Virus record (IMG/VR): IMGVR_UViG_2778261277_000017
Coordinates: 1-38,006 of that record
Length of the DNA: 38,006 nucleotides
DNA from: a virus
Taxonomy: Duplodnaviria > Heunggongvirae > Uroviricota > Caudoviricetes
Direction: 5' to 3' (one strand)
Positions within the stretch are counted from its first letter, which is position 1. The number at the start of each line of letters is the position of its first letter. The translations under genes and the position numbers were made by a program. The notes below the pieces were generated by a model, which had not been told where the DNA came from, made no database searches, and saw nothing but the letters and a program-made list of their open reading frames with translations. Below, piece by piece: positions 1 to 38,006 of the stretch.

Positions 1-1164
1 TTACACATCATTAGTACCTTCCTTATTTTTTGACTGGGACAAATTTGGGACCGATGGGTTCAGAATCGAGTCTATTTGCCGTGCGTGTTCGGTAAGGTGA
101 TTAGGCGCGAGGTGAGCATATCGACGAACCATTTCGATAGACTCCCAGCCACCCATTTCCTGTAACACTGACAACGGGACTCCGGCTTGAACCAGCCAAC
201 TTGCCCAGGTGTGTCTCAAGTCGTGAAATCTGAAATCATCAATACCAGCCCGTCTCAGCGCCGTTTTCCAGGCTGTGTTTGCGTCATACCGCATCTTCCT
301 TACTGTTGGCGCTTTCGTTCCGTCTGGTTTGGTACAGCTTTCCTTGTACACAAATACCCAACGGTGATGATTCCCGATTTGTTTTTTCAATACGCGACAT
401 GCAGTATCATTCAGCGCAACGCCAATTGCGCGGTTTGATTTACTCTCTTCCGGGTTTATCCATGCCACCCGGCGCTGCATATCTATTTGTTGCCATTCAA
501 GGTTGATGATGTTCGAGCGTCTTAAGCCTGTTGCCAGTGCAAATTCAACAACAGACTTTAATGGCTCCGGACATTCATCAATCAGCCTTTGTGCTTCATG
601 GGGCTCCAGCCAGCGGATCCGTTTATTCTTTGGTTGAGGCACTTTAATAATTGGTGCCTTATCCAGCATTTTCCATTCACGCTCTGCGGCTCTTAGTAGG
701 GCCTTTATAAATGAAAGATGCGTAGCCTTCGTTGCAACGGACGCTGGTTTTGGCGTGTATTCTGGAACAGGTTTCCCTTTTTTTCTGCATGCTTCTGCCC
801 TGAGTTTCCAGTTTTCCTCATGACGCCGGTTCGTCATTTTCTGCATTGCTGAATAAATTTTTGATTCAGTAATGTCTCTTAGTTGCATCCCTGCGAAATG
901 TTGAAGCCAGAATCCGATCCGGCTTTTGTCATCGTCCAGTGATTTCTTATGTGCTTTCTCTTCGAGCCACCTGACACACGCTTCCTCAAACGTCATATCA
1001 GGTATTTCACCAAGTTTGCTGACCCGCCATGCTTCAGCCTTTAGCTTGTCATGGAGCTCTGTCGCCTGCCTTTTGTCCTTTGTTCCAAGAGACTGTTTAA
1101 ATCTTTTACCGTTCGGCAATGTGAAACTGGCGTACCATATTTCACTTCTGCGGAAGAGTGACAT
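1..1164 (-). CDS. int: Tyrosine integrase (site-specific recombinase), not lambda-type; resembles e14/phage-21-group integrases from memory
   Basis: 387-aa ORF with C-terminal R..HDLRHT..Y-type catalytic region ([17 protein letters not shown]). Excisionase-like gene overlaps its 5' end. Stop codon is at bases 1-3. Confidence 0.9.
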
Positions 1165-1391
1165 TTTCTTTCCTCTGTTATGCCATCACCCGCGCTCACC
1201 TTGATAGTATGCAGCGGAGACTGAAGCGCCGCAATGCAGGCTTGTCGCGTTGTGAGGTAAGGAGATTTTGGTTTAGTGGGGTCTTTGCGTGTTGCCTGTA
1301 GGCGGCCTGTTCGTATCCAGTTGGTGGCGGTTGGTCTGGATATCTTAAGAAACTGACAGGCCTCATCGAGTGTGAGGCTGTATGATTCCAT
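1041..1391 (-). CDS. xis: Excisionase-like small HTH protein overlapping the int start
   Basis: ATG at 1391 preceded by AGAGGT Shine-Dalgarno; translation [31 protein letters not shown] has an excisionase-type HTH. Overlaps int by about 120 nt; the true C-terminus is uncertain. Confidence 0.6.
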
Positions 1392-1688
1392 GGTTACCTC
1401 TGCTTTTTGAACGCATGTCACGTAACTTCTTAATGTGTTCTGCCGTTTCGATCTCTTCTGCTATCCGATCTGCATCAGCTTTATTCACAGGTTCAAAGTC
1501 ATGATTAAAGCGGAACATGCTGGCGATACATGTTCTGCCTTTTCGGATGTAGTGAACTTTGTTGTGGGTAGAACGCAGGATTTTGCAGGGAGTGCCGTGG
1601 TGGTCGACGTACCAGGTGTTAGGAAAAATGATTCTGAATATTTTTACACCTCAGTTGGACGATGTTGAAATTTGCTGCTTTGAGGCCA

Positions 1689-1907
1689 TCACAATCCCCA
1701 TTGTTTGTTCTTAAGTTCGATCTCCTCCTGGCAACTTGCACAAGTCCGACAACCCTGAACGGCCAGGCGTCTTCGTTCATCTATGGGATCGCCACACTCA
1801 CAACAATGAGTGGCAGATATAACCTGGTGGTTCAGACGACGCATTTTTATTGCTGTATTGCGCTGTAATTCTTCGATTTCTGATGCTGAATCAATGATGT
1901 CTGCCAT
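1689..1907 (-). CDS. TraR/DksA-family C4 zinc-finger protein (lambda Orf73-like)
   Basis: 72-aa ORF with CCECGDPIDERRRLAVQGCRTCASCQ, the Cys4 motif characteristic of TraR/DksA C-terminal zinc fingers. Confidence 0.75.
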   Translation of the reverse strand: MADIIDSASEIEELQRNTAIKMRRLNHQVISATHCCECGDPIDERRRLAVQGCRTCASCQEEIELKNKQWGL

Positions 1908-2005
1908 CTTCCATTAATCCCTGAATTGTTGGTTAATACGCTTGAGGGTGAATGCGAATAATAAAAAAGGAGCCTGTAGCTCCCTGATGATTTTGCTTTT
2001 CATGT

Positions 2006-2287
2006 TCACCGTTCCTTAAAGACGCCGTTCAACATGCCGATCGCCAGGCTTAAATGAGTCGGTGTGAATCCCATCAGCGTTACCGTTTCGCGGTGCTTCT
2101 TTAGTACGCTACGGCAAATGTCATCGACGTTTTTATCCGGAAAATGCTGTCTGGCTTTTTTGATTTCAGAATTAGCCTGACGGGCAATGCTGCGAAGGGC
2201 GTTTTCTTGCTGAGGTGTCATTGAACAAGCCCCATGTCGGCAAGCATAAGCACACAGAATATGAAGCCCGCTGCCAGAAAAATGCAT
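2006..2287 (-). CDS. Small Cys/His-rich early protein, Ea8.5-like by size and position
   Basis: 93-aa ORF in the xis-to-exo interval. N-terminal Cys/His cluster (HILCAYACRHGAC). No obvious Shine-Dalgarno; an alternative ATG lies at 2221. Confidence 0.45.
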   Translation of the reverse strand: MHFSGSGLHILCAYACRHGACSMTPQQENALRSIARQANSEIKKARQHFPDKNVDDICRSVLKKHRETVTLMGFTPTHLSLAIGMLNGVFKER

Positions 2288-2297
2288 TCAGTGGTTG

Positions 2298-2489
2298 TCA
2301 TACCTGGTCTCTCTCATCTGCTTCTACTTTCGCCACCATCATTTCCAGCTTTTGTGAAAGGGATGTGGCTAACGTATGAAATTCTTCGTCTGTTTCTACT
2401 GGTATTGGCACAAACCTGACTCCAATTTGAGCAAGGCTATGTGCCATCTCAATACTCGTTCTTAACTCAACAGGAGATGCTTTGTGCAT
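2298..2489 (-). CDS. Lambda orf63-like small protein
   Basis: 63-aa ORF overlapping the next gene by 28 nt, the same spacing as recalled for lambda orf63/orf60a. Confidence 0.55.
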   Translation of the reverse strand: MHKASPVELRTSIEMAHSLAQIGVRFVPIPVETDEEFHTLATSLSQKLEMMVAKVEADERDQV

Positions 2490-2644
2490 ACCGCCTCCCG
2501 TTTATTATTTATCTTCTCAGCCAGCCGCTGTGCTTTCAGTGGATTTCTGATAACAGAAAGGCCGGGAAATACCCAGCCTCGCTTTGTAACGGAGTAGACG
2601 AAAGTGATCGCGCCTACCCGGATATTATCGTGAGGATGCGTCAT
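2462..2644 (-). CDS. Lambda orf60a-like small protein
   Basis: 60-aa ORF from the second ATG; overlaps the exo stop by 4 nt as in lambda. Confidence 0.55.
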
Positions 2645-3321
2645 CGCCATTGCTCCCCAAATACAAAACCAATTTCAGCCAGTGCCTCGTCCATTTTTTC
2701 GATGAACTCCGGCACCATCTCGTCAAAACTCGCCATGTACTTTTCATTCCGCTCAATCACGACATAATGCAGGCCTTCACGCTTCATGCGCGGGTCATAG
2801 TTGGCAAAGTACCAGGCATCTTTTCGCGTCACCCACATGCTGTACTGCACCTGGGCCATGTAAGCCGATTTTATTGCCTCGAAACCACCGAGCCGGAATT
2901 TCATGAAATCCCGGGAGGTAAACGGGCATTTCAGTTCAAGGCCGTTGCCGTCACTGCATAAACCATCGGGAGAGCAGGCAGTGCGCATATTTTCGTCGCG
3001 ATAGATGATCGGGGATTCAGTAACATTCACGCCGGAAGTGAATTCAAACAGGGTTCTGGCGTCGTTCTCGTACTGTTTTCCCCAGGCCAGCGCCTTAGCA
3101 TTAACTTCCGGAGCCACACCGGTGCAAACCTCAGCCAGCAGGGTGTGGAAGTAGGACATTTTCATGTCAGGCCACTTCTTTCCTGAGCGGGGCTTTGCTA
3201 TCACGTTGTGAACTTCTGAAGCGGTGATGACGCCGAGCCGTAATTTGTGCCATGCATCATCCCCCTGTTCGACAGCTCTCACGTCGATCCCGGTACGCTG
3301 CAGGATAATGTCCGGTATCAT
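2641..3321 (-). CDS. exo: Lambda exonuclease (Red alpha)
   Basis: 226-aa translation reads as lambda Exo along its length ([50 protein letters not shown] ... [11 protein letters not shown]). Confidence 0.95.
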
Positions 3322-4103
3322 GCTGCCACCTTCTGCTCAGTGGCTTTCTGTTTCAGGAATCCAAGAGCTTTCACTGCTTCGGCCTGTGTCAGTTCTGACG
3401 ATGCGCGAATGTCGCGGCGAAATATCTGGGAACAGAGCGGCAATAAGTCGTCATCCCATGTTTTATCCAGGGCGATCAGCAGAGTGTTAATCTCCTGCAT
3501 GGTTTCATCGTTAACCGGAGTGATGTCGCGTTCTGGCTGACGTTCTGCAGTGTATGCAGTATTTTCGACAATGCGCTCGGCTTCATCCTTGTCATAGATA
3601 CCAGCAAATCCGAAGGCCAGACGGGCACACTGAATCATGGCTTTATGCCGTAACATCCGTTTGGGATGCGACTGCCACGGCCCCGTGATTTCTCTGCCTT
3701 CGCGAGTTTTGAATGGTTCGCGGCGGCATTCATCCATCCATTCGGTAACGCAGATCGGATGATTACGGTCCTTGCGGTAAATCCGGCATGTACAGGATTC
3801 ATTGTCCTGCTCAAAGTCCATGCCATCAAACTGCTGGTTTTCATTGATGATGCGGGACCAGCCATCAACGCCCACCACCGGAACGATGCCGTTCTGCTTA
3901 TCAGGGAAGGCGTAAATTTCTTTCGTCCACGGATTAAGGCCGTACTGGTTGGCGACGATCAACAATGCGATGAACTGCGCATCGCTGGCATCACCTTTAA
4001 ATGCCGTCTGGCGAAGAGTGGTGATCAGTTCCTGTGGGTCGACAGAATCCATGCCGACACGTTCAGCCAGCTTCCCTGCCAGCGTTGCGAGTGCTGTACT
4101 CAT
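3318..4103 (-). CDS. bet: Lambda Beta single-strand annealing protein (Red beta)
   Basis: 261-aa translation matches recalled lambda Bet ([66 protein letters not shown]...). ATGA overlap with exo. Confidence 0.95.
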
Positions 4104-4108
4104 CCGTT

Positions 4109-4525
4109 TTATACCTCTGAATCAATATCAACTTGGTGGTGAGCAATGGTTTCAACCATGTACCGGATGTGTTCTGCCATGCGCTCCTGAAACTCAACAT
4201 CGTCATCAAACGCACGGGTAATGGCTTTTTTGCTGGCCCCGTGGCGTTGCAAATGATCGATGCATAGCGATTCAAACAGGTGCTGGGGCAGGCCTTTTTC
4301 CATGTCGTCTGCCAGTTCTGCCTCTTTCTCTTCACGGGCGATCTGCTGGTAATGACGCGTCCAGCTCTGAGCCTCAAGACGATCCTGAATGTAATAAGCG
4401 TTCATGGCTGAACTCCTGAAATAGCTGTGAAAATATCGCCCGCGAAATGCCGGGCTGATTAGGAAAACAGGAAAGGGGGTTAGTGAATGCTTTTGCTTGA
4501 TCTCAGTTTCAGTATTAATATCCAT
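4109..4525 (-). CDS. gam: Lambda Gam (RecBCD inhibitor)
   Basis: 138-aa translation matches recalled lambda Gam ([55 protein letters not shown]...). Confidence 0.95.
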
Positions 4526-4623
4526 TTTTTATAAGCGTCGACGGCCTCACGAAACATCTTTTCATCGCCAATAAAAGTGGCGATAGTGAATTTAGTCTGG
4601 ATAGCCATAAGTGTTTGATCCAT
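4480..4623 (-). CDS. kil: Kil (FtsZ inhibitor), lambda-type
   Basis: 47-aa [50 protein letters not shown] from the ATG at 4623. Overlaps gam and cIII as in lambda. Confidence 0.85.
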
Positions 4624-4756
4624 TTTTTGGGACTCCTGGCTGATTAAGTATGTCGATAAGGCGTTTCCATCCGTCACGTAATTTACGGGTGATTCGTTCA
4701 AGTAAAGATTCGGAAGGGCAGCCAGCAACAGGCCACCCTGCAATGGCATATTGCAT
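4592..4756 (-). CDS. cIII: cIII (FtsH/HflB inhibitor), lambda-type
   Basis: Reverse-complement translation from 4756 gives [54 protein letters not shown] (54 aa). Below the 60-aa ORF-track cutoff, found by hand. Confidence 0.9.
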   Translation of the reverse strand: MQYAIAGWPVAGCPSESLLERITRKLRDGWKRLIDILNQPGVPKNGSNTYGYPD

Positions 4757-4828
4757 GGTGTGCTCCTTATTTATACATAACGAAAAACGCCTCGAGTGAA
4801 GCGTTATTGGTATGCGGTAACGCCGCGC

Positions 4829-5197
4829 TCAGGCGGCTTTGATAGTCATATCATCTGAATCAAATATTCCTGATGTATCGATATCGGTAATTCTTATTCC
4901 TTCGCTACCATCCATTGGAGGCCATCCTTCCTGACCATTTCCATCATTCCAGTCGAACTCACACACAACACCATATGCATTTAAGTCGCTTGAAATTGCT
5001 ATAAGCAGAGCATGTTGCGCCAGCATGATTAATACAGCATTTAATACAGAGCCGTGTTTATTGAGTCGGTATTCAGAGTCTGACCAGAAATTATTAATCT
5101 GGTGAAGTTTTTCCTCTGTCATTACGTCATGGTCGATTTCAATTTCTATTGATGCTTTCCAGTCGTAATCAATGATGTATTTTTTGATGTTTGACAT
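4829..5197 (-). CDS. ea10: Ea10-like early protein (lambda ea10)
   Basis: 122-aa acidic ORF (MSNIKKYIIDYDWKASIEIEIDHDVMTEEKLHQINNFW...) at the position of lambda ea10, upstream of cIII in the pL operon. Confidence 0.8.
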   Translation of the reverse strand: MSNIKKYIIDYDWKASIEIEIDHDVMTEEKLHQINNFWSDSEYRLNKHGSVLNAVLIMLAQHALLIAISSDLNAYGVVCEFDWNDGNGQEGWPPMDGSEGIRITDIDTSGIFDSDDMTIKAA

Positions 5198-5212
5198 CTA
5201 TTCATATCCTCA

Positions 5213-5243
5213 CAGATAAAAAATCGCCCTCACATTGGAGGGC
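5213..5243 (-). terminator. Rho-independent terminator-like hairpin upstream of ea10 (minus strand)
   Basis: GCCCTC / GAGGGC 6-bp stem with 6-nt loop at 5226-5243, followed on the minus strand by GATTTTTTAT. Confidence 0.45.
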
Positions 5244-5361
5244 AAAGAAGATTTCCAATAATCAGAACAAGTCGGCTCCTGTTTAGTTACGAGCGACATT
5301 GCTCAGTGTATTCACTCGTTGGAATGAATACACAGTGCAGTGTTTATTCTGTTGTTTATGC

Positions 5362-5387
5362 CAAAAATAAAGGCCGACTATGCGGCC
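5362..5387 (-). terminator. Rho-independent terminator immediately after the 207-aa gene (minus strand)
   Basis: GGCCG / CGGCC hairpin at 5372-5387 followed on the minus strand by TTTATTTTTGG; overlaps the stop codon of the 207-aa gene. Confidence 0.5.
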
Positions 5388-6001
5388 TCGGAAGGAAGTC
5401 CAATCATCTTATTCAAATCTTCTACCCGTAAAGCAGGAAGTGCTGTACTTGCTTTATCTGCTTCTTTTGGTAGCAACTCTTTGCTTTCAGGCCAAACCTC
5501 AATAAGTCGCTTAACTGTTGTGACTGAGTTTAAAGCAGCCCATACATTTGATTCGATATCCTTTTTCTTTGCTTCAAGTTTTTGTTGTAATGAGCAGATT
5601 TCATCAAACCTTTTTGTTATTTCGTGCTCTGCGTCAAACATGCATTTATCTTTTGTCGGAGTAGGGAGCAATATATCTTCGCCGTTGCCGTCTTTCCCAT
5701 ATGAATGCCATCCAACCCTTCTGCCAGATACAGTCAGATAAATTGAAGTAGAATGAACATCGTATGAGTAAAATGAACATCCCATCTTTCCAAGTTCTTC
5801 ACTTATAGCTACCAACTTGGATGATAACTGATCCACTTCCTCAGTTTTCTTTTTACCGCCAAACGCAATAACTCTGGCGTCAAGTGCAAGCTGGTTCTTT
5901 AACTTTGTTACTTCTTCAAGTTCAGTGAAAACCCCAGACTTAATTAAAGCGTTACGAGCGATTTCCTCTTTCATTCTCGTAGTTAAGCGGATTGATGACA
6001 T
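5378..6001 (-). CDS. Hypothetical 207-aa protein immediately downstream of N, where lambda carries sieB/ral; function unknown
   Basis: ATG at 6001 preceded by GAGAGGAATTAAT Shine-Dalgarno. Hydrophilic, largely helical-looking sequence (MSSIRLTTRMKEEIARNALIKSG...). AT-rich compared with flanking lambda genes. No recognisable lambda Ral sequence present. Confidence 0.6.
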   Translation of the reverse strand: MSSIRLTTRMKEEIARNALIKSGVFTELEEVTKLKNQLALDARVIAFGGKKKTEEVDQLSSKLVAISEELGKMGCSFYSYDVHSTSIYLTVSGRRVGWHSYGKDGNGEDILLPTPTKDKCMFDAEHEITKRFDEICSLQQKLEAKKKDIESNVWAALNSVTTVKRLIEVWPESKELLPKEADKASTALPALRVEDLNKMIGLPSEAA

Positions 6002-6012
6002 ATTAATTCCTC

Positions 6013-6339
6013 TCAAATAAGTGGTTTGCTGCCTAATTTCATTTTCTGGCGGCCTGAACAAGTCACACCCATTTCACTGCGTGGCTTGCTGTACCATGTG
6101 CGCTGATTCTTGCGCTCAATACGTTGCAGGTTGCTTTCAATCTGTTCGTGGTATTCAGCCAGCACCGTAAGGTCTATCGGATTCAGTGCGCTTTCTACTC
6201 GTGATTTCGGTTTGCGATTCAGCGAGAGAATAGGGCGGTTAACTGGTTTTGCGCTTACCCCAACCAACAGGGGATTTGCTGCTTTCCATTGAGCCTGTTT
6301 CTCTGCGCGACGTTCGCGGCGGCGTGTTTGTGCATCCAT
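6013..6339 (-). CDS. N: Antiterminator N (lambda-type, divergent C-terminus)
   Basis: MDAQTRRRERRAEKQAQWKAANPLLVGVSAKPVNRPILSLNRKPKSRVESALNPIDLTVLAEYH... is the lambda N arginine-rich motif and core; the last ~25 residues differ from my recollection of lambda N. Confidence 0.9.
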   Translation of the reverse strand: MDAQTRRRERRAEKQAQWKAANPLLVGVSAKPVNRPILSLNRKPKSRVESALNPIDLTVLAEYHEQIESNLQRIERKNQRTWYSKPRSEMGVTCSGRQKMKLGSKPLI

Positions 6340-6537
6340 CTGGATTCTCCTGTCAGTTAGCTTTGGTGATTGGATGGCCGGCGCTGAACCCCGGCTTACT
6401 GGTTAGAGCGCCCGCACTACCAGTGACGCTGTCTTGAGGCGCAGATTGGTTACTGCTTGCCATGAGCGCTGTTTATACATTGGTCGAGCATCAGCCTGCT
6501 CATTCATCCAATCCCAAAGCCTTCTGCTTTGAATGCT

Positions 6538-6569
6538 ACCCTTCTTCAGGGCTTAATTTTTAAGAGCGT
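6538..6569 (-). promoter_or_regulatory. nutL (boxA + boxB) N-utilisation site
   Basis: Minus-strand reading CGCTCTTAAAAATTAAGCCCTGAAGAAGGGT: boxA CGCTCTTA and boxB hairpin GCCCT-GAAGA-AGGG, in the N leader. Confidence 0.8.
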
Positions 6570-6607
6570 CACCTTCATGGTGGTCAGTGCGTCCTGCTGA
6601 TGTGCTT

Positions 6608-6670
6608 AGTATCACCGCCAGTGGTATTTATGTCAACACCGCCAGAGATAATTTATCACCGCAGATGGTT
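6608..6670 (-). promoter_or_regulatory. oL1-oL2-oL3 operators with pL promoter (lambda immunity)
   Basis: TATCACCGCCAGTGGTA (6610-6626), CAACACCGCCAGAGATA (6634-6650), TATCACCGCAGATGGTT (6654-6670). Minus-strand -35 TTGACA (6631-6636) and -10 GATACT (6608-6613). Confidence 0.9.
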
Positions 6671-6821
6671 ATCTGTATGTTTTTTATATAGATTTATTTT
6701 TTGCAGGGTTGTGTGGATTGGGAAGGTGATCGAGAGATCTGAATTGCGATGTTTAGTGAGTTGTATCTATTAATTTTGAAATAAATACAATTGGTTATGC
6801 GTTTTTTGGGGGGCGTTAGGC

Positions 6822-6847
6822 AAAGAAAACCCGGCGCAGATGCCGGG
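6822..6847 (-). terminator. Rho-independent terminator after the 301-aa gene (end of the cI-distal transcript)
   Basis: CCCGGC-gcagat-GCCGGG hairpin (6830-6847) followed on the minus strand by TTTTCTTTG. Confidence 0.55.
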
Positions 6848-6859
6848 TTGTGGTGGAGA

Positions 6860-7765
6860 TCAATGCTTATTTGGGAGTGCTGGTTTTTTTATCGACTCTA
6901 ATAGCTCGGAGGCGTTACTAATCTTTTTGTTCCCAAGGTAATTTGGCAGTTTTTCCATTGCGTAATTATCGTGTAGCCATTTTCTGAACACGCCAAGTGC
7001 CTCAATAGGATAAATCCAAGCTGTTATATGCTTATTTGCAGCTGACTGCCTGTAATTTTCGGGGAATAAATGTGGGTACTGCACCCTTTCCCCGAATTTC
7101 TCAGATAGCCCATTAGCTGTCCAATACTTTCCCCAGTGAATTCCAACACTTCCATCCAAAGATGTGGTGTCATCCATTGGGAATCCTCCTCCGATCAGGT
7201 TCATGGCAATGTCAGCTATCTCTCTGAATACTGCAAAATGAGTTGTCGGTATCTGATCGTTTAGCTTAATCCTTGCTCTATAGTTCTCGAATGAGATATC
7301 TATTGAAGCATTTGGGTTGTAATTTGACTTTTCATAAATCATTCGCTTAAGCGTGTACTCAGCCAAGCGAACAAAATTACCTATTGCGACTGACCTATCA
7401 AAATTGGTGGCATCTAGAGCGTAGTAACGGAGGATAGCCATGCAAACATAGTCAGGATAAGCATGAGTTTCCACGTTTGAGCTATTTAAAACGCGAGTGT
7501 ATAGCTTTTCGACGTTATGAAACCCTTTCTCAGCTAAATACGCAGCTACTTTTTGACCTCTGGGTTTGTTTTTCTCTGTGTTCCAGTTTGATGTGAACAC
7601 CCTCAGTGGCGTGTCATCAATGCCGCATAACTTTGCGAGACCGTAGAGAGTTAGGTAAGGAGTTCCATCATTGAGAACGCCCATAGGAATATCATCAGAA
7701 ACAACCTCTACTACAGGGAAAAGCTGCATTTGATGCAGGGATTCGCTATTGCTGTTAATCGACAT
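6860..7765 (-). CDS. Hypothetical 301-aa protein in the position lambda uses for rexA-rexB (downstream of cI, before oL); candidate prophage-encoded exclusion/abortive-infection gene
   Basis: Single long ORF co-oriented with cI and followed by a terminator. AT-rich compared with cI. No similarity to RexA/RexB as I recall them; no HExxH motif, so not Lit-like. N-terminal region (LFPVVEVVSDDIPMGVLNDGTPYLTLYGLAKLCGIDD) loosely resembles Bro-N/KilA-N-type domains. Confidence 0.7.
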   Translation of the reverse strand: MSINSNSESLHQMQLFPVVEVVSDDIPMGVLNDGTPYLTLYGLAKLCGIDDTPLRVFTSNWNTEKNKPRGQKVAAYLAEKGFHNVEKLYTRVLNSSNVETHAYPDYVCMAILRYYALDATNFDRSVAIGNFVRLAEYTLKRMIYEKSNYNPNASIDISFENYRARIKLNDQIPTTHFAVFREIADIAMNLIGGGFPMDDTTSLDGSVGIHWGKYWTANGLSEKFGERVQYPHLFPENYRQSAANKHITAWIYPIEALGVFRKWLHDNYAMEKLPNYLGNKKISNASELLESIKKPALPNKH

Positions 7766-7851
7766 ATCTTAATGATTTCCTTATTTTTATTGTAGGGATC
7801 TTCTTTTTTATTTCCTACATCTAGATGCGTATAAAGTCTCTTGCTGCGGAC

Positions 7852-8568
<717 letters not shown>

Positions 8569-8575
8569 TTAAATC

Positions 8576-8640
8576 TATCACCGCGAGGGATAAATATCTA
8601 ACACCGTGCGTGTTGACTATTTTACCTCTAGCGGTGATAA
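8576..8640. promoter_or_regulatory. oR3-oR2-oR1 operators with pR and pRM
   Basis: TATCACCGCGAGGGATA (8576-8592), TAACACCGTGCGTGTTG (8599-8615), TACCTCTAGCGGTGATA (8623-8639). pR -35 TTGACT and -10 GATAAT on the plus strand. Confidence 0.9.
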
Positions 8641-8656
8641 TAGTTGCATGTACTAA

Positions 8657-8866
<210 letters not shown>

Positions 8867-8873
8867 ATAACCC

Positions 8874-8905
8874 CGCTCTTACACATTCCAGCCCTGAAAA
8901 AGGGC
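8874..8905 (+). promoter_or_regulatory. nutR (boxA + boxB)
   Basis: CGCTCTTACACATTCCAGCCCTGAAAAAGGGC: boxA CGCTCTTA and boxB hairpin GCCCT-GAAAA-AGGGC. Confidence 0.85.
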
Positions 8906-8984
8906 ATCAAATTAAACCACACCTATGGTGTATGCATTTATTTGCATACATTCAATCAATTGTTATCTAAGGAAATACTTACAT

Positions 8985-9263
8985 ATGCAACTTACAAGTA
9001 CTCGCAAGAAAGCGAATGCAATTACAAGCAACATCCTGAATCGAATTGCTGTACGTGGTCAGCGAAAGGTTGCCGACGCGTTAGGGATTAATGAATCGCA
9101 AATTTCGCGATGGAAAGACAGCTTCATCCCAAAAATGGGAATGCTTCTGGCTGTTCTTGAATGGGGTGTTGAAGACGAGGAGTTGGCGGAACTGGCTAAG
9201 CAAGTAGCCAGAATGCTGACAAAAGAAAAAGCCCCGAAGAACGGCGAATTCTTCGAGGCCTGA
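8985..9263 (+). CDS. cII: cII-family transcriptional activator (homologue, not lambda cII itself)
   Basis: ATG at 8985 preceded by AAGGAAA. Translation has the cII-like HTH and tail (GINESQISRWKDSFIPKMGMLLAVLEWGV). Upstream non-coding sequence looks lambda-identical but the coding sequence diverges. Confidence 0.8.
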   Translation: MQLTSTRKKANAITSNILNRIAVRGQRKVADALGINESQISRWKDSFIPKMGMLLAVLEWGVEDEELAELAKQVARMLTKEKAPKNGEFFEA

Positions 9264-9297
9264 TGTAGAAAGACTGGATCAATCCACAGGAGTAATT

Positions 9298-9459
9298 ATG
9301 ACAAAACGTCGTAAGAAATACCAGGAAAAAGAAGAGATTCGACACCCTGATTCACCTGAGGGATTAGTGGTAGCCGCAGCAAATAACAGGGCGTTCGCAG
9401 AACGCCTTGTTGGTGTTTACAGACTAGCCAAAGCAGGAGTGAAACATGGGCGTCGTTAA
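9298..9459 (+). CDS. Small basic hypothetical protein (53 aa) between cII and the O-like gene
   Basis: ATG at 9298 preceded by AGGAG at good spacing; [53 protein letters not shown]. Overlaps the O-like start by 14 nt. Below the ORF-track cutoff. Confidence 0.4.
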   Translation: MTKRRKKYQEKEEIRHPDSPEGLVVAAANNRAFAERLVGVYRLAKAGVKHGRR

Positions 9460-10267
9460 GTTAGCTGATTACAGGCCTCAACTGGAGGTCGTGGAGCATC
9501 GCGTGGCAGATACCGAAGATGGTTTCATGCGCGTTGCTAACGAGATTACCGACAGTCTGCTGATGGCTGATTTAACCGTCCGGCAGTTGAAGGTGATGCT
9601 CGCTATCATGCGCAAGACATACGGATTCAATAAGCCGATGGATCGACTCACAAACACGCAGATAGCAGCCATGACAGGTATTCATCACACTCATGTTTGC
9701 GCTGCCAAGCGCCAGCTTATTGAGCGTAAATTCCTCATTGCTGATGGCGTGAAAATCGGAGTGAACAAGGTGGTTTCTCAGTGGATTAGCCAGGACAGCT
9801 TAACATTAGCTAAAACAGCTAATAAAACATTAGCCAAGTCGGCTAATGGGTATAAGCCAAGTCAGCTAAACACAAAAGACAATATACAAAAGACAATAAA
9901 TACAAATACCCCCTTACCCCCTAACGGGGGCGGCGATGGGCAGGTTAAACCTGAACGTCGCAAGGCAGAACGAATCGACTACGAATCCTTCCTGAACGCC
10001 TACAACACCGAAGTCGGTGACAGACTTCCACACGCTGTTGCGGTCAACGAGAAACGAAAACGCCGCCTGAAGAAAATCATCCCGCAACTGAAAACGCCAA
10101 ACGTGGACGGTTTCAGAGCGTATGTCAGGGCGTTTGTGCATCAGGCCAAGCCGTTTTACTTCGGAGACAACGACACGGGCTGGACGGCTGATTTTGATTA
10201 CCTGCTGAGAGAAGATTCGTTAACGGGAGTTCGTGAAGGGAAGTTTGCAGACAGGGGGATTGCATGA
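9446..10267 (+). CDS. Replication initiator, phage O-like
   Basis: N-terminal region [34 protein letters not shown] resembles the lambda O DNA-binding domain as recalled; AGGAG Shine-Dalgarno; ATGA overlap with the downstream helicase. Confidence 0.8.
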
Positions 10268-11640
10268 AACAGGATATCGAAGCGAGCGTTATCGGTGGCC
10301 TGCTGATTGGTGGATTAACACCAACTGCCAGTGACGTTCTGGCAACGCTTGAGCCGGAAGCGTTTTCAATTCCGCTCTACCGGAAAGCCTTCGAGGTTAT
10401 CCGCAAGCAGGCGCGAAACAGAAATTTAATCGACGCGCTGATGGTCGCCGAGGCGTGCGGAGAGGAGCATTTCACGTCAATCCTGATGACCAGCAAAAAC
10501 TGCCCGAGTGCCGCAAACCTGAAGGGATATGCCGGAATGGTCGCGGATAACTATCACCGCCGTCTGGTGCTGGAAATCATGGATGAAATGCGTGAACCAA
10601 TTCAGAGCGGAACCATCGACGCATCGAGTCAGGCGATGGATGAGCTTGTAAAGCGTCTTTCAGCCATCAGAAAGCCCCGTGACGAGGTTAAACCTGTACG
10701 GTTAGGGGAAATCATCACCGACTACACTGACACGCTTGACAGGCGTCTGAGGAACGGAGAAGAGTCAGATACCCTGAAGACCGGAATCGAAGAACTTGAT
10801 GCCATCACCGGAGGGATGAACGCGGAAGACCTGGTGATAATCGCTGCTCGTCCTGGTATGGGGAAAACCGAACTGGCGCTGAAGATTGCCGAAGGCGTTG
10901 CAAGCCGCGTTATTCCTGGTTCTGACGTCCGGCGCGGGGTATTGATTTTCTCAATGGAAATGAGCGCATTGCAGATTGCAGAGCGAAGCATTGCCAACGC
11001 CGGGAGGATGTCGGTTAGCGTACTGCGAAATCCTGCATCGATGGATGACGAGGGCTGGGCACGTGTTGCTAACGGCATGAGTCAGCTTGCAGATTTGGAT
11101 GTATGGGTAGTCGATGCCTCGCGGTTATCGGTCGAAGAAATTCGCTCAATCGCAGAACGGCACAAACAGGAAAATCCAAATCTGTCACTCATCATGGCGG
11201 ATTATCTTGGCCTGATTGAGAAGCCGAAAGCAGACCGCAACGACCTCGCAATTGCTCACATCTCAGGAAGCCTGAAGGCGATGGCGAAAGACCTGAAAAC
11301 GCCTGTTATCTCCCTAAGTCAACTTTCGCGCGATGTTGAGAAGCGACCAAACAAACGCCCGACAAACGCAGATTTGCGTGATTCAGGAAGCATTGAACAG
11401 GACGCAGACTCAATCATCATGCTCTATCGGGAAGCGGTATATGACGAGAACAGTAGCGCCGCGCCATTTGCTGAAATCATCGTGACGAAAAACCGTTTTG
11501 GCTCACTTGGTACGGTTTACCAGCGGTTCTGCAACGGACACTTTGTTGCATGTGACCAGGATGAAGCCAGACAGATTTGCACAGCATCAAATGCACCTGC
11601 TGCTCGTGGCAGACGATATGCACAAGGGGCTGACGTATGA
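10264..11640 (+). CDS. Replicative DNA helicase, DnaB family (in place of lambda P)
   Basis: 458-aa ORF with Walker A ([16 protein letters not shown]) and overall DnaB-like architecture. Confidence 0.9.
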
Positions 11641-11665
11641 CCATCTACATCACTGAGCTTGTAAC

Positions 11666-11697
11666 AGGCCTGCTGGTAATCGCAGGCCTTTTTATTT
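11666..11697 (+). terminator. Rho-independent terminator after the helicase gene
   Basis: AGGCCTGC / GCAGGCCT 8-bp stem (11666-11689) followed by TTTTTATTT. Confidence 0.5.
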
Positions 11698-11713
11698 GGG
11701 GGAGAGGGAAGTC

Positions 11714-12154
11714 ATGAAAAAACTAACCTTTGAAATTCGATCTCCAGCACATCAGCAAAACGCTATTCACGCGGTACAGCAAATTCTTCCAGACCCAACC
11801 AAACCAATCGTAGTAACCATTCAGGAACGCAACCGCAGCTTAGACCAGAATCGAAAGCTTTGGGCTTGCCTTGGTGACGTCTCTCGTCAGGTTGAATGGC
11901 ATGGTCGCTGGCTGGATGCAGAAAGCTGGAAGTGTGTGTTTACCGCAGCATTAAAGCAGCAGGATGTTGTTCCTAACCTTGCCGGGAATGGCTTTGTGGT
12001 AATAGGCCAGTCAACCAGCAGGATGCGTGTAAGCGAATTTGCGGAGCTATTAGAGCTTATACAGGCATTCGGTACAGAGCGTGGCGTTAAGTGGTCGGAC
12101 GAAGCGCGACTGGCTCTCGAATGGAAAGCGCGATGGGGAGACAGGGCGGCATGA
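11714..12154 (+). CDS. ninB: NinB (Orf) recombination protein
   Basis: 146-aa translation [56 protein letters not shown]... matches recalled lambda NinB; GAGGGA Shine-Dalgarno. Confidence 0.9.
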
Positions 12155-12333
12155 GACGACAGCGACGAAGTATCACCGACATCATCTGCGAAAACTGCAA
12201 ATACCTTCCAACGAAACGCTCCAGAAATAAACGCAAGCCAATCCCAAAAGAATCTGACGTAAAAACCTTCAACTACACGGCTCACCTGTGGGATATCCGG
12301 TGGCTAAGACATCGTGCGAGGAATACAAGGTGA
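12151..12333 (+). CDS. ninD: NinD-like small zinc-finger protein
   Basis: [60 protein letters not shown]; ATGA overlap with ninB. No ninC-sized gene between ninB and ninD. Confidence 0.8.
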
Positions 12334-12500
12334 TTGACCCAAATCGAAGTTACGAACAAGAAAGCGTCGAGCGGGCTTTAACGTGCGCTAATTGCGGTCA
12401 GAAGCTGCATGTGCTGGAAGTTCACGTGTGTGAGTACTGCTGTGCAGAGCTGATGAGCGATTCGAATAGCTCGATGCACGAGGAAGAAGATGATGGCTAA
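12288..12500 (+). CDS. ninE: NinE-like protein (start codon uncertain; GTG candidates at 12288, 12300 and 12330)
   Basis: Translation ...[55 protein letters not shown]; overlaps the ninD 3' end. Confidence 0.7.
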
Positions 12501-13104
12501 ACCAGCGCGAAGACGATGTAAAAACGATGAATGTCGGGAATGGTTTCACCCTGCATTCGCTAATCAGTGGTGGTGCTCTCCAGAGTGTGGAACCAAGATA
12601 GCACTCGAACGACGAAGTAAAGAACGCGAAAAAGCGGAAAAAGCAGCAGAGAAGAAACGACGACGAGAGGAGCAGAAACAGAAAGATAAACTTAAGATTA
12701 GAAAACTCGCCTTAAAGCCCCGCAGTTACTGGATTAAACAAGCCCAACAAGCCGTAAACGCCTTCATCAGAGAAAGAGACCGCGACTTACCATGTATCTC
12801 ATGCGGAACGATCACGTCTGCTCAGTGGGATGCCGGACATTACCGGACAACTGCTGCGGCACCTCAACTCCGATTTGATGAACGCAATATTCACAAGCAA
12901 TGCGTGGTGTGCAACCAGCACAAAAGCGGAAATCTCGTTCCGTATCGCGTCGAACTGATTAGCCGCATCGGGCAGGAAGCAGTAGACGAAATCGAATCAA
13001 ACCATAACCGCCATCGCTGGACTATCGAAGAGTGCAAGGCGATCAAGGCGGAGTATCAACAGAAACTTAAAAAACTGCGAAACAGCAGAAGTGAGGCTGC
13101 ATGA
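12490..13104 (+). CDS. ninG: NinG (Rap) recombination endonuclease
   Basis: 204-aa ORF with Cys-rich N-terminus ([25 protein letters not shown]), the same length as recalled for lambda ninG. No ninF-like ORF precedes it. Confidence 0.9.
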
Positions 13105-13773
13105 ATATCTACGAAAGAATTGATGGCAGCAAATACCGAAATATTTGGGTAGTTGGCGATCTGCACGGATGCTACACGAACCTGATGAACAAACTGGATA
13201 CGATTGGATTCGACAACGAAAAAGACCTGCTTATCTCGGTGGGCGATTTGGTTGATCGTGGTGCAGAGAACGTTGAATGCCTGGAATTAATCACATTCCC
13301 CCTGGTTCAGAGCTGTACGTGGAAACCATGAGCAAATGATGATTGATGGCTTATCAGAGCGTGGAAACGTTAATCACTGGCTGCTTAATGGCGGTGGCTG
13401 GTTCTTTAATCTCGATTACGACAAAGAAATTCTGGCTAAAGCTCTTGCCCATAAAGCAGAAGAACTTCCGTTAATCATCGAACTGGTGAGCAAAGGTAAA
13501 AAATATGTCATCTGCCACGCCGATTATCCTTGTGACGAATACGAATTTGGAAAGCCAGTTGATCATCAGCAGGTAATCTGGAACCGCGAACGAATCAGCA
13601 ACTCACAAGACGGGATCGTTAAAGAAATTAAAGGCGCGGACACGTTTATCTTTGGTCATACGCCAGCAGTGAAACCACTCAAATTTGCCAACCAGATGTA
13701 TATCGATACTGGGGCAGTGTTCTGCGGAAATCTCACATTGATTCAGGTACAGGGAGAAGGCGCGTGGGCATAA
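13101..13773 (+). pseudogene. ninI: ninI-like serine/threonine protein phosphatase, interrupted by a frameshift
   Basis: Two adjacent ORFs (13101-13331 and 13336-13773) jointly carry the metallophosphatase motifs (GDLHGC, GDLVDRG, GNHE region). Reading frame breaks at a run of five C at 13307-13311. Confidence 0.75.
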
Positions 13774-14252
13774 GAGAACTAAACCTCACCAAAGAACAGC
13801 ACGAGTGGCTGAATGGCTGGCTTGAACTGTGGGGCGCATGGGTTTATTCAGGTCGTCTGGAAAAGCGCATGAGCAGCGTAATAGCTAAGTTCATGGAGAG
13901 CGTAGAGCCGGGAAGAGTTATGACAAGGCCAATGTGTAATGATGATGATGGAATGTTGATTTCTCAGGTCGTCGATTCCGTCATGTACATTGACAAGAAA
14001 GCCTTTGGCATCCTCCTCAGCTACTACGCCCACGGCTCTTCCAAGCACGCCATTGCATCTTACTATCATCGCGTCGCAAGACCTCGCAAGATGTTATGCC
14101 GGGGCGGCGGGCGCATTCAAAAACCATCGCTCGCAACCTGTCGACGGGAAGTTGACGAAATCCTCAATGCCTCGTTGTTTATGATTTACCCGGTTCTGGA
14201 TGGTGCGTTTAAAAACCGGAAACGTGTAGAGAAAATTAAACATGTAGCATAG
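13764..14252 (+). CDS. Putative late antiterminator Q (non-lambda type), assigned by position
   Basis: 162-aa ORF with GTG start and GGAGAAGG Shine-Dalgarno, between the nin genes and the late promoter/lysis cassette. Sequence is not lambda Q. Assignment is by synteny only. Confidence 0.5.
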
Positions 14253-14258
14253 AACGTG

Positions 14259-14340
14259 TTGACATCATTGAGCAAATGAGCAACACTATTCGCATAAGCT
14301 GCCGTTAGTGACTCTTAAGTTGCAACGGTGGCTTTTTTTA
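14259..14340 (+). promoter_or_regulatory. Candidate late promoter (pR'-like) and T-tract terminator downstream of the Q-like gene
   Basis: Perfect -35 TTGACA at 14259-14264 but no good -10 match; weak hairpin followed by TTTTTTTATTT at about 14330-14343. Confidence 0.35.
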
Positions 14341-14343
14341 TTT

Positions 14344-14418
14344 GGGTCAGTCGTATAAAGGTCATTACGGAAGGCTGTTAACCTTCTTATCGTGGTTCGA
14401 GTCCACGCTGTCCCGCCA
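14344..14418 (+). tRNA. tRNA gene, anticodon loop CUGUUAA (anticodon GUU, Asn-like)
   Basis: Hand fold: acceptor GGGTCAG/CTGTCCC (one mismatch), T-arm CGTGG-TTCGAGT-CCACG, anticodon arm GAAGG-CTGTTAA-CCTTC, encoded 3' CCA. Confidence 0.7.
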
Positions 14419-14423
14419 AATAT

Positions 14424-14499
14424 GCTGGTTTAGCTCCAATGGTAGAGCAGTCGCCTTGTAAGCGAATGGGTAGCGGTTCAAGTCCGTTAACCAGCACCA
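14424..14499 (+). tRNA. tRNA gene, anticodon loop CUUGUAA (anticodon UGU, Thr-like)
   Basis: Hand fold: 7-bp acceptor GCTGGTT/AACCAGC, D-arm TAGCTC..GAGCA, T-loop GGTTCAAGTCC, encoded CCA. Confidence 0.7.
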
Positions 14500-14618
14500 T
14501 AACTGAGCCGTAGCCACTGGCTATCATGAATTCATCAGTGATAGTTACGCTGCGGCCTTCTTTTTTTCCCCTTCCCAATATAAGAACTACGCAATCCGTT
14601 ACTGGCGGAGGCGTTGCT

Positions 14619-14834
14619 ATGAAATCAATGGACAAAATCTCAACTGGCATTGCCTACGGAACATCTGCTGGTAGTGCGGGATACTGGTTTTTGCAGTGGT
14701 TGGATCAGGTCAGTCCGTCACAGTGGGCTGCGATTGGAGTGCTTGGAAGCCTTGTGTTGGGTTTTCTCACTTATCTGACAAATCTGTATTTCAAAATCAG
14801 AGAAGACAGACGAAAGGCTGCGAGAGGTGAATAA
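14619..14834 (+). CDS. S: Pinholin, phage-21 S21 type, with dual-start motif
   Basis: 71-aa [71 protein letters not shown]; two transmembrane segments; Met1/Met4 dual start; GGAGG Shine-Dalgarno. Confidence 0.9.
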
Positions 14835-15331
14835 TGCCTCCATCATTACGAAAAGCCGTTGCTGCTGCTATTGGTGGCGGGGCTATTGCCATAGCATCTG
14901 TGTTAATCACTGGCCCAAGTGGTAACGATGGTCTGGAAGGTGTGAGACATAATCCTTACAAAGACATAGTTGGTGTATGGACTGTATGTTACGGGCATAC
15001 AGGAAAAGACATCATTCCCGGTAAAACGTATACCGAAGCAGAATGCAAAGCCCTCCTGAATAAAGACCTTGCCACGGTCGCCAGACAAATTAACCCGTAC
15101 ATCAAAGTCGATATACCGGAAACAACGCGCGGCGCTCTTTACTCGTTCGTCTACAACGTGGGTGCTGGCAATTTCAGAACATCGACGCTTCTTCGCAAAA
15201 TAAACCAGGGCGATATCAAAGGCGCATGTGACCAGCTACGTCGCTGGACATACGCTGGCGGTAAGCAATGGAAAGGGCTGATGACTCGCCGTGAGATTGA
15301 GCGTGAAGTCTGTTTGTGGGGGCAGCAATGA
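14834..15331 (+). CDS. R: SAR endolysin (lysozyme with N-terminal signal-anchor-release domain), phage-21 R21 type
   Basis: 165-aa [30 protein letters not shown]... with Gly/Ala-rich SAR segment, then a T4-lysozyme-like domain. Confidence 0.95.
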
Positions 15332-15771
15332 GCAGGTTAACCGCGATTATCTCCGCTCTGGTTATCTGCATCATCGTCTGCCTGTCATGGGCTGTTAATC
15401 ATTACCGTGATAACGCCATCGCCTACAAAGAGCAGCGCGATAAAGCCACGTACATCATCGCTGACATGCAGAAGCGTCAACGTGATGTAGCAGAACTCGA
15501 CGCCAGATACACAAAGGAGCTTGCTGATGCTAACGCGACTATCGAAAGTATTCGTGCTGATGTTTCTGCTGGTCGTAAGTGGCTGCGCGTCAAAGCAGTC
15601 TGTCCGGACATGCATAAAACCACCGCCGCCTCCGGCGTGGATGATGGCGCCAGCCCCAGACTTACTGACACCGCTCAACGGGATTATTTCGTTCTCAGAG
15701 AGCGCATCGAAACCATAACTAACCAATTGAATGGCCTGCAAGAGTATGTGAGATCACAGTGTTCATATTAG
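15328..15771 (+). CDS. Rz: Rz i-spanin
   Basis: ATGA overlap with R; N-terminal transmembrane segment ([20 protein letters not shown]) and coiled-coil periplasmic domain. Confidence 0.85.
15521..15718 (+). CDS. Rz1: Rz1 o-spanin lipoprotein, embedded in Rz in the +1 frame
   Basis: Lipobox LVVSGC and proline-rich body ([26 protein letters not shown]); lies wholly inside Rz. Confidence 0.8.
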
Positions 15772-16184
15772 AAAAGTCTTATCATAAGATTTTTGTATAT
15801 GGATGCATTATGTCTCAATACGCGCGCGCCGCTTTAATTGCTTATTATTTGGTTGCTGATAATTCAATATCCCCGCGTGATGCATGGGATGCTGCTGTCG
15901 CTGAGGTTACAGAAAGCGAATCGGCAAGAAAGAAGGGATGCCCAAGGGCAACGTTTCTCGCTCTGGCGGATAGCGGTTATCTGAAGAATGTAAAACCACA
16001 TCATGGGGAGAAAAAGATCGGTAAGTTGTACCAAAGGGCAATTGAAGTTGCGAATCTGATTCTTGATTTACCCGGAATTAGCAAAGCTGAGCTAGTTGAT
16101 AAAACTTGCTATAAAGACAGGCAAGGGTCTTATGACATTGCTCTAACTCTCGCTCAGCACGGATTACTCCAGCGTCCTCAATAA
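15759..16184 (+). CDS. Hypothetical protein after the lysis cassette (start uncertain: GTG 15759 or ATG 15810)
   Basis: 124-141-aa ORF with its own downstream terminator. AT-rich. No family recognised. Confidence 0.5.
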
Positions 16185-16201
16185 GATATTAAGTGATTTA
16201 T

Positions 16202-16226
16202 GGCCTCGCTTTTAGCGGGGCCTTTT
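16202..16226 (+). terminator. Rho-independent terminator
   Basis: GGCCTCGC-TTTTA-GCGGGGCC hairpin (8 bp including one G.U) followed by TTTT. Confidence 0.5.
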
Positions 16227-16409
16227 CACATCTGAATTTCAACGCGCATCTCAGCGCACAATAACCACCTGACCATTTGGAATGAGTCGTTGAAGATACC
16301 TGCAGAGTAGACAGAAAAACCAGCAGAATAAACAACAGAGTAACGAATTAGCTAGCAGGAATGATTGGCCATCAACTACAGCAGTTCCGATTTGATGGCC
16401 ACAAAAAAG

Positions 16410-16598
16410 TTAGTTCAGATCGGCAACGTAGTTGGTAGCTTCGAGATTAGTGATACTAAATTCTGACGCCAAAATACGAGCAAGCTCTTCTTTCGAGCTT
16501 GCTGTGCGGTTTTGATTAGACCAGGCGATCAAGTAAAAACCATTGCTCTTCGCAAGCATGATTTGTATTGCATTGATAGTTATGTAGTAACTGTCCAA
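16410..16598 (-). CDS. Possible small antisense ORF (62 aa, TTG start); may be non-coding
   Basis: ORF with TTG start and GAGGT about 10 nt upstream; no recognisable domain. Confidence 0.25.
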   Translation of the reverse strand: MDSYYITINAIQIMLAKSNGFYLIAWSNQNRTASSKEELARILASEFSITNLEATNYVADLN

Positions 16599-16628
16599 GA
16601 ATAAATTACCTCAGTGTTAGGAAAAGTA

Positions 16629-17180
16629 ATGGCACTCACCGACAAGCAAGAAATGTTCTGTCGCGAGTACCTCATCGATTTAAACGCCACGCAAGCGGCT
16701 ATTCGGGCGGGGTACAGCGCAAAGACAGCTAACCGTACCGCATCCGAAAACTTGTCAAAACCTGACATCAAGTTAAGAATCGCCGAACTGAAAGCGCAAC
16801 GCAATGATCTTGTTGGTATTAATGCAGAATATGTACTTAATCGCCTTCTTGAAATCGACCAGATGGATGTGCTCGACATTCTCCTGCAAAACGGTGAGCT
16901 AAAACCCATTAAAGACTGGCCTAAGGTATGGCGCACAACGCTATCAGGAATGGATGTCGTGGAGATGGTATCCGCAGATAGCGCCGCACTTCTGAAGAAA
17001 ATCAAATGGCCTGATAAGGTTAAAAACCTTGAGTTACTTGGGCGCCATGTTTCTGTTCAGGCGTTTAAAGACAACGTCAAAAATGAAGTGACTGGCGCTG
17101 ATGGAGGACCAGTCAGAACAGAAATTACCAACTTAACGCCGGAGCAGGCTGCAGAGGCGTATAGAAAAATGATGGGCTAA
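16629..17180 (+). CDS. Terminase small subunit
   Basis: [30 protein letters not shown]... is the typical N-terminal HTH of small terminase subunits; directly precedes the large-subunit gene. Confidence 0.8.
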
Positions 17181-17182
17181 GT

Positions 17183-18805
17183 ATGCCGTTACCATTCCCC
17201 TTCGATTTTAAACATCCTGATTACCAGATGGTTTTTGAATGGCGGATGGAACGCCTACAGCGCATTCGCCAGAATCCTGAAATATTGCCTGCACTAAAAC
17301 AGTTTTACCGAACCAATCCGGCTCAGTTCATCATCGACTGGGGCATGACAACGGACCCGCGTAATATTGATTATGGCCTGCCGGTGACCATTCCGTTTTT
17401 ACTCTTCCCTAAGCAGGAGGAGTGGATCCACTGGATTATGGAACGCTGGAGCAATCGGGAGAATGGTATTACCGAAAAATCCCGTGAAATGGGGCTCAGT
17501 TGGACCGCGATCGGACTGGCCTGCTCGCTTTGTCTCTTCAACAAAGAAATGGTTATCGGTTTCGGTTCCCGTAAAGAGGAATACGTCGACAGCACCGGTG
17601 ACCCGAAAGCATTGTTCTGGAAGGCGCGCAAGTTCGTGGAAACGCTACCTGTAGAGTTTCGCGGTTCGTGGAGCGAGAAGAAGCATGCGCCATATATGCG
17701 TGTTGAGTTTCCTGAAACTGGTGCCGTTATCAAAGGCGAGGCTGGCGATAATATTGGTCGTGGTGACCGTACCACGCTTTATCTGGTTGATGAGGCTGCA
17801 TTCCTTCAGCGTCCTCTGCTGATTGATGCGGCGTTGTCACAAACGACGCGTTGCCGTATCGACCTGAGTTCAGTTAACGGCATGGCTAACCCGTTCGCTC
17901 AGAAGCGTCATGGCGGGAAGATACCGGTATTCACATTCCACTGGCGGGATGATCCTCGCAAGGATGAAGAGTGGTATCGCAGGGAATGCGAGAAAATCGA
18001 TAATCCGGTGGTGGTGGCACAGGAACTTGATCTGAACTACAGCGCATCAGCGGAAGGCGTCCTGATTCCATCAGAATGGGTACAGGCTGCCGTTGATGCG
18101 CATATCAAACTGGGTATCCAGCCAACAGGCAAACGACTTGGCGCGATGGATGTCGCCGACGAAGGCAGGGACAAAAATGCCTTTTCCACCCGTCATGGCT
18201 TCCTCCTGGAAAATGTGCGGGAATGGTCCGGTGTGGGCAGCGACATTTATCAGTCCGTCGAGAAGGTCTTCGGTTTTTGCGAACAGGACAACCTCGAAGA
18301 GTTTCGCTTTGACGAGGACGGGCTGGGCGCTGGCGTTCGCGGCGATGCGCGCGCTATCAACGAACTGCGTAACGCTGCGCGCCGACCGTCAATACTCGCC
18401 ACACCGTTTCGAGGTAGTGGCGCGGTATTTGATCCGGATGATGAAGCTGTTCGCGGGGACAACGGGCAAGCCGCACGTCTGAACAAGGACTTCTTCGCTA
18501 ACGCCAAAGCCCAGAGCTGGTGGCGGTTACGTAAACTTTTTCAGAATACCTGGCGCGCCGTGGTTGAAGGTATGGCTTACAACCCGGACGAAATCATCTC
18601 AATCAGCAGTAGCATGGCGCTCAAAGATAAACTCATCATCGAGCTTTCGCAGCCGACCTATTCCATTAATGGTGTGGGAAAAATCGTTATTGATAAACAG
18701 CCTGATGGAACCCGGTCGCCAAACCTTGCCGACTCGGTGATGATCAACTATGCCCCAATGAATTCAGCCCTGAACATCTGGGAGCTGCTAGGGAGACAGG
18801 CCTGA
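17183..18805 (+). CDS. Terminase large subunit
   Basis: 540-aa ORF between terS and portal; Walker B-like [10 protein letters not shown] and deviant Walker A-like [10 protein letters not shown]. Confidence 0.75.
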
Positions 18806-20271
18806 TGGCACGAAACAAACAAGCCCTGCGGCGAACTGCGCAGGCCACAGCTGATGGTTATGAGAATTTTATTGCCCGCGTAGGGATGCAGACACCTAAC
18901 CAGCACTCAGCATCCACCTACCGGGCTAATTTCACCAGTCGTAACCGCATGCTGGTGGAATGGTCCTATCGTTCATCCTGGATCATCGGCGAAGCAGTCG
19001 ATGCTATCCCGGATGATATGACCCGCAAAGGCATTCGCATCACTTCGGAAATTGATGCAAAAGATCGTGGCATTCTCGAATCACAACTGGATGAGTTGCA
19101 AATCTGGGATGCGCTGAATGACGTGCTGAAATGGTCTCGCCTCTACGGCGGCGCGGTCGGCTTCATCATGATCGAGGGGCAGGCACCAATGACCCCGCTG
19201 CGACCCGAAACCATCGGTAAGGGCAAGTTTAAGGGGATTCTCCCGCTCGACCGCTGGATGATTGACCCGGTACTGACCCGCCGCATTAAAGATATGGGGC
19301 CGGACCTGGGTAAACCTGAGTTTTACGATGTGGTGACCACAGCAACGGGAATTCCTGCCTGGCGCATTCATCACAGTCGACTGATTCGCTTTGATGGCGT
19401 CACGCTGCCATTTCAGCAGAAGATGACCGAGAACGAATGGGGAATGTCGGTTGTAGAGCGTATCTGGGATCGTCTTACCGCGTTCGACAGCGCTACTGTC
19501 GGCGCGGCGCAGCTGGTCTACAAAGCGCATTTGCGTACCTACAGCGTGGAGAAGCTACGCGAGCTTATCGCACTTGGTGGTCCTGCGTATGAAGCGTTGC
19601 TGAAGAATATAGACCTGATTCGACAGTTCCAGAGCAATGAAGGCATGACGCTCATGGACTCGCGGGATAAGTTTGAAACTCATCAGTACAGCTTCAGTGG
19701 TCTGGATGACATCCTTTCACAGTTTGCAGAACAGATTAGTGGCGCTGTTGGTATCCCGCTGGTGCGCCTTTTCGGGCAGTCCCCGAAAGGCTTCTCTACC
19801 GGTGACGCAGACCTCGCCAACTATTACGACCGGGTGAGCTCGTTGCAGGAACGCCGCTTACGGCTGCCGATGCGTCGGATACTGGACATCATGCATCGTT
19901 CGGAGCTTGGCAAGCCGCTGCCGGACGATTTCACGTTTGAGTTTAACCCGCTCTGGCAAATGTCTGACGTTGACCGCTCAACGGTGGCCGTAAATACCAC
20001 CACCGCGATCAGCACCGCGCTGGGCGACGGATTGATGACGCGTAAGGCGGCAATGACCGACCTACGCGAAAACTCTGATGTCACCGGCATCGGGGCATCT
20101 ATTACCGACGAGGATATCGAGAATGCCGAAGACGAAGCGCCGCCAGGCATCGGCGAACTTGACGACAAACCGCCAGAGCCGCCAGGCGGAGATCCGATAT
20201 CGAACGAGCCTACGGCAGATAGCGCGGGCGGTCGGAGACATCGTAAATGGTCGCTACGATGGTTCAAATGA
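18805..20271 (+). CDS. Portal protein (Mu-like family suspected)
   Basis: 488-aa ORF after TerL with acidic disordered C-terminus; position and size are typical of portal genes. Confidence 0.7.
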   Translation: MARNKQALRRTAQATADGYENFIARVGMQTPNQHSASTYRANFTSRNRMLVEWSYRSSWIIGEAVDAIPDDMTRKGIRITSEIDAKDRGILESQLDELQIWDALNDVLKWSRLYGGAVGFIMIEGQAPMTPLRPETIGKGKFKGILPLDRWMIDPVLTRRIKDMGPDLGKPEFYDVVTTATGIPAWRIHHSRLIRFDGVTLPFQQKMTENEWGMSVVERIWDRLTAFDSATVGAAQLVYKAHLRTYSVEKLRELIALGGPAYEALLKNIDLIRQFQSNEGMTLMDSRDKFETHQYSFSGLDDILSQFAEQISGAVGIPLVRLFGQSPKGFSTGDADLANYYDRVSSLQERRLRLPMRRILDIMHRSELGKPLPDDFTFEFNPLWQMSDVDRSTVAVNTTTAISTALGDGLMTRKAAMTDLRENSDVTGIGASITDEDIENAEDEAPPGIGELDDKPPEPPGGDPISNEPTADSAGGRRHRKWSLRWFK

Positions 20272-20896
20272 CAGTATCACGGAAATTATTGAGGCGCTGG
20301 AACGCTACAGTGAAATCATCACCCCCTGGGCGACAAAGGTCGCGGAAAACTTTACTGCGGACCTAACCCGGCAGAACGAGAAAGTTTGGCGGCAACACAG
20401 CAAGAACATCAGTCGCGAGCTCCGCAATCTTGTGGAAAGCGCTCCTGTGGGCCAGGTGATGCAATCCATCATCGCCGAACAGGTCAAGTACATCAAATCG
20501 CTCCCCCTCGAGGCGGCTGACAGGGTGTACGACATCCAGAATCGGGCGATAGAAGCTGTTGTGACCGGTGGGAGAGCAGAACATTTTGCTAAAGAAATAG
20601 CCGCATCGGGTGATATAGCAAAGTCCAGAGCTGACCTGATTGCCCGTACTGAACTTGGACGTGCAACCGGCGCGCTGGATCAGGCGCGTGCGCTGTCAAT
20701 TGGTTCGAATGGTTATATTTGGCGTACAGCCGAAGATGGTGACGTCAGGCATTCTCATCGGGAAATGGAAGGTAAATTTGTCGAATGGGGCAAACCTCCA
20801 ACGCTTGACGGCATGACCGGTCACGCTGGCGAGCTCCCGAATTGTCGTTGTTATAAAGAAATCGTTTTTCCCACCTCCCAATCTTATCCCGCCTGA
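20123..20896 (+). CDS. Head morphogenesis protein, Mu gpF / SPP1 gp7 family
   Basis: C-terminal motif GYIWRTAEDGDVRHSHREMEGKF...NCRCY is characteristic of this family. First in-frame ATG with GAGGA Shine-Dalgarno is 20123, overlapping the portal 3' end. Confidence 0.75.
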   Translation: MPKTKRRQASANLTTNRQSRQAEIRYRTSLRQIARAVGDIVNGRYDGSNDSITEIIEALERYSEIITPWATKVAENFTADLTRQNEKVWRQHSKNISRELRNLVESAPVGQVMQSIIAEQVKYIKSLPLEAADRVYDIQNRAIEAVVTGGRAEHFAKEIAASGDIAKSRADLIARTELGRATGALDQARALSIGSNGYIWRTAEDGDVRHSHREMEGKFVEWGKPPTLDGMTGHAGELPNCRCYKEIVFPTSQSYPA

Positions 20897-20910
20897 ATCG
20901 CAGGTAACAC

Positions 20911-22131
20911 ATGAAATATTTTTTCAATACCCGGCTGGGGGAAACCCGCTATCAGCTGGCTGACGGCTCGTTGCTGTGCAGAGACGTGCCGATAGGACGA
21001 ACAGGTAAGCAGCTCTATGGTGCTGATGACCTGCCAAAACTGAAACCCGATAAGTTCGGTGAAATAGTCGTCACGCGTTCTCCTGAGCAGGTATTCCATC
21101 CGGCCACGCTTGCCTCATTCGAAGGGATGAGCATCACGATTCTGCATCCTGAAGATGAAAACGGGAATGTGCGGCTGGTAAATCCCGAGAACTGGAAAGA
21201 GCTTGCTGTCGGGCACCTCCAGAATGTCCGGCGCGGGACGGGTGAGCAGTCTGATTTGATGCTGGCTGACCTTATCGTCAAAGACGAAAACGCCATTCAG
21301 CTTATCGAAGATGGCCTGCGCGAAGTGTCGTGCGGCTATGACGCGGAGTACGAGCAGACCGAGCCAGGTAAAGCTGAGCAGGTCGATATTACCGGAAACC
21401 ATGTGGCTCTTGTCCCTAAAGGCAGAGCCGGAAATCGTTGTGCAATTGGAGACAGAGACACAATGGCAAATCAAAAGAAAAACTGGTGGAACCGCATGCG
21501 TGCGGCCATCAAGACAGGAGATGCCGACACCATGAACGAACTGGTGGAGTCGGCTCCCGCATCGGTTACAGGAGATGAGGGGGATTTGCCGCAGGGCGTT
21601 AATCTCAATATCAACCTGTCCCCGCAGCAACCACTACCGGACAAAGCACCAGAGATGGGTGGAGGTCCAACCGGCGACAGTGATGATGACCTCAAAACAT
21701 TACTGAAAGCCCTGCTGGCTAAGCTGGAAGGAAATGCCACGGGCGATAACGATAATAAGCCTGACGATAATCCGACCGGTGACGGCGAGGACGATGAAGA
21801 GGAAACCACGATTACTGGTGACTCAGCCTGGCGTGCCGAAGTTATCGTTCCGGGTATCGATCTGAGCCGTAAGATGAAACCGACCGCGTTCAAACGCGAG
21901 GTTCTGGCTTCCGCAGATAAAACGCTGGTTCGCCAGATCGTCGGTGATGCGGATATCCGCAAATTGCCGAAACAATCGGTCGACATGGCGTTTAATGCCG
22001 TGTCTGAGATTGCCAAAGGGCGAAACACCCGCGCCACCACCGGCGATGCACAGCGCCCAAACATGGGCATGACCAGTATCGCTTCCCTGAACAAACAAAA
22101 CGCTGAATTCTGGGCAAACCGTAAAGGGTAA
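20911..22131 (+). CDS. Putative prohead protease/scaffolding protein
   Basis: 406-aa ORF with acidic low-complexity C-terminal half (GDSDDDLKTLLKALLAKLEGNATGDNDNKPDDNPTGDGEDDEEE); lies between the head morphogenesis and capsid genes. Confidence 0.5.
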   Translation: MKYFFNTRLGETRYQLADGSLLCRDVPIGRTGKQLYGADDLPKLKPDKFGEIVVTRSPEQVFHPATLASFEGMSITILHPEDENGNVRLVNPENWKELAVGHLQNVRRGTGEQSDLMLADLIVKDENAIQLIEDGLREVSCGYDAEYEQTEPGKAEQVDITGNHVALVPKGRAGNRCAIGDRDTMANQKKNWWNRMRAAIKTGDADTMNELVESAPASVTGDEGDLPQGVNLNINLSPQQPLPDKAPEMGGGPTGDSDDDLKTLLKALLAKLEGNATGDNDNKPDDNPTGDGEDDEEETTITGDSAWRAEVIVPGIDLSRKMKPTAFKREVLASADKTLVRQIVGDADIRKLPKQSVDMAFNAVSEIAKGRNTRATTGDAQRPNMGMTSIASLNKQNAEFWANRKG

Positions 22132-22134
22132 AAA

Positions 22135-22641
22135 ATGAATAATGTATTTCTGTACCGGATGCCTGTTGGCATTGCCGGGGCTATCTCTCGCCCGCAGGAC
22201 TTAACCGTCGAACCGGTGGTCCTTAAATCCGATAACGCCTTCGCTGCCTATGGCCTGGCTGGTAAATACGATGATGACGGTTTTTTCGTGCCGCTGGCAG
22301 ATGGTGATACCGCAGACAAGGTGAAGGGGATCTACGTGCGCCCTTATCCGACCACTTCGCAGCCGGACATGGTTCGCCAGGTGGGGAGTGGCAAGAACTT
22401 CCCGGGCGACGCCATGAAACGTGGCTACGTGACCGTTAATCTCGGTTCTGATTTTGATGCCAGCACCATCAAAAAAGGCGACCCGGTATACGTTGTCGTC
22501 TCCACTGATGAATCCATCAAAGTGCCGCTGGGTGGATTCATGTCCACGTCAGTCAGTGGCAAAAACGTGGTGCTGACCAACGCTGAATTCACAGGTGCCG
22601 GTGATGCTAACGGCAATGCAGAAATTTCCTGGAAGATTTAA
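22135..22641 (+). CDS. Head structural protein (possible decoration protein)
   Basis: 168-aa ORF immediately upstream of the putative major capsid gene. Confidence 0.4.
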   Translation: MNNVFLYRMPVGIAGAISRPQDLTVEPVVLKSDNAFAAYGLAGKYDDDGFFVPLADGDTADKVKGIYVRPYPTTSQPDMVRQVGSGKNFPGDAMKRGYVTVNLGSDFDASTIKKGDPVYVVVSTDESIKVPLGGFMSTSVSGKNVVLTNAEFTGAGDANGNAEISWKI

Positions 22642-22652
22642 GGAACAGACGA

Positions 22653-23594
22653 ATGATTACTTTTGATCAGGCAACCGTTGACAGCTCTGGTGTCTTTCTC
22701 ATCGGGGAGCTGGAGCGACTCGACCAGACGCTGAATCTGCCACTGGTGGGGTACACCTGGACCCGCGATATCCAACTGCGTGAAGATGTCTCCATCGCAG
22801 ATGACATTTCCAGCTGGACGAATACCAGCTTCGCCGCTGCGGGTACTGGTGCAAATCCGAATGGCAAAAACTGGGTAGGCAAAGACTCAACCGCTATTGC
22901 TGGCGTGAACGTGGATATCGGCAAATCCGGTAACCCGCTGAACCTGTGGGGGATGGAACTTGGCTGGACGGTCATAGAATTGCAGGCTGCTCAGCAGGTC
23001 GGACGCCCGATTGATACGCAGAAGTATGACGGGATGCAACTGAAATGGCAGATGGATAACGATGAACAGGTGTATGTTGGCGATTCCGCATTAAACCTGA
23101 AAGGCCTTGTTACCCTGGACGGCGTGCCTGTCAACAACGCTGCCAAAACGTGGGCAACCTCAACACCGGACGAAATCCGCGCAAGCATTAACCAGGTGCT
23201 GTCTGATGCGTGGGCCGCTTCCGGTTACTCTGTGGTTCCGCGTGATTTGCTGATCCCGCCTGAGCAGTTTGCTCTGTTGTCCAGCATCATCGTTTCATCT
23301 GCGGGTAACCAGTCCCTGTTGACGTACCTTCAGACCAACACCATCAGCTATCACCAGAACGGTGTTCCGCTGAATATCCGCGCGGTTAAATGGCTGAAAG
23401 GCCGTGGTGTGGGGAATAAGGATCGCATGGTTGCGTACACCAACGATAAAAAATACGTCCGCTACCCGCTGGTTCCGCTTCAGAGCGTGCCGGTGCAGTA
23501 TCGCGGTCTGTATCAGATCGTCACTTACTACGGCAAGCTGGGTGCAGTCGAGCCAGTGTATAAAGAAACTCTGTCCTATGTGGACGGTATCTGA
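22653..23594 (+). CDS. Putative major capsid protein
   Basis: 313-aa ORF in the expected position after scaffold/decoration genes; high-GC codon usage typical of structural genes. Confidence 0.6.
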   Translation: MITFDQATVDSSGVFLIGELERLDQTLNLPLVGYTWTRDIQLREDVSIADDISSWTNTSFAAAGTGANPNGKNWVGKDSTAIAGVNVDIGKSGNPLNLWGMELGWTVIELQAAQQVGRPIDTQKYDGMQLKWQMDNDEQVYVGDSALNLKGLVTLDGVPVNNAAKTWATSTPDEIRASINQVLSDAWAASGYSVVPRDLLIPPEQFALLSSIIVSSAGNQSLLTYLQTNTISYHQNGVPLNIRAVKWLKGRGVGNKDRMVAYTNDKKYVRYPLVPLQSVPVQYRGLYQIVTYYGKLGAVEPVYKETLSYVDGI

Positions 23595-23634
23595 TAACCA
23601 GAATGGCCCCGAAATGGGCCTGAAGGAAACTGAA

Positions 23635-24003
23635 ATGGCGAAAGAAAAGCTGGTTACCATCCATGTTCACACCCCGTTTACGCTGACGCTCGGCGATCAG
23701 TCAAAACAGGAGTTTGGCCGGGGACGGCATAACGTACCGGAAGAGGTCGCGTCGCACTGGTTCACCCAGGCGCACTCTGAGCTTTCCGAAAGCGTGATTA
23801 GCGACACCGATGATCTGCAACCCATTATCGACGGCCTGCAAGCGCAGATTGCCGACAAAGATAAGCTGATTGCCGATCTGAAAGATGCATTGCTCAAACT
23901 GCAGGAGCAGAACGACAGCCTGCAGGCGCAGATTACTGCCGCCCGGACTGGCGGTAATGGGGCTAAAGATGCCAAAGAATCAAAGTCTGCCAGCGGTAAG
24001 TGA
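23635..24003 (+). CDS. Hypothetical head-associated protein with coiled coil
   Basis: ATG at 23635 preceded by GAAGGAAA; coiled-coil C-terminus ([33 protein letters not shown]). Confidence 0.45.
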
Positions 24004-24376
24004 TTTTCGCCGCGACTTCCCGCAGTTTGCTGACCCGGCAAAATATCCCGACGCCCAAATCGGGTTCCGTCTGAATCTGGCCGATGAACTGCTGAGTGAA
24101 AACGTCACCGGCAAAAAGTTGTTTCCGTACTTTGCCGGATTGTTCGTTGCGCACTACATGACGCTCTGGGCGGCAGACAGCAGAGCGATGCTGGCTGGTG
24201 GTCCGGGCGGTTCAACCAATGGTGTTCAGTCCTCAAAGTCCGTGGATAAGGTAAGCGTCAGCTATGACACCAGCGCGACGCTGAATCCTGATGCAGGTTT
24301 CTGGAATAACACCCGATATGGCGCTGAATTTTATCAGTTGATCACGATGTTCGGTGCAGGCGGTCGCCAGCTATGA
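23957..24376 (+). CDS. Hypothetical head-tail connector/completion protein (start 23957 or 23969)
   Basis: ORF in the structural operon. Confidence 0.45.
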
Positions 24377-24927
24377 GTTTCAAAAGCGGTGTAACAACGA
24401 GGGTGGATAACGCTAAGGCCATTCTGGATGCGCTCAGGTCGTTAACCAAAAAAGATGTGCTGGTCGGCATCCCTTCGGAAGACAGCGGGCGGGATGATGT
24501 TCCGTTTGGTAATGCGGGCATCGGTTACCTCAACGAATACGGCTCACCAGAGCAGAACATCCCGCCACGACCTCACCTGGTCCCCGGCGTTAAATCGGCA
24601 GAAGAGCAGACGGTGCCGCAGCTCAAAACCGCGGCACAGGCTGCTCTTGATGGTAATGCTGCGGGAGCAGAACGCGCACTCAACCGTGCCGGAACGCTGG
24701 CTGCTAATGGCGTCAGGCGTTACATGACTATTACCGGCTTTACGCCGCTTGCTGACAGCACTGTTGAAGCCCGGGCTCGTCGGGGGCGCAAGGGGGCAAC
24801 ACTGGAACTTGCCCGGCGTGTTGCTGGCGAATCTCCCGGAACCGATCTGGCGAAACCATTAATTGACACCGGGCAATATCGCAGAGCTATTACCCATGTA
24901 GTGAGGGATAAAGATGCCGACTCTTGA
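24373..24927 (+). CDS. Hypothetical structural protein
   Basis: 184-aa ORF with ATGA-type overlap upstream, in the structural operon. Confidence 0.45.
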
Positions 24928-25303
24928 TGTAACAGATGTGCTTTTTGACCCCGATTTTTGCGACTTCAATTTGTGGGTAACACGCCGAGTGCAAACGGTG
25001 GATGAGGACGGGATCGGCAGCGACAGTGAAGTTAAAAAGCAGTTTGCCGGAGTCGTAACTGTTGATCGCTCTCTGGAAAACCGCCGTATGCAGGCAGGGC
25101 AGGTAATCAGCGGTGCAATTCTGATTGTGACGACTGAGCGACTGACGCAGGGACAGACTGGCCGTGATGCCGATATCGTGACGTATCAGGGCCGTGATTA
25201 TCGTGTGACCTTCGTCGACCCGTATACAGCTTATGGGGCCGGATTCGTTCAGGCGCATTGTGAGTTGATGCCGTTTGATGGAGGAACTCCGGTTGAGCAA
25301 TAA
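24914..25303 (+). CDS. Hypothetical structural protein (head-tail joining candidate)
   Basis: 129-aa ORF, tightly packed in the structural operon. Confidence 0.45.
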   Translation: MPTLDVTDVLFDPDFCDFNLWVTRRVQTVDEDGIGSDSEVKKQFAGVVTVDRSLENRRMQAGQVISGAILIVTTERLTQGQTGRDADIVTYQGRDYRVTFVDPYTAYGAGFVQAHCELMPFDGGTPVEQ

Positions 25304-25841
25304 CACCAGTACAGAGCGCGGATGGTTAATACCAACCAGTGGCGATCCGGATTATGACGAAGCGCTCGACAGGCTGTTAAGCCAGTGGATGCGTAACGTT
25401 TCCGGTTTGTCTGCCGGGATGGTTCGCCCGCGCTGGCAGAAAGAGCAGCCGCCACTGCTACCGGTTGAAACGAACTGGTGTGCGTTTGGGGTTATCGGAT
25501 GGTCAGGTGATGACAGTCCGGCATTCACCAGACAGACCGATGATGGCTCTCAGCTCTGGCGGCATGAAACGATTGAGTGTATGGCTTCGTTTTATGGACC
25601 GGCGGGGATGGTGTATGCGTCCCGGTTTCGTGACGGTATATCTGTGCCGCAGAACAATGCAGCACTGAATGCGCTGGGGCTGTCTCTTGGCGATTACACA
25701 GGTCTGACTCCCTTCCCTGAACTTATTAATCAGCAATGGGTCCGCCGCTACGATATGACGGTGTGCCTGCGCCGGAAGGTTGTGCGCGAGTACGGTATTA
25801 AATCGCTGGTGGAAGCACCAGTCATCTTTTTCGGAGATTAA
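25275..25841 (+). CDS. Hypothetical structural protein (tail completion candidate)
   Basis: 188-aa ORF preceding the major tail genes. Confidence 0.45.
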   Translation: MMEELRLSNNTSTERGWLIPTSGDPDYDEALDRLLSQWMRNVSGLSAGMVRPRWQKEQPPLLPVETNWCAFGVIGWSGDDSPAFTRQTDDGSQLWRHETIECMASFYGPAGMVYASRFRDGISVPQNNAALNALGLSLGDYTGLTPFPELINQQWVRRYDMTVCLRRKVVREYGIKSLVEAPVIFFGD

Positions 25842-25844
25842 GCT

Positions 25845-26990
25845 ATGGCACAGGGCTTGCCTGTATCAAACGTTGTTAATGTTGATGTGATCATGTCGCC
25901 GCGTGCAGCATCAGGGCGAAATTTTGGTGCATTACTCATTCTCGGCCCGTCCACAATCATTCCGGTAAGTGAGCGCATTCGTCGTTATTCTGCCGCGGAA
26001 GATATTGGAAAAGATTTTGGCGTGGAATCACCAGAATATAAAGCTGCGCAGGTGTTTTTCTCACAATCACCGAAACCTCAGGAGGTTTTTGTCGGTCGTT
26101 GGGTGAAAACGAAGGGAGACAGCGAACAGGCCACGCCTGAGACGCTGGAGCAGGCTGTGAATGCCATGCTTGATTATACTTCATGGTATGGACTGGGGAT
26201 TGCAGACGATGAAGATATTCCGGATGCAGACTGGCTGAAAGTGGCTGCGGCGATCGAATCCTCTTCTGTAAGCCGTATTCTGGCGATTACGACAAGCGAT
26301 GAGAAATGCCTGCAGACTGCATCCAGAGATGATTTGGCATCAAAACTGAAAACCGCCGGATATTCACGCAGTTTTATTCAGTATTCATCGGGTAATAAAT
26401 ACGCTGCGTTATCTGCATTTGGCCGGGCATTCACGGTTAATTTCAATGGCAGTAATACCGCGATTACGCTCAAGTTTAAGCAGGAGCCGGGGGTCGGGTA
26501 TGAAACACTGACAGTCAGCCAGGCATCGGCACTTGATGCAAAAAACTGCAATGTGTTCGTGTACTACCAGAATGATACAGCTATCCTCCAGCAGGGAGTG
26601 ATGGCTAACGGCGATTTCTTTGATGAACGCCACGGCCTGGACTGGTTACAGAATTATGTGCAGACCAGCCTCTATAACCTGCTTTATACCAGCACCACGA
26701 AAGTTCCCCAGACTGAAGCCGGTATTACCCGACTGTTATCAAATGTTGAAAAATCACTGGATCAGGCCGTTCAGAATGGACTGATTGCTCCGGGCGTATG
26801 GAAAGGTGGCGACCTGGGTCAGTTGTCATCAGGTGACACGCTGCCCAAAGGTTATTACGTATACGCCCAGCCGCTGGATGAACAGGCACAATCAGAACGT
26901 GAAGCCCGTAAGGCTCCGGTGATTCAGGCTGCAATAAAACTTGCAGGCGCGGTTCATTACGCTGACGTACAGATTAACGTTGTTCGCTAA
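25845..26990 (+). CDS. Tail sheath-like / major tail protein
   Basis: 381-aa ORF directly upstream of the small tube-like protein, chaperone and tape measure genes. Family assignment is from memory. Confidence 0.5.
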
Positions 26991-27000
26991 GGGGAAGTGA

Positions 27001-27441
27001 ATGTCTACCTATTCTTTTATGGATGTCACTGCGACGCTGACCGGGCCGACCGGTTCGATTGACCTCGGGTACGGTTCGGCAAGTTCTGAAGAGGGGATTG
27101 TGGTTGCGATGGGCGGTCCTAAAAACACCATGACCATCGGTGCTGATGGCGAAGTGATGCACAGTCTCCATGCAGATAAAAGCGGGACGATTACCGTTAA
27201 CCTTCTGAAGACATCACCGACAAATAAAAAATTGTCGCTGGCGTATAACGCACAGAGCCAGTCTTCTGCCACATGGGGGAATAACGTTATCGTGATCCGC
27301 AACAAGGTCAGCGGCGACATCATCACGGCACGCAGTGTTGCGTTCCAGAAACAACCGGATAACGCCAACGCTGAAACCGGTAATACGATGCCGTGGGTGT
27401 TTGACTGCGGCAAGATTGACCAGGTTCTCGGGGAGTTTTAA
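27001..27441 (+). CDS. Tail tube-like protein
   Basis: 146-aa ORF between the sheath-like gene and the chaperone gene; GGGGAAG Shine-Dalgarno. Confidence 0.5.
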   Translation: MSTYSFMDVTATLTGPTGSIDLGYGSASSEEGIVVAMGGPKNTMTIGADGEVMHSLHADKSGTITVNLLKTSPTNKKLSLAYNAQSQSSATWGNNVIVIRNKVSGDIITARSVAFQKQPDNANAETGNTMPWVFDCGKIDQVLGEF

Positions 27442-27444
27442 TAC

Positions 27445-27897
27445 ATGGAATTCGAAATCAAAGGCGTGAAATATCGCGTGGCAAAACTCAGCGTTTTTGA
27501 CCAGCTGAAAGTGACCCGCAAACTTCTGCCGGTGCTGGCAGGAATGATGTCAGATTTCGGGAGCATTCGCTCCCGTTTGCCTGCTGATGGCAAAATCGAC
27601 ACCGTGAAATTCGAGCAGTTAAAACCGGTGTTTGAAACCATGCTCCCGCGTATCGCTGAGGAACTGTCTTCCCTGACCGAAGATGACACCGATGCGATTA
27701 TTCATCCCTGTCTTGCGGTGGTATCGCGGCGTCATATGGACGGATGGGTGCCAGTATTTACCCGGGGCGAACTGATGTTTGATGATATTGACCTGCTGGT
27801 CATGCTTCATCTGGTGGCGCGGGTGGTCGCCGATTCGCTGGGAAATTTTTTGCCTACACCCCTTACCAGCACGACGCAGAGCCTGCAACAGGGCTGA
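27445..27897 (+). CDS. Tail assembly chaperone (upstream frame of a -1 frameshift pair)
   Basis: 150-aa ORF immediately before the tape measure gene; contains slippery heptamer AAATTTT near its 3' end with an open -1 frame beyond it. Confidence 0.65.
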   Translation: MEFEIKGVKYRVAKLSVFDQLKVTRKLLPVLAGMMSDFGSIRSRLPADGKIDTVKFEQLKPVFETMLPRIAEELSSLTEDDTDAIIHPCLAVVSRRHMDGWVPVFTRGELMFDDIDLLVMLHLVARVVADSLGNFLPTPLTSTTQSLQQG

Positions 27898-28085
27898 CGT
27901 TTAACAGCCTGCCTGACGGGCTGTCCTACCTTCTCAATCCGGTTGACGCCGGGTTAATTCCTTATACAGCACTTAAAGATGGCTCTGTCGATTTGTACGA
28001 CATTGCTCTCTTGAATGACCATCTGGCGGTAAAAGCGGATAACCAGCGGCGCATTGAGAAATGGAGAGAGGATAATGAACGCTGA
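27843..28085 (+). other. Programmed -1 translational frameshift site and chaperone extension frame
   Basis: X_XXY_YYZ heptamer A_AAT_TTT at 27843-27849; the -1 frame stays open to a TGA at 28083-28085, overlapping the tape measure start. Confidence 0.5.
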
Positions 28086-30063
28086 AACTATTAAAGATTT
28101 CCTCGTCTCGCTTGGCTTCAGTGTGGATGATGCAGGAGCGAAAAAGTTCGGTTCTGTCCTCGCCGGTACAACTGCAAATGTCATCAAAATGGGGCTGGCC
28201 GTCGAAGGAACTGCACTGTCCGTGGTGGCCTTCACGGCTAAGATCGCCTCCGGTCTGGATAATCTTTACTGGGCGTCACAGCGCACCGGCGCGACGGTCC
28301 ATGGAATTCAGTCTATTGGCTATGCGGTTTCGCAGGTTGGCGGCAGTGCAGACGCTGCGCGCGGGTCACTGGAGAGCCTTGCCCGTTTTATCCGTAATAG
28401 CCCCGGGGCTGAGGGATTTCTGAATCGTCTGGGGGTACAGACACGGGATGCCAGCGGTAACATGCGTGACATGGCCGCTATTTTTACAGGTGTAGGCCAG
28501 AAGCTCAGCGGCATGCCGTATTACCGGGCTAACCAGTATGCGCAGATGCTGGGCATTGACGAAAATACCCTTATGGCGATGCGCCGGGGTGTGGGTGGCT
28601 TCTCCGGGCAGTACAGCGCAATGGCGAAAGCTATCGGCTTCAATGCTGACGAGGCGGCCAGAAGCTCCAACAAATTTATGACCTCCCTGCGTGAGTTTAG
28701 CGCGATGGCAGGCATGGCCCGTGACAAAATCGGCTCTAATCTTGCGGGTGGGCTTGCGGGTTCGCTGGACACCCTGCGCCGCCATATCCTGGACAACTTC
28801 CCTCGTATCGAGCTGACCCTGACGAAAGCCATAAAAGGCATTCTGGCGCTCGGGGATATTATCGGGCGGCTGTTCTTCAGACTGATTGAAGGAACATCAG
28901 GCCTCATCACCTGGTGGCAATCGCTGGATAAGCAAACGCGGGAGCTCATCTCGCTGTTTGGCGCGCTGACGATTGCGCTGCGCATTCTGAACAGTACGTT
29001 CTGGATGTCGCCGATTGGCCTCATTACCGCGCTGGCGGCGGGGATTGCCCTTCTGTGGGAGGACTATCAGACCTGGAAGGAAGGCGGCGACAGCCTGATT
29101 GACTGGGGCAAGTGGAAGCCGGAGGTCGATGCCGCGCTGAAGATGGTTCGTGACCTGAAAGGGTCTGTTAATGAACTGGCGAAAGCGCTGGCGAAACTGC
29201 TCAATATTGACCCCAAATCATGGTCCCTGAAGTGGGATTTCAGCAACTTCATCGACCAGATGGGCGAATTCAGCAAAATGCTGAACATGATCGCCGACCT
29301 GCTCAACGCTATCAAAGATGGCCGCTGGGCTGATGCCGTCAGCATCGGCAAACAGATACTTAATCAGGGCAGCGAAAATCCGTCAGCGATGCCGATGGTT
29401 ACAGACAGCGCTAACAGTACTGCCGACTGGATTAAAGAGCACTGGGGATTCGATCCCCGCAGTGTGGGCCGGACGGTACGCGGCTGGTTTGGTGATGATG
29501 AGCCGGAACAATATGCACAGGCTACGAAACGAGGAGAACGGAATAACAATCCGGGAAACCTTAATTTTGCTGGTCAGGCAGGGGCTTCTCTTGAACGCCC
29601 GGGCGGGCGATTTGCCAGATTTGAAACTGCTTTTGATGGATTACGGGCTCTTGCTCGTCAGTTAATGCTGTACGCCGGACGGGGAATAAACAGTGTGGAG
29701 AAAATTATCTCTACCTGGGCACCTGCGTCTGATAATAACAACACAACTGCGTATATCAGGGCTGTATCGCAACGACTGGGAGTGGATCCCCGGGCTGCCC
29801 TGAATATGAGCGATCCGCAAACCATGTCAGCATTGATGAGCAGCATTATCCAGCATGAAAATGGAAGAAATATCTATTCTCGAGAGCTGATTAATAAGGC
29901 TGCCGTGGCGGGAATTAGTGGCAAAATGACAGAGGTTAACCAGCAAAATACTTACCACATTTACGGTGGCGGAGATCCGCACGCTGTCGGTAATGAGGTT
30001 GCACGTCGGCAACAGTCTGCAAATGCTCAGGTCATGCGAAGTAATCAGGTGAGGGTGGGTTAG
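28075..30063 (+). CDS. Tail tape measure protein
   Basis: 662-aa ORF from the ATG at 28075 (GAGAGGA Shine-Dalgarno); long helical, Ala/Gly-rich N-terminal part typical of tape measure proteins. Confidence 0.85.
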   Translation: MNAETIKDFLVSLGFSVDDAGAKKFGSVLAGTTANVIKMGLAVEGTALSVVAFTAKIASGLDNLYWASQRTGATVHGIQSIGYAVSQVGGSADAARGSLESLARFIRNSPGAEGFLNRLGVQTRDASGNMRDMAAIFTGVGQKLSGMPYYRANQYAQMLGIDENTLMAMRRGVGGFSGQYSAMAKAIGFNADEAARSSNKFMTSLREFSAMAGMARDKIGSNLAGGLAGSLDTLRRHILDNFPRIELTLTKAIKGILALGDIIGRLFFRLIEGTSGLITWWQSLDKQTRELISLFGALTIALRILNSTFWMSPIGLITALAAGIALLWEDYQTWKEGGDSLIDWGKWKPEVDAALKMVRDLKGSVNELAKALAKLLNIDPKSWSLKWDFSNFIDQMGEFSKMLNMIADLLNAIKDGRWADAVSIGKQILNQGSENPSAMPMVTDSANSTADWIKEHWGFDPRSVGRTVRGWFGDDEPEQYAQATKRGERNNNPGNLNFAGQAGASLERPGGRFARFETAFDGLRALARQLMLYAGRGINSVEKIISTWAPASDNNNTTAYIRAVSQRLGVDPRAALNMSDPQTMSALMSSIIQHENGRNIYSRELINKAAVAGISGKMTEVNQQNTYHIYGGGDPHAVGNEVARRQQSANAQVMRSNQVRVG

Positions 30064-30650
30064 TGGATATTCTCTCTACACTTTTTCATCAGCAGAGCAG
30101 AAAAATAGGAATGATTGTTCCCAGTGTTGTTATTTCAGAGAAGCATACAGATATGCTTGAAATAACAGAGCATCCGGTAGAGGTTGGGGCCGCTGTCGCT
30201 GATCATGCCTATAAAAAACCGTCAGAAGTGGTGATGGAGGTTGGTTTCGCCGGTGGCGGCGCATTGCTGGATTTTGCCAGTAATCTGACGGCTACCAGCC
30301 TGCTCGGCCTGAGTCCTCAGCAGACGTATCAGGAGCTACTGGATCTGCAGGAAAGCCGTATCCCCTTCGATGTGGTAACCGGTAAACGGCTGTACAGCAA
30401 CATGTTGATCCGGGCGCTGGAAGTGACGACGGACAAGACAACCGAAAACGTCCTGTCCGCCGTCCTCACCCTGAGGGAGGTCATTATCTCCCGGACACAG
30501 CAGATTACCGTCGCGGATAAAACCAACATGAAGGAAGGGGCCAGCACGTCGGCGGTACAGAACAGCGGCAACAAAACCACAAAGCCTCCAGATACTTCAC
30601 TGCTGAAAAGCATCACTGGTAACGTGGCGTCATTACTGGGAGGCGGCTAA
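30063..30650 (+). CDS. Tail/baseplate protein
   Basis: 195-aa ORF, translationally coupled after the tape measure gene. Confidence 0.45.
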   Translation: MDILSTLFHQQSRKIGMIVPSVVISEKHTDMLEITEHPVEVGAAVADHAYKKPSEVVMEVGFAGGGALLDFASNLTATSLLGLSPQQTYQELLDLQESRIPFDVVTGKRLYSNMLIRALEVTTDKTTENVLSAVLTLREVIISRTQQITVADKTNMKEGASTSAVQNSGNKTTKPPDTSLLKSITGNVASLLGGG

Positions 30651-30952
30651 TGATAATTCAGGAAATTCCGCTGACAGCGGACAACCAGCAGTTCAGCATC
30701 GTCCTGGGTGGTGTCACTTGGCAGATTAGCATCATATGGCGCGATCTTTACTGGATTATGGACCTGCAGAACGACAGAGGGGAGCCGGTAATCTCCGGTA
30801 TTCCTCTCGTCACTGGCGCTGATCTGCTGGCGCAGTACGCCTGTATGGGGCTTGGTTTTAAGCTGGTGGTGGTCTGCGATGACAACACACAGGATTATCC
30901 CTCGAAAACTGATATGGGTGGCCGCAGTCATTTACTGGTATCAACGGAGTAA
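30650..30952 (+). CDS. Hypothetical tail protein
   Basis: 100-aa ORF in the tail operon. Confidence 0.4.
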   Translation: MIIQEIPLTADNQQFSIVLGGVTWQISIIWRDLYWIMDLQNDRGEPVISGIPLVTGADLLAQYACMGLGFKLVVVCDDNTQDYPSKTDMGGRSHLLVSTE

Positions 30953-30954
30953 GC

Positions 30955-32022
30955 ATGTCACAGAACTGGATGAGACATTTCGAGCTGCAGCTTGTGGACG
31001 GGAACGGTCAGGGAATTGAGCTAAGTGATTTCAAAGTCACCTTTACGATCGACTGGTTCAACATCAGCAGCGCGTCCCGGGTAGGGACTATCAAAATTTA
31101 TAACCTTTCGGCAGATACTGTGAACCGAATTACCGGGCAGGAGTTTTCGAAAGTGCGGCTGATTGCCGGTTACGACGGTATCGCGCCGGAGGTGGCGGCA
31201 AGCGACGTCGGGACCGTGCGCGAAGTCGACGCGGCAGATGTGGGCCAGAGTGATGGCCGCAACTACGGGCTGATTTTCAGCGGAGAAATTCGCTACTCGG
31301 TCACAGGAAAAGACAGCCCTATTGATTCCTATGTCCTGATTCAGGCAGCAGATACGGATCTGGCATTTGCCACCAGTATAACCTCGCAGACGCTGGCGGC
31401 CGGTTACACGGTCGCAGATGTGAACCGTGCGCTGATGAAAGACTTTGAGGCCAAAGGCGCGACCGAAGGACTGACGCCTGAAATGCCTGCTACCGTATTC
31501 CCTCGAGGGCGGGTGCTGTTCGGCATGACACTGCATCTTATGGATAACGTGGCCGGACAATGTGGCGCAACATGGCAATTTGTGGACGGTCAGCGCCAGA
31601 TGGTGGCGAATAACGAGTATGTTCACGACGCGATTGTGCTCAACAGCGCCACCGGGCTTATCGGCATGCCGCAGCAGACTATCGGCAACGGTGTAAACGT
31701 CCGCGCTCTTATTAATCCGAACATCCGGGTTAACGGGCTTATTCAGCTGGATCAGGCTTCCGTGTACCGCACCGCGCTGTCGAACAATGATATTGCGATG
31801 GCTGGTGGGCAGATCACCGACCAGAACACGGACGGAAATATCACGCTCAGCGGCACCACAGCACAACCTGCCAGCATCGCAACGGATGGCGTTTATATTG
31901 TGCGCGGGATTATGTACACTGGCGATACAAGGGGCCAGGCGTGGTACATGGATATGATGTGCGAAGCGCGTGGCGCGGCGGATCTTCGTTCTGCGTCGTC
32001 TTTACAGCGTGAGGTAGGATAG
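30955..32022 (+). CDS. Baseplate hub-like protein
   Basis: 355-aa ORF following the tape measure-proximal genes. Confidence 0.5.
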   Translation: MSQNWMRHFELQLVDGNGQGIELSDFKVTFTIDWFNISSASRVGTIKIYNLSADTVNRITGQEFSKVRLIAGYDGIAPEVAASDVGTVREVDAADVGQSDGRNYGLIFSGEIRYSVTGKDSPIDSYVLIQAADTDLAFATSITSQTLAAGYTVADVNRALMKDFEAKGATEGLTPEMPATVFPRGRVLFGMTLHLMDNVAGQCGATWQFVDGQRQMVANNEYVHDAIVLNSATGLIGMPQQTIGNGVNVRALINPNIRVNGLIQLDQASVYRTALSNNDIAMAGGQITDQNTDGNITLSGTTAQPASIATDGVYIVRGIMYTGDTRGQAWYMDMMCEARGAADLRSASSLQREVG

Positions 32023-32375
32023 TGAAAAAGTGGATTGTTATCGGACTCTGTTTCCTTCCGGGGTTAGCATTTGCTGCGAATCCTGGCGGTATCACGCTTC
32101 AGTGTGGTGGCTACAAATTAGAGTTGATTCCTGATTCATTGTTCAGGATTAATGGTGAGACAGTTACCTCTCAGAAAATCAAAACGCTCGGCAACGGTAA
32201 TGGAATGAAGGCGGATATGGGTCTTATGCCAGCCAAAGACGGTAACAATTACGCTTTCGAGTTCATTCGTCGCCCTGGTACCGAAACGCGTTTCCTGAAC
32301 GTCCAGCTTCTGCAGAACAGCATGGATGCACCGAAAATCATCGGCTCCTTCCCGTGTAAAAAGGTTGATGGTTAA
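32022..32375 (+). CDS. Small secreted protein with Sec signal peptide, embedded in the baseplate module
   Basis: MKKWIVIGLCFLPGLAFA|ANPGG: n-region, hydrophobic core and AxA cleavage motif; no lipobox Cys. 117 aa. Lower GC than flanking tail genes. Confidence 0.6.
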   Translation: MKKWIVIGLCFLPGLAFAANPGGITLQCGGYKLELIPDSLFRINGETVTSQKIKTLGNGNGMKADMGLMPAKDGNNYAFEFIRRPGTETRFLNVQLLQNSMDAPKIIGSFPCKKVDG

Positions 32376-32515
32376 CCAAAAGTTACATTTCTGCATAGTG
32401 TTGAGTTTGTTCACATTCACTAAATAATGATTTTTTATCGCTTGCTAGGTGGTTGCATGATCACTAAACTTTGCGAACTTTTAGCGCTCAGCTAACTTTG
32501 AATAAGTGGTGTATA

Positions 32516-32530
32516 GTCGTTTAAAACGAC
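32516..32530 (+). promoter_or_regulatory. Palindromic candidate operator overlapping a -10-like TATAGT upstream of the 190-aa gene
   Basis: GTCGTTT-A-AAACGAC perfect 7-bp inverted repeat; TATAGT at 32512-32517; about 14 nt upstream of the AGAGGGA Shine-Dalgarno of the next gene. Confidence 0.4.
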
Positions 32531-32543
32531 AGAGGGATTGGGT

Positions 32544-33116
32544 ATGGCGATTAGCTACGCATTTGCGCTGGCAACAATTACACAACAAATGAATCAGGTT
32601 CAGGAAGCTGTTAACGGTGCTTTCAAACCCCTGATCTCTAATGCTTGTGAACTGCCACAACGATTAGATGCTGAAGAGGTATTTCGTCGTTGTACCGCGA
32701 TTGCTGCACGCGCTCAAGAAATCGAAAATACCGCGAAGGAAGGCATGTCTCATCTCGAAGCTTTTCGAAATGGGAGAATCATTGTTGATGAGCTTCCGGA
32801 AGAGTTTTTATCCCATCTCGAAGGTCTTGCCAAGGCATGCCGAAATGCTAAAGGACATTTAGTGGATATGTTCTCTGAAGCGGAAAGGTCCCCTATGTGG
32901 CAAGGCCATCTGCAAATGTTGCGCCCATTAAAACGCAAATATGTTCGTGCGTTGACCGCCGTCGAGAACACTGCAACTCAGTTGGCCGCTGAAGTTAGGC
33001 AATCGCAGCCTTTCCAGGCTGAACTCTTGTCAGATAATGTTACCCGTGAAGAGGCTATTGAACTGATCTCAACATCGCATAAGATGCTGGGAGCCAACGC
33101 CCCTAAATGGATGTGA
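32544..33116 (+). CDS. Hypothetical 190-aa helical protein, upstream partner of the YafO-like gene (candidate antitoxin/regulator of a novel type)
   Basis: ATG at 32544 with AGAGGGA Shine-Dalgarno; 1-nt gap to the downstream gene. Far larger than, and unlike, the Phd/YefM-type antitoxin YafN that partners YafO in E. coli. Confidence 0.6.
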   Translation: MAISYAFALATITQQMNQVQEAVNGAFKPLISNACELPQRLDAEEVFRRCTAIAARAQEIENTAKEGMSHLEAFRNGRIIVDELPEEFLSHLEGLAKACRNAKGHLVDMFSEAERSPMWQGHLQMLRPLKRKYVRALTAVENTATQLAAEVRQSQPFQAELLSDNVTREEAIELISTSHKMLGANAPKWM

Positions 33117-33117
33117 C

Positions 33118-33534
33118 ATGGCAAAAGTCAGTATCACGGGAGAATTGCGTCATTTAGCTGCAGCACATAAGTATGCTCAAATGCTTGCCGATTATATTTC
33201 AAAGGGTTCCCAGTTCTGGTGTTTTGGTTCGTTAGGCGGTTTTGAACGTAACTATGATGCGATGGCTGCCAACATCAGGAAAATTCACTTAAAGCTACCT
33301 GGCGATAAACCCTGGCCTCCAGAAGCATCTCTGAGTGAACGGACATGTGATAATTTTTTGGTATATGCTCAGCATCTTTATATCGATGAACACTATCAGA
33401 TATTGGCAATCATCAGCCCAAACGCTCATCAGCAAGCTGATTCGATGCTTCCCCGGCTGATAAAATTAGCAGAGGAAACCTTCATAGAACTTCCTCCTGA
33501 TGAACTCGAAAAATTGAAAACCTACGATTCATAA
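33118..33534 (+). CDS. YafO-family toxin-like protein (ribosome-dependent mRNA interferase family), tentative
   Basis: 138-aa ORF. Segments ADYISKG, KIHLKLPGDKPWPP, FLVYAQHLYIDEHYQILAIISPNAH and RLIKLAEETF align with what I recall of E. coli YafO (ADFISYK, HIHLANENNPFPP, HLVYCQGAFDEQAWLLIAILKPEPH, KIGKMAEAF). Recall-based, unverified. Confidence 0.6.
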   Translation: MAKVSITGELRHLAAAHKYAQMLADYISKGSQFWCFGSLGGFERNYDAMAANIRKIHLKLPGDKPWPPEASLSERTCDNFLVYAQHLYIDEHYQILAIISPNAHQQADSMLPRLIKLAEETFIELPPDELEKLKTYDS

Positions 33535-33535
33535 A

Positions 33536-33557
33536 CCCGCCACCCGGCGGGTTTTTT
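33536..33557 (+). terminator. Strong rho-independent terminator closing the cargo cassette
   Basis: CCCGCC-ACCC-GGCGGG hairpin followed by TTTTTT, directly after the stop codon at 33534. Confidence 0.8.
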
Positions 33558-33576
33558 GCTTTCTGGAGCCTACTAA

Positions 33577-34329
33577 ATGGCAGTATCTGACCAGACCCGC
33601 AGCGGCGACCTTGCCGAAACATTCAAATCTGAACGGGAAACAACAAAGAATCAGATCCGTGTCGCCTTGCCTGGCATTATTCAGTCATTCGATCCTGATG
33701 CGGTGACGGCGGTTGTGCAGCCTGCTATCCGTTCGGTTGAAAAGGATAATGACGGCAACCGCATTACCAAAAATTACCCATTGTTGGTGGATGTTCCAGT
33801 GGTATTCCCACGTGGCGGAGGATGTACGCTAACGTTTCCGATTAAAGCCGGGGATGAGTGTCTTGTCGTTTTTGCCGATCGTTGTATTGATTTCTGGTGG
33901 CAGAGCGGCGGAATACAGGAACCGGTCGATGACAGAATGCATGATTTATCGGATGCGTTTTGTATTGTAGGCCCCCAGTCGCAGGCGAGGAAGATTAGCG
34001 GTATTAATACCAGTGCCACACAGTTGCGTAGTGACGATGGCAGCACCTATTTTGAGCTTAATCCTGATACCAGGAAAATTAAAATTGTCGCTCCGGGTGG
34101 TCTTGATGTGGTTGCCCCTCTGGCTGATTTTTCTGAGAAAGTAACCATTCATGGCCTGTTAACCTGGATGGGGGGCATGGTGGGGTCTGTTGTTTCTGGT
34201 GTGGCTTCAAAAATCACTGGTGTTGTTGAGTTTTTGGGTAGCGTGAAGGCTAACGGCAAGCCAATCGATGATACGCACACTCATGGCGGTGTTCAGCGCG
34301 GTGGAAGCAATACCGATGGGGTAAACTGA
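33577..34329 (+). CDS. Baseplate spike / gpV-like protein
   Basis: 250-aa ORF with GGAG Shine-Dalgarno; Gly-rich C-terminus (THTHGGVQRGGSNT) typical of gpV-like spike proteins. Confidence 0.55.
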   Translation: MAVSDQTRSGDLAETFKSERETTKNQIRVALPGIIQSFDPDAVTAVVQPAIRSVEKDNDGNRITKNYPLLVDVPVVFPRGGGCTLTFPIKAGDECLVVFADRCIDFWWQSGGIQEPVDDRMHDLSDAFCIVGPQSQARKISGINTSATQLRSDDGSTYFELNPDTRKIKIVAPGGLDVVAPLADFSEKVTIHGLLTWMGGMVGSVVSGVASKITGVVEFLGSVKANGKPIDDTHTHGGVQRGGSNTDGVN

Positions 34330-34682
34330 TGCGATACAGACGTGAAGACGCCGATGGCGATTACACCTTTGGCAGCGGTGATGACACCTGGCTGATTAAC
34401 TCACCGGAGGCCGTGGCGCAGGCGGTAAAAACGCGATTCGAATTGTGGTATGGGCAATGGTTTCTCGACACCACCGAGGGGACTCCGTGGATCCAGTCCG
34501 TACTCGGTAAGCAGAAGCCGGAAACCTACAACCTGGCGATCCGTAAGCGCATCCTCGAAACGCGGGGCGTTAAATCAATCCTCTCTTTCAATACGACGGT
34601 GGATACCACGACCCGACGTGTCATGTTTTCCGCTGAAATCGACACTCTTTATGGAATAACGACTGTTACATCGGAGGCGTAA
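34329..34682 (+). CDS. Baseplate wedge protein (gpW/gp25-like)
   Basis: 117-aa ORF, ATGA-coupled after the spike gene; size and position typical. Confidence 0.5.
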   Translation: MRYRREDADGDYTFGSGDDTWLINSPEAVAQAVKTRFELWYGQWFLDTTEGTPWIQSVLGKQKPETYNLAIRKRILETRGVKSILSFNTTVDTTTRRVMFSAEIDTLYGITTVTSEA

Positions 34683-35881
34683 TGGCTCTGAACCTTGATT
34701 CTCTCGGTTTATCTGCAAAGGTAACCGCGGAGGGGATCAGTGCGCCTGATTATCAGACGATACTCAGCACCCTGATTAGCTATTTTCAGCAGATTTATGG
34801 CAGTGATGCCTACCTCGAACCGGACAGCAAAGACGGCCAGATGGTGGCTCTGATGGCGCTGGCGATTCATGATGCCAATAATACGGCGATAACTGTCTAC
34901 AACTGTTTTTCACCGGCAACCGGCTATGGGGCTGCACTGACCAGTAACGTGAAAATAAATGGTATTTCACGTAAAGGCGCGACGAACTCTACGGTTGATT
35001 TGCTTCTTACAGGAACTGCCGGAACAACCATCATTAATGGCAGCGTGAAAGACAGTAATAATGTGATATGGCGTTTGCCTGCTTCAGTGGTGGTCGGCGT
35101 GGATGGTACAGTGATGGTGACCGCAACATGTTCCGTCAGTGGTGCAGTGGCGGCGCTGGCTGGAACTATCACTGAAATTAATACGCCAACCCGTGGCTGG
35201 GTTTCGGTAACCAATCCTGCTGCAGCTACTGTAGGCACTCCAGCAGAAACTGATGCGGAGTTACGTATCCGCCAGTCGCAAAGTGTTGCGTTGCCATCAA
35301 TAACCCCATTTGAAGCACTGGATGGTGCCGTTTCTAATGTTACCGGTGTAACCCGCCACAAACTCTATGAAAACGATACTGGTTCGGAGGACGGTAACGG
35401 GTTACCGCCACACTCTGTTGCTGTAATTGTGGATGGCGGTGATGTGACGGATATTGCTCAGGCTATCAGAGGGAATAAAGGTCAGGGGACAGCCACTCAC
35501 GGTACAACATCCGTTACGGTTCCGGATAAATACGGCAATCCCCATGTAATCAAATTCTCGCGTTCCAGTGATGTACCTGTTTATGCCCGGATTAAATTAA
35601 AAGTTTTTACGGGTTATACCTCACAGATAGGGCAACAGATCCAGCAGGCTATTTCCGACTATATCAATAGTCTGATGATTGGTGATTCGGTCCTTTTAAG
35701 TCGCATTTACTCACCGGCGAATCTTGGCGTGGTGAGTGGCGGGAATGCACGCTATTACGATATTCAGGAACTGACGATTGGGAAATCCCCGGGGGCTTTG
35801 TCGTCATCAAACATTGATATCAGATACAACGAATCTGCGTCCTGTACCCCGGAAAATATCGTTATAACGGTGGAGTCATGA
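34682..35881 (+). CDS. Baseplate J-like protein
   Basis: 399-aa ORF following the gpW-like gene, as in P2/Mu-type baseplate clusters. Confidence 0.55.
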   Translation: MALNLDSLGLSAKVTAEGISAPDYQTILSTLISYFQQIYGSDAYLEPDSKDGQMVALMALAIHDANNTAITVYNCFSPATGYGAALTSNVKINGISRKGATNSTVDLLLTGTAGTTIINGSVKDSNNVIWRLPASVVVGVDGTVMVTATCSVSGAVAALAGTITEINTPTRGWVSVTNPAAATVGTPAETDAELRIRQSQSVALPSITPFEALDGAVSNVTGVTRHKLYENDTGSEDGNGLPPHSVAVIVDGGDVTDIAQAIRGNKGQGTATHGTTSVTVPDKYGNPHVIKFSRSSDVPVYARIKLKVFTGYTSQIGQQIQQAISDYINSLMIGDSVLLSRIYSPANLGVVSGGNARYYDIQELTIGKSPGALSSSNIDIRYNESASCTPENIVITVES

Positions 35882-36558
35882 GCAAATACACCGAACTAAT
35901 CACGAACTACCACGCCACCAAACCTAAATTTCTTGCGCATGTTGATCTGATGACCCGGCCACTTATTGATGTTGCGGCTGCCACCAGAGGGCTGATTACT
36001 GCATTTGATATTGACTCTGCGGTTGGTGTGCAACTTGACATTCTTGGATTGTGGATCGGACGTAGCCGTGTTGTCAGCCAGCCTATCTCAGGTGTCTATT
36101 TCAGCTGGGATACCGACGGGCTTGGATATGATCAGGGTGTATGGCAGGGGCCATACGATCCTGATTCCGGATACATGTACCTCAGCGATGAAACTTATCG
36201 TGTCATCCTTAAAGCGAAGATTGCGATTAATAACTGGGATGGACGGAATGATTCGCTTCCGGCAATTCTTGACGCGGCGACAGCAGGATCCGGACTGCGA
36301 ATGCAGATAGTCGATAACCAGGACATGACGATATCGGTCTGGGTCTTTCCTGATACTGATATTTCAGATGTATCGCGTGAGTTAATTGCTGCAATTAAAC
36401 AGGGATATCTCACAGTAAAAGCCGCCGGTGTGTGGGCGGGTGGCATTGAAACACCTTCGGTGGAAACCCCATCGGAAGGTTCAAAATTTTTTGGTTTTGA
36501 TATGGATAACGAATTCATCAGTGGTTTTGATGTAGGGGCATGGGGAGTATTACTCTGA
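35878..36558 (+). CDS. Tail protein (gpI-like)
   Basis: 226-aa ORF, ATGA-coupled, immediately upstream of the tail fibre gene. Confidence 0.5.
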
Positions 36559-37253
36559 TGGCGAAAAATGACTTTAAAGCGTTTGCAACGGATCGAAATG
36601 CCAATGTTATGTCGCAGGAGGAATGGGAAGCGTTGCCTGCGCTTTTATCCGGATTTACAGCAGGGAAAGCATCCAGTGCGCAAGTCAATAAGGTTATTCG
36701 GCAGGCCAGCTTTATTGCTGCAGCTCTGGCCCAGTTTGTAAGTGACAAAACGCAACGGGATGTGCTTGATAATGGTGATCTGCCCGGTTTTGTTGAATTG
36801 CTGGGATCGGGGTTTGCTGTTGAATACCTGAGCCGCAAGAATCCGTTTGGTGATATCAAATCGGATGGCACGGTGAAAACGGCTCTCGAAAACCTTGGTT
36901 TGGGAGAAGCGGCGAAAAGGGATGTGGGCACAGGAGATAATCAGATACCGGATATGGGAGCATTCGCTTCTGGTTCGGGATGGTTCAGGCTACCAGGTGG
37001 ATATATTGTTCAGTTTGGCACTTTTGCAGGAAACACGACCCGCTTTATCAGTGGACACTTCCCTATACCATTCCCTAATCAGCCGATGGTTTCAGTCAGT
37101 GTTATGTCTGATGCCGTTCAGTCAGACCCGTCGATTCCTGCCCCGCAGGTTTTGTCTGTAAATTTTGAACATATCAGTAATTCAGCGTGGCGTGTGGCAA
37201 CCAGTGATATCTCACAGCAATACAGATTCAGTTATATTTCGATAGGACGGTAG
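36558..37253 (+). CDS. Tail fibre protein, with a constant N-terminal part and a C-terminal part lying in a putative invertible segment
   Basis: N-terminus [29 protein letters not shown]... is typical of side tail fibre proteins; followed by a Tfa gene; contains the hix-like site at 36883-36908. Confidence 0.75.
36883..36908. other. Candidate Hin/Gin/Pin/Cin-family DNA invertase crossover site (hix/gix-like, 26 bp)
   Basis: CTCTCGAAAACC-TT-GGTTTGGGAGAA: 12-bp imperfect inverted half-sites around a 2-bp core, close to the recalled hixL/gixL pattern (TTnTCnAAAACC nn GGTTTnGAnAA). Lies inside the tail fibre gene. Confidence 0.55.
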
Positions 37254-37255
37254 AA

Positions 37256-37696
37256 ATGCAGAAATATATTTTCAGTGCCGATAAAAATGCGTTTTTCCCT
37301 GTGGAGCTTAAAATCGCTTATCAGGAATCCGGCGAATGGCCCGATGATGGAATCGAAATTGACGACACTGTTGCTGCCGAATTTATGAAGGAAGCACCAG
37401 AAGGAAAATACAGAGGTGTCATCGACGGAATGCCTGCATGGATTGATATTCCACCGCCAACTCATGAGGAACAAATTGCCGCAGCCGAACTGAAAAAGCA
37501 GCAATTGATTAATCAGGTCAACGAATACATAAACAGTAAGCAATGGCCTGGTAAAGCGGCGATTGGTCGCCTGAAAGGTGAGGAACTGGTGCAATATAAT
37601 TTGTGGCTGGATTATCTGGACGCACTGGAACTGGTCGATACTTCCGGTGCGCCAGATATTGAATGGCCTACGCCTCCGGCAGTTCAGGCCAGATGA
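37256..37696 (+). CDS. tfa: Tail fibre assembly protein (Tfa)
   Basis: 146-aa ORF with conserved Tfa N-terminus (MQKYIFSADKNAFFPVELKIAYQESGEWPDDGIEIDD) and C-terminal ...DIEWPTPPAVQ. Confidence 0.85.
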   Translation: MQKYIFSADKNAFFPVELKIAYQESGEWPDDGIEIDDTVAAEFMKEAPEGKYRGVIDGMPAWIDIPPPTHEEQIAAAELKKQQLINQVNEYINSKQWPGKAAIGRLKGEELVQYNLWLDYLDALELVDTSGAPDIEWPTPPAVQAR

Positions 37697-38006
37697 CATC
37701 CGGTGCGGTGCTGGTATCTGTTGCCGTCACCGCGTCAATATAATCCAGCACAGCGTTAAGTCGGGTGTTTTCTGGCTGCGTCAGCTTCCGCCCGGCCTGT
37801 AATTTCAGTTGAATCAGACCGATGGAAGCCATTGCAGCATCAATCAGCGACTGGCGCTTTACTTCTGCCGCGTCTAGTGCGGCGCTATGCTGTGCCTCGG
37901 TATCCGTCACCCATTTCTCACTATCCCATTTATCGTATGGCGTTAATGGGGCGATAGTGGTTGTATTTTCAGGGTAATCACCCGGAACTGTGATTTCTTT
38001 GGTATC
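37668..38006 (-). CDS. Second, oppositely oriented tail fibre assembly protein (alternative Tfa of an invertible segment); 5' end beyond the window
   Basis: Minus-strand frame open to the window edge, ending ...LDYIDAVTATDTSTAPDVIWPELPEA, parallel to the plus-strand Tfa C-terminus; the two 3' ends overlap by 29 nt. Confidence 0.7.
   Translation of the reverse strand, partial: DTKEITVPGDYPENTTTIAPLTPYDKWDSEKWVTDTEAQHSAALDAAEVKRQSLIDAAMASIGLIQLKLQAGRKLTQPENTRLNAVLDYIDAVTATDTSTAPDVIWPELPEA

Follow-up and report, generated by a model that had tools for sequence, protein, structure and literature searches.

A probable nearly complete Escherichia coli prophage combining a lambdoid control backbone with an SEN34-type contractile-tail virion module

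The stretch of viral DNA analysed here (38,006 nt, hereafter the window) extends from the stop codon of an integrase gene to the middle of a fibre inversion segment, and raises the question of whether its joined modules constitute an unusual mosaic, as an earlier note proposed. A module map was built against lambda, SfI, phage 21, Stx2-1717, 611R5 and SEN34, and the comparisons suggested in that note (lambda, phage 21, e14, SfI as SfV-like representative, Mu, P2 and att sites) were all run. The window very probably represents a single nearly complete temperate E. coli prophage, in which a lambdoid control backbone is combined with an SEN34-type contractile-tail virion module. This reading is based on collinear near-identity with a prophage of STEC1587, conserved operators and nut sites, phage 21 elements, in-gene iterons, the SEN34 gene order and a fibre crossover site. 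The modular ancestry claimed in the earlier note is largely right on this map.

The thrW prophage of STEC1587 (NZ_CP129259.1, about 3,873,000-3,909,800) is collinear over 95.7% of the window (36,361/38,006 nt) at 98.5% identity, with 99.64% over 1-15665, 97.8% over 16203-36898, only 8 differences in 1-15264 (~15.3 kb), and divergent patches at 19000-21000 and 31400-32300. Both share the integrase, lambda immunity, bstA, Nmad5, the DnaB replication set, Q21/S21/R21, the structural genes and the orf192/YafO cassette; the STEC1587 prophage differs in lacking the DUF6979 gene, in its intact ninI and in a fibre gene truncated after the crossover site. The left end of the window carries the integration genes:

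1-1164, minus: tyrosine integrase, SfI/SfV (thrW) type, 99% aa to SfI Int and the STEC1587 integrase; the window begins at its stop codon
1041-1391, minus: xis-like HTH gene (PGAP name), 98-100% aa to SfI and STEC1587
1363-1641, minus: DUF4222 gene (PGAP name), 98-100% aa to SfI and STEC1587
1689-1907, minus: TraR/DksA zinc-finger gene (PGAP name), 98-100% aa to SfI and STEC1587

Phage SfI and the window share 98.3% identity over int/xis (1-2203). Both attL and attR lie outside the window; the STEC1587 prophage adjoins proA and tRNA-Thr, and the 46-nt SfI attP core lies there within tRNA-Thr, with its end 14 nt to the left of the position equivalent to the window start. Read from this relative, the insertion locus would be the thrW tRNA-Thr gene, at which the SfI-type integrase would act.

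Near-lambda early-left and immunity genes, as previously described from exo to cro, are confirmed by lambda alignments at 91-99% nt, namely 1712-5381 (97.7%; block 2006-5197 corresponding to lambda 30418-34087), N at 6083-6368 (99%), nutL/OL at 6513-6849 (91%) and cI-OR-cro at 7852-8987 (98.2%):

Within 2006-5197, minus: orf61-like, orf63 and orf60a, starting the early-left block (98-100% aa for all its genes, ea10 included)
2641-3321, minus: exo, lambda type
3318-4103, minus: bet, lambda type
4109-4525, minus: gam, lambda type
4480-4623, minus: kil, lambda type
4592-4756, minus: cIII, lambda type (Rfam cIII thermoregulator, 4711-4769)
4829-5197, minus: ea10, lambda type
6013-6339, minus: antiterminator N, lambda type with variant C-terminus, 92% aa to lambda N
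6537-6553, unstranded: nutL, one change relative to lambda
6610-6626, 6634-6650 and 6654-6670, unstranded: OL1, OL2 and OL3, all identical to lambda
7852-8565, minus: cI repressor, lambda immunity, 99% aa to lambda cI
8576-8592, 8599-8615 and 8623-8639, unstranded: OR3, OR2 and OR1; OR2 identical to lambda, OR1 and OR3 with one base change each
8666-8866, plus: cro, 100% aa to lambda Cro
8890-8906, plus: nutR, identical to lambda

By homology to characterised parts, immunity would be set by lambda cI and Cro on lambda operators, and early transcription would be antiterminated by the lambda-type N via nutL and nutR. Lambda shares exo to ea10, N, nutL, OL, cI, OR, cro, nutR, ninB, ninE-F-G and ninI with the window at 91-99% nt, which in turn lacks lambda int/xis, ral/sieB, rexAB, cII, O, P, ren, ninC/D/H, Q, S/R and any lambda structural gene. 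Four accessory cassettes are found along the window:

5378-6001, minus: Nmad5-family gene at the ral/sieB position (PF18757 E=2.6e-71; GC 0.40)
6860-7765, minus: bstA abortive-infection gene in the rexA-rexB place downstream of cI (PADLOC BstA E=1.3e-105; phrog_6287 E=6e-133)
15810-16184, plus: DUF6979 gene at the lysis/packaging joint (PF22399 E=3e-29; 84% aa to SfI gp63)
32401-33554, plus: moron between the hub/orf117 and spike genes, comprising the next four features
32401-32428, plus: predicted promoter-like site
32544-33116, plus: orf192
33118-33534, plus: YafO-like toxin
33533-33554, plus: intrinsic terminator

For the Nmad5-family protein, protein comparison gave no counterpart in lambda, 21 or SfI. 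BstA stands in for RexAB; it is 42% identical in aa to BstA of BTP1 over its full length, and its position downstream of cI matches that described in PMC8585504. The DUF6979 gene has no counterpart in the STEC1587 prophage, where window 15666-16202 is missing from the alignment. The YafO-like two-gene moron sits within the baseplate operon and has a GC of 0.45, the structural genes leftwards of it (17183-32022) having 0.53; the gene pair also occurs after the tape measure gene of the Flyfo siphovirus Tbat2_3. The exact YafO-like protein is indexed by 2,846 blocks of a public collection, and lies in a tail module of this type in 8/8 contexts among the matches listed. Regarding the proposal that accessory insertions sit at module joints, it holds for one of the four cassettes, the DUF6979 gene, which separates Rz from terS; Nmad5 and bstA instead replace ral/sieB and rexAB with lambda-like flanks on both sides, and the orf192/YafO cassette is internal to the tail module.

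Rightwards of cro follow the replication, nin, late-control and lysis genes:

8985-9263, plus: cII-like activator (PF05269 E=3e-42), 60% aa to lambda cII
8994-9007, plus: CII-site motif, same offset as annotated in phage 21
9298-9459, plus: HK97 gp53-like small gene (phrog_1331)
9446-10267, plus: O-like initiator (PF04492), 42% over its N-terminal half
9785-9869, plus: four 18-nt iterons, with an AT-rich repeat, inside the O-like gene
10264-11640, plus: DnaB-type helicase in place of P (DnaB_C and DnaB domains)
11714-12154, plus: ninB (lambda homology 11637-12154)
12151-12333, plus: ninE (lambda homology ninE-F-G, 12158-13104)
12330-12500, plus: ninF, 93% aa to lambda, 99% to phage 21
12493-13104, plus: ninG (same lambda homology as ninE)
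13101-13773, plus: ninI (lambda homology 13110-13766), +1 frameshift at 13298
13764-14252, plus: Q, phage 21 type, 99% aa to phage 21
14267-14282, plus: Q-binding element, exact copy of the annotated phage 21 element
14296-14343, plus: terminator tR', exact copy of the annotated phage 21 element
14344-14418, plus: tRNA-Asn
14424-14499, plus: tRNA-Thr
14619-14834, plus: S21 pinholin, 100% aa to phage 21
14834-15331, plus: R21 SAR endolysin, 95% aa to phage 21
15328-15771, plus: Rz, SfI type, 92% to SfI, 64% to phage 21

The replication set, already recognized as non-lambda, is of HK97/Stx-1717 type, 9273-11636 being 98% nt identical to Stx2 phage 1717, where it is annotated as HK97 gp54/gp55-like. 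Its O-like initiator would bind the four iterons within its own gene, and the phage-encoded DnaB helicase would do the job of lambda P. CII-site motifs in both cII and Q keep the offsets annotated in phage 21. Nucleotide and protein comparison with lambda indicates that ninC, ninD and ninH are absent from the nin region; the earlier description was accurate for ninC and ninH, while it overlooked the loss of ninD and listed as missing ninF, which is present.

The lysis genes S and R are those of phage 21, as first noticed, and are accompanied by its Q. The segment 14241-14630 (late promoter, Q-binding element, terminator, two tRNAs and S start) shows 1 mismatch in 390 nt relative to phage 21 (OL657228), which also shares the order ninB-E-F-G. 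Phage 21 differs in immunity region, integrase, O/P replication set, Rz and its lambda-like siphovirus virion genes. Phage 21 Q acting at the phage 21 late promoter would produce one long late operon, running through the two tRNAs, S21 pinholin, R21 SAR endolysin, Rz, terminase, head, tail and baseplate genes, whose transcription would pass through the terminator of the embedded moron. The virion genes of this operon are:

16614/16629-17180, plus: terminase small subunit (Terminase_2 E=8.5e-40 for the terminase pair)
17183-18805, plus: terminase large subunit, TerL 100% aa to 611R5, 96% to SEN34
18805-20271, plus: portal (Phage_portal_3)
20078/20288-20896, plus: Mu F-like head morphogenesis protein (Phage_Mu_F)
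20911-22131, plus: DUF2213 gene
22135-22641, plus: cement protein (XM1_gp53/Phage_cement)
22653-23594, plus: major capsid protein (PF09950; Pam3 8hdt match E=9e-19)
23635-25841, plus: head-tail connector block, STY1053-like and DUF4054 genes first
24373-24927, plus: Neck1/tail completion
24914-25303, plus: head protein of the connector block
25293-25841, plus: neck terminator
25845-26990, plus: tail sheath (DUF3383; XM1 gp6 7kh1 match E=5e-40, also Pam3 8hdr)
27001-27441, plus: tail tube (KPP10_Orf10)
27445-27897, plus: tail assembly chaperone (Phage_TAC_15)
Within 25845-30063, plus: DUF6889 gene (PGAP name), between assembly chaperone and tape measure
28054/28075-30063, plus: tape measure with lytic transglycosylase (PGAP name)
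30063-30650, plus: Dit-like protein, baseplate core (Dit_like)
30650-30952, plus: plug, baseplate core
30955-32022, plus: hub, baseplate core
32022-32375, plus: orf117, signal-peptide protein predicted from its translation
33577-34329, plus: spike (GpV apex motif)
34329-34682, plus: sheath initiator/gpW-like
34682-35881, plus: baseplate J (PF04865)
35878-36558, plus: wedge DUF2612

The baseplate core (30063-32375) also gives a Pam3_gp18 match, and an E217_GP41 match below cut-off. Sheath, tube, hub, spike, baseplate J and wedge genes agree with the baseplate-bearing tail formerly proposed. Its assignment, together with portal and head genes, to a Mu/P2-like (SfV-type) module on a lambdoid early region, as in Shigella SfV/SfI, is highly improbable. 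Phage_Mu_F in the head-morphogenesis protein, PF04865 in baseplate J, the GpV apex motif in the spike and the SfI-like integrase and Q-lysis region speak for it; nonetheless, neither Mu nor P2 matches at the nucleotide level, the sole protein match at E<=1e-3 is baseplate J (25% identity to Mu gp47), and from the SfI structural region only 126 nt match, surrounding the fibre crossover site. In the window, portal, capsid and sheath fall under Phage_portal_3, PF09950 and DUF3383; their counterparts fall under Portal_Mu, Mu-like_gpT and Phage_sheath_1 in Mu, and under Phage_portal, Phage_cap_P2 and Phage_sheath_1 in P2. A Mu/P2-like virion module is thereby refuted at the Pfam family level, and of that description only the Mu F-like and Baseplate_J domains are retained. 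The nearest solved relatives are the small myoviruses XM1 (7kh1) and Pam3 (8hdr, 8hdt), and also E217, with sheath, capsid, cement, plug and hub in the same sequence families; they are only distantly related (E=1e-19 to 1e-40), infect other hosts and have non-lambdoid genomes.

The design is that of Salmonella phage SEN34 (Brunovirus SEN34, NC_028699), whose 2017 description gives a lambda-like genome and myovirus morphology (PMC5261728). Its virion module is collinear with the window (82% nt over 19.7 kb, 65-96% aa per protein), a lambdoid early region (exo-bet-gam, cII, O, ninB, ninG, Q, S-R-Rz) likewise preceding a terminase-to-fibre myovirus module with the same gene order from Rz via terminase to fibre. 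SEN34 differs in integrase, immunity, O/P replication set, Q and lysis genes, lacks a fibre inversion segment, and has different small genes between hub and spike. It has been isolated and forms plaques, and its tail is contractile by electron microscopy; a packaging signal was not identified in the window, as for SEN34 (PMC5261728). Escherichia phages vB_EcoM-611R5, 606R2, 683R1 and 689R2 have a structural module that matches 16992-36909 at 92-98% identity, and likewise the fibre inversion segment together with its Din-type crossover sites and an invertase, but an unrelated, non-lambdoid early region (DNA polymerase, helicase, TIR-like gene) and the segment oppositely oriented.

Since GC is ~0.47 across the early half and increases to ~0.53 across the structural genes, and 16175-16991 has no match in any of eight named phages compared, a lambdoid remnant beside an unrelated myovirus prophage, or an assembly chimera, might be considered. 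Such a reading has very little probability, as the Rz-to-terS junction and gene order recur in the complete chromosomes STEC1587 and SM107 and in the isolated phage SEN34, a single integrase is present, no internal att core was found in the window, and Q with its late promoter lies upstream of one co-oriented gene string to the fibre.

The single prophage thus favoured ends within its fibre segment:

36558-37253, plus: tail fibre gene, constant N-terminal part to the crossover site, then variable C-terminal part (Gp53-like_C domain)
36884-36909: gix/hix-like crossover site, TCTCGAAAACCTTGGTTTGGGAGAAG, aligning with Mu gix sites
37256-37696, plus: tfa, inside the invertible segment
37668-38006, minus: second tfa, 3' part, cut by the window end

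The invertible fibres earlier suggested are supported by this site and by the inversion of 36890-37949 relative to 611R5, the two tfa genes being 100% and 90% aa identical to its oppositely oriented pair with orientation swapped. The tfa region is 89.6% nt identical to e14 tfaP/tfaE. Invertase and right crossover site fall past the window end, 611R5 and SM107 having a partner site and an invertase gene at the far end of the segment. The Din-family invertase coded there would flip a ~1.9 kb segment, exchanging the fibre C-terminus and its chaperone.

Loss of particle formation, leaving a defective (cryptic) prophage, is unlikely. The ninI frameshift, the truncated fibre gene of the STEC1587 relative and a right end beyond view are compatible with it; against this, none of the window's head, tail, lysis, replication or regulatory frames is shortened, each matches its counterpart in relatives (among them the deposited genome of phage 611R5) at 95-100% identity, and ninI is dispensable in lambda. 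On its sequence the prophage may still be active, with the ninI frameshift and the OR1 and OR3 base changes as cautions.

As regards rarity, among 5,426 complete E. coli genomes at least 80% of the late region (14000-38006) is present in 62, and the exact combination of the first 25 kb in only one. A single known phage collinear with the whole window, named beforehand as evidence against an unusual mosaic, is nearly provided by the STEC1587 prophage, while no isolated, named phage genome covers at least 80% of either window half. Because of that prophage, the 62 genomes and the published SEN34 design, the term unusual is not sustained: the mosaic is real, yet by these comparisons it is an ordinary construction for lambdoid phages. 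Ten of the 14 lambda-homology ends are no more than 9 nt from the edge of a lambda gene, which points to gene-bounded exchange. Taken jointly with the prophage reading, the patchwork would in all likelihood have arisen as lambdoid phages and co-resident prophages swapped gene-bounded modules in the ordinary way, with no new mechanism.

The window keeps the lambdoid plan from end to end (int-xis, recombination, N, cI-cro, cII, replication, nin, Q, lysis and virion genes, with N and Q antitermination sites), its genes being transcribed leftward to the left of cI and rightward from cro on, as in lambda. Its left end is the stop codon of a tyrosine integrase gene (1-1164, minus strand), and its right end falls within a minus-strand tail-fibre assembly gene. 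When 50,697 phage records were searched with megablast, none covered at least 80% of either half of the window; in the left half the top phage matches were SfI, phi458, Stx2 phages and lambda, and in the right half they were Escherichia phage vB_EcoM-611R5 (611R5) with its siblings, and Salmonella phage SEN34. Among 5,426 complete E. coli genomes, one chromosome, STEC1587 (NZ_CP129259.1), covers 98% of the first 25 kb, and 62 cover at least 80% of bases 14000-38006.

The STEC1587 counterpart begins 14 nt past the tRNA-Thr gene thrW, downstream of proA, the 46-nt thrW core being ATTCGTAATGCGAAGGTCGTAGGTTCGACTCCTATTATCGGCACCA. It is collinear with window 1-15665 at 99.64% identity, with 8 differences as far as base 15264, and matches 16203-36898 at 97.81%, so that in total 36,361 of the 38,006 nt are covered at 98.5% identity. 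Two stretches stay unaligned: 15666-16202, with a DUF6979 gene that SfI shares, and the variable part of the fibre at 36899-38006; divergent patches appear at 19000-21000 and 31400-32300. In the first of these patches, identity to STEC1587 is 75-93% across the portal C-terminus and the head-morphogenesis gene, against 98-100% in the surroundings, which looks like a short recombination tract inside the head genes. A single known phage genome collinear with the whole window, regarded by the earlier note as evidence against its mosaic, is essentially provided by this annotated and undescribed prophage; no named phage provides one. The idea that two elements had been joined into a chimera was rejected, since complete genomes and an isolated phage share the same junction.

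Features of the left half of the window
1-2203, SfI-type int/xis (98.3% nucleotide identity)
1712-5381, lambda orf61 to ea10, including exo, bet, gam, kil and cIII (97.7% nucleotide identity)
4711-4769, cIII thermoregulator (Rfam)
5378-6001, minus strand, Nmad5-family gene ("nucleotide modification associated"; PF18757; GC 0.40), replacing ral and sieB
6013-6339, lambda-type N
6537-6670, nutL and OL1-3, operators identical to lambda
6860-7765, minus strand, bstA, replacing rexAB downstream of lambda cI (PADLOC E=1.3e-105)
7852-8987, lambda cI, OR and cro (protein identity 99% for cI, 100% for Cro)
8985-11640, cII-like gene, HK97 gp53-like gene, O-like initiator and DnaB helicase (98% nucleotide identity to Stx2 phage 1717)
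9785-9869, four 18-nt iterons, predicted origin inside the O-like gene
11637-13766, ninB, ninE, ninF, ninG, ninI
13751-16174, SfI- and phage-21-type Q, tRNAs, S, R, Rz and DUF6979 gene
14241-14630, Q-binding element (QBE), pause element, terminator (tR'), both tRNAs and S21 start, of phage 21 type

That modules of different ancestry are joined here is real, and the earlier note was mostly accurate in observing it, with matches to lambda, SfI, 1717, phage 21 and SEN34/611R5. Its near-lambda exo-bet-gam-kil-cIII, N, cI and cro are borne out by the identities listed, its separate cII/O-like/DnaB replication set by the 1717 match together with Pfam domains (PF04492 and DnaB/DnaB_C), and its phage-21-type lysis genes by S21 and R21 proteins respectively 100% and 95% identical to those of phage 21. 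Relative to lambda, OL1-3, OR2 and nutR are unchanged and OR1 and OR3 are each altered at 1 of 17 bases; the cI and Cro proteins and the OL/OR operators, taken together, would place the prophage in the lambda immunity group (imm-lambda). The changes are A to G in OR3 (8576-8592) and G to A in OR1 (8623-8639), SfI retaining the lambda base in OR1. An Rfam scan returned the cIII thermoregulator and two tRNAs, and nothing else.

The replication module is of the HK97 / Stx2-1717 type, with a phage DnaB helicase replacing lambda P; its cII-like protein is 60% identical to lambda cII, and the phage 1717 counterpart, gp23-gp25, carries an HK97 gp53-55-like annotation. In the adjoining region ninC, ninD and ninH are missing and the order is that of phage 21 with ninI added. 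The inventory proposed earlier thus stands for the absence of ninC and ninH and fails for ninF, which is present, while the loss of ninD was not part of it. The ninI gene (lambda-type Ser/Thr phosphatase, 13101-13773) shows an extra C in a C run at 13298, producing a +1 frameshift and two reading frames; lambda and the STEC1587 prophage have an uninterrupted copy. Either the gene is a pseudogene or the extra C is a sequencing error in the homopolymer.

Late control (Q21, QBE and late promoter) and lysis (S21 pinholin, R21 SAR endolysin) are both of phage 21 type. Q is 99% identical to the phage 21 protein, and 14241-14630 differs from phage 21 by 1 mismatch in 390 nt; Rz, on the contrary, is of SfI type (92% amino acid identity to SfI versus 64% to phage 21). 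CII-site motifs lie at +9 to +22 of the cII gene and within Q, offsets equal to those of the annotated phage 21 pRE and paQ sites. Across the whole window such motifs show no excess over shuffles (9 observed, 8.5 expected), and only the two at phage-21-equivalent offsets are meaningful. With Q, QBE, terminator and CII-site motifs all matching phage 21, the regulatory circuit looks coherent in spite of its mixed ancestry.

The bstA product aligns over its full length with BstA-BTP1 (42% amino acid identity), and its position directly downstream of the prophage repressor is that described for this defence family (PMC8585504), consistent with a BstA abortive-infection system. A 63-nt span with terminal ATCCCT repeats (7799-7737) straddles the bstA ATG, with a geometry like that of the BTP1 aba element; such a repeat occurs in 30% of shuffles, and as a candidate aba element the span cannot be told from a chance occurrence. 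The Nmad5 gene stands alone, with no partner modification genes nearby. Both genes lie between lambda-like flanks, replace known variable loci and mark no ancestry joint. Of the four accessory cassettes, said earlier to sit at module joints, one does so, the DUF6979 gene at the lysis/packaging joint; Nmad5, bstA and a cassette in the baseplate operon do not.

The portal, head-morphogenesis and baseplate genes had been called Mu/P2-like, and this label is not supported.

Protein families (Pfam) of the virion module in the window, Mu and P2
Portal: window Phage_portal_3; Mu Portal_Mu; P2 Phage_portal (gpQ)
Major capsid: window PF09950; Mu Mu-like_gpT; P2 Phage_cap_P2
Sheath: window DUF3383; Mu Phage_sheath_1; P2 Phage_sheath_1
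Head morphogenesis: window Phage_Mu_F; Mu Phage_Mu_F
Baseplate J: Baseplate_J in window, Mu and P2 alike
Further window families: DUF2213; XM1_gp53/Phage_cement; KPP10_Orf10 tube; Phage_TAC_15; Pam3_gp18 plug; E217_GP41 (weak)
Further window baseplate families: spike with GpV apex motif; sheath initiator; DUF2612/Wedge1

No nucleotide match to Mu or P2 was found by blastn, and by tblastn the sole virion protein match to either at E<=1e-3 is baseplate J, which is 25% identical to Mu gp47; outside the virion set, the SAR endolysin is likewise similar to that of Mu. Portal, capsid and sheath belong to different families, and what is held in common amounts to Phage_Mu_F and Baseplate_J with Mu-like (SfV/SfI-type) virions, and to Baseplate_J and the short GpV apex motif with P2-like ones. 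A Mu/P2/SfV-like virion was accordingly rejected on the blastn, tblastn and Pfam comparisons of Mu and P2 proteins. A minus-strand ORF at 16580-17005 was also discarded, being antisense to terS, whose Terminase_2 domain is strong.

The closer model is SEN34. This phage has been isolated, combines a lambda-like early region with a contractile tail, and was presented as prototype for a new lambda cluster (PMC5261728). Its whole virion module is collinear with that of the window, 19,666 nt being aligned at about 80-82%, and all 27 proteins from terL to DUF2612 (cassette excluded) find their match at 65-96% amino acid identity, as in a SEN34-type (Brunovirus) morphogenesis module. Among solved small myoviruses, the window sheath matches XM1 gp6 (E=5e-40), and sheath and capsid match their Pam3 counterparts by sequence. 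The SEN34 alignment spans 52% of the window with about 80% identity, which amounts to ~42% overall nucleotide identity. The ICTV genus criterion is about 70% or more nucleotide identity across the whole genome, and by this measure the window falls outside the genus Brunovirus. In 611R5 (1-15400), the same virion module is paired with a non-lambdoid early region bearing DNA polymerase, helicase and a TIR-like gene, which argues for exchange of the module as a unit between phage backbones.

The baseplate operon is interrupted, in the gap between hub and spike genes, by one cassette.

32401-33554, moron in the baseplate operon: promoter-like site, 190-aa protein without known family, distant YafO-like toxin and strong intrinsic terminator

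Its GC is 0.45, versus 0.53 in the structural genes leftward (17183-32022). The toxin gene product carries a YafO domain (PF13957, 62.6 bits versus a cut-off of 25) and does not reach the NCBIfam equivalog cut-off (31 versus 153 bits), and is therefore a distant relative. No upstream YafN-type (Phd/YefM) antitoxin was recognized, the 190-192-aa upstream product having no Pfam, NCBIfam or PADLOC family. STEC1587 has the same cassette in the same gap; the exact YafO-like protein occurs in 2,846 blocks of the public collection, with this tail context in all eight places shown, and the 190-aa/YafO pair recurs behind the tape measure gene in an unrelated siphovirus (Flyfo siphovirus Tbat2_3, 3470-4460). 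Other two-gene pairs occupy the hub-spike place in SM107, a relative on a complete chromosome (28086-29245), in 611R5 (32330-33174) and in SEN34 (15605-16276), and none of these alternative cassettes has a Pfam or PADLOC match. Tentatively, the gap could be a cargo hotspot and the pair an undescribed toxin-antitoxin or anti-phage module moving between the tail operons of unrelated phages, a reading that we regard as possible and rather doubtful. Just upstream of the cassette, 32022-32375 encodes a small protein with a signal-peptide-like N-terminus (MKKWIVIGLCFLPGLAFAANPG); local DNA is about 60% identical to STEC1587, with flanks at 98%.

At the right end, the invertible fibres suggested earlier find confirmation in a crossover site and in an inversion relative to 611R5.

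36884-36909, crossover site TCTCGAAAACCTTGGTTTGGGAGAAG, 26 nt, where the constant part of the fibre gene meets the variable part; alignable with gixL and gixR of Mu

611R5 and SM107 carry exactly this site, together with a partner in inverted orientation that adjoins a pinE-type invertase gene. Window 36400-36909 is collinear with 611R5, and 36890-37949 aligns with its opposite strand (97.5%); the orientation of the segment is therefore reversed in the window. These features point to a Din-family (Gin/Cin/Pin/Hin type) fibre segment. The right-hand crossover site and the invertase fall past base 38006, and the expected partner would be an inverted second site, about TTTCATAAACGTTGGTTTGGGAGAAG, some 1.9 kb from 36884. 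Exact look-up returned no record for the fibre protein. An 87-126-nt block around the crossover site (36831-36956) recurs at 92-93% identity in e14 stfP and the tail-fibre gene of SfI, two fibre genes that are unrelated elsewhere; this block may be a common junction for swapping fibre ends. As a broader relative, e14 was discarded, the common ground being limited to its Pin-segment tfa genes and this block. In SM107, about 5 kb of cargo (34585-39700) separates invertase from attR and has genes for HNH endonuclease, AAA ATPase and FRG-domain proteins; the corresponding stretch of the present prophage falls beyond the window.

Regarding the origin of the mosaic, 10 of the 14 ends of lambda homology lie within 9 nt of a lambda gene boundary, a breakpoint pattern reportedly long described in lambdoid phages, as by Juhala et al. 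2000, whom PMC5261728 cites. Exchange of gene-bounded modules among lambdoid phages would suffice to produce it, a new process being unneeded. There is nothing novel to read from the mosaic itself, and its description as unusual does not hold, the prophage type being common in E. coli and already described in Salmonella (SEN34).

The window is thus a SEN34-type lambdoid myovirus prophage at thrW, adding one example to a known type. Its discovery value is slight, corresponding to textbook lambdoid modular exchange with breakpoints at gene boundaries, and its use lies in annotation: the insertion site is thrW, bstA, a characterised defence gene, stands in the place of rexAB, and the virion module is to be labelled SEN34/XM1/Pam3-type instead of Mu/P2-like. 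The YafO-like cassette and the variable hub-spike site are small leads for cataloguers of prophage-borne defence or toxin-antitoxin genes.

Follow-up and report, generated by a model that had tools for sequence, protein, structure and literature searches.

A pL Operon Gene Encoding an Nmad5-Family Protein Occupies the sieB-ral Position in a Lambda-Like Phage

The gene located directly downstream of the antiterminator gene N in the virus record IMGVR_UViG_2778261277_000017 was found to encode a member of the Nmad5 family. The whole stretch of DNA that was analysed (38,006 nt) is referred to below as the window. It is almost certain that the gene product is a soluble, single-domain, phage-restricted Nmad5 protein of 207 aa and that its gene, nmad5, lies on a mosaic module of about 0.7 kb, which replaces sieB-orf28-ral of lambda and is transcribed from pL together with N. 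The gene is a catalogued member of a named, functionally uncharacterised family, and the assignment itself is ordinary and is no discovery. The new observations are that in temperate phages Nmad5 appears as an orphan, encoded by a putatively repressor-controlled first or second gene of the pL operon, and that nmad5 travels on a defined cassette replacing sieB-ral.

Gene Anatomy and Local Signals

An earlier note, made from the letters of this DNA, had described an AT-rich ORF of 207 aa directly downstream of N, with a strong Shine–Dalgarno sequence and its own terminator. Analysis of the region confirmed this description (Table 1). The GC content of nmad5 was 39.9% versus 49.6% for the whole window. 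N, which is co-transcribed with nmad5, lies immediately upstream, and the 11-nt spacing after N-type genes recurs in related loci. The hairpin at the end of nmad5 has the classic terminator shape, but its folding energy corresponds to only z = −1.55 versus shuffled sequences. The 5′ arm of this hairpin belongs to the cassette, while the 3′ arm and the T-tract are common to lambda, where the same T-tract is found without a hairpin. The second hairpin, between nmad5 and ea10, is presumably part of the tL2 cluster of lambda.

Table 1. Positions of nmad5 and neighbouring features in the window.
Feature	Position	Strand	Description	Evidence
nmad5 CDS	5378..6001	minus	207 aa; start ATG at 6001, stop TAG at 5380–5378, 207 codons	ORF and translation; Pfam PF18757; phrog_1965; 100% DNA match in STEC1587
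Mosaic module versus lambda	5376..6082	minus	last ~23 codons of N, spacer, nmad5 and 5′ arm of the terminator	DNA alignment with NC_001416
Shine–Dalgarno sequence GAGG	6009..6012	minus	7 nt before the nmad5 ATG, within the 11-nt spacer between N and nmad5	read from the sequence
Antiterminator gene N	6013..6339	minus	lambda-type N-terminus, non-lambda C-terminal tail; stop TGA at 6015–6013, nmad5 begins 11 nt later	Pfam N36 (E = 1.5e-26); lambda alignment; PGAP
Intrinsic-terminator-like hairpin with U-tract	5361..5389	minus	hairpin 5389..5370, 7 bp with 5 G-C pairs, overlapping the nmad5 stop codon, then TTTATTTTT	terminator scan; folding energy −11 kcal/mol
Second terminator-like hairpin	5224..5245	minus	between nmad5 and ea10, common to lambda	terminator scan (−12.9 kcal/mol, z = −3.1); lambda alignment
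pL promoter	6608..6636	minus	TTGACA-17-GATACT, in the lambda-identical oL region	promoter scan; identity to lambda oL/pL

The ORF is a real, constrained gene: 50 of the 52 unique copies from related loci were intact and a dN/dS of about 0.38 was obtained. The single-domain product has a mass of 23.1 kDa and a pI of 6.4 (6.36), with 31 lysine and arginine versus 32 aspartate and glutamate residues. In the PGAP annotation of the prophage of strain STEC1587, the gene order is exo, bet, gam, kil, cIII, DUF2528 (ea10), nmad5 and N.

Family Assignment and Distribution

The gene had been called unassigned in the earlier note, which was not upheld, as the product is a full-length Nmad5 protein (PF18757/phrog_1965) and is named so in RefSeq. 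The Pfam match (E = 1.9e-71) scored 240.8 bits, the curated cut-off being 27, and aligned residues 4–203 with positions 1–206 of the 206-position profile. The match with phrog_1965 (E = 1.3e-83) carries the PHROG annotation "unknown function". Along with the full-length HMM match, the protein has the conserved motifs of the family and is a stand-alone phage/prophage protein of about 200 aa. Among the records listed, the PGAP name was "Nmad5 family putative nucleotide modification protein" (WP_089648930.1). A 100% identical copy of nmad5 is present in the lambdoid prophage integrated at thrW in strain STEC1587 (WP_089648930.1); this prophage is near-identical to the window and is set apart from it by an indel of ~400 nt elsewhere. 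The gene is labelled "hypothetical" in the records of phages HK542, mEp235, Kapi1 and many Stx1/Stx2 phages, and the label "Smchd1" in phage APC_JM3.2 was taken as a spurious coiled-coil annotation.

The Nmad5 family comprises 2,266 clusters at 50% identity, nearly all of them stand-alone proteins, with representatives mostly 190–215 aa long. All 80 diverse members that were analysed matched PF18757 alone, with no domain fusions. Among complete E. coli genomes, nmad5 was found in 211 of 5,426 (~4%). Only 6 of 72,556 plasmid records contained Nmad5, all of them phage-sized and non-mobilizable, and on this ground the idea of a plasmid "leading-region" anti-defence gene was rejected. The family is essentially phage-restricted. 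No family of the PADLOC-DB v2 models was matched by the window Nmad5 at E ≤ 1, in contrast to a neighbouring 301-aa ORF of the window, which matched BstA with E = 1e-105; no match was found among the NCBIfam models either. Literature searches by Pfam and PHROG accession returned nothing relevant, and the papers describing HK542 and mEp235 are silent on nmad5.

Comparison with SieB and Ral

It had been suggested that the product could be a SieB-family protein or come from an unrelated gene, and alignment with SieB and Ral was among the checks proposed. The best BLASTP match with lambda SieB had E = 0.30 and included only 8 residues. Lambda SieB is membrane-like and its gene is placed on the opposite strand in the annotation of NC_001416, whereas Nmad5 is soluble and contains no hydrophobic segments; the maximum Kyte–Doolittle hydropathy over 19 residues was 0.61 for the window Nmad5 versus 1.73 for lambda SieB. 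With neither the sequence similarity nor the membrane-like segments of SieB found in Nmad5, this identity was rejected. No SieB homolog was found anywhere in the window (tblastn, best E 0.25), and lambda-type SieB was found alongside nmad5 in 0 of 80 related loci (tblastn).

The absence of a recognisable Ral, as noted earlier, was borne out, since tblastn revealed no Ral homolog anywhere in the window (best E 0.54). Lambda Ral is a small, non-essential early pL product of 66 aa without sequence similarity to the 207-aa Nmad5. No local alignment between them was obtained at E ≤ 100, and Ral is encoded directly upstream of nmad5 in 12 of the 80 loci, so that a Ral substitute was rejected as well. 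Thus, the second suggestion, an unrelated gene, proved to be the right one: it is nmad5, neither sieB nor ral. A DNA-mimic anti-restriction protein of the Ocr/ArdA type was also considered and rejected, as the pI of 6.36 is near-neutral and neither Ocr nor ArdA appeared among the PDB fold matches.

Mosaic Organization of the Locus

The earlier placement of the gene at the ral/sieB position of lambda, between lambda-like flanks, was confirmed by DNA alignment. The module (~0.7 kb) stands in place of lambda sieB-orf28-ral (lambda positions 34087–35036). The window and lambda are ~99% identical from oL/pL/nutL to approximately codon 85 of N and then diverge; identity resumes exactly at the 3′ arm of the terminator with its T-tract and continues through the second terminator and ea10. 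In lambda, ral and sieB occupy the same slot between N and ea10, and the junctions of the cassette match the sieB-ral block.

A sample of 80 related IMG/VR loci, in which the nmad5 copies were 96–99% identical, was used to evaluate the flanks. It was revealed that divergence begins at many differing points on both sides. The upstream gene was one of at least five N types or ral (12 loci), and one C-terminal tail of N, together with the 11-nt spacer, was attached to several N types. The downstream gene belonged to at least 10 classes.

Predicted Structure and Conserved Residues

Structure prediction had also been proposed earlier. A confident AlphaFold2 model was obtained (pLDDT 91.9, pTM 0.83), and the fold searches revealed no relative among solved structures. 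In the model, three long helices are followed by a small beta sheet and a further long helix, then by the WPE turn and a flexible linker, which leads to a docked C-terminal helix. Note that the fold searches were carried out with an earlier model (pLDDT 84.6), whose secondary-structure elements follow the same layout. In the viral structure library, the sole matches were other Nmad5 proteins.

Residues W170, L176, P178 and N197 are invariant across the family, and I14, A18, R43, G48, G93, T162, L166, P171, E172, E175, P189, L196, G201, L202 and P203 are kept in at least 90% of the 80 diverse members. All of these residues are present in the window protein, as are the N-terminal motif RLT..R..I..NA..K.G, WPE-x3-LP and the C-terminal DLNxxIGLP. 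Conservation is centred on the block SVTTVKxLLxxWPEAxELLP...LPAxxxxDLNxxIGLP. No catalytic constellation was found among the conserved residues.

Expression Context in Temperate Phages

The timing of expression was estimated solely by scanning for consensus promoters, operators and terminators. On the nmad5 strand of the window, no promoter-like sites besides pL were found upstream of the gene. Because nmad5 lies behind the CI-repressed pL and upstream of the first intrinsic terminator, it would be expressed immediately early upon infection or induction and would be silent in the lysogen.

Homologs with 43–58% identity were found in Klebsiella, Providencia and Serratia prophages, and those with 42–80% identity in Erwinia, Cronobacter and metagenomic prophages; a scan of genome contigs for Nmad5 loci returned four loci. 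In all temperate-phage loci examined, Nmad5 is encoded by the first or second ORF of a leftward early operon beside a CI-type repressor gene; this ORF lies 11 nt downstream of an N_peptide-type gene or, where no N was called, opens the operon. In the Klebsiella and Serratia prophages, cI is followed by a strong intrinsic terminator, then by oR operator copies over a near-consensus promoter, and then by nmad5 as the first ORF. Co-transcription with cI in the manner of rex was considered for the prophages without a called N gene and rejected, since terminators end cI and operator copies overlap the promoter upstream of nmad5. The lysogen-side slot, which holds rexAB in lambda, is filled by bstA in the window. 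Judging by these signals, nmad5 is probably expressed immediately early under repressor control and not in the lysogen. This context favours a role in the lytic phase, like that of Ral or Gam, over lysogen-expressed exclusion of the SieB type.

Nmad5 in Lytic Phages and the Dhillonvirus Phenotype

In several lytic phages, nmad5 is located among replication genes. It overlaps the DNA Pol A gene translationally in Acinetobacter phage Scuro, lies between the SSB and RusA genes in Vibrio phage PG11, follows the Pol and ThyX genes in Salmonella phage FSL SP-058 and, in Vibrio phage Athena1, closely precedes the replication gene O. A different location was found in phage ZRG1, between the large terminase and portal genes, and in Dhillonvirus, where nmad5 is a core gene of the genus and lies on the opposite strand amid head-morphogenesis genes. 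In Dhillonvirus and ZRG1 the gene looks like a moron.

The Dhillonvirus protein has 23–27% identity with that of the window and is longer (253 aa, with an insertion of ~50 residues in the beta region). It belongs to a lytic phage, is non-essential and shares the N-terminal RLT...I..N, WPE and C-terminal LN..G.P motifs. For this homolog (PhiSMS22/PhiSMA8), a single lysine-to-glutamate substitution (K216E/K296E) was reported to give escape from the Tmn defence (Yamashita et al. 2025; PMC11846954). In the same work, the phage with nmad5 deleted was made and plated and showed no Tmn escape, and cloning of the gene failed, with apparent toxicity (PMC11846954). No published Nmad5 phenotypes were found outside the Dhillonvirus homolog. 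The numbering of PhiSMA8 was approximated by that of Dru_SM5 and Ioannina; on this basis, the lysine whose change gives Tmn escape (K216 in the homologs of 253–254 aa) aligns with the basic R165 of the window protein, which adjoins L166 and lies five residues before WPE.

Possible Function of Nmad5

We tentatively propose that Nmad5 of the window is made immediately early, has no enzymatic activity and acts on DNA metabolism in the service of host takeover or counter-defence; both its non-enzymatic nature and this role are what we infer from the data above. Here Nmad5 would be not a base-modifying enzyme but a binding protein. The conserved C-terminal block (SVTTVK/R-L-x3-WPE-x3-LP ... DLNxxIGLP), packed on the helical core, could serve as the engaging surface, and its target may be the replicating phage DNA or a conserved host component of DNA metabolism or immunity. 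As a result, replication of the phage DNA would be favoured or host defence evaded. Such a role would be akin to that of the non-essential early pL factors Ral and Gam rather than to that of the lysogen-expressed SieB.

Lambda Gam and P22 Abc2 are early pL inhibitors of a host nuclease that are non-essential, largely helical and non-enzymatic. Their likeness to Nmad5 is a functional analogy only, with no homology found by any search, and Gam is encoded in the same operon as nmad5, so Nmad5 is not a replacement for Gam.

The siting in replication modules of lytic phages and, in Dhillonvirus, the Tmn-escape change and cloning toxicity speak for the proposed role. Several observations speak against it: no PADLOC model was matched; in contrast to general anti-restriction genes, nmad5 is nearly absent from plasmids; within Dhillonvirus it belongs to the core and not to the variable accessory genes; and a dN/dS of 0.38 indicates constraint and not arms-race diversification. 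In addition, the repeated adjacency to thymidylate-synthase-like genes and aGPT-Pplase1 in 5-hydroxymethyl-dU (hmdU) phages keeps a nucleotide-related role alive. The position of the gene, the apparent cloning toxicity and the link to Tmn escape are reasonable grounds for regarding Nmad5 as a candidate for a new class of early factors in host takeover or counter-defence.

A wider form of this proposal is somewhat doubtful. "Nmad5" could be a misnomer, and the family, with more than 2,000 clusters at 50% identity, could be a widespread class of immediate-early proteins without enzymatic activity, which ensure replication of the phage DNA by binding a conserved target or an immune sensor in the host. 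One example would then be the pathway sensed by Tmn-type KAP NTPases, with charge reversal at the equivalent of R165 leading to escape, and in temperate enterobacterial phages Nmad5 would be the very first pL protein.

It is also conceivable, but in our view unlikely, that Nmad5 is a dedicated accessory of phage DNA replication or recombination (a partner of polymerase, SSB or recombinase, or a protector of intermediates) with no role in conflict. In lytic and temperate phages the gene adjoins, or is coupled with, those for DNA Pol A, SSB, RusA, a DUF2800 nuclease or replication O, and the pL operon of lambdoid phages contains it together with exo/bet/gam or erf/abc2. The restriction of the family to phages, its core status in Dhillonvirus and purifying selection also agree with such an accessory. 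However, the gene is dispensable in Dhillonvirus, whose deletion phage plated (PMC11846954), and is present in only ~4% of complete E. coli genomes and in a part of the lambdoid phages whose replication and recombination genes are otherwise identical. Its mosaic flanks are moron-like, it lies amid head genes and away from replication genes in ZRG1 and Dhillonvirus, and the Tmn-escape phenotype links it to a defence system (PMC11846954).

The family name points to a third function, in which Nmad5 would take part in nucleotide or DNA base modification and shield the phage DNA from restriction, acting either as an enzyme that has escaped recognition or as a subunit for regulation or DNA targeting. 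The name reportedly comes from a contextual analysis by Iyer et al. in 2013. The order aGPT-Pplase1–Nmad5–thymidylate-synthase-like gene, upstream of DNA Pol I, is kept in phages M6, CN1 and Pam3, the gene adjoins that of ThyX in FSL SP-058, and E172 and the "ADH" motif (residues 124–126) are fairly well conserved. The proteins of M6/SN1 (Pseudomonas), CN1 (Bordetella) and Pam3 (cyanophage) belong to the same family as single domains of ~190–210 aa with the same C-terminal block. In these thymidine-hypermodifying phages, however, nmad5 lies between aGPT-Pplase1 and a dUMP hydroxymethylase-like gene, while the window type is an orphan: the STEC1587 prophage, with its identical copy, contains no thymidylate-synthase-like gene, hydroxymethylase, kinase, aGPT-Pplase or methyltransferase. 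The enterobacterial prophage contexts examined, including those from Klebsiella, Serratia and Cronobacter, likewise had none of these enzymes, with no thymidylate-synthase-like gene, hmdU kinase or aGPT-Pplase near nmad5. The association with base-modification genes on which the family name is based is thus not found here, which bears on the presumed function and not on family membership. Moreover, Nmad5 has no known enzymatic fold, and hypermodification is not known for lambda-type DNA. Finally, the thymidine pathway of M6 was reconstituted in lysates with gp51–55, its steps being assigned to gp51–54, and Nmad5 was not included (PMC8989533). A modification function is therefore improbable, and the name "nucleotide modification" is probably not applicable in prophages without a modification pathway.

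A superinfection-exclusion or abortive-infection protein expressed from the prophage, analogous to SieB or Nun, seems very improbable. Such a protein would suit the slot of lambda sieB, the absence of lambda-type SieB beside nmad5 in all 80 loci, the AT-rich, moron-like gene with its own terminator, and the first position after pL in prophages where no N gene was called, a position held by Nun in HK022. An unspecified "NMAD" domain also appears among the unvalidated predictions of DefensePredictor. On the other hand, the consensus scan revealed no promoter-like site belonging to nmad5 itself, the gene lies downstream of the operator-controlled pL and after terminators that end cI, PADLOC models gave no match, and the protein is soluble, unlike SieB. 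The family is also present in N4-like, M6-like and Dhillonvirus phages, which are strictly lytic and for which prophage defence would be senseless, and BstA already fills the lysogen-side defence slot in the window.

The least probable function, and one we hardly expect, is that of an early-operon transcription factor or regulator, such as an antiterminator or lysis–lysogeny modulator: although no ORF lies between pL and nmad5 in the Klebsiella, Serratia and L113 prophages, where N was not called, and in the Klebsiella prophage the gene is preceded by a long leader that contains an inverted repeat of 21 nt, it coexists with a bona fide N here and in many loci, lies inside replication modules in lytic phages, and its product contains no arginine-rich motif, helix-turn-helix or fold match to regulators.

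Whatever its function, nmad5 is a clean, naturally swappable cassette in lambda-like phages, and it is carried by many records of Stx1/Stx2-converting phages as well as by the E. coli genomes counted above.

Mosaic structure of N and its leader

By alignment to lambda, the final ~23 codons of the window N gene, a lambda-type antiterminator gene, were found to be unlike those of lambda N, the tail reading ...KPRSEMGVTCSGRQKMKLGSKPLI. Among 80 related IMG/VR loci with 96–99% identical copies of nmad5 (the Nmad5-family gene next to N), this tail was found joined to N N-termini of four or more kinds. Together, these two observations indicate a mosaic junction inside the N coding sequence, and the N C-terminal tail, as judged from sequence comparison, moves together with nmad5. 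Upstream of N, a further stretch is substituted, both flanks of which are identical to lambda.

In prophages where no N gene was called, such as the Klebsiella prophage locus L100, the leader from pL (the leftward early promoter) to Nmad5 is ~265 nt long. The arms of the inverted repeat in the L100 leader are 90% complementary and separated by 119 nt. This repeat may be a structured RNA element, nut- or put-like.

Features located in the window and in related loci
Feature	Position	Strand	Evidence
N C-terminal tail, non-lambda	window 6013–6082	-	alignment to lambda
Substituted stretch (~150 nt), nutL region to N start codon	window ~6360–6500	-	alignment to lambda
21-nt inverted repeat, leader upstream of Nmad5	L100 4812–4832 / 4952–4972		
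nmad5 copy in Escherichia phage APC_JM3.2, annotated 'Smchd1'	L002 (APC_JM3.2 record) 3629–4252		
301-aa ORF, BstA abortive-infection defence protein	window 6860–7765	-	PADLOC PDLC02356, E=1.3e-105
tRNA-Asn(GTT) and tRNA-Thr(TGT)	window 14344–14418 and 14424–14499	+	
192-aa ORF immediately 5' of YafO-family toxin gene	window 32538–33116		
YafO-family type II toxin	window 33118–33534	+	Pfam YafO_toxin, E=4e-17

Variants of nmad5 in other phages

In Stx2a-converting phage records (e.g., LC616058.1, 11132–11653), the match was limited to nmad5 residues 34–207 (94% identity), and each such record also has a second matching place for nmad5, pointing to a variant that either has a replaced N-terminus or is split. 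The name 'Smchd1' in APC_JM3.2 is almost certainly spurious and coiled-coil-driven. Unlike in the window, nmad5 of APC_JM3.2 is preceded by a different small early gene and separated from ea10 by two additional small ORFs.

Other accessory genes

The BstA ORF lies between cI (window 7852–8565) and pL, that is, in the lambda rexAB slot. A Pfam search of this ORF gave no match, and its PGAP label is 'hypothetical protein'. Since a 2026 preprint describes the rescue of phages from the P2 OLD tRNase by viral tRNA-Thr(UGU), the window tRNA-Thr(TGT) could be a counter-defence element. The YafO-family toxin gene is surrounded by baseplate and tail genes; together with the preceding ORF, for which no family match was found, it resembles a moron of the toxin-antitoxin or defence-like kind within the structural module.

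Follow-up and report, generated by a model that had tools for sequence, protein, structure and literature searches.

The bstA-Ec defence gene in the rexAB position of a lambda-immunity prophage, and a candidate aba element astride its start codon

Organisation of the immunity region

The window, by which we mean the whole stretch of 38,006 nucleotides that was analysed (IMG/VR record IMGVR_UViG_2778261277_000017, a virus of the Caudoviricetes), carries an immunity region of the lambda type in which a single gene for a 301-aa protein follows cI on the same strand, in the place held in lambda by rexA and rexB (Table 1). This replacement had been proposed in a sequence-only reading of the window and is borne out both by the ORF list and by BLASTN comparison with lambda. 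The same reading had described cI, oR, cro, oL and N as those of lambda, and this also holds: besides the cI and N genes listed in the table, Cro is identical to lambda Cro at 66/66 aa, whilst oL1, oL2, oL3 and oR2 match lambda exactly and oR1 and oR3 are each one base off. On the left, the immunity region is bounded by the pL/oL block; for the oR block, the operator and promoter annotation of phage CL707 was carried over to the window via a coordinate offset. The one-base-variant operators are oR3 (TATCACCGCGAGGGATA, 8576-8592) and oR1 (TACCTCTAGCGGTGATA, 8623-8639), and they occur alongside a cI that is two residues off that of lambda.

Table 1. Features of the bstA-Ec locus and its surroundings in the window (nucleotide positions of the window, or residues of the protein where indicated).
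Feature	Position	Strand	Details
N gene	6013..6339		lambda-like
pL + oL1/oL2/oL3	6608..6670	minus	exact lambda operators at 6610, 6634 and 6654; promoter-like site 6636-6608
t_imm intrinsic terminator	6828..6849	minus	8-bp stem then TTCTTT; terminator scan; Timm in CL707
bstA-Ec CDS	6860..7765	minus	301 aa, ATG start, stop codon 6860-6862; ORF list
Candidate aba-Ec	7737..7799	minus	63 bp: 34 bp upstream of ATG + first 29 bp of gene
cI-bstA spacer	7766..7851	minus	86 bp; RBS AAGGA at 7778-7782; no terminator-like site between cI and bstA-Ec on the minus strand in the terminator scan
Lambda-type cI	7852..8565	minus	237 aa; HTH_3 + Peptidase_S24 domains; 235/237 aa identical to lambda cI
oR3-oR2-oR1 + divergent pRM/pR	8572..8641	no strand	oR2 exact at 8599; pR-like site 8613-8641
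N-terminal DNA-binding-like domain	about residues 14-150		bstA-Ec product
C-terminal domain BstA_C	about residues 150-301		bstA-Ec product

The extent of the replacement could be read from the two blocks of DNA homology that flank the gene. One block covers window 7852-8987 (lambda 37227-38362, 98.2% identity) and begins at the cI stop codon, the other covers window 6513-6849 (lambda 35494-35826, 91.4% identity) and ends at the rexB stop codon. As lambda homology stops and resumes at these edges, the replaced segment is lambda 35827-37226 (1400 bp comprising rexB, rexA and the cI-rexA spacer), which has been swapped for window 6850-7851 (1002 bp). Within that segment BLASTN against lambda detected no rexA or rexB homology, so that a check for Rex relatives between the two lambda-homologous blocks came out negative. 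The terminator, a strong one whose stem lies 10 bp beyond the stop of the ORF, had been taken to be the gene's own; it falls inside the lambda-homologous block, however, and is thus lambda t_imm rather than an element borne by the gene.

The same arrangement is found in other deposited sequences. The immunity region of phage CL707 (EF120459), which belongs to a deposited set of lambda-immunity regions, is identical to that of the window at the level of 99.9%; its ORF CL70704 encodes an identical protein annotated as a "hypothetical protein", and the record differs by an IS10 located left of N. A literature search on the name of this phage gave no relevant paper. The spacer between cI and the 301-aa gene is identical in CL707 and in Escherichia coli NCTC10963, and the gene order, with cI followed by the gene on the same strand, is the same in 10 other contigs with an identical protein.

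Outside of this region the prophage departs from lambda, its lambda identity being confined to the immunity region. Just after N lies a gene on the minus strand (5378-6001) for a 207-aa Nmad5 protein (PF18757, "nucleotide modification associated domain 5", E 2e-71), at the site of the lambda sieB/ral accessory-gene region; it is a further variable accessory gene. The replication genes (9446-11640, plus strand) differ from lambda O and P and comprise a gene for a 273-aa O-like protein followed by a 458-aa ORF; the NCTC10963 prophage has the same gene pair, with the 458-aa product annotated as a DnaB-type helicase.

Identity of the 301-aa protein

Profile and sequence searches agree in placing the 301-aa protein in the BstA family. 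The PADLOC model for BstA matches residues 8-286 (E 1.3e-105, profile positions 4-281 of 292), with one weak HTH model as the only other result of that scan, and PHROG 6287 ("BstA abortive infection system, replication inhibitor") matches over profile positions 3-304 of 304 (E 6e-133). BLASTP against BstA of Salmonella phage BTP1, which was found by tblastn of phage genomes, gave 42% identity over residues 2-300, or 99% of the length (E 5e-84). Precomputed Pfam annotation assigns PF26567 (BstA_C) to the protein and to nearly all of its relatives; our own Pfam (E up to 10) and NCBIfam scans of the protein returned nothing, and the Pfam-A copy used seems to be without the recent PF26567.

An exact look-up took the identification further, since the same 301-aa protein is encoded at CAADJH010000002.1 1520979-1521884 in E. 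coli NCTC10963, and strain, contig and position are those of bstA-Ec (E4V89_RS07420) in Owen et al. 2021 (PMC8585504, Table S1 and methods). From the 3' end of cI through t_imm, the only difference between NCTC10963 and the window is a single base within a homopolymer past the terminator. The cloning primers of that study (NW_761/764 and NW_762/765; PMC8585504) map by their 3' parts to window 6799-7851: GTCCGCAGCAAGAGACTTTATACG corresponds exactly to 7851-7828 and GCGTTTTTTGGGGGCGTTAGGC to 6799-6821 bar one G in a run. As primers and DNA alignment agree, window 6799..7851 on the minus strand corresponds to the insert that served Owen et al. as their bstA-Ec locus. We therefore identify the gene, with high confidence, as bstA-Ec, encoding a BstA-family prophage abortive-infection protein in the rexAB slot of a lambda-immunity prophage. 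The sequence-only reading had left it between a BstA-like protein and something new: the full identity to BstA-Ec together with the PADLOC and PHROG matches over the length of the protein settles this in favour of the former, and the gene is already known, as a published and experimentally tested defence gene.

Copies of the gene occur in about 33 of 5,426 complete E. coli genomes, and many public assemblies also have it (1,445 blocks of an indexed collection), with RefSeq labels varying among near-identical records between "hypothetical protein" and "BstA C-terminal domain-containing protein". E. coli PK12 (CP074031.1) harbours two prophages, at 1.57 Mb (L007) and 3.92 Mb (L008), which both encode identical BstA-Ec; in both, the gene lies downstream of a different repressor of 231 aa and not of lambda cI, which indicates that the bstA module moves between immunity types. 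Co-resident prophages that share one BstA-aba pair in this way should be mutually immune to each other's BstA.

Published activity and relation to known systems

BstA proteins are reported to collect at replicating phage DNA, to stop phage DNA replication and to cause abortive infection (PMC8585504). BstA-Ec expressed in Salmonella LT2 gave resistance to Salmonella phages at about the level of BstA-BTP1, and BTP1 itself was blocked too (PMC8585504, Figure 3A); the assays of abortive infection and of the replication block that the text describes used BstA-BTP1 (PMC8585504). The prophage evades its own BstA by means of aba, a DNA element within the bstA locus (PMC8585504). In BTP1, aba was mapped to 63 bp consisting of 29 bp upstream and the first 34 bp of the gene; its ends are CCCGCC direct repeats, and a single base change in either copy abolishes function (PMC8585504). 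The BTP1 element acts in trans as promoterless multicopy DNA in a copy-number-dependent manner (PMC8585504), and immunity is cognate: P22 carrying the bstA-Ec locus became immune to BstA-Ec only, and the aba of BTP1 gives no protection against BstA-Ec (PMC8585504). For BstA-Ec, the evidence on defence and immunity comes from this one paper and from a heterologous host, Salmonella LT2 (PMC8585504), and our literature search found no later mechanistic papers on BstA.

The same study equates the bstA slot with lambda rexAB (PMC8585504). Because the protein is the tested BstA-Ec and the slot is that of rexAB, the suggestion that this cI-linked slot is a site for abortive-infection genes was correct. 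RexA and RexB of lambda have in common with BstA-Ec the position between cI and oL, co-transcription with cI, t_imm and a role in abortive infection by the prophage; however, Rex consists of two genes and BstA of one, there is no sequence relationship, and the reported targets differ, being the membrane potential for Rex and phage DNA replication for BstA (PMC8585504).

Amongst the BstA loci themselves, that of NCTC10963 is closest to the window: its protein is 100% identical, a lambda-type cI lies upstream, and O/DnaB-type replication genes lie further on. The NCTC10963 prophage is nonetheless a different mosaic: left of N it has an Erf recombinase among genes that differ from those of the window (Nmad5, DUF2528, Gam, RecT and YqaJ). 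BTP1, a P22-like phage as opposed to the lambda immunity of the window, resembles the bstA-Ec locus in full-length homology of the protein, in its two-domain layout and in the location of the gene just downstream of the repressor, and shares with it a pair of direct repeats placed across the start codon with a spacing of 56-57 bp. The repeated word differs (CCCGCC in BTP1, ATCCCT in the window), which fits the published cognate specificity.

Paired direct repeats at BstA loci

In order to survey such repeats over the family, we took 80 BstA loci, one genome per species (76 after removal of near duplicates), took the codon of the invariant Gly29 as anchor and screened the 173 nt upstream of that codon for direct repeats without mismatch. 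In 37 of the 76 loci such a repeat, 7 nt or longer, occurs with a period of 56 or 57, compared with 4, 4 and 0 in three control regions, and the longest repeat of a locus fell on one of these two periods in 33/76 cases where 2.5 would be expected; the surveyed loci are kin, and these counts are hence not independent events. In 32/76 loci, neither period yields an exact repeat of 6 nt or more. Where the pair occurs, its first copy has a constant position and its sequence is specific to the locus (41 different words in 44 loci): examples are CCCGCCA (BTP1), GATCGCCA, GATCCC, GGTCACC, TTGGTCACC, AAGGAAATCACC and CGCGATCACCCC. A homologue from Klebsiella pneumoniae has AGAACAGCT at -33 and +23 (period 56).

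The two copies of a locus change together, since a repeat of at least 7 nt is present in 57% of native loci, and in 14% of chimeras whose upstream and downstream halves stem from different loci. The constraint lies on the DNA and not on the protein, given that period 56, which is not a multiple of 3, and period 57 both occur and that the first copy in enterobacterial loci sits upstream of the start codon. We did not find this family-wide pattern in the text or supplements of PMC8585504, nor in the later papers that we searched.

Some alphaproteobacterial loci show a more elaborate arrangement. In loci such as L047, L052, L063, L065 and L092 the repeats reach up to 19 nt and are based on AAGGAAATCA, and about 21 nt past the first copy there follows a related third one (GGAATCA); a secondary period of 36 is seen with repeats of at least 7 nt in 9 loci. 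Certain alphaproteobacterial ORFs extend upstream of the first copy, which may therefore be inside the gene in these loci, and period 57 preserves the reading frame. AAGGAAATCA occurs once in the window, at the bstA RBS between the ATCCCT copies.

A candidate aba element at the bstA-Ec locus

In the window, the direct repeats are ATCCCT at 7794-7799 (-34) and at 7737-7742 (+23 from the ATG), with a period of 57 and a total span of 63 bp, and they form the sole pair of this type in the 38 kb. Location and spacing agree with those of the aba mapped in BTP1, where CCCGCC repeats with period 56 bound a stretch of 63 bp. As the repeat pair, its spacing and its position all follow the pattern seen over the family, we propose 7737-7799 as candidate aba-Ec on the basis of sequence comparison; the DNA that gave cognate immunity in P22 is present unchanged in the window, and the ATCCCT pair lies within it.

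The main alternative is that the gene is indeed BstA-Ec and that its self-immunity element resides elsewhere in the 1.05-kb fragment, the ATCCCT pair being due to chance or serving another purpose. Immunity was demonstrated for the whole bstA-Ec locus only (PMC8585504), which leaves room for such a location, and the Ec repeat, at only 6 nt (7 if written RATCCCT), is the shortest in the family list. Of simulated regions of this kind, 8.5% contained a pair of 6 nt or more with period 56 or 57 at one position or another. Moreover, in near relatives (L013 and L014, with 97% and 95% protein identity, and also XH990, described below) the two copies differ by one mismatch, whereas single changes kill the BTP1 element. 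Against this, the ATCCCT pair falls within 1-2 bases of the family position, where simulation gives a pair of 6 nt or more a probability of 0.007, and throughout the BstA family one finds again this spacing, a pair that spans the start codon, and copies that vary together from locus to locus. We thus grant an element elsewhere in the fragment appreciable weight, somewhat short of an even chance. No enrichment of RATCCCT was seen elsewhere in the prophage (7 occurrences compared with 8.4 expected).

A second alternative is that the paired repeats serve mainly as an operator for autoregulation by BstA, instead of or besides acting as an immunity element. The ATCCCT copies do flank the RBS and the start codon, and the N-terminal domain of BstA is helix-turn-helix-like; the BTP1 repeats, on the other hand, suppress BstA in trans when supplied as promoterless multicopy DNA (PMC8585504), which argues against a role of this kind, and we consider it unlikely.

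Two further observations concern the repeats of the candidate aba-Ec. The idea that GATC within the repeats of several enterobacterial loci ties aba, through Dam methylation, to hemimethylated replicating DNA was dropped: the BTP1 aba is without GATC and the second Ec copy reads AATCCCT. GATC occurs within the repeat word at L015, L026, L013, L014 and L093 (XH990), and in the window in the first copy alone (7794-7800, GATCCCT, compared with AATCCCT in the second). It is probably not a general feature of the repeats, and could have a bearing on aba acting only on replicating multicopy DNA. Furthermore, a small hairpin (CTGCATCAAATGCAG, followed by CTTTTCC; window 7724-7738, minus strand) begins within the second ATCCCT copy. 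Visual inspection of the alignment shows another hairpin, of 5 bp, in the same place in XH990 (AGGGTgaattACCCT), and BTP1, likewise inspected by eye, has AGGAAA...TTTCCT after the second repeat. The hairpin at 7724-7738 could belong to aba or act as an attenuator, or it could simply result from the conserved Leu-Phe-Pro-Val codons.

Domain structure of BstA-Ec and a mosaic allele

An AF2 model of BstA-Ec, based on an alignment with 54 family members, predicts two globular domains with a mean pLDDT of 85 and a pTM of 0.52, the low pTM being in keeping with two domains that have little contact with each other. The disordered and variable part of the protein is residues 1-13, and it is these that overlap the candidate aba element. 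Comparison of the full model with the PDB by Foldseek, which had been recommended as a check, returned nothing below E 0.9, and a PDB sequence search gave matches at chance level only (8vz6, "Abi family protein", E 0.47); going by these comparisons of the model and the sequence, the C-terminal effector domain is an orphan without a convincing PDB relative.

For the N-terminal domain, the sequence-only reading had noted a loose resemblance to Bro-N/KilA-N, and a KilA-N label is also the published HHpred result (PMC8585504); we could reproduce no support for it, with no match to the Pfam profiles of KilA-N or Bro-N in the protein or in any of the 54 family members (E up to 0.1). A few of these members do give weak helix-turn-helix matches, and for these two reasons the domain is here called DNA-binding-like. 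That the protein is a Bro-N/KilA-N antirepressor or another regulator of phage development rather than a defence protein is very improbable: in addition to the missing profile matches, its sequence is that of a protein with demonstrated defence activity, and Owen et al. report, to judge from a section title, no effect of BstA on lysogenic development (PMC8585504). Still less probable is exclusion of the Rex type through membrane depolarisation, for which the shared slot with rexAB would speak, given that the replaced segment has no DNA similarity to lambda rexA or rexB, that PADLOC gives BstA and one weak HTH model, that a single gene with two predicted globular domains is present, and that Owen et al. 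describe Rex and BstA as mechanistically not comparable (PMC8585504).

The bstA allele of E. coli XH990 (L093, NZ_CP019359.1, 2760-3830), when aligned with window 6800-7900, proved to be a mosaic. Its 3' two-thirds (from window 7480 down to t_imm) match the window at about 100% identity; identity falls to 75-80% in the first 285 nt of bstA and to 57% in the region of aba and the start codon, where other repeats (GATCTCA/GATCGCA) occupy the same position with the same spacing. All amino-acid differences from BstA of the window are in residues 1-93. Since divergence is limited to the N-terminal domain and the candidate aba, the alignment suggests that both were exchanged together as one block, which is what would be expected if the N-terminal domain recognises the repeats.

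From the survey and this allele, we propose that aba has one architecture throughout the family, namely a short, locus-specific word (variants of an nnTCnCC-like core) in direct orientation, with copies 56-57 bp apart astride the start codon, that it is read by the approximately 95 N-terminal residues of the cognate BstA, so that swaps of aba plus N-terminal domain would re-key immunity, and that aba-Ec is 7737-7799. To this proposal as a whole we assign an even chance of being right.

Proposed mode of action and implications

Based on the layout of the locus, bstA-Ec would be transcribed in the lysogen together with cI from pRM to t_imm, with the cI promoters pRM and pRE presumably both driving the gene. 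Upon entry of a foreign, sensitive phage, BstA would gather at the replicating phage DNA and replication would fail; the infected cell would then die with little or no progeny, sparing the remainder of the lysogen population. When the prophage itself is induced, the aba DNA, by then in many copies, would neutralise the cognate BstA and no other. In the bstA-Ec locus this DNA would be the 63 bp of 7737-7799, with its ATCCCT repeats 57 bp apart astride the start codon, and the DNA-binding-like N-terminal domain of BstA would be the part that reads these repeats.

The bstA-Ec gene of the window is in itself one more copy of a published defence gene, and its practical value lies in annotation. What this work adds is a modest, comparative lead on the position of aba. 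Should aba generally take the form of repeats spaced by 56-57 bp, the cognate immunity element of any BstA locus would become predictable from sequence, the part of BstA that determines specificity would be narrowed to the N-terminal domain, and how aba DNA switches BstA off would be directly testable with defined binding sites.

Follow-up and report, generated by a model that had tools for sequence, protein, structure and literature searches.

Organisation of the late region

The window analysed here is a stretch of 38,006 nucleotides of viral DNA (IMGVR_UViG_2778261277_000017), in which positions 14259 to 14618 lie between a Q-like gene and a holin gene. The original prediction of a late regulatory region carrying two tRNA genes at this place was confirmed by near-identity to Escherichia phage 21 (OL657228): positions 14200–14650 are 99.6% identical, the figure for the region overall is 99.6–99.75%, and between 14240 and 14640 there is one mismatch in 401 bases. 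This sole mismatch, at 14421 (T in the window, C in phage 21), falls inside the 5-nt spacer separating the tRNA-Asn and tRNA-Thr genes. The order, spacing and elements of the late region are all equal in the window and phage 21 (OL657228/AJ237660), and both read Q21 – PR′ – QBE – SDPE – tR′ – tRNA-Asn – tRNA-Thr – S21. Element coordinates were obtained by projecting onto the window the curated annotation of OL657228, which marks the PR′ −35, the Q21 binding element (QBE), the −10, the start site, the sigma-dependent pause element (SDPE), tR′, both tRNAs and the S21 pinholin. Beyond the late region, the rest of the window is nearest to Shigella phage SfI and coliphage phi458.

Upstream of the regulatory elements lies the Q21 late antiterminator gene (13764–14252, plus strand), an open reading frame that matches phage 21 Q and is labelled ‘antiterminator’ in OL657228. 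Its product is identical to phage 21 Q at 161 of 162 amino acids and matches PDB entries 6JNX and 6P18 over its full length (E 7e-109 and 2e-108, respectively). The gene starts with GTG in the window and with ATG in phage 21, and residue 147 is G in the window and S in phage 21. Upstream of Q, phage 21 has a NinH remnant whereas the window has a frameshifted NinI-like phosphatase gene. Within Q, on the minus strand, the CII-binding site (TTGC-N6-TTGC) of the antisense promoter paQ was mapped from the phage 21 annotation to 14076–14089, the reverse complement of which reads directly as TTGCGAGGTCTTGC. On the other side of the region, the phage 21 annotation places the S21 ribosome-binding site at 14607–14611, the S21 dual-start pinholin/antiholin gene at 14619–14834 (S71 from 14619, S68 from 14628) and an R21-type SAR endolysin gene at 14834–15331, all on the plus strand. 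The S21 product is identical to that of phage 21 at 72 of 72 amino acids and the endolysin at 157 of 165 (95%); the spanin is divergent from that of phage 21. The two genes originally named as flanks, a Q-like gene and a holin gene, could thus be assigned to Q21 and S21.

The PR′ promoter and the terminator tR′

The −35 hexamer of PR′, TTGACA, occupies 14259–14264 on the plus strand and corresponds to the minus_35_signal of pR′ in phage 21. A bare TTGACA is uninformative because 11 copies occur in the whole window against 24 expected; the copy at 14259 sits in a 29-bp −35/QBE/−10 block that is identical to PR′ of phage 21 and exact in 72 of 80 Q21-bearing loci (the best 80 in IMG/VR). The perfect TTGACA that had been pointed out 3′ of the Q gene is therefore present as part of a conserved promoter block. 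Between the −35 and the −10, the QBE (14267–14282, plus strand) forms a direct repeat of two exact 8-bp subsites, QBEu ATTGAGCA and QBEd AATGAGCA; the phage 21 annotation of this element cites Yin et al. 2019, and both Q21 and the QBE have been described by crystal and cryo-EM structures (bioRxiv 10.1101/651190). According to the same phage 21 annotation, the −10 hexamer AACACT lies at 14282–14287, with a 17-bp spacer to the −35, and the late transcription start site lies at 14294, all on the plus strand; this start coincides with that of the 50-nt ‘aRNA’ in AJ237660. Just 3′ of the start site, the heptamer TAAGCTG (14295–14301, plus strand) is the predicted SDPE, being identical to the annotated phage 21 element.

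The intrinsic terminator tR′ spans 14296–14343 on the plus strand, with its hairpin at 14296–14334 and its T-run at 14333–14339. RNA folding gave a 17-bp hairpin with a dG of −20.2 kcal/mol (z = −6.1, with none of 200 shuffles as stable), and seven U follow directly after the stem. The element is identical to the phage 21 terminator and is annotated as a terminator in phage 21 (PMID 1704887) and in Sf6. A hairpin plus T-tract had been predicted here and is indeed present at 14296–14339, but its description as weak does not fit these values. A simple pattern-based terminator scan made no call in the region; this was due to the bulged stem and to a size beyond the format of the scan, and not to absence of the structure.

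The mechanism of this switch is established for phage 21 and may be transferred to the window by near-identity. RNA polymerase would start constitutively at PR′ (14294) and pause at the SDPE, and without Q it would terminate at tR′ to leave an RNA of approximately 45–50 nt; AJ237660 names the 50-nt PR′-to-tR′ product ‘aRNA’. Two Q21 protomers, bound to the direct repeat that lies between the −35 and −10, would load onto polymerase in its paused state and then accompany it as a nozzle at the RNA exit channel, where they would block terminator hairpins (the loading and nozzle mechanism and the role of the pause element are those of Yin et al., bioRxiv 10.1101/651190). Q-dependent read-through of the terminator has been demonstrated for phage 21 in the literature. 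In the window, antiterminated polymerase would be expected to cross tR′, both tRNA genes and a second hairpin with its U-run before reaching S21, the endolysin gene and the remaining late genes, and the tRNAs may then add to, or replace, the host pool of both tRNAs in late protein synthesis.

Two tRNA genes in the late leader

Two tRNA genes follow tR′ on the plus strand. The first, tRNA-Asn with anticodon GUU (14344–14418), has a G73 discriminator, and the second, tRNA-Thr with anticodon UGU (14424–14499), has G1-C72, C2-G71 and A73. Both were called independently by ARAGORN, for which they are the only two tRNA calls in 38 kb, and by Rfam RF00005, which scored tRNA-Asn at 55.3 bits (E 2e-9) and tRNA-Thr at 61.5 bits (E 4e-11) against a gathering score of 29. 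The original prediction had listed two tRNA-like genes, Asn-like and Thr-like by anticodon, and had named ARAGORN as a means of verifying them. The finder accepted both candidates with the same anticodons, Rfam agreed on GUU and UGU, the anticodon loops read CUGUUAA and CUUGUAA as reported, and a CCA is encoded at the end of each gene.

Several lines of evidence bear on whether the two genes encode working molecules. Asparaginyl-tRNA synthetase recognises the anticodon nucleotides G34, U35 and U36 and the discriminator G73, and threonyl-tRNA synthetase recognises G1-C72, C2-G71, G35 and U36; by direct reading, all of these identity elements are present in the tRNA-Asn and tRNA-Thr of the window, respectively. 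Both tRNAs retain the host anticodon loops, and each is approximately 58–70% identical to its host counterpart. In a comparison with the nearest diverged phage homologues, those of the Klebsiella lambdoid phage Mulock, N4 and P1, compensatory changes were found in 10 of 19 stem pairs of tRNA-Asn and 5 of 20 stem pairs of tRNA-Thr. Among the surveyed Q21 loci (see below), 45 share an identical Asn allele. The tRNA-Asn has the tertiary nucleotides U8, A14, GG and TTCGA, together with a conserved U4.U69 mismatch and a weak 3-bp D stem. The tRNA-Thr has a G27.A43 mismatch and C14 in place of A14, a nucleotide that is near-universal in tRNAs. Reduced function is conceivable in view of these oddities (C14 and G27.A43 in tRNA-Thr, U4.U69 and the weak D stem in tRNA-Asn). 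We nevertheless regard both as genuine tRNA genes on sequence grounds, given two finders, compensatory stems, intact identity elements and a conserved Asn allele.

Only 4 nt separate the T-run of tR′ from the start of tRNA-Asn, which leaves no room for a separate tRNA promoter, and a consensus promoter scan found none between 14294 and 14344; the scan and the 4-nt gap together led us to reject such a promoter as a probable source of the tRNAs. The start of tRNA-Asn directly follows the T-run of tR′ behind three kinds of Q/tR′ (Q21-type, Sf6-type and, in HK446 with its 6S/tR′, lambda-type); the most likely source of the tRNAs is therefore late RNA antiterminated by Q. Against co-transcription stands the case of Stx2a phages, in which the tRNAs of the equivalent slot are driven from a start site of their own, located between tR′ and stx.

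Taken together, the region is very probably the late-gene switch of a phage 21-type lambdoid phage or prophage, with two apparently functional elongator tRNA genes in the late-operon leader. Every sequence feature of a Q21-type late cassette that we checked was found in the window, as were the features of a tRNA in both genes. Since the tRNA pair has been published at the same site in phage 21 (PMC9119081) and in SfI, Sf6, ST64T and PS3 (PMC3636060), and is discussed for phage L (PMC8022706), the late switch and its tRNA pair are a correct rediscovery of an arrangement already known; the accompanying remark that tRNAs at this site are known from other lambdoid phages also agrees with these reports. 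The value of the finding is chiefly one of annotation, in that it anchors the window as a phage 21/SfI-type lambdoid element and allows PR′, the QBE, the pause element, tR′, both tRNAs and the lysis cassette to be placed exactly. To this the present analysis adds the strength of tR′, a second terminator-like hairpin and its conservation in lambda, a fixed but polymorphic tRNA slot, a codon bias that is not specific to late genes, and an overlap between the tRNA pair and the target set of the nuclease AriB.

A second hairpin downstream of tRNA-Thr

Seven bases past tRNA-Thr, and just upstream of S21, begins a second hairpin with a U-run (14507–14567, plus strand) that carries no annotation in the phage 21 record. 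The 50-nt hairpin itself (14507–14556) folds at −25.5 kcal/mol (z −4.9) and is followed by CUUCUUUUUUU, a tail with 9 U in 10 nt; a GC-rich stem running directly into a U-tract would be the form of an intrinsic terminator. The hairpin is 91–98% conserved in lambda (44945–45003), Sf6, HK446 and prophages, with or without tRNAs, which makes it an older element of the lambdoid late leader. The long T-run that follows it was found only with the S21 cassette, that is, in the phage 21-type arrangement, and the homologous hairpins of lambda and Sf6 have no U-run. The hairpin could serve as a second terminator or as an element of RNA processing or stability. Tandem late terminators in lambda were reportedly described by Luk and Szybalski in 1983, and RNase III sites in the lambda late leader are said to have been mapped by Daniels et al. 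in 1988. The lambda records contain no annotation that names this hairpin as one of the tandem late terminators or RNase III sites.

The position of the tRNA genes between two terminator-like structures, the second of which (−25.5 kcal/mol, 9 of 10 U) stands just before S21, raised the idea that they are also made in lysogens. Polymerase leaking through tR′ without Q would be stopped at the second hairpin, yielding a PR′-tRNA transcript of approximately 270 nt and thus a supply of tRNA without activation of the lysis genes. According to the literature, PR′ fires constitutively and lambdoid lysogens contain much of its short transcript, and the long U-run was added only in the phage 21-type arrangement, both of which would suit such a scheme. 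Leak-through is, however, expected to be small given the very stable tR′ hairpin and its perfect U7 tract. The second hairpin is also conserved in lambda and Sf6 with neither U-run nor tRNAs, and its main function is therefore probably a different one, such as RNA processing or stability. We therefore think expression in lysogens unlikely, although it would be compatible with each of the readings of tRNA function considered below. Three elements of the region, namely the Q-binding direct repeat, the pause element and the terminator-like hairpin past tRNA-Thr, had escaped the first reading of the sequence.

A fixed slot with variable tRNA content

To describe the distribution of the pair we surveyed the best 80 IMG/VR loci with a Q at least 98% identical to Q21. 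The slot held Asn and Thr tRNAs in 46 of the 80 loci (with an added Gly-UCC in one of them), Asn with a damaged Thr and Gly-UCC in six, Asn only in two, and Ile2(CAU), with or without Arg+Arg, in four; 20 loci had no tRNA but kept tR′ and the second hairpin, and the remaining two were uninformative. With about a quarter of close relatives lacking them, the tRNAs cannot be essential. A 24-nt 5′ stump of tRNA-Asn is retained in the four Ile2 loci and in a prophage of E. coli SMN152SH1, the second tRNA is decayed in ST64T, and some relatives have a phage/host chimeric tRNA-Thr with a host-type anticodon arm and captured glyT-like DNA. The tRNA module was at least 80% present in 344 of 5,426 complete E. 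coli genomes (roughly 6%), and the tRNA pair is 97–100% conserved across phages of Escherichia, Shigella and Salmonella with differing flanks. The cassette tRNAs are thus an optional mobile module whose slot is fixed, with tR′ on one side and a conserved hairpin on the other.

Comparison with other lambdoid systems places the same slot in a range of contexts. SfI, Sf6, Salmonella phage BTP1, other P22-like phages and HK446 share 14295–14561 (or 14334–14561) with the window at 97–100%, and the module always lies directly past the late terminator and before the lysis genes. These phages differ from the window in their Q and QBE, which are Sf6-type or lambda-type, in their holins and in lacking the long U-run after the second hairpin. 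Stx-converting and related lambdoid prophages carry ileZ-argN-argO where the window has its tRNA pair, between tR′ and the late genes, sometimes behind the very same Q21/PR′/tR′, and these prophages keep the 24-nt tRNA-Asn stump. In contrast to the window, the specificities of that cluster are those of classical rare codons (Ile2-CAU, Arg-UCG and Arg-UCU), its tRNAs lie approximately 200 nt farther from tR′, and it has its own mapped start site in the Stx2a phage.

The late leader of lambda (PR′ – 6S RNA – tR′ – spacer – hairpin – S) resembles that of the window in having a constitutive promoter, a Q-loading pause and a terminator, and its hairpin at 44945–45003 is homologous (91.5%) to 14501–14559 of the window. 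It differs in its unrelated Q, its 6S RNA of 194 nt and a spacer of approximately 165 nt without tRNAs. We considered whether this spacer is a decayed tRNA pair and rejected the idea, as it gave no Rfam tRNA match at E <= 10 and its local alignment to tRNA-Thr and tRNA-Asn was no better than that of shuffles (z <= 2.4).

The variability of the slot invites the view that the pair is a near-neutral mobile passenger of little benefit to the phage, spread through the use of the tRNA genes, the flanking T-run and the hairpin as recombination joints in lambdoid mosaics. It accords with a slot whose content ranges from Asn+Thr through Asn+Thr+Gly, Asn+decayed Thr+Gly and Ile2+Arg+Arg to nothing, with breakpoints that lie within tRNA genes (the 24-nt tRNA-Asn remnant and the chimeric tRNA-Thr with glyT-like DNA) and with the decay of the second tRNA in ST64T. 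The identity of the Asn gene in 45 loci, the 97–100% conservation of the pair despite differing flanks, the compensatory substitutions that keep the stems in more distant homologues and the intact identity elements nevertheless indicate purifying selection, and we judge a purely passenger role to be quite improbable.

Codon supply as a possible reason for the pair

Another explanation is that ACA, read by Thr-UGU, and AAU/AAC are used more often in the phage than in its host and that the pair is retained for this reason; extra copies made late would speed the translation of abundant structural proteins. Per 1000 codons, ACA occurs 12.0 times in late and 15.0 times in early genes, compared with 5.4 in a 50-kb K-12 sample (odds ratios of 2.2 for late and 2.8 for early genes, p < 1e-6), and AAU occurs 22.6 and 21.7 times, respectively, compared with 13.8; AAC shows no excess over the same sample. 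The original prediction had proposed comparing codon usage between the late genes and the host, and in this comparison ACA and AAU are enriched, AAC is not, and the enrichment is phage-wide.

Enrichment of ACA and AAU over the K-12 sample in both late and early genes speaks for codon supply, as do the same ACA excess in the SfI study (17.3 vs 7.1; PMC3636060), the use of AAC for 24 of the 25 asparagines encoded by the capsid gene of phage L (PMC8022706) and the single E. coli gene for the UGU anticodon, thrU. Late-gene-specific codon adaptation, on the other hand, was rejected as stated, because ACA and AAU are at least as enriched in early genes as in the late genes with which the tRNAs would be co-expressed. 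For tRNA-Asn the difficulty is greater: AAC is not in excess, the host has one Asn isoacceptor with several gene copies, and the SfI authors found no explanation for this tRNA (PMC3636060). Further points against are the 20 of 80 phages that have the same Q but no tRNAs, and the 58–70% identity of the tRNAs to those of the host, where a simple boost in supply could use host-like copies. Codon bias accounts only weakly for the Thr gene and does not account for the Asn gene, and codon supply is an explanation of the pair that we entertain only tentatively.

Possible counter-defence function

PARIS/AriB-type nucleases are often carried on P4/P2-type elements that compete with lambdoid phages. A further reading of the pair is that the two tRNAs are nuclease-resistant stand-ins for host tRNAs cut by nucleases of the PARIS/AriB (Toprim) kind. 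With resistant copies, late protein synthesis could run to completion, and the repeated occurrence of Asn with Thr would reflect the target range of the nuclease and not codon usage. The main targets of AriB are Lys-UUU (the prime target), Thr-UGU and Asn-GUU, which are cut between nucleotides 40 and 41 within U36-A-A-U39-C40|A41; cleavage is lost with U39→A and impaired with A41→C or U16→C, and T5 variants of all three tRNAs jointly neutralise PARIS and rescue infection, for which the T5 tRNA-Lys is needed (PMC12409363).

Exactly two of the three, Thr-UGU and Asn-GUU, are the specificities of the window pair. Its tRNA-Thr has G39, G41 and A16 (UAAGCG compared with UAAUCA in the host) and its tRNA-Asn has C39, U41 and A16 (UAACCU compared with UAAUCC in the host), so that both lack U39, are altered at position 41 and have A16. 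G39 is shared by all five coliphage Thr(UGU) genes examined (the window, P1, N4, Mulock and T5), and the T5 tRNA-Thr is one of the three T5 variants that jointly inhibit PARIS. Asn and Thr tRNAs also occur together in P1 (in tandem), N4 and Mulock, unrelated phages with few tRNAs, and a counter-defence role would cover the tRNA-Asn that codon bias leaves unexplained (PMC3636060).

Other observations weigh against this reading. The prime AriB target, tRNA-Lys(UUU), is absent from the window (ARAGORN) and from the 80 best Q21 loci, yet it is required for rescue by T5. The whole anticodon stem of both tRNAs has diverged from the host, at 8 of 10 positions in tRNA-Thr, so that differences at 39 and 41 would arise through divergence alone and are no specific sign of evasion. 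P1 tRNA-Asn keeps UAAUCA, some relatives carry the chimeric tRNA-Thr with a host-type, cleavable anticodon arm, and late expression may arrive too late against an abortive response. The AriB match was, moreover, found post hoc, by going through known nucleases. We regard resistance to nucleases of this kind as a rather unlikely purpose of the pair in the window, and it is slightly more doubtful still that the Asn(GUU)-Thr(UGU) pair of phage 21-type and P22-like late leaders and the P1 tandem together form a counter-defence cassette. If true, the idea would mean that counter-defence by tRNAs, known from large virulent phages such as T5, also operates in common prophages. The codon supply, counter-defence and passenger readings are not mutually exclusive.

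The closest point of comparison for a counter-defence role is phage T5, whose tRNA-Lys, tRNA-Thr and tRNA-Asn variants neutralise PARIS. The T5 tRNA-Thr has the same U39→G change as that of the window, and the UAAU motif is lost in both window tRNAs. The two phages differ in that the window has no tRNA-Lys, and in that the window phage is temperate with its tRNAs in the late operon, whereas those of T5 lie in an early tRNA region.

Recombination joints in and around the tRNA pair

Comparison with other phage and prophage loci (each given in its own coordinates) placed homology breaks within the tRNA genes themselves. Among the Q21-type prophages, those with Ile2(CAU)/Arg/Arg tRNAs (L004 2551-2574, and also L087 and L095-L097) retain the intrinsic terminator tR' and the first 24 nt of tRNA-Asn, at which point homology ends, and this break is a recombination joint within the tRNA gene. 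We also found a chimeric tRNA-Thr in some relatives (as at L071 1359-1512 and L034 2161-2314), the 5′ 25 nt of which are of the phage type and the 3′ 51 nt of which match E. coli K-12 thrU at every position. Since this thrU-identical segment is followed on its 3′ side by a glyT-like tRNA-Gly(UCC), relatives of this type appear to have captured DNA from a host tRNA operon. The chimeric tRNA-Thr of the L034 type has a damaged anticodon stem and was rejected by ARAGORN. One other Q21 locus (L076 1996-2779) has approximately 700 nt between the late promoter PR' and tRNA-Asn, compared with the usual spacing of 56 nt as measured from the end of the 29 bp PR' block (the -35/QBE/-10 stretch) to tRNA-Asn; the extra leader length may be an insertion.

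Downstream of the pinholin gene S21, the differences between the window endolysin and that of phage 21 (OL657228) were concentrated in a 25 bp patch at 14944-14968, and the Rz-like spanin gene (15328-15771) was strongly divergent from its phage 21 counterpart. Together, these two features indicate mosaic joints immediately 3′ of the conserved Q-to-S21 block.

The tRNA pair in other phages

The second tRNA of the pair in ST64T (L014 1581-1649) has a shortened anticodon loop and scored 42 bits against Rfam, yet it was not called by ARAGORN. The equivalent gene of phage L has been published as Leu(UAA); the ST64T gene resembles a tRNA-Thr copy that is decaying. Phage N4 (L012 2837-3086) encodes Asn, Ser, Thr and Pro tRNAs, and the Thr genes of N4 and P1 (L011 3925-4078) are 80-86% identical to the window tRNA-Thr, whereas the Asn genes of both phages belong to a different lineage from the window tRNA-Asn. 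In the window, tRNA-Thr has C14 (14437) in place of the A14 found in nearly all tRNAs, and tRNA-Asn contains a U4.U69 mismatch (14347/14411) that is also kept in its homologue from Klebsiella phage Mulock.

Directly 3′ of tRNA-Thr we noted a strong hairpin (-25.5 kcal/mol) followed by a U-run (14507-14567), an element that the phage 21 record leaves unannotated. The hairpin without its U-run recurs in lambda (44945-45003), Sf6, HK446 and prophages that lack tRNAs, with 91-98% conservation; the long U-run was found only together with the S21 lysis cassette.

The Q gene, its upstream neighbour and the early-left operon

The Q gene begins with GTG at 13764 in the window, as opposed to ATG in phage 21, and differs by a single amino-acid change at residue 147 (14202; glycine in the window, serine in phage 21). 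Conservation with phage 21 also covers the antisense promoter paQ within Q, along with its CII-binding site (TTGCGAGGTCTTGC; 14057-14089, minus strand). Upstream of Q, a single additional C in the C-run at 13294-13298 (C5, versus C4 in intact homologues of 672 nt with 99.3% identity) breaks the NinI-like Ser/Thr phosphatase gene (13101-13773) into two ORFs; either the gene is a pseudogene with a frameshift, or the homopolymer was misread during sequencing. In the early-left operon, an Rfam match to Lambda_thermo, the cIII thermoregulator (RF01804; 4711-4769, minus strand; 88.5 bits against a gathering score of 50), marks a lambda-type cIII leader.

Follow-up and report, generated by a model that had tools for sequence, protein, structure and literature searches.

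A DUF6979 gene as moron-type cargo between lysis and packaging genes in a lambdoid Escherichia coli prophage

The closest described counterparts of the gene treated here are the morons of lambdoid phages (bor and lom of lambda, gp15 of HK97 and the Tai genes), which are optional single genes placed where two modules of the late operon adjoin, with mosaic flanks, a downstream intrinsic terminator and a distribution confined to temperate phages. Lambdoid prophages also hold cargo in their Q-to-S interval, where stx genes and phage tRNAs are found. For the Tai defence genes of these phages, the published location is ‘predominantly upstream of the packaging module’ (PMC11364771).

The window analysed here is the whole 38,006-nucleotide stretch of the IMG/VR virus record IMGVR_UViG_2778261277_000017, a lambdoid E. 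coli prophage in which the genes run 5′ to 3′ from a Q-family antiterminator through tRNA-Asn, tRNA-Thr, a P21-type holin, lysozyme and Rz to a DUF6979 gene and then to TerS, TerL and the portal gene (Table 1). The slot of interest lies between the lysis and DNA-packaging modules, where an earlier note, made from the sequence alone, had placed an open reading frame behind Rz/Rz1 and before the terminase genes; the profile matches of Rz and TerS confirm that position. The DUF6979 gene shares the moron features listed above and occupies the same slot upstream of packaging as the Tai genes (PMC11364771), to which it has no sequence similarity. It stands on the opposite side of the lysis cassette from Q-to-S cargo, represented in the window by the two tRNA genes, besides which an Rfam search of 14200–16800 found nothing. 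The gene is ordinary moron-type cargo at a site known to vary, and Pfam, PHROGs and RefSeq already have a name for it; we regard its family identity together with its cargo status as all but certain.

Table 1. Coordinates of features in and around the slot between the lysis and packaging modules (positions in the window).
Feature	Position	Strand	Remarks
tRNA-Asn and tRNA-Thr	14344–14499		Q-to-holin interval
Lysozyme gene	14834–15331		
Rz spanin gene	15316–15771	+	Pfam Phage_lysis, E 9e-40; PHROG 13, E 4e-70
Rz1-like lipoprotein ORF	15521–15718		Embedded in Rz, other frame; from ORF list; lipobox LVVSGC read by eye
Left end of mobile unit	15672–15809	+	Last ~100 bp of Rz and 38-nt spacer
DUF6979 family protein gene	15810–16184	+	124 aa, pI 8.9; predicted soluble and all-alpha
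Intrinsic-terminator-like hairpin	16202–16226	+	8–9 bp, one G·U pair, loop TTTTA, then TTTT
Rare mosaic segment between cassette and TerS	16242–16628		Separate from the cassette
TerS	16629–17180	+	Terminase_2, E 8.5e-40; PGAP annotation
TerL	17183–18805	+	With TerS forms the packaging module (16629–18805), right neighbour of the slot

The open reading frame ending at 16184 on the + strand can be read from a GTG at 15759 (141 aa) or from the ATG at 15810 (124 aa), and the earlier note had given its length as 124–141 aa. We took the protein as 124 aa, because all homologues start at the Met equivalent to ATG 15810, with none supporting the GTG form, and because PGAP calls the 375-nt form, as ‘DUF6979 family protein’, in identical or near-identical E. 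coli genomes. Its score against Pfam DUF6979 (PF22399) is 102.7 bits (E 2e-29), where the curated gathering threshold is 27 bits, with residues 1–121 covering positions 1–127 of the 127-position model; the match to PHROG 5039 (E 8e-69) spans residues 1–124 of 124. All family-conserved positions, as judged against an alignment of 70 sequences, are present (A25, W26, A29, K42, C44, P45, L52 and G56). It is a full-length, high-scoring member that nothing sets apart from the rest of DUF6979/PHROG 5039. Typical DUF6979 members are ~30% identical to the enterobacterial prophage sub-clade to which it belongs, and this sub-clade has DRQGSYDI, whereas most members of the family have NGQMDVV. The description ‘unknown family’ must give way to that of a catalogued family of unknown function.

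The Nei–Gojobori dN/dS of the gene is 0.23 when it is compared with the SfI copy and 0.18 when it is compared with a Salmonella copy, which indicates purifying selection, and 15810–16184 is a genuine gene evolving under it. Its supposed AT-richness is weak and marginal: GC content is 45.3%, against 49.6% for the window, which is the 20th percentile of windows of the same size, and GC3 is 37.6%, against 44–57% in neighbouring genes. DUF6979 is the only Pfam match of the protein, and searches of it gave no match in NCBIfam, to the Bor and Ail/Lom families or to the PADLOC-DB v2 defence models at E up to 1; a literature search for DUF6979 and PF22399 found no papers in the library covered. No signal peptide or transmembrane segment was detected in it, the N-terminus being helix 1 of the soluble domain. 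Bor, Lom and gp15 are envelope proteins, whereas the DUF6979 protein is predicted to be a soluble cytoplasmic all-alpha protein.

The gene moves as a block with its immediate flanks. The sequence running from the 3′ part of Rz through the gene to the hairpin is present in 252 of 5,426 complete E. coli genomes, each time behind an Rz gene, and RefSeq already names DUF6979 in those genomes. Among 50,697 phage records the block was found in nine, all from temperate lambdoid enteric phages (including Lambda_4C10, 4A7, D2, 1W, 3W, mEp460_4F5 and SfI). Homology to the window stops at 16241–16257, just past the hairpin, in the phages and in most of the 252 genomes, the homology blocks as a whole ending at 16232–16257, and the block is followed by the cos end in lambda-like genomes, by an HNH endonuclease in SfI, by KilA-N and a different TerS in Salmonella and by the Terminase_2 TerS in the window. 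The lysis cassettes that accompany the gene include those of P21-type and holin_3_1-type. Two Salmonella loci (L096 and L098) retain an Rz 3′ remnant of ~100 bp before the gene, behind a different, complete Rz, from which we place the mobile unit at about 15672–16240 of the window; in a third (L097), an IS element is inserted between Rz and the DUF6979 gene.

The slot also varies when viewed from the packaging side. The TerS/TerL module of the window is shared by ~400 E. coli genomes, in which similarity sets in precisely at the start of TerS (16628), and other genes occupy the slot upstream of it: KilA-N with hypothetical genes in one genome and a reverse-strand hypothetical gene in E. coli B. 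Both flanks of the unit (~100 bp from the 3′ end of Rz, then the gene and its terminator) are mosaic, and related phages may have the unit or lack it; the view of the Rz–terminase interval as a slot for variable cargo is supported. The remainder of the interval, 16242–16628, is common to only 5–7 of the 5,426 complete E. coli genomes and has no phage match longer than ~55 bp; it holds a two-way hairpin at 16479–16503 and a minus-strand ORF of 49–62 aa (16410–16598) that is called hypothetical in one genome and has no match in Pfam, PHROG, NCBIfam or PADLOC. The family was not found in virulent phages among the 50,697 phage records searched, and a plasmid search with a typical family member gave no match.

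The hairpin begins eighteen nt 3′ of the stop codon and consists of GGCCTCGC-TTTTA-GCGGGGCC at 16202–16222, with a single T·G pair (16206·16218) and TTTT at 16223–26. The hairpin and its flanks have a folding energy of −21 kcal/mol (z = −4.4 against shuffled sequences), in agreement with the 8-bp, G·U-containing hairpin plus T-tract that had been noticed earlier, the tract here being only four T long. It is on account of this short run that a simple terminator scan does not call the hairpin of the window. The Salmonella copies (77% identical) carry GCCTCGC-ATTTA-GCGGGGC followed by T6, which the same scan calls as a terminator, and the hairpin is kept, with T5–T6 tracts, in Lambda_4C10 and in the Salmonella copies despite differing flanks. 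The terminator after the DUF6979 gene, which the earlier note had assigned to the gene as its own, is real and conserved. Q-modified polymerase passes through intrinsic terminators, and the conservation of one at this point hints that some transcripts are not antiterminated and that there is some independent expression.

The DUF6979 gene certainly falls inside the Q-dependent late transcription unit, 38 nt 3′ of Rz, and its Shine–Dalgarno sequence is a weak GGA within that 38-nt spacer. A promoter of its own, if the gene has one, would be confined to 15672–15809. Upstream of the gene, in the window and in Salmonella, no + strand match to sigma-70 of at least 9/12 was detected; the scan is insensitive, for it likewise fails to detect the late promoter required between Q and the holin gene. 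By eye, the best candidate is TTCATA-17-TAAGAT at 15761–15789, which scores 8/12.

Lambdoid prophages carry the family in a second place. A scan of IMG/VR for DUF6979 returned 30 loci, and in eight prophage loci (L112, L115, L117–L120, L130 and L131) the gene begins 1 nt behind that of a Q-like antiterminator (PHROG 127, E 3e-15); a further 140–155 nt separate it from genes for a holin, a muramidase or lysozyme, and Rz. In these loci the stop codon of the DUF6979 gene is immediately followed by TTGAC(T/C)-17-TAAATT, the hexamers of which we take to be those of lambda pR′, and the gene would accordingly be the last of the Q (delayed-early) unit there. These distant members thus resemble Q-to-S cargo in lying near Q and the late promoter, with the difference that stx lies downstream of the late promoter whereas the Q-adjacent DUF6979 gene lies upstream of the pR′-like promoter, fused to the end of Q.

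In four other IMG/VR loci, the DUF6979 gene has a lysozyme gene on one side and the gene for a GpA-type large terminase on the other. The phage-slot proteins of IMG/VR are 27–33% identical to the window protein, and lambdoid phages have therefore taken up the family more than once, on each occasion at one border or the other of the lysis cassette. Fusion to Q allows no space for a promoter and argues that at least those copies are expressed in the lytic cycle rather than in the lysogen, which weighs against a reading based purely on benefit to the lysogen.

Beyond phages, a profile search (E ≤ 0.001) recovered 601 representatives at 50% identity, nearly all of them stand-alone proteins of 120–140 aa, and a second search gave 1,570 clusters, drawn from numerous phyla of Bacteria and from archaea, methanogens among them. 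As a stand-alone domain of ~125 aa, the family is patchily distributed in Bacteria and Archaea and is often found in integrated elements; most of its members have non-phage chromosomal settings. Where DUF6979 is fused to other regions (P0077, P0116, P0210 and others), what lies outside DUF6979 has no match in Pfam. Some members have Ser or Gly in place of the near-invariant Cys44, for which reason we place no catalytic role on it.

Genomic neighbourhoods were sampled at 80 genome loci from many phyla and archaea, taking five neighbours on each side, calling ORFs and clustering them all against all. No conserved gene partner emerged from this sample, and with the largest neighbour cluster present at only eight of the 80 loci there is no obligate one; jackhmmer searches of candidate partners and further loci found nothing shared. 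HNH was the only recurrent family among tightly linked, co-oriented neighbours (4/39). Pfam and PADLOC matches of the 136 neighbours of at least 200 aa were heterogeneous, with housekeeping genes mixed in. The recurrent defence-type Pfam families were AAA_21/AAA_15 OLD-type ATPases, HNH, GmrSD_N, Mrr_cat, Schlafen/AlbA_2 and NA-iREase1, and the PADLOC models matched were mad3, mad8, AriA/PtuA/GajA, NsnA, PDC-M62, PD-T4-2 and ZorD.

Individual loci for which curated gene calls exist illustrate these settings. Tenacibaculum has a type I restriction–modification system and PDDEXK_4, then a tandem-duplicated DUF6979 and McrBC; an alphaproteobacterial metagenome-assembled genome has ZorA–D, DUF6979, GmrSD and an integrase in that order; and in Methanococcoides UvrD-PDDEXK_1 precedes DUF6979, which is followed by HEPN, Cas1 and AbiJ. 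An HNH gene lies immediately upstream in Methanolobus, a metagenomic contig has NucS_C and PDDEXK_13 upstream and SNF2 helicases downstream, and the Methanoculleus gene is within an integrase-bearing element. In Kluyvera, a stand-alone chromosomal DUF6979 gene with long intergenic flanks sits in a small islet by an integrase or IS. Of the contexts sampled, roughly one in two is rich in nucleases or resembles a defence island, a raw proportion that we treat as suggestive only, and the association of DUF6979 with defence is anecdotal. The earlier note had supposed that the slot, as the lambda bor/lom region, commonly holds host-interaction or defence cargo; the variability of the slot, in which the same TerS/TerL follows other genes, and the frequent presence of relatives in defence or nuclease islands agree with this, whereas the protein itself has no likeness to Bor, Lom or PADLOC models.

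Of the approaches put forward in the earlier note, remote homology produced the full-length DUF6979 match and structure prediction an all-alpha model, in which likeness to the winged helix is weak. The AlphaFold2 model, built from 12 sequences, has pLDDT 91 and pTM 0.86 and contains seven helices (3–18, 22–33, 37–40, 43–54, 72–86, 92–99 and 107–116) and two strands of one residue each (58 and 120), arranged as two lobes joined by a linker of lower confidence. Fold searches matched the cullin WHB, the Mos1 and SETMAR transposase HTH domains and at least seven PadR-family entries, with further matches to Fur-family DNA-binding domains, DP-2, DEK and RecX. The predicted fold is all-alpha, with a weak resemblance to the winged helix. 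Winged-helix/HTH domains (PadR, the Fur DNA-binding domain, the mariner/Tc1 paired-like HTH and cullin WHB) offer the best structural likeness for each lobe, over 57–70 aligned residues that take in three helices and a short strand, and the two-lobe layout recalls the bipartite DNA-binding domains of transposases.

The existence of a natural tandem fusion suggests that single-domain members are probably dimers, and the window protein probably works as one. Winged-helix-like lobes, the tandem fusion and a mildly basic pI of 8.9 make nucleic-acid binding plausible. The window protein probably binds either nucleic acid or a nucleic-acid enzyme; to nucleic-acid binding we would give somewhat less than an even chance.

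The explanation that we consider best overall, and as apt to be right as wrong, is that of a DUF6979 cassette with an accessory, nucleic-acid-linked role in conflict. The cassette, small and self-contained, comprises an Rz 3′ piece of remnant size, the 38-nt spacer, the gene and its intrinsic terminator, and is placed in a variable slot between lysis and packaging. Q-antiterminated transcription of the late operon would reach the gene by read-through, if by no other route, and the terminator would matter only for transcripts that escape antitermination. Its likeliest role would be an accessory one in phage–host or phage–phage conflict (defence, exclusion or counter-defence) and not in lysis or packaging. 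Taken separately, the role in conflict is a tentative element of this explanation, and our best guess, a stand-alone nucleic-acid-binding factor in phage–host conflict, is offered with low confidence. Benefit to the lysogen (defence or exclusion) and benefit to the phage (counter-defence or late DNA transactions) receive roughly equal and modest weight.

If the benefit falls to the lysogen, the gene may be a classical moron, with a weak promoter of its own in the Rz 3′ end or the spacer, expression in the lysogen and a function in superinfection exclusion or anti-phage defence; we think this possible though doubtful. The conserved intrinsic terminator, irrelevant to Q-modified polymerase, implies non-antiterminated transcripts, and further points in favour are that the Rz 3′ remnant and spacer always move together with the gene, that the gene is found in temperate phages only, that the Kluyvera relative stands alone between long intergenic flanks, that other relatives reside in defence islands and that Tai genes provide a precedent for the same slot (PMC11364771). 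Against these must be set the promoter search, which yielded nothing at 9/12 or above in E. coli or Salmonella and 8/12 at best by eye, the lack of a PADLOC match and the distant phage members fused 1 nt behind Q, where a promoter has no room. Those eight prophages, with the gene upstream of a pR′-like promoter, speak instead for an accessory of the lytic cycle, made only on induction (late here, delayed-early beside Q) and either countering host nucleases and defences or modulating DNA transactions. Such a function, which we hold to be rather unlikely, would fit a gene lying within the late operon, 38 nt 3′ of Rz, with a promoter undetected by an insensitive scan, and would fit the recurrence of the family beside HNH, PD-(D/E)XK, GmrSD and McrBC nucleases in cellular genomes. 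Known anti-restriction genes, however, act early and not from a position after the lysis genes, a purely late gene needs no terminator directly behind it, and the family is chiefly chromosomal and non-phage, archaea included, and was not found in virulent phages or plasmids.

An accessory role in lysis or packaging, as a modulator of spanin or holin or as a helper of the small terminase or of cos/pac, is suggested by the position between Rz and TerS alone, by the packaging HNH endonuclease downstream of the SfI copy and by the weakly winged-helix-like fold. It is very improbable, because the same gene accompanies at least four different packaging modules and at least two types of lysis cassette, is missing from most phages with the same TerS/TerL and belongs to a family of which the majority is found in non-phage chromosomes; the protein, moreover, is modelled as a soluble globule with neither signal peptide nor transmembrane segment. 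Identity as an MGMT/ATL-like DNA-binding or alkyl-transfer protein is effectively refuted. It arose from a borderline phmmer match in the PDB to the C-terminal domain of Sulfolobus Ogt (E 0.085), in which CPRATFLAL was aligned with SPRAVGTAL, and this match was lost with the profile of the 70-sequence family; the protein has no PCHR (or PWHR) motif and no match to Pfam DNA_binding_1.

The DUF6979 cassette with an accessory, nucleic-acid-linked role can be given a more specific form, which we put forward as speculation that is unlikely to hold in full: DUF6979 would be a stand-alone, dimeric, double winged-helix-like binder of DNA or of nucleases that acts alone, either in exclusion or anti-phage defence or by modulating or inhibiting type IV-like restriction nucleases. 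Lambdoid phages would have recruited it independently on two or more occasions, at the borders of their lysis cassettes, and it would be dispersed over the defence islands of Bacteria and Archaea.

DUF6979 is a broad family, its ~600 clusters at 50% identity spanning Bacteria and Archaea, yet it is entirely unstudied. It has some value as a lead, since it recurs at either edge of phage lysis cassettes and in the vicinity of nucleases and of genes for defence, and the gene of the window is short and easily approached by genetics, so that a first function established here could extend to the whole DUF.

In several other prophages, distant DUF6979 genes begin exactly 1 nt past a Q-like antiterminator gene (IMG/VR prophage contigs L112, L115, L117–L120, L130 and L131), are followed immediately by a TTGAC(T/C)-17-TAAATT site, which we take to be lambda pR'-like, and then by the lysis genes. 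Other cargo precedes Q in some of these loci, including an HNH_2 endonuclease gene (Pfam) in L120; in a further IMG/VR locus, L122, Q is preceded by an ORF of 446 aa in which a Fic-like motif was recognised by eye only.

In the window, tRNA-Asn(GTT) and tRNA-Thr(TGT) separate the Q antiterminator gene from the holin gene, the same placement as in phage 21 and SfI, and a simple promoter scan of 14150–14700 found no late promoter. A +1 frameshift divides the gene for a lambda-type Ser/Thr protein phosphatase, where a run of five C in the window compares with four in a related prophage of E. coli Eco_23-2667, which carries the gene intact (223 aa); the split copy is either a pseudogene or the product of a homopolymer sequencing error.

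The terminator downstream of the window's DUF6979 gene is separated from the small terminase gene by a 387-bp mosaic piece that is rare, being common to only 5–7 of 5,426 complete E. coli genomes. It contains a minus-strand ORF, annotated in one genome as hypothetical, for which no family match was found; a hairpin within this ORF is terminator-like when read on the minus strand. On the other side of the gene, the copy in one Salmonella prophage, L097, is separated from Rz by an IS element encoding an HTH_Tnp_1 plus rve transposase, with equivalents of window 15761–15767 on either side of the insertion. In the E. coli B prophage remnant, PGAP labels a truncated homologue of the window's portal gene 'anti-CBASS protein Acb1 family protein', an unexpected name for a gene in portal position; the counterpart in the related prophage L003 is annotated DUF1073.

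Coordinates of features in the window and in comparison loci
Feature	Sequence	Position	Strand
Phosphatase gene	Window	13101–13773	
Frameshift	Window	about 13297–13302	
tRNA pair	Window	14344–14499	
Mosaic piece	Window	16242–16628	
ORF, 49–62 aa	Window	16410–16598	minus
Hairpin in ORF	Window	16479–16503	
IS element	L097 (Salmonella prophage)	3710–4914	
Portal homologue	L103 (E. coli B prophage remnant)	5678–6436	
Q-adjacent arrangement	Each Q-adjacent locus	about 5100–6600	
Tandem DUF6979	L009 (Tenacibaculum sp. Bg11-29)	6001–6771	
168-aa ORF	L136	6380–6886	
168-aa ORF	L137	657–1163	

The K-x-C-P motif of DUF6979 proteins has a cysteine that hardly varies elsewhere but is replaced by Ser or Gly in some members (match region, IMG/VR loci L113, L114, L116 and L123). 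At loci L136 and L137, the last 8 nt of a DUF6979 gene are shared with an ORF of 168 aa; this ORF has no Pfam match on record and carries, as judged by eye, a PD-(D/E)XK-like motif (FDLG...IIECK). The Tenacibaculum protein, at 256 aa, is a natural tandem duplication of DUF6979, and its gene is flanked by a type I restriction-modification system with a PDDEXK_4 gene on one side and by McrBC on the other.

Follow-up and report, generated by a model that had tools for sequence, protein, structure and literature searches.

A gene coupled to the baseplate hub in SEN34/Brunovirus-like prophages encodes a predicted exported periplasmic protein and marks the left edge of a cargo hotspot

ORF117, a gene of a complete lambdoid-type temperate myovirus prophage, very probably encodes an exported periplasmic accessory protein that is neither a structural component of the virion nor a part of the YafO-type TA cassette located next to it. 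The prophage fills the window, by which we mean the whole stretch of 38,006 nucleotides that was analysed, and carries, besides the genes listed in Table 1, those for the major head protein, the sheath, the tape-measure protein (TMP) and further baseplate proteins. ORF117 forms the conserved left border of a cargo hotspot located in the baseplate operon, is not the cargo of that hotspot here, and is not a member of the TA cassette, because it is coupled to the hub gene everywhere, has the variable slot downstream of it, and is followed by a cassette that possesses its own promoter-like site and terminator.

The preliminary description had placed the start of a 117-aa protein gene at the stop codon of the hub-like gene, and the two genes indeed share a nucleotide: G32022 is common to the hub stop codon TAG (32020-32022) and to the ORF117 start codon GTG (32022-32024). 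ORF117 is a real gene, well past chance expectation. Its residues 9-116 match positions 6-114 of the 115 positions of the phrog_3443 profile (PHROG hmmscan, E = 2.4e-45), and it shows 68% identity with the E. coli protein WP_062810240.1, which bears the PGAP name 'STY1065/STY2022 family phage-derived protein'. The database homologues number 366 at E <= 1e-3, most of them being proteins of 110-117 aa from Enterobacterales; the family is narrow, since an exhaustive profile search against 1.84 billion representatives yielded no more than 44 clusters at 50% identity, including a few repetitive false positives. The gene itself is thus not new: ORF117 is a direct member of the phrog_3443 or STY1065/STY2022 family, from which it differs in nothing, and this family is already catalogued, with no function assigned. 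We found no functional literature on STY1065, STY2022, phrog_3443 or SEN34. No match was obtained in Pfam (E <= 0.01 for ORF117 and E <= 10 for all 32 family members), in PADLOC, or in NCBIfam, whose set holds no STY1065/STY2022 model; the PDB sequence search with the family profile gave chance matches only, the best match in BFVD was uninformative (E = 1.7e-3), and an Rfam scan of positions 31800-33700 gave sub-threshold matches only.

Table 1. Positions of ORF117, of its parts and of the surrounding features in the 38,006-nucleotide window.
Feature	Position	Strand	Basis
Integrase gene	1-1164	minus	
CI-like repressor gene	7852-8565	minus	
Holin, endolysin and Rz genes	14526-15771		
Baseplate hub gene, 355 aa	30955-32022	+	phrog_196 baseplate hub, E = 4e-88; weak Pfam E217_GP41 match
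Allelic divergence island	31981-32280	+	identity to L005, L072 and L106
GAGG Shine-Dalgarno, 7 nt upstream of the GTG	32011-32014	+	read from the sequence
ORF117 CDS, 117 aa plus stop, GTG start	32022-32375	+	phrog_3443 / STY1065/STY2022 family
Predicted Sec signal peptide, aa 1-20, MKKWIVIGLCFLPGLAFA	32022-32081	+	character kept in 106/106 loci
ORF117 mature domain, 97 aa, ~10.5 kDa, pI 9.1	32082-32372	+	AF2 model, alignments
Sigma-70-like promoter site, of the neighbouring cassette and not of ORF117	32401-32428	+	consensus scan
ORF190, first gene of the cargo cassette, 190 aa, presumed antitoxin partner	32544-33116	+	phrog_35514
YafO-family toxin gene, second gene of the cargo cassette	33118-33534	+	Pfam YafO_toxin, E = 4e-17; PGAP
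Intrinsic-terminator-like hairpin closing the cargo cassette	33533-33554	+	9 pairs, 6 G-C, then T run
Baseplate spike gene, right boundary of the variable slot	33577-34329	+	Pfam spike N-terminal domain, E = 1.4e-44, plus Apex motif

ORF117 is under strong purifying selection, as strongly supported by the pairwise dN/dS of its mature domain (0.10 overall, with 0.15 for the N-terminal and 0.07 for the C-terminal half), the reference values being 0.12 in the hub gene, 0.16 in the spike gene and 0.09 in the gp25-like gene; the signal peptide has a value of 0.66. The gene had also been described as having a lower G+C content than the tail genes. This holds with respect to the hub (55.3%) and the TMP gene (54.0%), ORF117 having 46.9%, but fails with respect to the spike (49.8%), J (48.8%) and DUF2612 (47.6%) genes and to the window mean (49.6%), and since these values are similar to its own, the argument is valid against the upstream genes only. 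A programmed frameshift joining the hub to ORF117 was considered and rejected: the junction contains no slippery heptamer, and other alleles start with an ATG located 5-9 nt past the hub stop codon.

The N-terminus of ORF117 displays the features of the Sec-type signal peptide that had been proposed for it, with an AFA-A cleavage motif and no lipobox: the sequence MKKWIVIGLCFLPGLAFA, followed by ANPGG after the predicted cleavage site, contains two lysines, a hydrophobic core of 14 residues, and A-F-A at positions -3 to -1, with Cys10 lying outside any lipobox context. A rule asking for K or R near the start, at least seven hydrophobic residues out of ten, and small residues at -3 and -1 recognised the family member at 106 of 106 related loci, the sequence itself being variable. 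In every member examined, the basic start, hydrophobic core and small residues at -3 and -1 precede the first conserved cysteine, and these signal features hold, together with the two cysteines, down to 28% identity, the most distant examples (28-37% identical) being found in Klebsiella phage ST16-OXA48phi5.2, Citrobacter phage Omnitron and ST340-VIM1phi10.1. The two cysteines kept across the family, Cys28 and Cys112, are located in the first and the last strand, respectively (alignments and AF2 model); this conservation fits a periplasmic disulfide, and a Cys28-Cys112 bond probably closes the predicted barrel. Eleven members form a subfamily of ~290-aa proteins that bear a canonical LSGC lipobox; the ORF117-like domain makes up their C-terminal part, and they possess in addition a helical N-terminal domain with a cysteine pair of its own. 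This subfamily occupies the same slot as ORF117, directly after the hub. Prediction from these features strongly supports ORF117 being a Sec/SPase-I exported periplasmic protein and not a lipoprotein, in agreement with the small exported protein that had been predicted, from its signal peptide, to be encoded between the hub and spike genes.

An AlphaFold2 model built on an alignment of 32 sequences displays seven to eight antiparallel strands over residues 21-117, with pLDDT values of 84-94, and strongly supports the prediction that the mature domain folds into a small beta-barrel of eight strands, for which no match at the family level was found. Fold comparison returned DUF1842, the Cap15 barrel, designed barrels and small outer-membrane barrels, as well as the T6SS immunity protein BtaiB (score 6.5), PliC-St (6.3), Brucella PhiA (6.3), Brucella PliC (5.9) and E. 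coli YdhA/MliC (5.2); avidins and designed barrels outscored PliC. As modelled, the fold is that of a generic class of small up-and-down barrels. An outer-membrane beta-barrel was rejected in our judgement, as mature ORF117 is a highly charged protein of only 97 residues that does not end in an aromatic residue.

The organization of the locus was compared over 108 related loci gathered from phage records, GTDB genomes and IMG/VR contigs. Wherever the hub gene and an ORF117-family gene are on the same contig, they are separated by about 10 nt or less (-1 to +9 nt in nearly all cases), which leaves space for neither a promoter nor a further gene, and in the window a consensus scan detected neither a promoter-like site within 31400-32022 nor a terminator past 32375. 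Translation of ORF117 from the late tail transcript, directly behind the hub, is strongly supported. The local insertion among baseplate genes that had been suggested for it gives way to a conserved hub-coupled gene present in ~100 related loci. The variable part of the locus lies downstream, where the distance between the ORF117-family gene and the spike gene ranges from 1 nt (Serratia L021 and Rahnella L025) to 2,355 nt (median ~1.1 kb), and where more than 40 different gene contents were encountered, including membrane-anchored and secreted proteins and two-gene cassettes. The spacer downstream of ORF117 in the window has a G+C content of 36.9%, and the pair formed by ORF190 and the YafO gene is bracketed by the promoter-like site and the strong terminator listed in Table 1.

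The 5' half of ORF117 is, judged from nucleotide identities, a recombination island. Compared with three prophages that are near-identical elsewhere (L005, L072 and L106), the identity is 97-100% in the 3' part of the hub gene up to ~31980, drops to 37-55% over 31981-32160, and is back at 100% by ~32280, with 60-nt windows beside the island occasionally as low as 88%. The island runs from the last ~14 codons of the hub through the signal peptide into the ORF117 barrel, of which it takes in the N-terminal half. At least five old allele classes of ORF117 exist, and they combine freely with the types of hub, TMP, spike and cargo. The draft genome of Pseudescherichia vulneris (L014) carries four tandem units of ~624 nt, each composed of a C-terminal fragment of the hub and a divergent ORF117 paralogue with its own signal peptide, an array that is the sole case among 113 loci. 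The shuffling of alleles in near-identical phages and this four-copy array together suggest that allele identity matters.

What the alleles track was scrutinized in two ways. Adjusted mutual information between the ORF117 alleles and every other gene family, calculated over ~100 loci, revealed no partner above background: the core tail genes reached ~0.41-0.47, which represents background relatedness, followed by the spike (0.36), the TMP (0.31) and the tail fibres (0.09-0.17), and a single type of TMP lysin was paired with alleles A, B, C and D. Allele-specific island queries were also run against 5,426 complete E. coli genomes, and gave 18 records with 18 places for allele A, nine with nine for a B subtype, 96 with 98 for C, and 67 with 67 for D. 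Two genomes therefore carry allele C twice, so that two same-allele doubles were observed for the four alleles versus ~2.5 expected, given roughly 25 extra places overall. No same-allele depletion was seen among the E. coli double carriers, a comparison made on small numbers and with an approximate double-carrier count, and there is thus no sign of an allele excluding phages that carry the same allele.

The best explanation overall, to which we give somewhat less than an even chance, is that ORF117 serves a SEN34/Brunovirus-like temperate myovirus as an accessory protein outside the virion, residing in the periplasm and interfering with tail entry. That it is expressed late and works in the periplasm as an accessory protein, of the exclusion or tail-lysin-inhibitor type, is plausible but unproven, and exclusion or anti-entry as the mechanism is put forward tentatively, the chances leaning rather against it. 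ORF117 would act in the periplasm of the infected cell, and in that of the lysogen if there is read-through, by interfering with the step in which an incoming contractile tail crosses the envelope. It might bind a component exposed at the tail tip, the most concrete candidate being the lytic-transglycosylase end of the TMP (the domain is annotated by PGAP, and found as Pfam SLT in relatives), or it might bind a host envelope partner that the tail needs; either way, the virocell, and possibly its progeny, would be shielded against secondary attack or against being triggered in vain on cell debris. Against exclusion stand the lack of a co-varying phage partner, of same-allele depletion, of an independent promoter, and of homology with the known exclusion proteins. 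As ORF117 was found to have neither a promoter-like site nor a terminator of its own, nothing indicates that it is expressed in the lysogen, the state in which exclusion would be most profitable, and its selection being purifying rather than positive argues against a fast arms race.

ORF117 displays no homology, in sequence or in fold, to the known exclusion proteins Sp, Imm, Cor, Llp, Ltp, SieA and gp15; on the exclusion reading, its functional counterparts would be T4 Spackle, TP-J34 Ltp or HK97 gp15. Spackle (Sp) is a small periplasmic protein with a signal peptide that inhibits the gp5 tail lysozyme; the logic proposed for ORF117 would be the same, in that a cell-wall enzyme on the tail of an incoming phage is neutralised, but Spackle is helical, whereas ORF117 is a predicted beta-barrel encoded in the late tail operon. 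Llp of T5, Cor of phi80, N15 and T1, and Ltp of TP-J34, the last of which targets the tape-measure protein, are small exported proteins that are encoded near or in tail or host-recognition genes and act at the envelope. These are either lipoproteins or proteins with promoters of their own, and Llp follows the receptor-binding protein; the ORF117 family, in contrast, is mostly of the soluble SPase-I type, lacks a separate promoter-like site, and shows no co-variation with the fibres. ORF117 also resembles the morons of Hendrix and Juhala, such as lambda lom and bor or HK97 gp15, in being non-essential, in its location between tail genes, in its absence from some relatives, and in a G+C content below that of the upstream genes. 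Morons are however defined by an autonomous promoter and terminator, while ORF117 has no such promoter-like site or terminator and is translationally coupled to the hub; it is the YafO cassette that fits the moron definition.

Among the other functions that an exported barrel might have, inhibition of peptidoglycan hydrolases in the manner of PliC, MliC or PhiA survives best, and is unlikely. The targets proposed are the tail-borne lytic transglycosylase, the phage endolysin, and host or animal lysozymes, and such inhibition could be the sub-mechanism that underlies exclusion or could stand alone as lysogenic conversion. The likeness to MliC/PliC (PF09864) and Brucella PhiA is found in the fold comparison, where it is no better than that to avidins or designed barrels, both of which score above PliC; no Pfam MliC match was found at E <= 10 in any of the 32 family members, and the ORF117 alleles do not co-vary with the type of TMP lysin. 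It is improbable that ORF117 is a calycin- or avidin-like ligand-binding barrel, sequestering a small molecule, a lipid or a muropeptide in the periplasm late in infection.

A role in lysis timing or release, for example by modulating holin, endolysin or spanin in the periplasm or by masking receptors on debris so as to spare the progeny, is given the same low probability as the ligand-binding barrel. Co-expression of ORF117 with the late genes and its predicted export speak for such a role, and late timing suits an action at or after lysis better than one in the lysogen; against it, a complete holin-endolysin-Rz cassette is already present 16 kb upstream, no co-variation of the alleles with the tail fibres is seen, and ORF117 shows no similarity to T4 RI or to spanins.

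The mosaic structure of the locus could also be read, as a long shot, as an exchangeable 'key and lock' cassette formed by the divergence island, with its hub codons and its ORF117 part. The C-terminal tail of the hub would enter the periplasm on the incoming tail tip and would there be recognised, allele by allele, by the resident barrel, with kin-specific gating of tail penetration as a result. Spare cassettes would pile up as orphan arrays, of which the four units of L014 would be one, in likeness to the orphan modules of CdiA-CT/CdiI or Rhs.

That ORF117 is a virion or tail-assembly component, its hydrophobic N-terminus being something other than a cleaved signal peptide, is very improbable. 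Its fixed place between two baseplate genes, its translational coupling to the hub, and a dN/dS like that of the structural genes favour this alternative. Against it stands the absence of the gene from some related phages. We identified hub homologues in 138 phage records, and checked for absence by HMM search of six-frame translations; four phages (yong1, PSTCR3, Magia and Ab105-1phi) were found to carry homologous hub, plug, spike, gp25-like and J genes but no ORF117-family member near the hub. Hafnia phage yong1, whose hub is 77% identical, has an unrelated, non-secreted 136-aa gene at the place of ORF117, Providencia phage PSTCR3 and Acinetobacter phage Ab105-1phi have the spike directly after the hub, and Burkholderia phage Magia encodes a different secreted protein of 123 aa on the opposite strand. 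ORF117 is thus dispensable for the tail type, since related phages with the same tail genes lack it, and whereas a baseplate protein is expected in the cytoplasm and in all phages with this baseplate, ORF117 is predicted to be exported and is missing from these four. Judged from these genomes, ORF117 is an accessory acquisition fixed in a clade of Enterobacterales and not a building block of the baseplate. Signal character and cysteine pair are moreover kept while the sequence of the signal drifts freely, the lipobox-bearing fusion forms occupy the same slot, which argues against a tail part because a lipoprotein cannot be one, and one genome carries four tandem copies. The predicted export signals, the cysteines, and the lipobox subfamily are hard to reconcile with a tail component assembled in the cytoplasm.

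The suggestion that ORF117 is a third component of the YafO-type cassette, based on an adjacency seen in this window only, is refuted by the comparative data: linkage to the downstream two-gene cassette in homologous prophages was checked and found in only 11 of the 99 loci that carry ORF117 and the spike, the remaining slot contents being those described above, and the cassette, with its own promoter-like site and terminator, joins ORF117 alleles A, B and C.

The tail module to which ORF117 belongs is common. A 2.5-kb region matches 353 of the 5,426 complete E. coli genomes, and the module is also present in Klebsiella, Salmonella (SEN34-like prophages), Serratia, Yersinia and Photorhabdus; the sopE prophages of Paratyphi B are of the SEN34-like type (PMC11632088). 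A conserved exported protein of the baseplate operon with no known role therefore represents a sizeable gap in prophage annotation. New here are the layout of the locus, the evidence that the protein is exported and its gene dispensable, the predicted fold, the recombination island, the lipoprotein fusion subfamily, and the four-copy array. The corrected map places the real cargo hotspot between ORF117 and the spike gene, which aids in finding defence and virulence cargo. If it is true that ORF117 blocks tail penetration or the tail lysin, it would represent a new structural class of entry-level phage resistance, and such an entry block would bear on phage therapy against E. coli and Klebsiella lysogens.

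Between the baseplate hub gene with its companion ORF117, which encodes a 117-aa predicted exported protein, and the spike gene lies a hotspot for cargo, in which about 100 loci show more than 40 different sets of genes. These sets include membrane-anchored and secreted small proteins as well as several two-gene cassettes, and no Pfam matches were found for these small proteins and cassettes. In the window, the slot holds a self-contained two-gene cassette, whose toxin belongs to the YafO family (Pfam E = 4e-17). Its 190-aa partner is assigned to phrog_35514, has no Pfam family and is presumed to be the antitoxin; a typical YafN-type antitoxin is about half this size.

Location of the tail-module features in the window and in related loci (L numbers)
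Feature	Location	Strand	Description
TMP C-terminal lysin domain	window 28054-30063		also compared in paired loci
Cargo slot	window 32376-33576		same interval in L001-L108
YafO cassette	window 32401-33554		promoter-like site, 190-aa gene, YafO-family toxin gene, strong terminator
~290-aa lipoprotein genes	L109:8001-8879; L110:4625-5503		directly 3' of hub
Tandem array	L014:1-2919		four ~624-nt units
SEN34_20	L001:3968-4309		ORF117 homologue
QBP28333.1	L007:3938-4279		ORF117 homologue
QBP27692.1	L114 ~3520-3864		ORF117 homologue
Magia gp21	L116:3457-3828	minus	small secreted protein

The ORF117 family itself takes several forms. A subfamily of lipoproteins of about 290 aa (P0140, P0164-P0173) combines an LSGC lipobox and a C-terminal ORF117-like barrel with an extra helical N-terminal domain, which has its own cysteine pair and was found nowhere outside this subfamily. 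In Pseudescherichia vulneris NBRC 102420 (NZ_BBMZ01000043.1), each unit of a tandem array pairs a C-terminal piece of the hub with a diverged ORF117-family paralogue that has a signal peptide of its own; this provisional array, read from a 5.8-kb draft contig, is the only one of its kind among 113 loci. The deposited annotations of SEN34_20, QBP28333.1 and QBP27692.1 place the start at an internal methionine, and the signal peptide is therefore cut off, while the full ORFs open at TTG, GTG or ATG just 3' of the hub stop codon. The tail module on one record labelled Chryseobacterium sp. 18061 (CACSKA010000001.1) is of the enterobacterial type, its hub sharing 93% identity with that of the window; the record is probably mislabelled or contaminated.

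Upstream, the C-terminal lysin domain of the tape-measure protein (TMP), a protein named lytic transglycosylase by PGAP, falls by its sequence into at least two types, ERNNNPGNLNFAGQ... and DRNNNPGNIRPVGG..., which assort independently of the ORF117 alleles (the old sequence classes that differ among otherwise near-identical prophages). In the window copy of the TMP, this domain was not recognized by Pfam.

Burkholderia phage Magia, a distant relative, carries in the same hub-spike slot a small secreted protein that differs from ORF117, gp21, which is 123 aa long with a clear predicted signal peptide and is encoded on the opposite strand. Exported proteins seem to be drawn to this slot.

SEN34-like Brunovirus prophages of Salmonella Paratyphi B (PhiSopE309) carry sopE (PMC11632088).

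Follow-up and report, generated by a model that had tools for sequence, protein, structure and literature searches.

Why should a short, AT-rich pair of genes interrupt the baseplate genes of a phage, and what might its products do? The window, that is, the whole stretch of phage DNA that was analyzed (38,006 nucleotides), carries this cassette at positions 32376-33565, downstream of the baseplate hub gene (30955-32022, with a match to the PHROG "baseplate hub" annotation) and of the 117-aa gene that follows it (32022-32375), and upstream of the spike gene (33577-34329). The cassette consists of two genes on the plus strand, ORF A (32544-33116), which encodes 190 aa from an ATG preceded by GAGGG and is the proposed antitoxin, and then ORF B (33118-33534), which encodes 138 aa and is the proposed ribosome-dependent mRNA endonuclease. 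The two are separated by a single nucleotide (TGA-C-ATG). An alternative start of ORF A, a TTG six bases 5' of the ATG, would yield 192 aa. GC content is 0.441 in the cassette compared to 0.527 in the upstream tail and baseplate genes, with a value of 0.369 in the 168-nt spacer upstream of ORF A. The original prediction, made from the window alone, had described an AT-rich cassette in the baseplate genes, with genes for 190 and 138 aa spaced by 1 nt, and had read it as cargo of the tail module; both the layout and this reading were borne out, the cassette being an accessory one, placed in the baseplate module at a slot of variable content.

The flanking baseplate genes were found in 353 of 5426 complete E. 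coli genomes, and the cassette itself is present in 37 complete E. coli genomes (0.7%), always on the chromosome. At least seven types of cargo, the cassette included, occupy the slot; the others encode a DUF2335 protein, a DUF4282 protein, proteins of 257 and 170 aa, and pairs of 243 plus 142 aa and of 184 plus 56 aa. Between alternative cargos, homology ends right behind the 117-aa gene's stop codon and restarts exactly at the terminator hairpin. The prophage lineage that offers this cargo site within its baseplate module is a common one in E. coli. The slot resembles the hotspots of P2 and P4 (Rousset et al. 2022, PMC9122126) in being a fixed position between structural genes that accepts alternative small cassettes, and differs from them in its surroundings, a SEN34/vB_EcoM-606R2-like myovirus prophage in which it is bordered by the post-hub gene and the spike gene. 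A search of sampled slot occupants with PADLOC gave no confident match to a defense family (HEPN_IX at 0.0094, PycTM at 2.6e-4), and we did not retain the idea that the slot is a defense hotspot, since the PADLOC matches of the other occupants are weak only. The cassette shows the marks of a moron: some genomes have it between conserved phage genes and others lack it, it brings a promoter and a terminator of its own, and its composition is atypical.

The same pair also resides in other phage modules, so far comprising the myovirus baseplate, the siphovirus tail, the region past the tape measure gene and the lambdoid nin region. Siphovirus-type prophages of Pantoea and Serratia have it with the tail-assembly genes on one side and the tape measure gene on the other; the Flyfo siphovirus has it after the tape measure gene, and in a Klebsiella lambdoid prophage it is found in the nin region.

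ORF B, in which YafO-toxin-like motifs had been noticed, proved to be a member of the YafO family. It matches the Pfam family YafO_toxin (PF13957) at an E value of 4e-17 and with 62.6 bits, where the gathering score is 25, over profile positions 12-98 of 101, and among the PHROG profiles it matches phrog_1651. Identity to E. coli K-12 YafO is 25% over 125 residues, and the score of 31.4 bits against the NCBIfam equivalog for E. coli YafO (PRK09885) lies far under the cutoff of 153; ORF B is thus a member of the family rather than an ortholog of K-12 YafO, and its specificity may differ for the same reason. When ORF B was aligned with 24 members of its subfamily and with K-12 YafO, the residues H57, R75, T76, P101, H104 and E119 were invariant. 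These are residues of polar or catalytic type, and we assume that they play a catalytic role. The PGAP annotation already names ORF B a toxin.

The predicted model of ORF B (pLDDT of 94.9) has an RNase fold of the RelE/HigB type, and its top matches in the PDB are RNase toxins of the RelE/ParE superfamily. At the level of the fold in this predicted model, microbial-RNase-like alpha/beta, ORF B belongs with that superfamily, whereas at the sequence level it is not a member alongside HigBA, RelBE, YefM-YoeB or DinJ-YafQ. The model further differs from toxins of the superfamily in having extra helices at residues 14-29 and 103-121. No solved structure with similarity in sequence to ORF B was found, the YafO family being without one, and a 2011 review lists the YafO fold as undetermined (PMC3337138). 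Nor did ORF B give a match in PADLOC-DB 2.0. K-12 YafO cleaves mRNA in a ribosome-dependent manner, 11 to 13 nt downstream of the AUG (PMC7781912, citing Zhang et al. 2009), and K-12 YafO is the only family member for which the cleavage mechanism is known (PMC7781912).

The cassette shares with the K-12 yafN-yafO pair a PF13957 toxin, including the invariant His, Arg-Thr, His and Glu, and the order of the genes, with the partner first, on the same strand and at a similarly short gap (2 nt in K-12, 1 nt here). It differs in the partner itself, predicted here to be an all-helical protein of 190 aa, whereas YafN is a 97-aa antitoxin of the Phd/YefM type, and in its context, a prophage moron with its own promoter as opposed to the SOS-regulated dinB operon. 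K-12 YafN gave a Phd/YefM match and ORF A did not, so that the arrangement typical of yafNO, a Phd/YefM antitoxin upstream of the toxin, is not what we find here, and the 168-nt spacer upstream of ORF A cannot fit a 97-aa protein such as YafN. We also considered ORF A as a diverged YafN/Phd antitoxin and rejected this on the basis of a BLASTP E value of 0.45 against YafN, the lack of a Pfam match and the all-helical model. The partner had been described as helical, unrelated to YafN and twice its size, and all of this agrees with what was observed (190 versus 97 aa).

ORF A has no family in Pfam, NCBIfam or PADLOC. Its sole family match is phrog_35514 in PHROGs, the function of which is not known, and its RefSeq entry is a hypothetical protein; since it is already present in both RefSeq and PHROGs, ORF A is novel solely in the sense of being uncharacterized. 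In PADLOC-DB 2.0, it matched Cas7_IIId alone, at an E value of 0.018, which is noise. When 1.84 billion cluster representatives were scanned exhaustively with HMMER, only 12 relatives came up, and a word-indexed search returned 34 related clusters, all from Enterobacterales and none of them named. The AlphaFold2 model of ORF A, built from 31 sequences, has a pLDDT of 78.7 and consists of a bundle of four long helices (residues 3-31, 43-75, 86-115 and 123-154), a low-confidence linker (approximately 155-167), a short helix (168-181) and a tail. The C terminus carries the motif SHxMLGxxxPKWM, in which S178, H179 and W189 are nearly invariant.

Antitoxins of the RelE/ParE superfamily carry ribbon-helix-helix (RHH), Phd/YefM or helix-turn-helix (HTH) DNA-binding domains, whereas ORF A has no recognizable DNA-binding domain or fold. 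Classic autoregulation by the antitoxin is unsupported for this reason. Since ORF A is approximately twice the usual size of an antitoxin of the RelE superfamily, its bundle may do something more; the four helices could serve in oligomerization, in an unconventional binding of DNA or RNA, or in sensing.

Regardless of how the loci were retrieved, the two genes occurred together. Both were present in 67 of 67 fetched loci that had either one. With homologs of ORF A as the point of entry, all 11 loci carried a YafO-like gene, and with homologs of ORF B at 48% identity or above, all 56 loci (50 viral contigs, three loci reached through a Serratia toxin and three reference genomes) carried an ORF A-type gene directly upstream. 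The loci reached through ORF A homologs (36 to 58% identity), which come from Pantoea, two metagenomic lineages, the Flyfo siphovirus Tbat2_3 and Klebsiella, have a YafO_toxin gene of 137 to 138 aa located 0 to 1 nt downstream. A gap of 0 to 1 nt was seen in 67 of 67 intact pairs, comprising 66 fetched loci and the window. The locus set apart from this count, L054, has an intact toxin gene and an ORF A broken by two single-base changes in homopolymer length, and its DNA is otherwise nearly identical to that of L055. We do not take L054 for a natural "antitoxin knockout," since breaks of this kind most likely reflect sequencing errors. The pair thus recurs in every related locus examined and in several unrelated phage modules, and these are small, adjacent and co-directional genes that are tightly coupled and inherited together, as type II toxin-antitoxin pairs generally are.

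Pairwise divergences of ORF A and ORF B across 43 unique pairs correlated closely (Mantel r of 0.97, with 0 of 2000 permutations as high), a signal that plain co-inheritance of adjacent genes would also give. ORF A diverges approximately 1.3 times faster than ORF B. Both genes are under purifying selection, with median dN/dS values of 0.08 (ORF A) and 0.12 (ORF B), and their reading frames are unbroken down to 35% and 49% identity, respectively.

More distant versions of the pair were detected as well. In phage CUS-3, a 199-aa gene overlaps a 139-aa YafO_toxin gene (Pfam E value of 3.2e-11) by 16 nt. The 199-aa protein aligns with ORF A at an hhalign E value of 2.8e-5 over 134 columns and shares with it the motifs AExSxxW..H and SHxxxGxxAPKW, which make it a probable remote homolog. 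The CUS-3 genes (ECRS218_0007 and ECRS218_0008), located in the immI region of a P22-like phage and thus in a different type of phage and a different module, are approximately 20% identical to ORF A and 39% identical to ORF B, and they are annotated merely as hypothetical proteins. Proteus and Providencia carry a YafO-like gene, 36 to 37% identical to ORF B, that is overlapped by 10 nt by an upstream ORF of 198 aa. In Proteus mirabilis, this pair is flanked by the housekeeping genes sprT and mgtE and is not part of a phage, as expected of self-sufficient toxin-antitoxin modules, which behave in this way. Homology of the 198-aa partner to ORF A was not demonstrable (hhalign probability of 3.8%). 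A profile search that combined the three types of partner returned only 59 clusters, all unnamed, and none of these had a Pfam domain.

The region upstream of ORF A contains a sigma-70-like promoter at 32442-32470 on the plus strand, with the -35 element TTGCTA (32442-32447), a 17-nt spacer and the -10 element TAAACT (32465-32470). The pattern TTGnnn-N16-18-TA(A/C)ACT was present in 32 of 32 unique upstream sequences, which fall into three types that cannot be aligned with one another apart from the promoter, and the -10 element ends 70 to 78 nt before the ATG in all of these variants except L006 (100 nt). The copy in the window scores under the 9-of-12 threshold of a simple promoter scanner. 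Judging from this pattern of conservation, we prefer 32442-32470 as the predicted promoter of the cassette over the TATAGT box (32512-32517), located approximately 45 nt further downstream, which has no acceptable -35 element at 16 to 18 nt and is not conserved in the other variants. The original prediction of a palindrome over a -10-like box was therefore correct as to the palindrome, which does overlap TATAGT, and is corrected as to the promoter, the conserved one lying further upstream.

Because the conserved promoter lies upstream of both, two dyads, here termed IR1 and IR2, are situated in the transcribed leader. IR1 (TTAGC-N5-GCTAA, 32481-32495, plus strand) is a candidate operator. Across 16 distinct sequences, 100% of cells pair, and in two of the five pairs both partners vary (TTATC/GATAA and CTAGC/GCTAG); the covariation score was reached by 0 of 500 shuffles, and slid controls paired in 8 to 43% of cells. 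The Serratia versions have GATAAC-N4-GTTATC in the same place. On this basis, IR1 looks like an operator. The conserved, covarying dyads lie downstream of the promoter, yet ORF A has no recognizable DNA-binding fold.

IR2 (GTCGTTT-A-AAACGAC, 32516-32530, plus strand) overlaps the TATAGT box and lies 5' of the ribosome-binding site GAGGG (32532-32536). A palindrome of its size arises by chance in 7% of shuffles, and the corresponding RNA hairpin folds at -5.7 kcal/mol. Variants of IR2 in other phages still pair, through changes that are either compensatory (GTCGAT/ATCGAC) or of the G-U type (GTCGTT/AGCGGC), and since G-U-type changes are tolerated, IR2 fits an RNA stem on the plus strand. In the Serratia and Pantoea versions, a stronger hairpin, rich in GC and followed by a T-run, takes its place immediately ahead of the ribosome-binding site. 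Compared with IR1, IR2 has more the look of an element of the RNA, possibly a stabilizer or an attenuator. A search of Rfam with the leader and the cassette yielded no significant structured RNA (best E value of 0.36).

An intrinsic terminator follows at 33533-33565 on the plus strand, with a hairpin (33533-33554) that overlaps the stop codon of ORF B and is followed by a T-run. The stem-loop reads AAACCCGCC-ACCC-GGCGGGTTT, with the T-run and a GCTTTCTG tail behind it, and folds at -17.8 kcal/mol (z of -2.5). A nearly identical hairpin with a TTTTTTGCTTTCT tail is found 3' of ORF B in the Flyfo siphovirus, the Klebsiella nin region and the Serratia prophages. The strong terminator that had been assigned to the cassette is thus a real hairpin with a T-run, and it is not private to the cassette, since this hairpin also closes unrelated cargo of the slot. 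It may be a portable terminator and at the same time a junction for the exchange of cassettes.

We consider it probable that the cassette represents a type II toxin-antitoxin module of two genes that is mobile, has a new family of antitoxin and is carried as a moron in a myovirus-type prophage of E. coli, where it occupies a variable slot. The original suggestion of a toxin-antitoxin-like or defense module with a noncanonical partner is in this respect supported by the YafO-family match with its backing from the RelE/HigB-like fold, the co-occurrence of the genes and the lack of relationship between the partner and YafN/Phd. By analogy with E. coli YafO, ORF B would attach to the ribosome and cleave mRNA a short way past the start codon, bringing translation to a stop. 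ORF A, most likely a new kind of antitoxin, would be translated first and be translationally coupled to ORF B, and would neutralize the toxin by binding it directly. The toxins of RelB, YefM and YafN are bound by the C-terminal segments of these antitoxins, and by the same token ORF A most likely uses its conserved C-terminal helix and tail, flexibly tethered to the bundle, to wrap around the toxin and block it. Since the pair has its own sigma-70-type promoter, host RNA polymerase could express it in a lysogen independently of the surrounding late operon, and the two leader dyads probably serve autoregulation or control of the mRNA. The benefit could be retention of the prophage, defense by abortive infection, or both.

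In a related explanation, ORF A is a phage-sensing helical bundle that does more than plug the toxin, restraining a ribosome-dependent YafO-type RNase until an incoming phage product displaces it. The pair would then be a hitherto unrecognized two-gene abortive infection system that temperate phages swap among moron slots, with the shared terminator as the recombination junction, and we regard this as possible, if rather doubtful. In a variant that seems to us unlikely, ORF A is mainly a sensor of a phage product and releases or activates the RNase as part of a two-component anti-phage system. Abortive infection overlaps with the toxin-antitoxin reading; defense would be the selected function, and sensing would be the reason for the size of ORF A. 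Such a role is suggested by the closer family's restriction to phages and prophages, where it occupies cargo slots of variable content under a promoter of its own, by the separate, well-folded domain of an ORF A that is bigger than simple neutralization needs, and by the purifying selection on both genes; prophage cargo slots, moreover, are known to hold defense genes (PMC9122126). On the other hand, neither ORF A nor ORF B has a significant PADLOC match, the other occupants of the slot show no strong defense matches, and the distant version in Proteus lies outside any phage.

A role in the cycle of the carrier phage itself, through shut-off of host translation, late timing or superinfection exclusion and with ORF A as a modulator or cofactor, appears to us improbable. 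In most contexts the cassette is co-oriented with late or structural operons, so that read-through is possible, and the terminator-like hairpin between promoter and ribosome-binding site in Serratia and Pantoea hints at conditional expression. However, the cassette is dispensable, with 37 carriers among the 353 E. coli genomes that have the same flanks, it occupies functionally different modules that include the early nin and immI regions, and it keeps a host-type promoter in every variant and an architecture like that of known toxin-antitoxin operons. That the pair is a decaying or inert hitchhiker, in which ORF B has lost its activity and which persists by linkage only, is very improbable. 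The 25% identity of ORF B to the characterized YafO and the rarity of the cassette (0.7% of complete E. coli genomes) would fit such a fate, but the dN/dS values of 0.08 and 0.12 indicate purifying selection, neither ORF is broken in versions as far diverged as 35% and 49% identity, the residues in common with K-12 YafO are invariant, and the promoter, dyads and terminator are conserved.

YafO is among the least understood families of type II toxins. In the survey of Leplae et al. (2011), YafO-family toxins were chromosomal only, with none on phages or plasmids, and their partners were of the Phd type or unclassified (PMC3141249). YafO-like genes have been described as accessory cargo beside contractile-tail genes in Pseudomonas R-tailocin clusters (PMC4684702) and, lacking any identified antitoxin, in prophages (PMC10449497). 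These reports of "orphan" cargo describe no partner, whereas here a partner family is defined and is strictly linked to the toxin.

What is new, then, is a defined phage-borne YafO subfamily with its spread across phages, a confident model by which YafO-like toxins share the fold class of RelE and HigB, a partner family that is strictly linked to the toxin and has neither a known domain nor a DNA-binding fold, and a conserved regulatory layout of the cassette. Exchange of partners among toxin-antitoxin families is well documented, so that a specialist will find this useful rather than surprising, and the cassette adds modestly to what is known of toxin-antitoxin biology rather than founding a new type of system. 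Should ORF A neutralize the toxin, it would represent a new antitoxin family and offer a practical fix for annotation pipelines; should it also sense phage, the pair would be a compact new defense module. In the prophages studied here, YafO genes annotated as "orphan" gain a candidate antitoxin, namely, the ORF A-type gene found directly upstream.

The cassette ends in a terminator (window 33533 to 33565) consisting of CCCGCC-loop-GGCGGG followed by a TTTTTTGCTTTCT tail. The same element also forms the 3' end of unrelated cargo genes that occupy the slot between the 117-aa gene and the spike gene in other loci (L002 to L004), and in unrelated phages (L009, L011, and L016) it lies 3' of the toxin gene, ending the same cassette. 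It may be a portable terminator which doubles as a homology junction for swapping cargo.

The 117-aa open reading frame (window 32022 to 32375) adjoins the cargo slot in all relatives. Its N terminus resembles a signal peptide (MKKWIVIGLCFLPGLAFA). In PGAP annotation the protein falls into STY1065/STY2022, a family of phage-derived proteins; no Pfam family was found for it. Its GC content, 0.469, is below that of the baseplate genes.

The slot also has alternative occupants. A tightly coupled pair encoding proteins of 243 and 142 aa, with a one-base overlap, is present in L004 (2226 to 3385) and in L076 (912 to 2071). Neither protein has a Pfam family, and the 142-aa protein gives a weak PADLOC match to HEPN_IX (E = 0.0094); this pair may be another toxin-antitoxin-like cassette. 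Other loci carry a 184-aa plus 56-aa pair (L077, 778 to 1506), the 184-aa member of which has a weak PycTM-like match (E = 2.6e-4), a 257-aa protein (L078, 848 to 1621), a 170-aa protein (L079, 752 to 1264), a DUF2335 protein (L002, 2399 to 2971), or a DUF4282 protein (L003, 2116 to 2355). The occupants in these last five loci are all uncharacterized, and several look membrane associated.

Within 50 nt 5' of the start of ORF A, the proposed antitoxin gene, the Serratia-type (L013, L016 to L018, and L064 to L068) and Pantoea-type (L005, L006, and L063) versions of the cassette carry a GC-rich, terminator-like hairpin followed by a run of 5 to 8 T; it is located 3' of the cassette's conserved promoter and 5' of the ribosome-binding site. 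This hairpin could be a transcriptional attenuator. The hairpin at the corresponding position in the window, the dyad IR2, is weak.

In one relative, L054, ORF A is broken into three pieces (2388 to 2999). Comparison with L055 traced the breaks to two single-base differences in homopolymer length (G5 to G4 and A6 to A7), and the rest of the DNA differs by one substitution, in ORF B. The split probably reflects an error in sequencing or assembly, and L054 is thus unlikely to be a natural knockout of the antitoxin.

Distant YafO-like genes, with a 198-aa open reading frame upstream and a 10-nt overlap, were observed in Proteus mirabilis ATCC 29906 (L074, 2414 to 3411) and Providencia stuartii (L072). 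The Proteus pair lies between sprT and mgtE, outside any phage, and the neighbors of the Providencia YafO-like gene are a DUF4145 gene and an HTH gene. Alignment of the 198-aa protein with ORF A is collinear but does not demonstrate homology.

Elsewhere in the prophage, the early region is separated from the late region by two adjacent tRNA genes, for Asn (GTT) and Thr (TGT) (window 14344 to 14499). The segment from 4500 to 9000, presumably the immunity and early region, has a low GC content (0.39 to 0.45) and genes on both strands.

Follow-up and report, generated by a model that had tools for sequence, protein, structure and literature searches.

A putative promoter and two-hairpin mRNA leader conserved upstream of a YafO-family toxin gene pair in a prophage

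The gap and the toxin cassette

The window, i.e. the whole stretch of viral DNA that was analyzed, is 38,006 nt in length. A gap of 168 nt at positions 32376–32543 separates the stop codon of a 117 aa open reading frame (ending at position 32375) from the ATG of a 190 aa open reading frame at position 32544. This ATG (protein start MAIS...) is the start kept across the 190 aa protein family. The original prediction described the gap as non-coding, and direct reading of the sequence agrees. It also placed the gap in a tightly packed operon, which is correct because the flanking genes overlap or abut. Two small open reading frames in the gap (22 aa and 28 aa) are not conserved in relatives. The features of the gap and of the genes that follow it are listed below; P1 denotes a predicted promoter.

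32376–32429, + strand: context-specific spacer after the 117 aa gene, outside the conserved cassette
32430–32438, + strand: T-tract ATTTTTTAT, resembling an UP element, immediately 5′ of the −35; conservation of the cassette begins here
32442–32447, + strand: predicted P1 −35, TTGCTA (4/6 consensus positions), conserved
32465–32470, + strand: predicted P1 −10, TAAACT (4/6; T1, A2 and T6 present), conserved
32481–32495, + strand: hairpin 1, TTAGC-GCTCA-GCTAA; stem conserved, loop sequence free; predicted −4.5 kcal/mol
32496–32515, + strand: U/G-rich single-stranded linker; length roughly conserved, sequence not
32516–32530, + strand: hairpin 2, GTCGTTT-A-AAACGAC; as RNA a stem of 6 bp and a loop of 3 nt, directly next to the Shine-Dalgarno sequence
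32531–32537, + strand: Shine-Dalgarno sequence AGAGGGA; (A/G)AGGG(G/A) 6–9 nt before the ATG is conserved in all loci
32544–33116, + strand: 190 aa gene, putative cognate partner (antitoxin), uncharacterized family
33118–33534, + strand: 138 aa YafO-family toxin gene (Pfam YafO_toxin, PF13957)
33533–33562, + strand: intrinsic terminator AAACCCGCC-ACCC-GGCGGGTTT followed by a T-run; 9 pairs, 6 of them GC, in the terminator scan; closes the cassette

The 138 aa protein matches the PF13957 family at 4e-17 (62.6 bits, cut-off 25) and shows a weak match to NCBIfam PRK09885. It is annotated in RefSeq as a "type II toxin-antitoxin system YafO family toxin". The 190 aa protein matches phrog_35514, a family of unknown function. 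It has 34 homologues, none of which displays a Pfam domain, and those that are named are all from Enterobacterales. The AF2 model is an all-helical bundle of five long helices (pLDDT 79). Searches with the 190 aa sequence gave no significant Pfam, PDB or fold match and no Phd/YefM match, and PADLOC found no defence-system match for either protein. A YafO-family gene begins at +1 nt after the 190 aa gene in every locus with neighbouring gene calls that was examined, and a toxin-sized open reading frame follows the 190 aa gene in 28 of 30 distinct loci. The 190 aa protein would be the antitoxin of the YafO toxin.

A close known arrangement is yafN-yafO of E. coli (dinB-yafNOP operon), which has a PF13957 toxin, the same partner-then-toxin order and the same 1-nt gap. 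Unlike YafN, which is of the Phd/YefM type, the partner in the cassette is an unrelated all-helical protein of 190 aa. The cassette further differs in being prophage-borne, in displaying a structured RNA leader instead of a recognized operator and in lacking a LexA box, as the original prediction had noted; a CTGT-N8-ACAG sequence is not found within ~800 nt, even when one mismatch is allowed.

Homology of the window to three phages (606R2, SEN34 and YP3) is interrupted precisely at position 32376 and resumes at 33533 (33577 in YP3). Between these breakpoints the three phages have different genes. The GC content of the cassette is 0.43–0.47 and that of its flanks 0.50–0.57. The 190 aa and YafO pair is also found elsewhere, e.g. 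after a tape-measure gene, in siphovirus-type tail regions and beside a type I R-M gene in Serratia. Thus a small mobile cassette of Enterobacterales-wide distribution can be defined, which comprises the promoter, the two-hairpin leader, the phrog_35514 partner, the YafO toxin and the terminator, and which is found in the tail operons of several unrelated kinds of prophage. The cassette appears to be horizontally mobile and to have inserted into a SEN34-like (Brunovirus-type) prophage, with the baseplate-hub/117 aa genes on one side and the spike gene on the other.

A moron is an element with its own promoter and terminator that is expressed from a repressed prophage (PMC3594210). As judged from its sequence, the cassette has both signals, in addition to the atypical GC content and the slot that is differently filled in related phages, and appears to be a classic moron in a variable hub/spike slot. 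The likeness to phage morons of the HK97 gene 15 type (the Juhala/Hendrix concept; PMC3594210) is close: extra DNA is found between two conserved tail genes and is absent or replaced in relatives, its GC content is lower than that of the flanks, a promoter lies upstream and an intrinsic terminator downstream, and the location is a late (tail) operon. The terminator at 33533–33562, however, is common to phages with other cargo in the same slot, and so might be part of the slot and not of this particular cargo. An equivalent terminator, AACCCGCC...GGCGGGTTTT, follows the toxin stop codon in most other contexts. The cassette is a candidate prophage-encoded defence or stabilization module with a new antitoxin family.

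The promoter region

Conservation of the gap was analyzed in 30 distinct upstream regions drawn from about 90 loci. The diversity of these loci came from viral and metagenome scans and from exact-protein look-ups; the genome contig scan gave three loci. The first part of the gap (32376–32429) can be aligned only with relatives in the same phage slot (L026 and L083) and is unrelated in other contexts. In most core-clade loci from unrelated contexts, a run of 4–6 T residues precedes CTTGC, and this T-tract marks the beginning of the sequence that travels with the cassette.

Nearly all of the 30 upstream regions have (C/G)TTG(C/A)nn at 17 nt before the −10, or at 18 nt in a few loci. Two depart from this: L055 has a weak −35, and in L089 the −10 was assigned by eye. 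The −10 is TA(A/C)ACT throughout the family, with TAAGCT, TAGAAT or TAAAAT in a few loci, while the sequence of the 17-nt spacer varies freely. Counted from the end of the −10, the ATG lies at 71–78 nt in 28 of the 30 variants and at 86 nt in L077; the 62 nt given for L089 is an artefact of a script that selected the wrong hexamer. P1, at about 47 nt upstream of TATAGT, is conserved in position in essentially every genomic context. By its hexamers, the A2 and T6 of its −10 and its spacing of 17 ± 1 nt, P1 is of the sigma-70 type, and transcription is predicted to start at about 32476–32477. It agrees with the consensus at 8 of 12 positions. The consensus scanner, with a threshold of at least 9 of 12, does not report it for this reason.

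The sole scanner match in the gap is TTGAGT-16-AATAAT at positions 32401–32428. It was rejected as the cassette promoter: matches of this kind occur at chance-level frequency, it lies outside the conserved block and its −35 is altered in L026.

The original prediction had assigned the −10 to a TATAGT hexamer, which is present at 32512–32517. However, the best −35 at 16–18 nt upstream of it is CAGCTA (2/6), and there is no TGn extension; a TG is found nearby at −14/−13 and not at −15/−14. The hexamer is retained only in relatives with at least ~73% protein identity. Below this level it is replaced by TTTATG, TTTAAG, TTCATG, TCTTGT or TTTTGG. TATAGT is therefore unlikely to be the main −10 of the cassette. 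A secondary promoter may be present at this position in the clade of the window, because TATAGT is conserved within that clade.

The palindrome and the leader

The palindrome that overlaps this hexamer is, as first described, a perfect 7+1+7 inverted repeat, with GTCGTTT at 32516–32522, A at 32523 and AAACGAC at 32524–32530. The last two nucleotides of TATAGT are shared with it, so that the hexamer consists of the 3′ end of the linker and the first two nucleotides of hairpin 2. The Shine-Dalgarno sequence of the 190 aa gene, AGAGGGA, lies immediately downstream, as had also been seen, and ends 6 nt before the ATG. By itself the palindrome is within chance expectation. The 38-kb window has 16 perfect inverted repeats whose arms are 7 nt or longer and whose spacers are 0–5 nt, and such a repeat is present in 7.4% of random 168-mers generated by a first-order Markov model with the same composition. 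These frequencies, and a fold of the leader that is ordinary in energy, are what a functionless chance repeat would give. However, all of the approximately 30 distinct homologous leaders retain the stem by way of compensatory and wobble changes, whereas the linker and the loops diverge. The palindrome is real for this reason, and an accidental origin appears extremely improbable.

The transcript from P1 would have a leader of about 68 nt with two hairpins, TTAGC-N5-GCTAA and the palindrome. Hairpin 1 begins 2–5 nt after the transcript start in all clades, the start itself being a predicted one. Its stem shows the compensatory variants TTATC/GATAA, CTAGC/GCTAG, ACAGC/GCTGT and GACAAC/GTTGTC, and U·G intermediates are found too. 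Hairpin 2 shows covariation of GTCG/CGAC to GTCC/GGAC and also the variants GGUCC/GGACU and GGUCA/UGGCC. Its loop length is variable, and all of its one-sided changes are U-A to U·G (15 alignment cells). Over both stems the one-sided changes convert either UA or CG to UG, and none gives A·C. The predicted stability of hairpin 2 is near constant, at −5.6 to −7.4 kcal/mol in all core variants and −5.7 kcal/mol in the window copy. In each of the 30 variants the + strand of the leader folds more stably than the reverse complement.

The counts of one-sided changes come from a covariance-model alignment of 23 distinct leaders. Helix 2 is paired in 100% of the 19 leaders that have nucleotides in both arms; the remaining four have gaps at this position. 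In the alignment as a whole 99.6% of the cells are paired, compared with 94.5 ± 0.8% in shuffles, a difference whose significance is overstated because the leader sequences are phylogenetically related; when the partners are slid, 10–49% are paired. Double changes are seen in 3 of 11 pairs in the model alignment, and there are eight further pair types. The model missed the most divergent clade (L007, L048, L055, L088 and L089), and those leaders were folded and inspected by eye. Additional covarying variants beyond the model are found in L077, L089, L088, L007 and L048. The thermodynamic stability of the whole leader is not unusual relative to shuffled controls (z = 0.18), thus the case for an RNA structure rests on comparison and not on energy.

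Both stems are short, and with 3 of 11 pairs the covariation is modest. When RNAalifold was applied to a plain MAFFT alignment, hairpin 2 was wrongly aligned in the shorter variants, and the covariance-model alignment was used instead. A CTTTG/CAGAG helix proposed by RNAalifold (32469–32473 with 32530–32534) was rejected; it shows no covariation and lies partly outside the P1 transcript.

Autoregulation through palindromes that overlap the promoter is the norm in type II toxin-antitoxin systems. In the original prediction the palindrome of the cassette was an operator of this classical type, with TATAGT as the −10 and the 190 aa antitoxin, with or without the toxin, as the repressor. In favor of this, the window has a perfect copy of the palindrome, overlapping a 5/6 match to the −10 consensus, and TATAGTCGTT is kept in relatives of at least ~73% identity in several contexts. 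Relative to the conserved P1, however, the palindrome overlaps neither the −35, the −10 nor the start; it lies 46–60 nt downstream of the −10. TATAGT, with its 2/6 −35, is gone in distant relatives that retain the stem, and L022, L026 and L027, which keep TATAGT, already have a U·G pair in the stem. Dimer binding calls for fixed half-site spacing and symmetric conservation. Here 5, 6, 7 or 8 nt lie between GTCG and CGAC, depending on the relative, i.e. the spacing differs by as much as 3 nt. Wherever the arms are asymmetric, the + strand shows T·G, and the mismatches are exclusively of the G·U type.

The candidate repressor does not favor the operator either: no HTH, RHH, AbrB or Phd-like fold, nor any other recognizable DNA-binding fold, is predicted in the 190 aa protein. 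In palindromic operators both half-sites may change when the binding protein co-evolves. The N-terminal region of the 190 aa protein is highly conserved, yet the stem sequences change. By informal comparison, the palindrome has no convincing resemblance to operators of the LacI-family, PurR, Cra, TrpR, TyrR or ArgR type. The compensatory changes, the one-sided changes that are U·G only and the variable loop length argue for a plus-strand RNA structure rather than a dimer operator. For hairpin 1, whose loop is always N5 in the core clade, a role at the DNA level is less well excluded.

Thus the gap does appear to carry the promoter and leader of a toxin-antitoxin-type two-gene cassette, as proposed, while the parts assigned to TATAGT, the palindrome and the 190 aa protein do not hold. 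The operator and autoregulation reading is not supported, and the classical arrangement is improbable; autoregulation as such may still occur. The palindrome is most likely an RNA stem-loop adjoining the ribosome-binding site and not a repressor-binding site.

The repeat resembles the operators of relBE, phd-doc and ccdAB in being an inverted repeat near the first gene start of a toxin-antitoxin-like operon. Unlike those operators, it is downstream of the conserved −10 and inside the predicted transcript, it shows variable arm spacing and G·U-type degeneracy, and the partner protein lacks a recognizable DNA-binding domain.

Possible function of the leader

The reading that we favor, at a probability of roughly 0.6, is that the gap is the 5′ control region of a mobile moron and consists of P1 and a two-hairpin mRNA leader, in which the palindrome is not an operator. 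P1 would be a sigma-70-type promoter that gives expression from the repressed prophage, independent of the late tail operon. The palindrome would lie about 40–55 nt inside the transcript, as the second of two small RNA stem-loops that act in cis on the mRNA. Hairpin 1, which is 5′-proximal, probably shields the message from 5′-end-dependent decay (RppH/RNase E). Hairpin 2, adjacent to the Shine-Dalgarno sequence and with a stability that stays at about −6 kcal/mol from variant to variant, probably determines translation initiation on the toxin-antitoxin message, or else its decay or read-through. In the clade that diverges most, hairpin 2 would have become a full terminator-like attenuator.

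Stabilization of mRNA by 5′ stem-loops has been described (Emory 1992; Bouvet and Belasco 1992; Arnold 1998; as listed in PMC3997798). The leader is similar to a stabilizing 5′ UTR of the ompA type in having a hairpin near the predicted 5′ end, a single-stranded linker and a second hairpin right before the Shine-Dalgarno sequence, with the pairing and not the sequence conserved. The ompA 5′ UTR is 133 nt in length, compared with about 68 nt (from a predicted 5′ end) in the cassette, and there is no sequence homology between the two.

In L048, L055, L088 and the Pantoea piersonii locus L007, whose proteins have 44–52% identity, a GC-rich stem of 7–8 bp followed by TTTTTGT is found at the hairpin 2 position, about 29 nt before the ATG, and is flagged by the terminator scan. 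These are the only leaders in which a GC-rich stem with a U-tract, as in an intrinsic terminator, occurs at this position. Hairpin 2 may thus be mainly a transcriptional attenuator or pause site, with transcription giving mostly a short leader RNA, read-through reaching the toxin-antitoxin genes and the window copy being a weakened terminator. The lack of space for a further promoter downstream of the stem is consistent with this. However, the stem in the window and the core clade is AU-rich (−5.7 kcal/mol in the window) and is followed by AGAGGGA and not by a U-run, and on both counts it fails as an intrinsic terminator; nor is an alternative anti-terminator pairing evident. Attenuation as the main function seems unlikely.

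The hairpins could also be RNA-level sites at which the cassette proteins, i.e. the YafO-type RNase or the 190 aa protein, bind or cleave, which would give post-transcriptional autoregulation. The structure is under RNA-level selection, the YafO toxin family degrades mRNA (PMC11980606), and the sequence CTTTGCGRAC around the predicted start is more conserved than the structure alone requires. On the other hand the loops vary freely and the stems drift, which is unusual for a specific protein-RNA recognition site, and evidence for an RNA-binding domain in the 190 aa protein is lacking. This function is considered quite doubtful.

A more far-reaching proposal, which is likewise very unlikely, is that the cassette is a new toxin system of three parts, with the leader as its dedicated regulatory RNA and not simply a passive 5′ UTR. 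The divergent clade would then release a terminated small RNA of about 55 nt that acts on the YafO-type RNase or on the 190 aa partner, as an RNA decoy or antitoxin, or that serves as an attenuator sensing phage infection. If this were true, the 190 aa family would be a new, non-DNA-binding class of YafO antitoxin.

With the cis-acting mRNA leader as the preferred reading, the annotation of the locus changes. The cassette promoter is not where reading of a single sequence had put it, and the palindrome would be a feature of the mRNA; experiments designed on an antitoxin that binds an operator will therefore probably fail. The leader is a newly described conserved element, although overall an element of an ordinary kind. 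It is a conserved RNA motif that is uncatalogued and has no Rfam entry. A search of 32376–32560 gave no Rfam match even at E up to 10, and a scan of 32200–33700 at the same limit gave weak matches on the downstream terminator only. In 5,426 E. coli genomes, a distant BLAST search with the leader recovered only one and the same set of 37 prophage copies, and no paralogous leader on other cargo.

The shift of hairpin 2 from a weak hairpin beside the Shine-Dalgarno sequence to a full terminator forms a natural series for the tuning of toxin expression. At the terminator end of this series, comparison can be made with the leader terminator of the type III system toxI-toxN. The cassette differs from toxI-toxN in having no tandem RNA repeats, a toxin of a type II family and a protein partner, and the window variant has no U-tract. 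The divergent clade resembles it in the order of its elements, with a promoter, a short structured RNA and a terminator-like hairpin preceding the protein genes.

Position of the promoter in the 168-nt interval

The 117-aa open reading frame ends at 32375 and the ATG of the 190-aa gene is at 32544, which leaves a non-coding gap of 168 nt in a region where neighboring genes otherwise overlap or abut. This ATG is the start retained in the family alignment of the 190-aa protein. Direct reading of the sequence confirms what the original prediction described: TATAGT at 32512–32517, the palindrome GTCGTTT/A/AAACGAC at 32516–32530, the Shine-Dalgarno sequence AGAGGGA at 32531–32537 just 3′ of the palindrome, and no LexA-like box near the gap. 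The window has 16 comparable perfect inverted repeats, and one occurs in 7.4% of random 168-mers of matched composition; the palindrome by itself is statistically unremarkable.

Upstream sequences from about 90 homologous loci reduce to 30 distinct variants. The conserved block extends from a T-tract to the ATG, and sequence further upstream is specific to the context. Nearly every variant displays the motif (C/G)TTG(C/A)nn, a spacer of 17 nt (18 in a few) and TA(A/C)ACT. The hexamers are conserved and the spacer sequence is free to vary, a pattern that a promoter would be expected to leave. Between the −10 hexamer and the ATG, 28 of the 30 variants have 71–78 nt; locus L077 has 86 nt, and the figure for locus L089 is a script artefact. 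The elements in the window are:

32442–32447, TTGCTA, −35 hexamer, copy of the conserved motif
32465–32470, TAAACT, −10 hexamer, copy of the conserved motif
32481–32495, TTAGC-N5-GCTAA, hairpin 1
32516–32530, the palindrome of the original prediction, hairpin 2
33533–33562, intrinsic terminator after the toxin stop codon (terminator scan)

TATAGT had been proposed as the −10 hexamer, but as the main one it fares poorly. Its best −35 partner is CAGCTA (2 of 6 matches), an extended TG is absent, and below about 73% identity the hexamer is replaced by TTTATG, TTTAAG, TTCATG, TCTTGT, TTTTGG or GATTAG. The conserved hexamers and the poor case for TATAGT together place the main promoter (P1), as we infer from the comparison, at 32442–32470 with transcription starting near 32476–32477. 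That the promoter moves away from where a naive reading puts it is new. A secondary promoter at TATAGT is possible within the window's own clade.

A 22-aa open reading frame (MIFYRLLGGCMITKLCELLALS, 32427–32495) extends over the promoter and hairpin 1. A 90%-identical relative (L026) lacks its ATG, thus a leader peptide is improbable.

The leader as a structured RNA

The leader is about 68 nt long from the predicted start and contains two inverted repeats. Both stems are kept while their sequences drift. Hairpin 1 is found as TTAGC/GCTAA, TTATC/GATAA, CTAGC/GCTAG, ACAGC/GCTGT and GACAAC/GTTGTC, with TTAGC/GCTAG (U·G) as the intermediate to CTAGC/GCTAG, and it begins 2–5 nt past the predicted start in every clade. 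Hairpin 2 is found as GUCGUU/AACGAC, GUCGA/UCGAC, GGUCC/GGACU and GGUCA/UGGCC, with stabilities of −5.6 to −7.4 kcal/mol in core variants, and as the GC-rich GCCGAAGU/ACUUCGGC in the most divergent clade.

A covariance model was built from 11 seed leaders and 27 leaders (23 distinct) were aligned to it. Paired cells amount to 99.6%, compared with 94.5 ± 0.8% for shuffled sequences and 10–49% when the partners are slid; the stems are short, the alignment is fitted to the model, and the shuffle control overstates significance because the sequences are related. Both-sided changes occur at three pairs in this alignment. A change on one side only always yields G·U, never A·C; helix 2 has 15 such cells, all UA to UG. 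The complementary strand would have C·A mismatches at these positions, thus the constraint acts specifically on the + strand. Of the leader and its reverse complement, the leader gives the better fold in 30 of 30 variants, and its thermodynamic stability as a whole is unexceptional (z = 0.18). The leader motif is conserved and new; no Rfam family was found for it.

The palindrome had also been read as an operator for the 190-aa antitoxin. However, the invariant GTCG and CGAC are 5 to 8 nt apart among variants and the loop sequences are free, which is hard to square with a rigid operator that binds a dimer and is expected of a hairpin. The palindrome thus does not behave as the operator of a type II system.

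The most divergent clade (L007, L048, L055 and L088; 44–52% protein identity) retains the promoter motifs, hairpin 1 and the spacing. At the hairpin 2 position, about 29 nt ahead of the ATG, it has a GC-rich stem of 7–8 bp (−9 to −14 kcal/mol) and then TTTTTGT, and the terminator scan calls this element. This leader looks like an attenuator or the source of a short terminated RNA. The hairpin 2 of the window lacks a U-tract and fails as a terminator. The comparison of the two suggests selection on the amount of message or translation that reaches the toxin-antitoxin genes, with control at this position implemented differently by different clades. Members of the divergent clade have no terminator past the toxin gene, and a conserved non-coding motif, CTTGCTTCCC(A/T)TTGC...CCCGCTAGGATTTATC, is found downstream of the toxin instead.

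Comparison of the variants supports reading the gap as a sigma-70 promoter belonging to the cassette itself, followed by a structured leader. P1 would let the lysogen express the cassette without the late operon. The 5′-proximal hairpin 1 may hinder 5′-end-dependent decay, an effect demonstrated for leaders of the ompA and papA type (Emory 1992; Bouvet and Belasco 1992; Arnold 1998; Bricker 1999; as cited in PMC3997798). Hairpin 2, adjacent to the Shine-Dalgarno sequence and inside the 30S footprint, may tune initiation or decay, and in one clade the hairpin at this position would tune read-through.

CTTTG (32469–32473, overlapping the end of the −10 hexamer) can pair with CAGAG (32530–32534), where hairpin 2 ends and the Shine-Dalgarno sequence begins. 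P1 transcripts, which by prediction start downstream of CTTTG, could not form this helix; it would be restricted to read-through transcripts of the tail operon. The two messages might be translated differently. No covariation supporting the helix is found.

The toxin, its partner and the mobility of the cassette

The 138-aa protein is a YafO-family toxin (PF13957, 4e-17; the RefSeq PGAP label in E. coli AR_452 agrees). The only family assignment of the 190-aa protein is phrog_35514, function unknown. It has 34 homologues at 44–97% identity; every one with a named source comes from Enterobacterales or from phages of that order. Its first 40 residues are nearly invariant, whereas the leader stem sequences change. 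An AlphaFold2 model made with the family alignment is confident (pLDDT 78.7) and all-alpha, with five long helices at 3–31, 43–75, 86–115, 123–154 and 168–181. A Foldseek search of the model against the PDB gave no match at E<0.001 and a profile search of PDB sequences gave nothing, thus no HTH, RHH, AbrB or Phd-type fold is detectable. These results take away positive support for the antitoxin-operator reading, though a predicted fold does not disprove DNA binding. The promoter in the interval and the toxin-antitoxin cassette stand from the original prediction; TATAGT as the −10 hexamer and the operator do not, and no evidence of antitoxin binding was found.

YafO-family toxins degrade mRNA and are encoded after their antitoxin (PMC11980606). 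On this analogy the 190-aa protein is likely an antitoxin, of an undescribed kind; the family is new. The yafNO operon has YafN and LexA control. The cassette has neither and is thus not a strict yafNO member. In kind it is ordinary, a moron promoter and structured 5′ untranslated region before a type II-like pair.

Cassette loci were gathered from species genomes, viral contigs, metagenomes and exact-protein look-ups. A 137–138-aa YafO gene follows the 190-aa gene by 1 nt in every locus whose neighbors were examined. The sites are unrelated: some are in the same hub/spike slot as the window, others after a lambda-type tape-measure gene (L087), in a siphovirus tail region (L055) or beside a type I restriction enzyme gene in Serratia (L053/54). 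The terminator AACCCGCC...GGCGGGTTTT is 3′ of the toxin in most of these contexts. These placements mark the cassette as a mobile unit.

The prophage setting and other sites

The window is a near-complete temperate-phage genome with a contractile-tail baseplate module. The identical 168-bp interval is present in 37 of 5,426 complete E. coli genomes and is chromosomal in every case. Phages vB_EcoM-606R2, Salmonella SEN34 and Yersinia YP3 share the flanks with the window but differ in the middle: homology breaks at 32365–32376 and restarts at 33533/33534 (33577 in YP3), with other genes between. The GC content is 0.43–0.47 over 32000–33600 compared with 0.50–0.57 in the surroundings. A moron has its own promoter and terminator and is expressed from a repressed prophage (PMC3594210), and the shared flanks, differing middle and lower GC content give the textbook picture of one.

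The baseplate hub-spike interval (30955–33577; L002, L003, L004) is a cargo hot-spot. The slot has one unrelated 138-aa gene in SEN34 and a 170-aa gene in 606R2; in YP3 it has a 266-aa gene with a separate gap of about 170 bp ahead of it. The right-hand terminator (33533–33554) is common to 606R2 and SEN34 although the cargo differs, suggesting that cargo is swapped through recombination between the conserved flanks. The product of the 117-aa gene directly upstream (32022–32375) is a phrog_3443 protein, function unknown, with a signal peptide at its N-terminus (MKKWIVIGLCFLPGLAFA/ANPG). The gene displays about 70% conservation at the DNA level in related phages and a GC content of about 0.46, below that of the structural genes.

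Elsewhere, two near-identical 6+7+6 palindromes, ATTAGCTAAAACAGCTAAT (9805–9823) and ATTAGCCAAGTCGGCTAAT (9829–9847), are 24 bp apart inside a 273-aa open reading frame (9446–10267, + strand) ahead of a 458-aa open reading frame. They look like paired protein-binding sites; sites of an origin or iteron type in a replication gene would be an example. The half-site TTAGC is similar to hairpin 1, with a spacing of N7 versus N5. Near the right end, a 146-aa tail-fibre-assembly-like open reading frame (37256–37696, + strand) is head-on with an 80-aa open reading frame (37668–37910, − strand) that is similar to the C-terminal portion of a further protein of this kind. By analogy, this layout would be typical of invertible tail-fibre segments of the Mu G or P1 C type.
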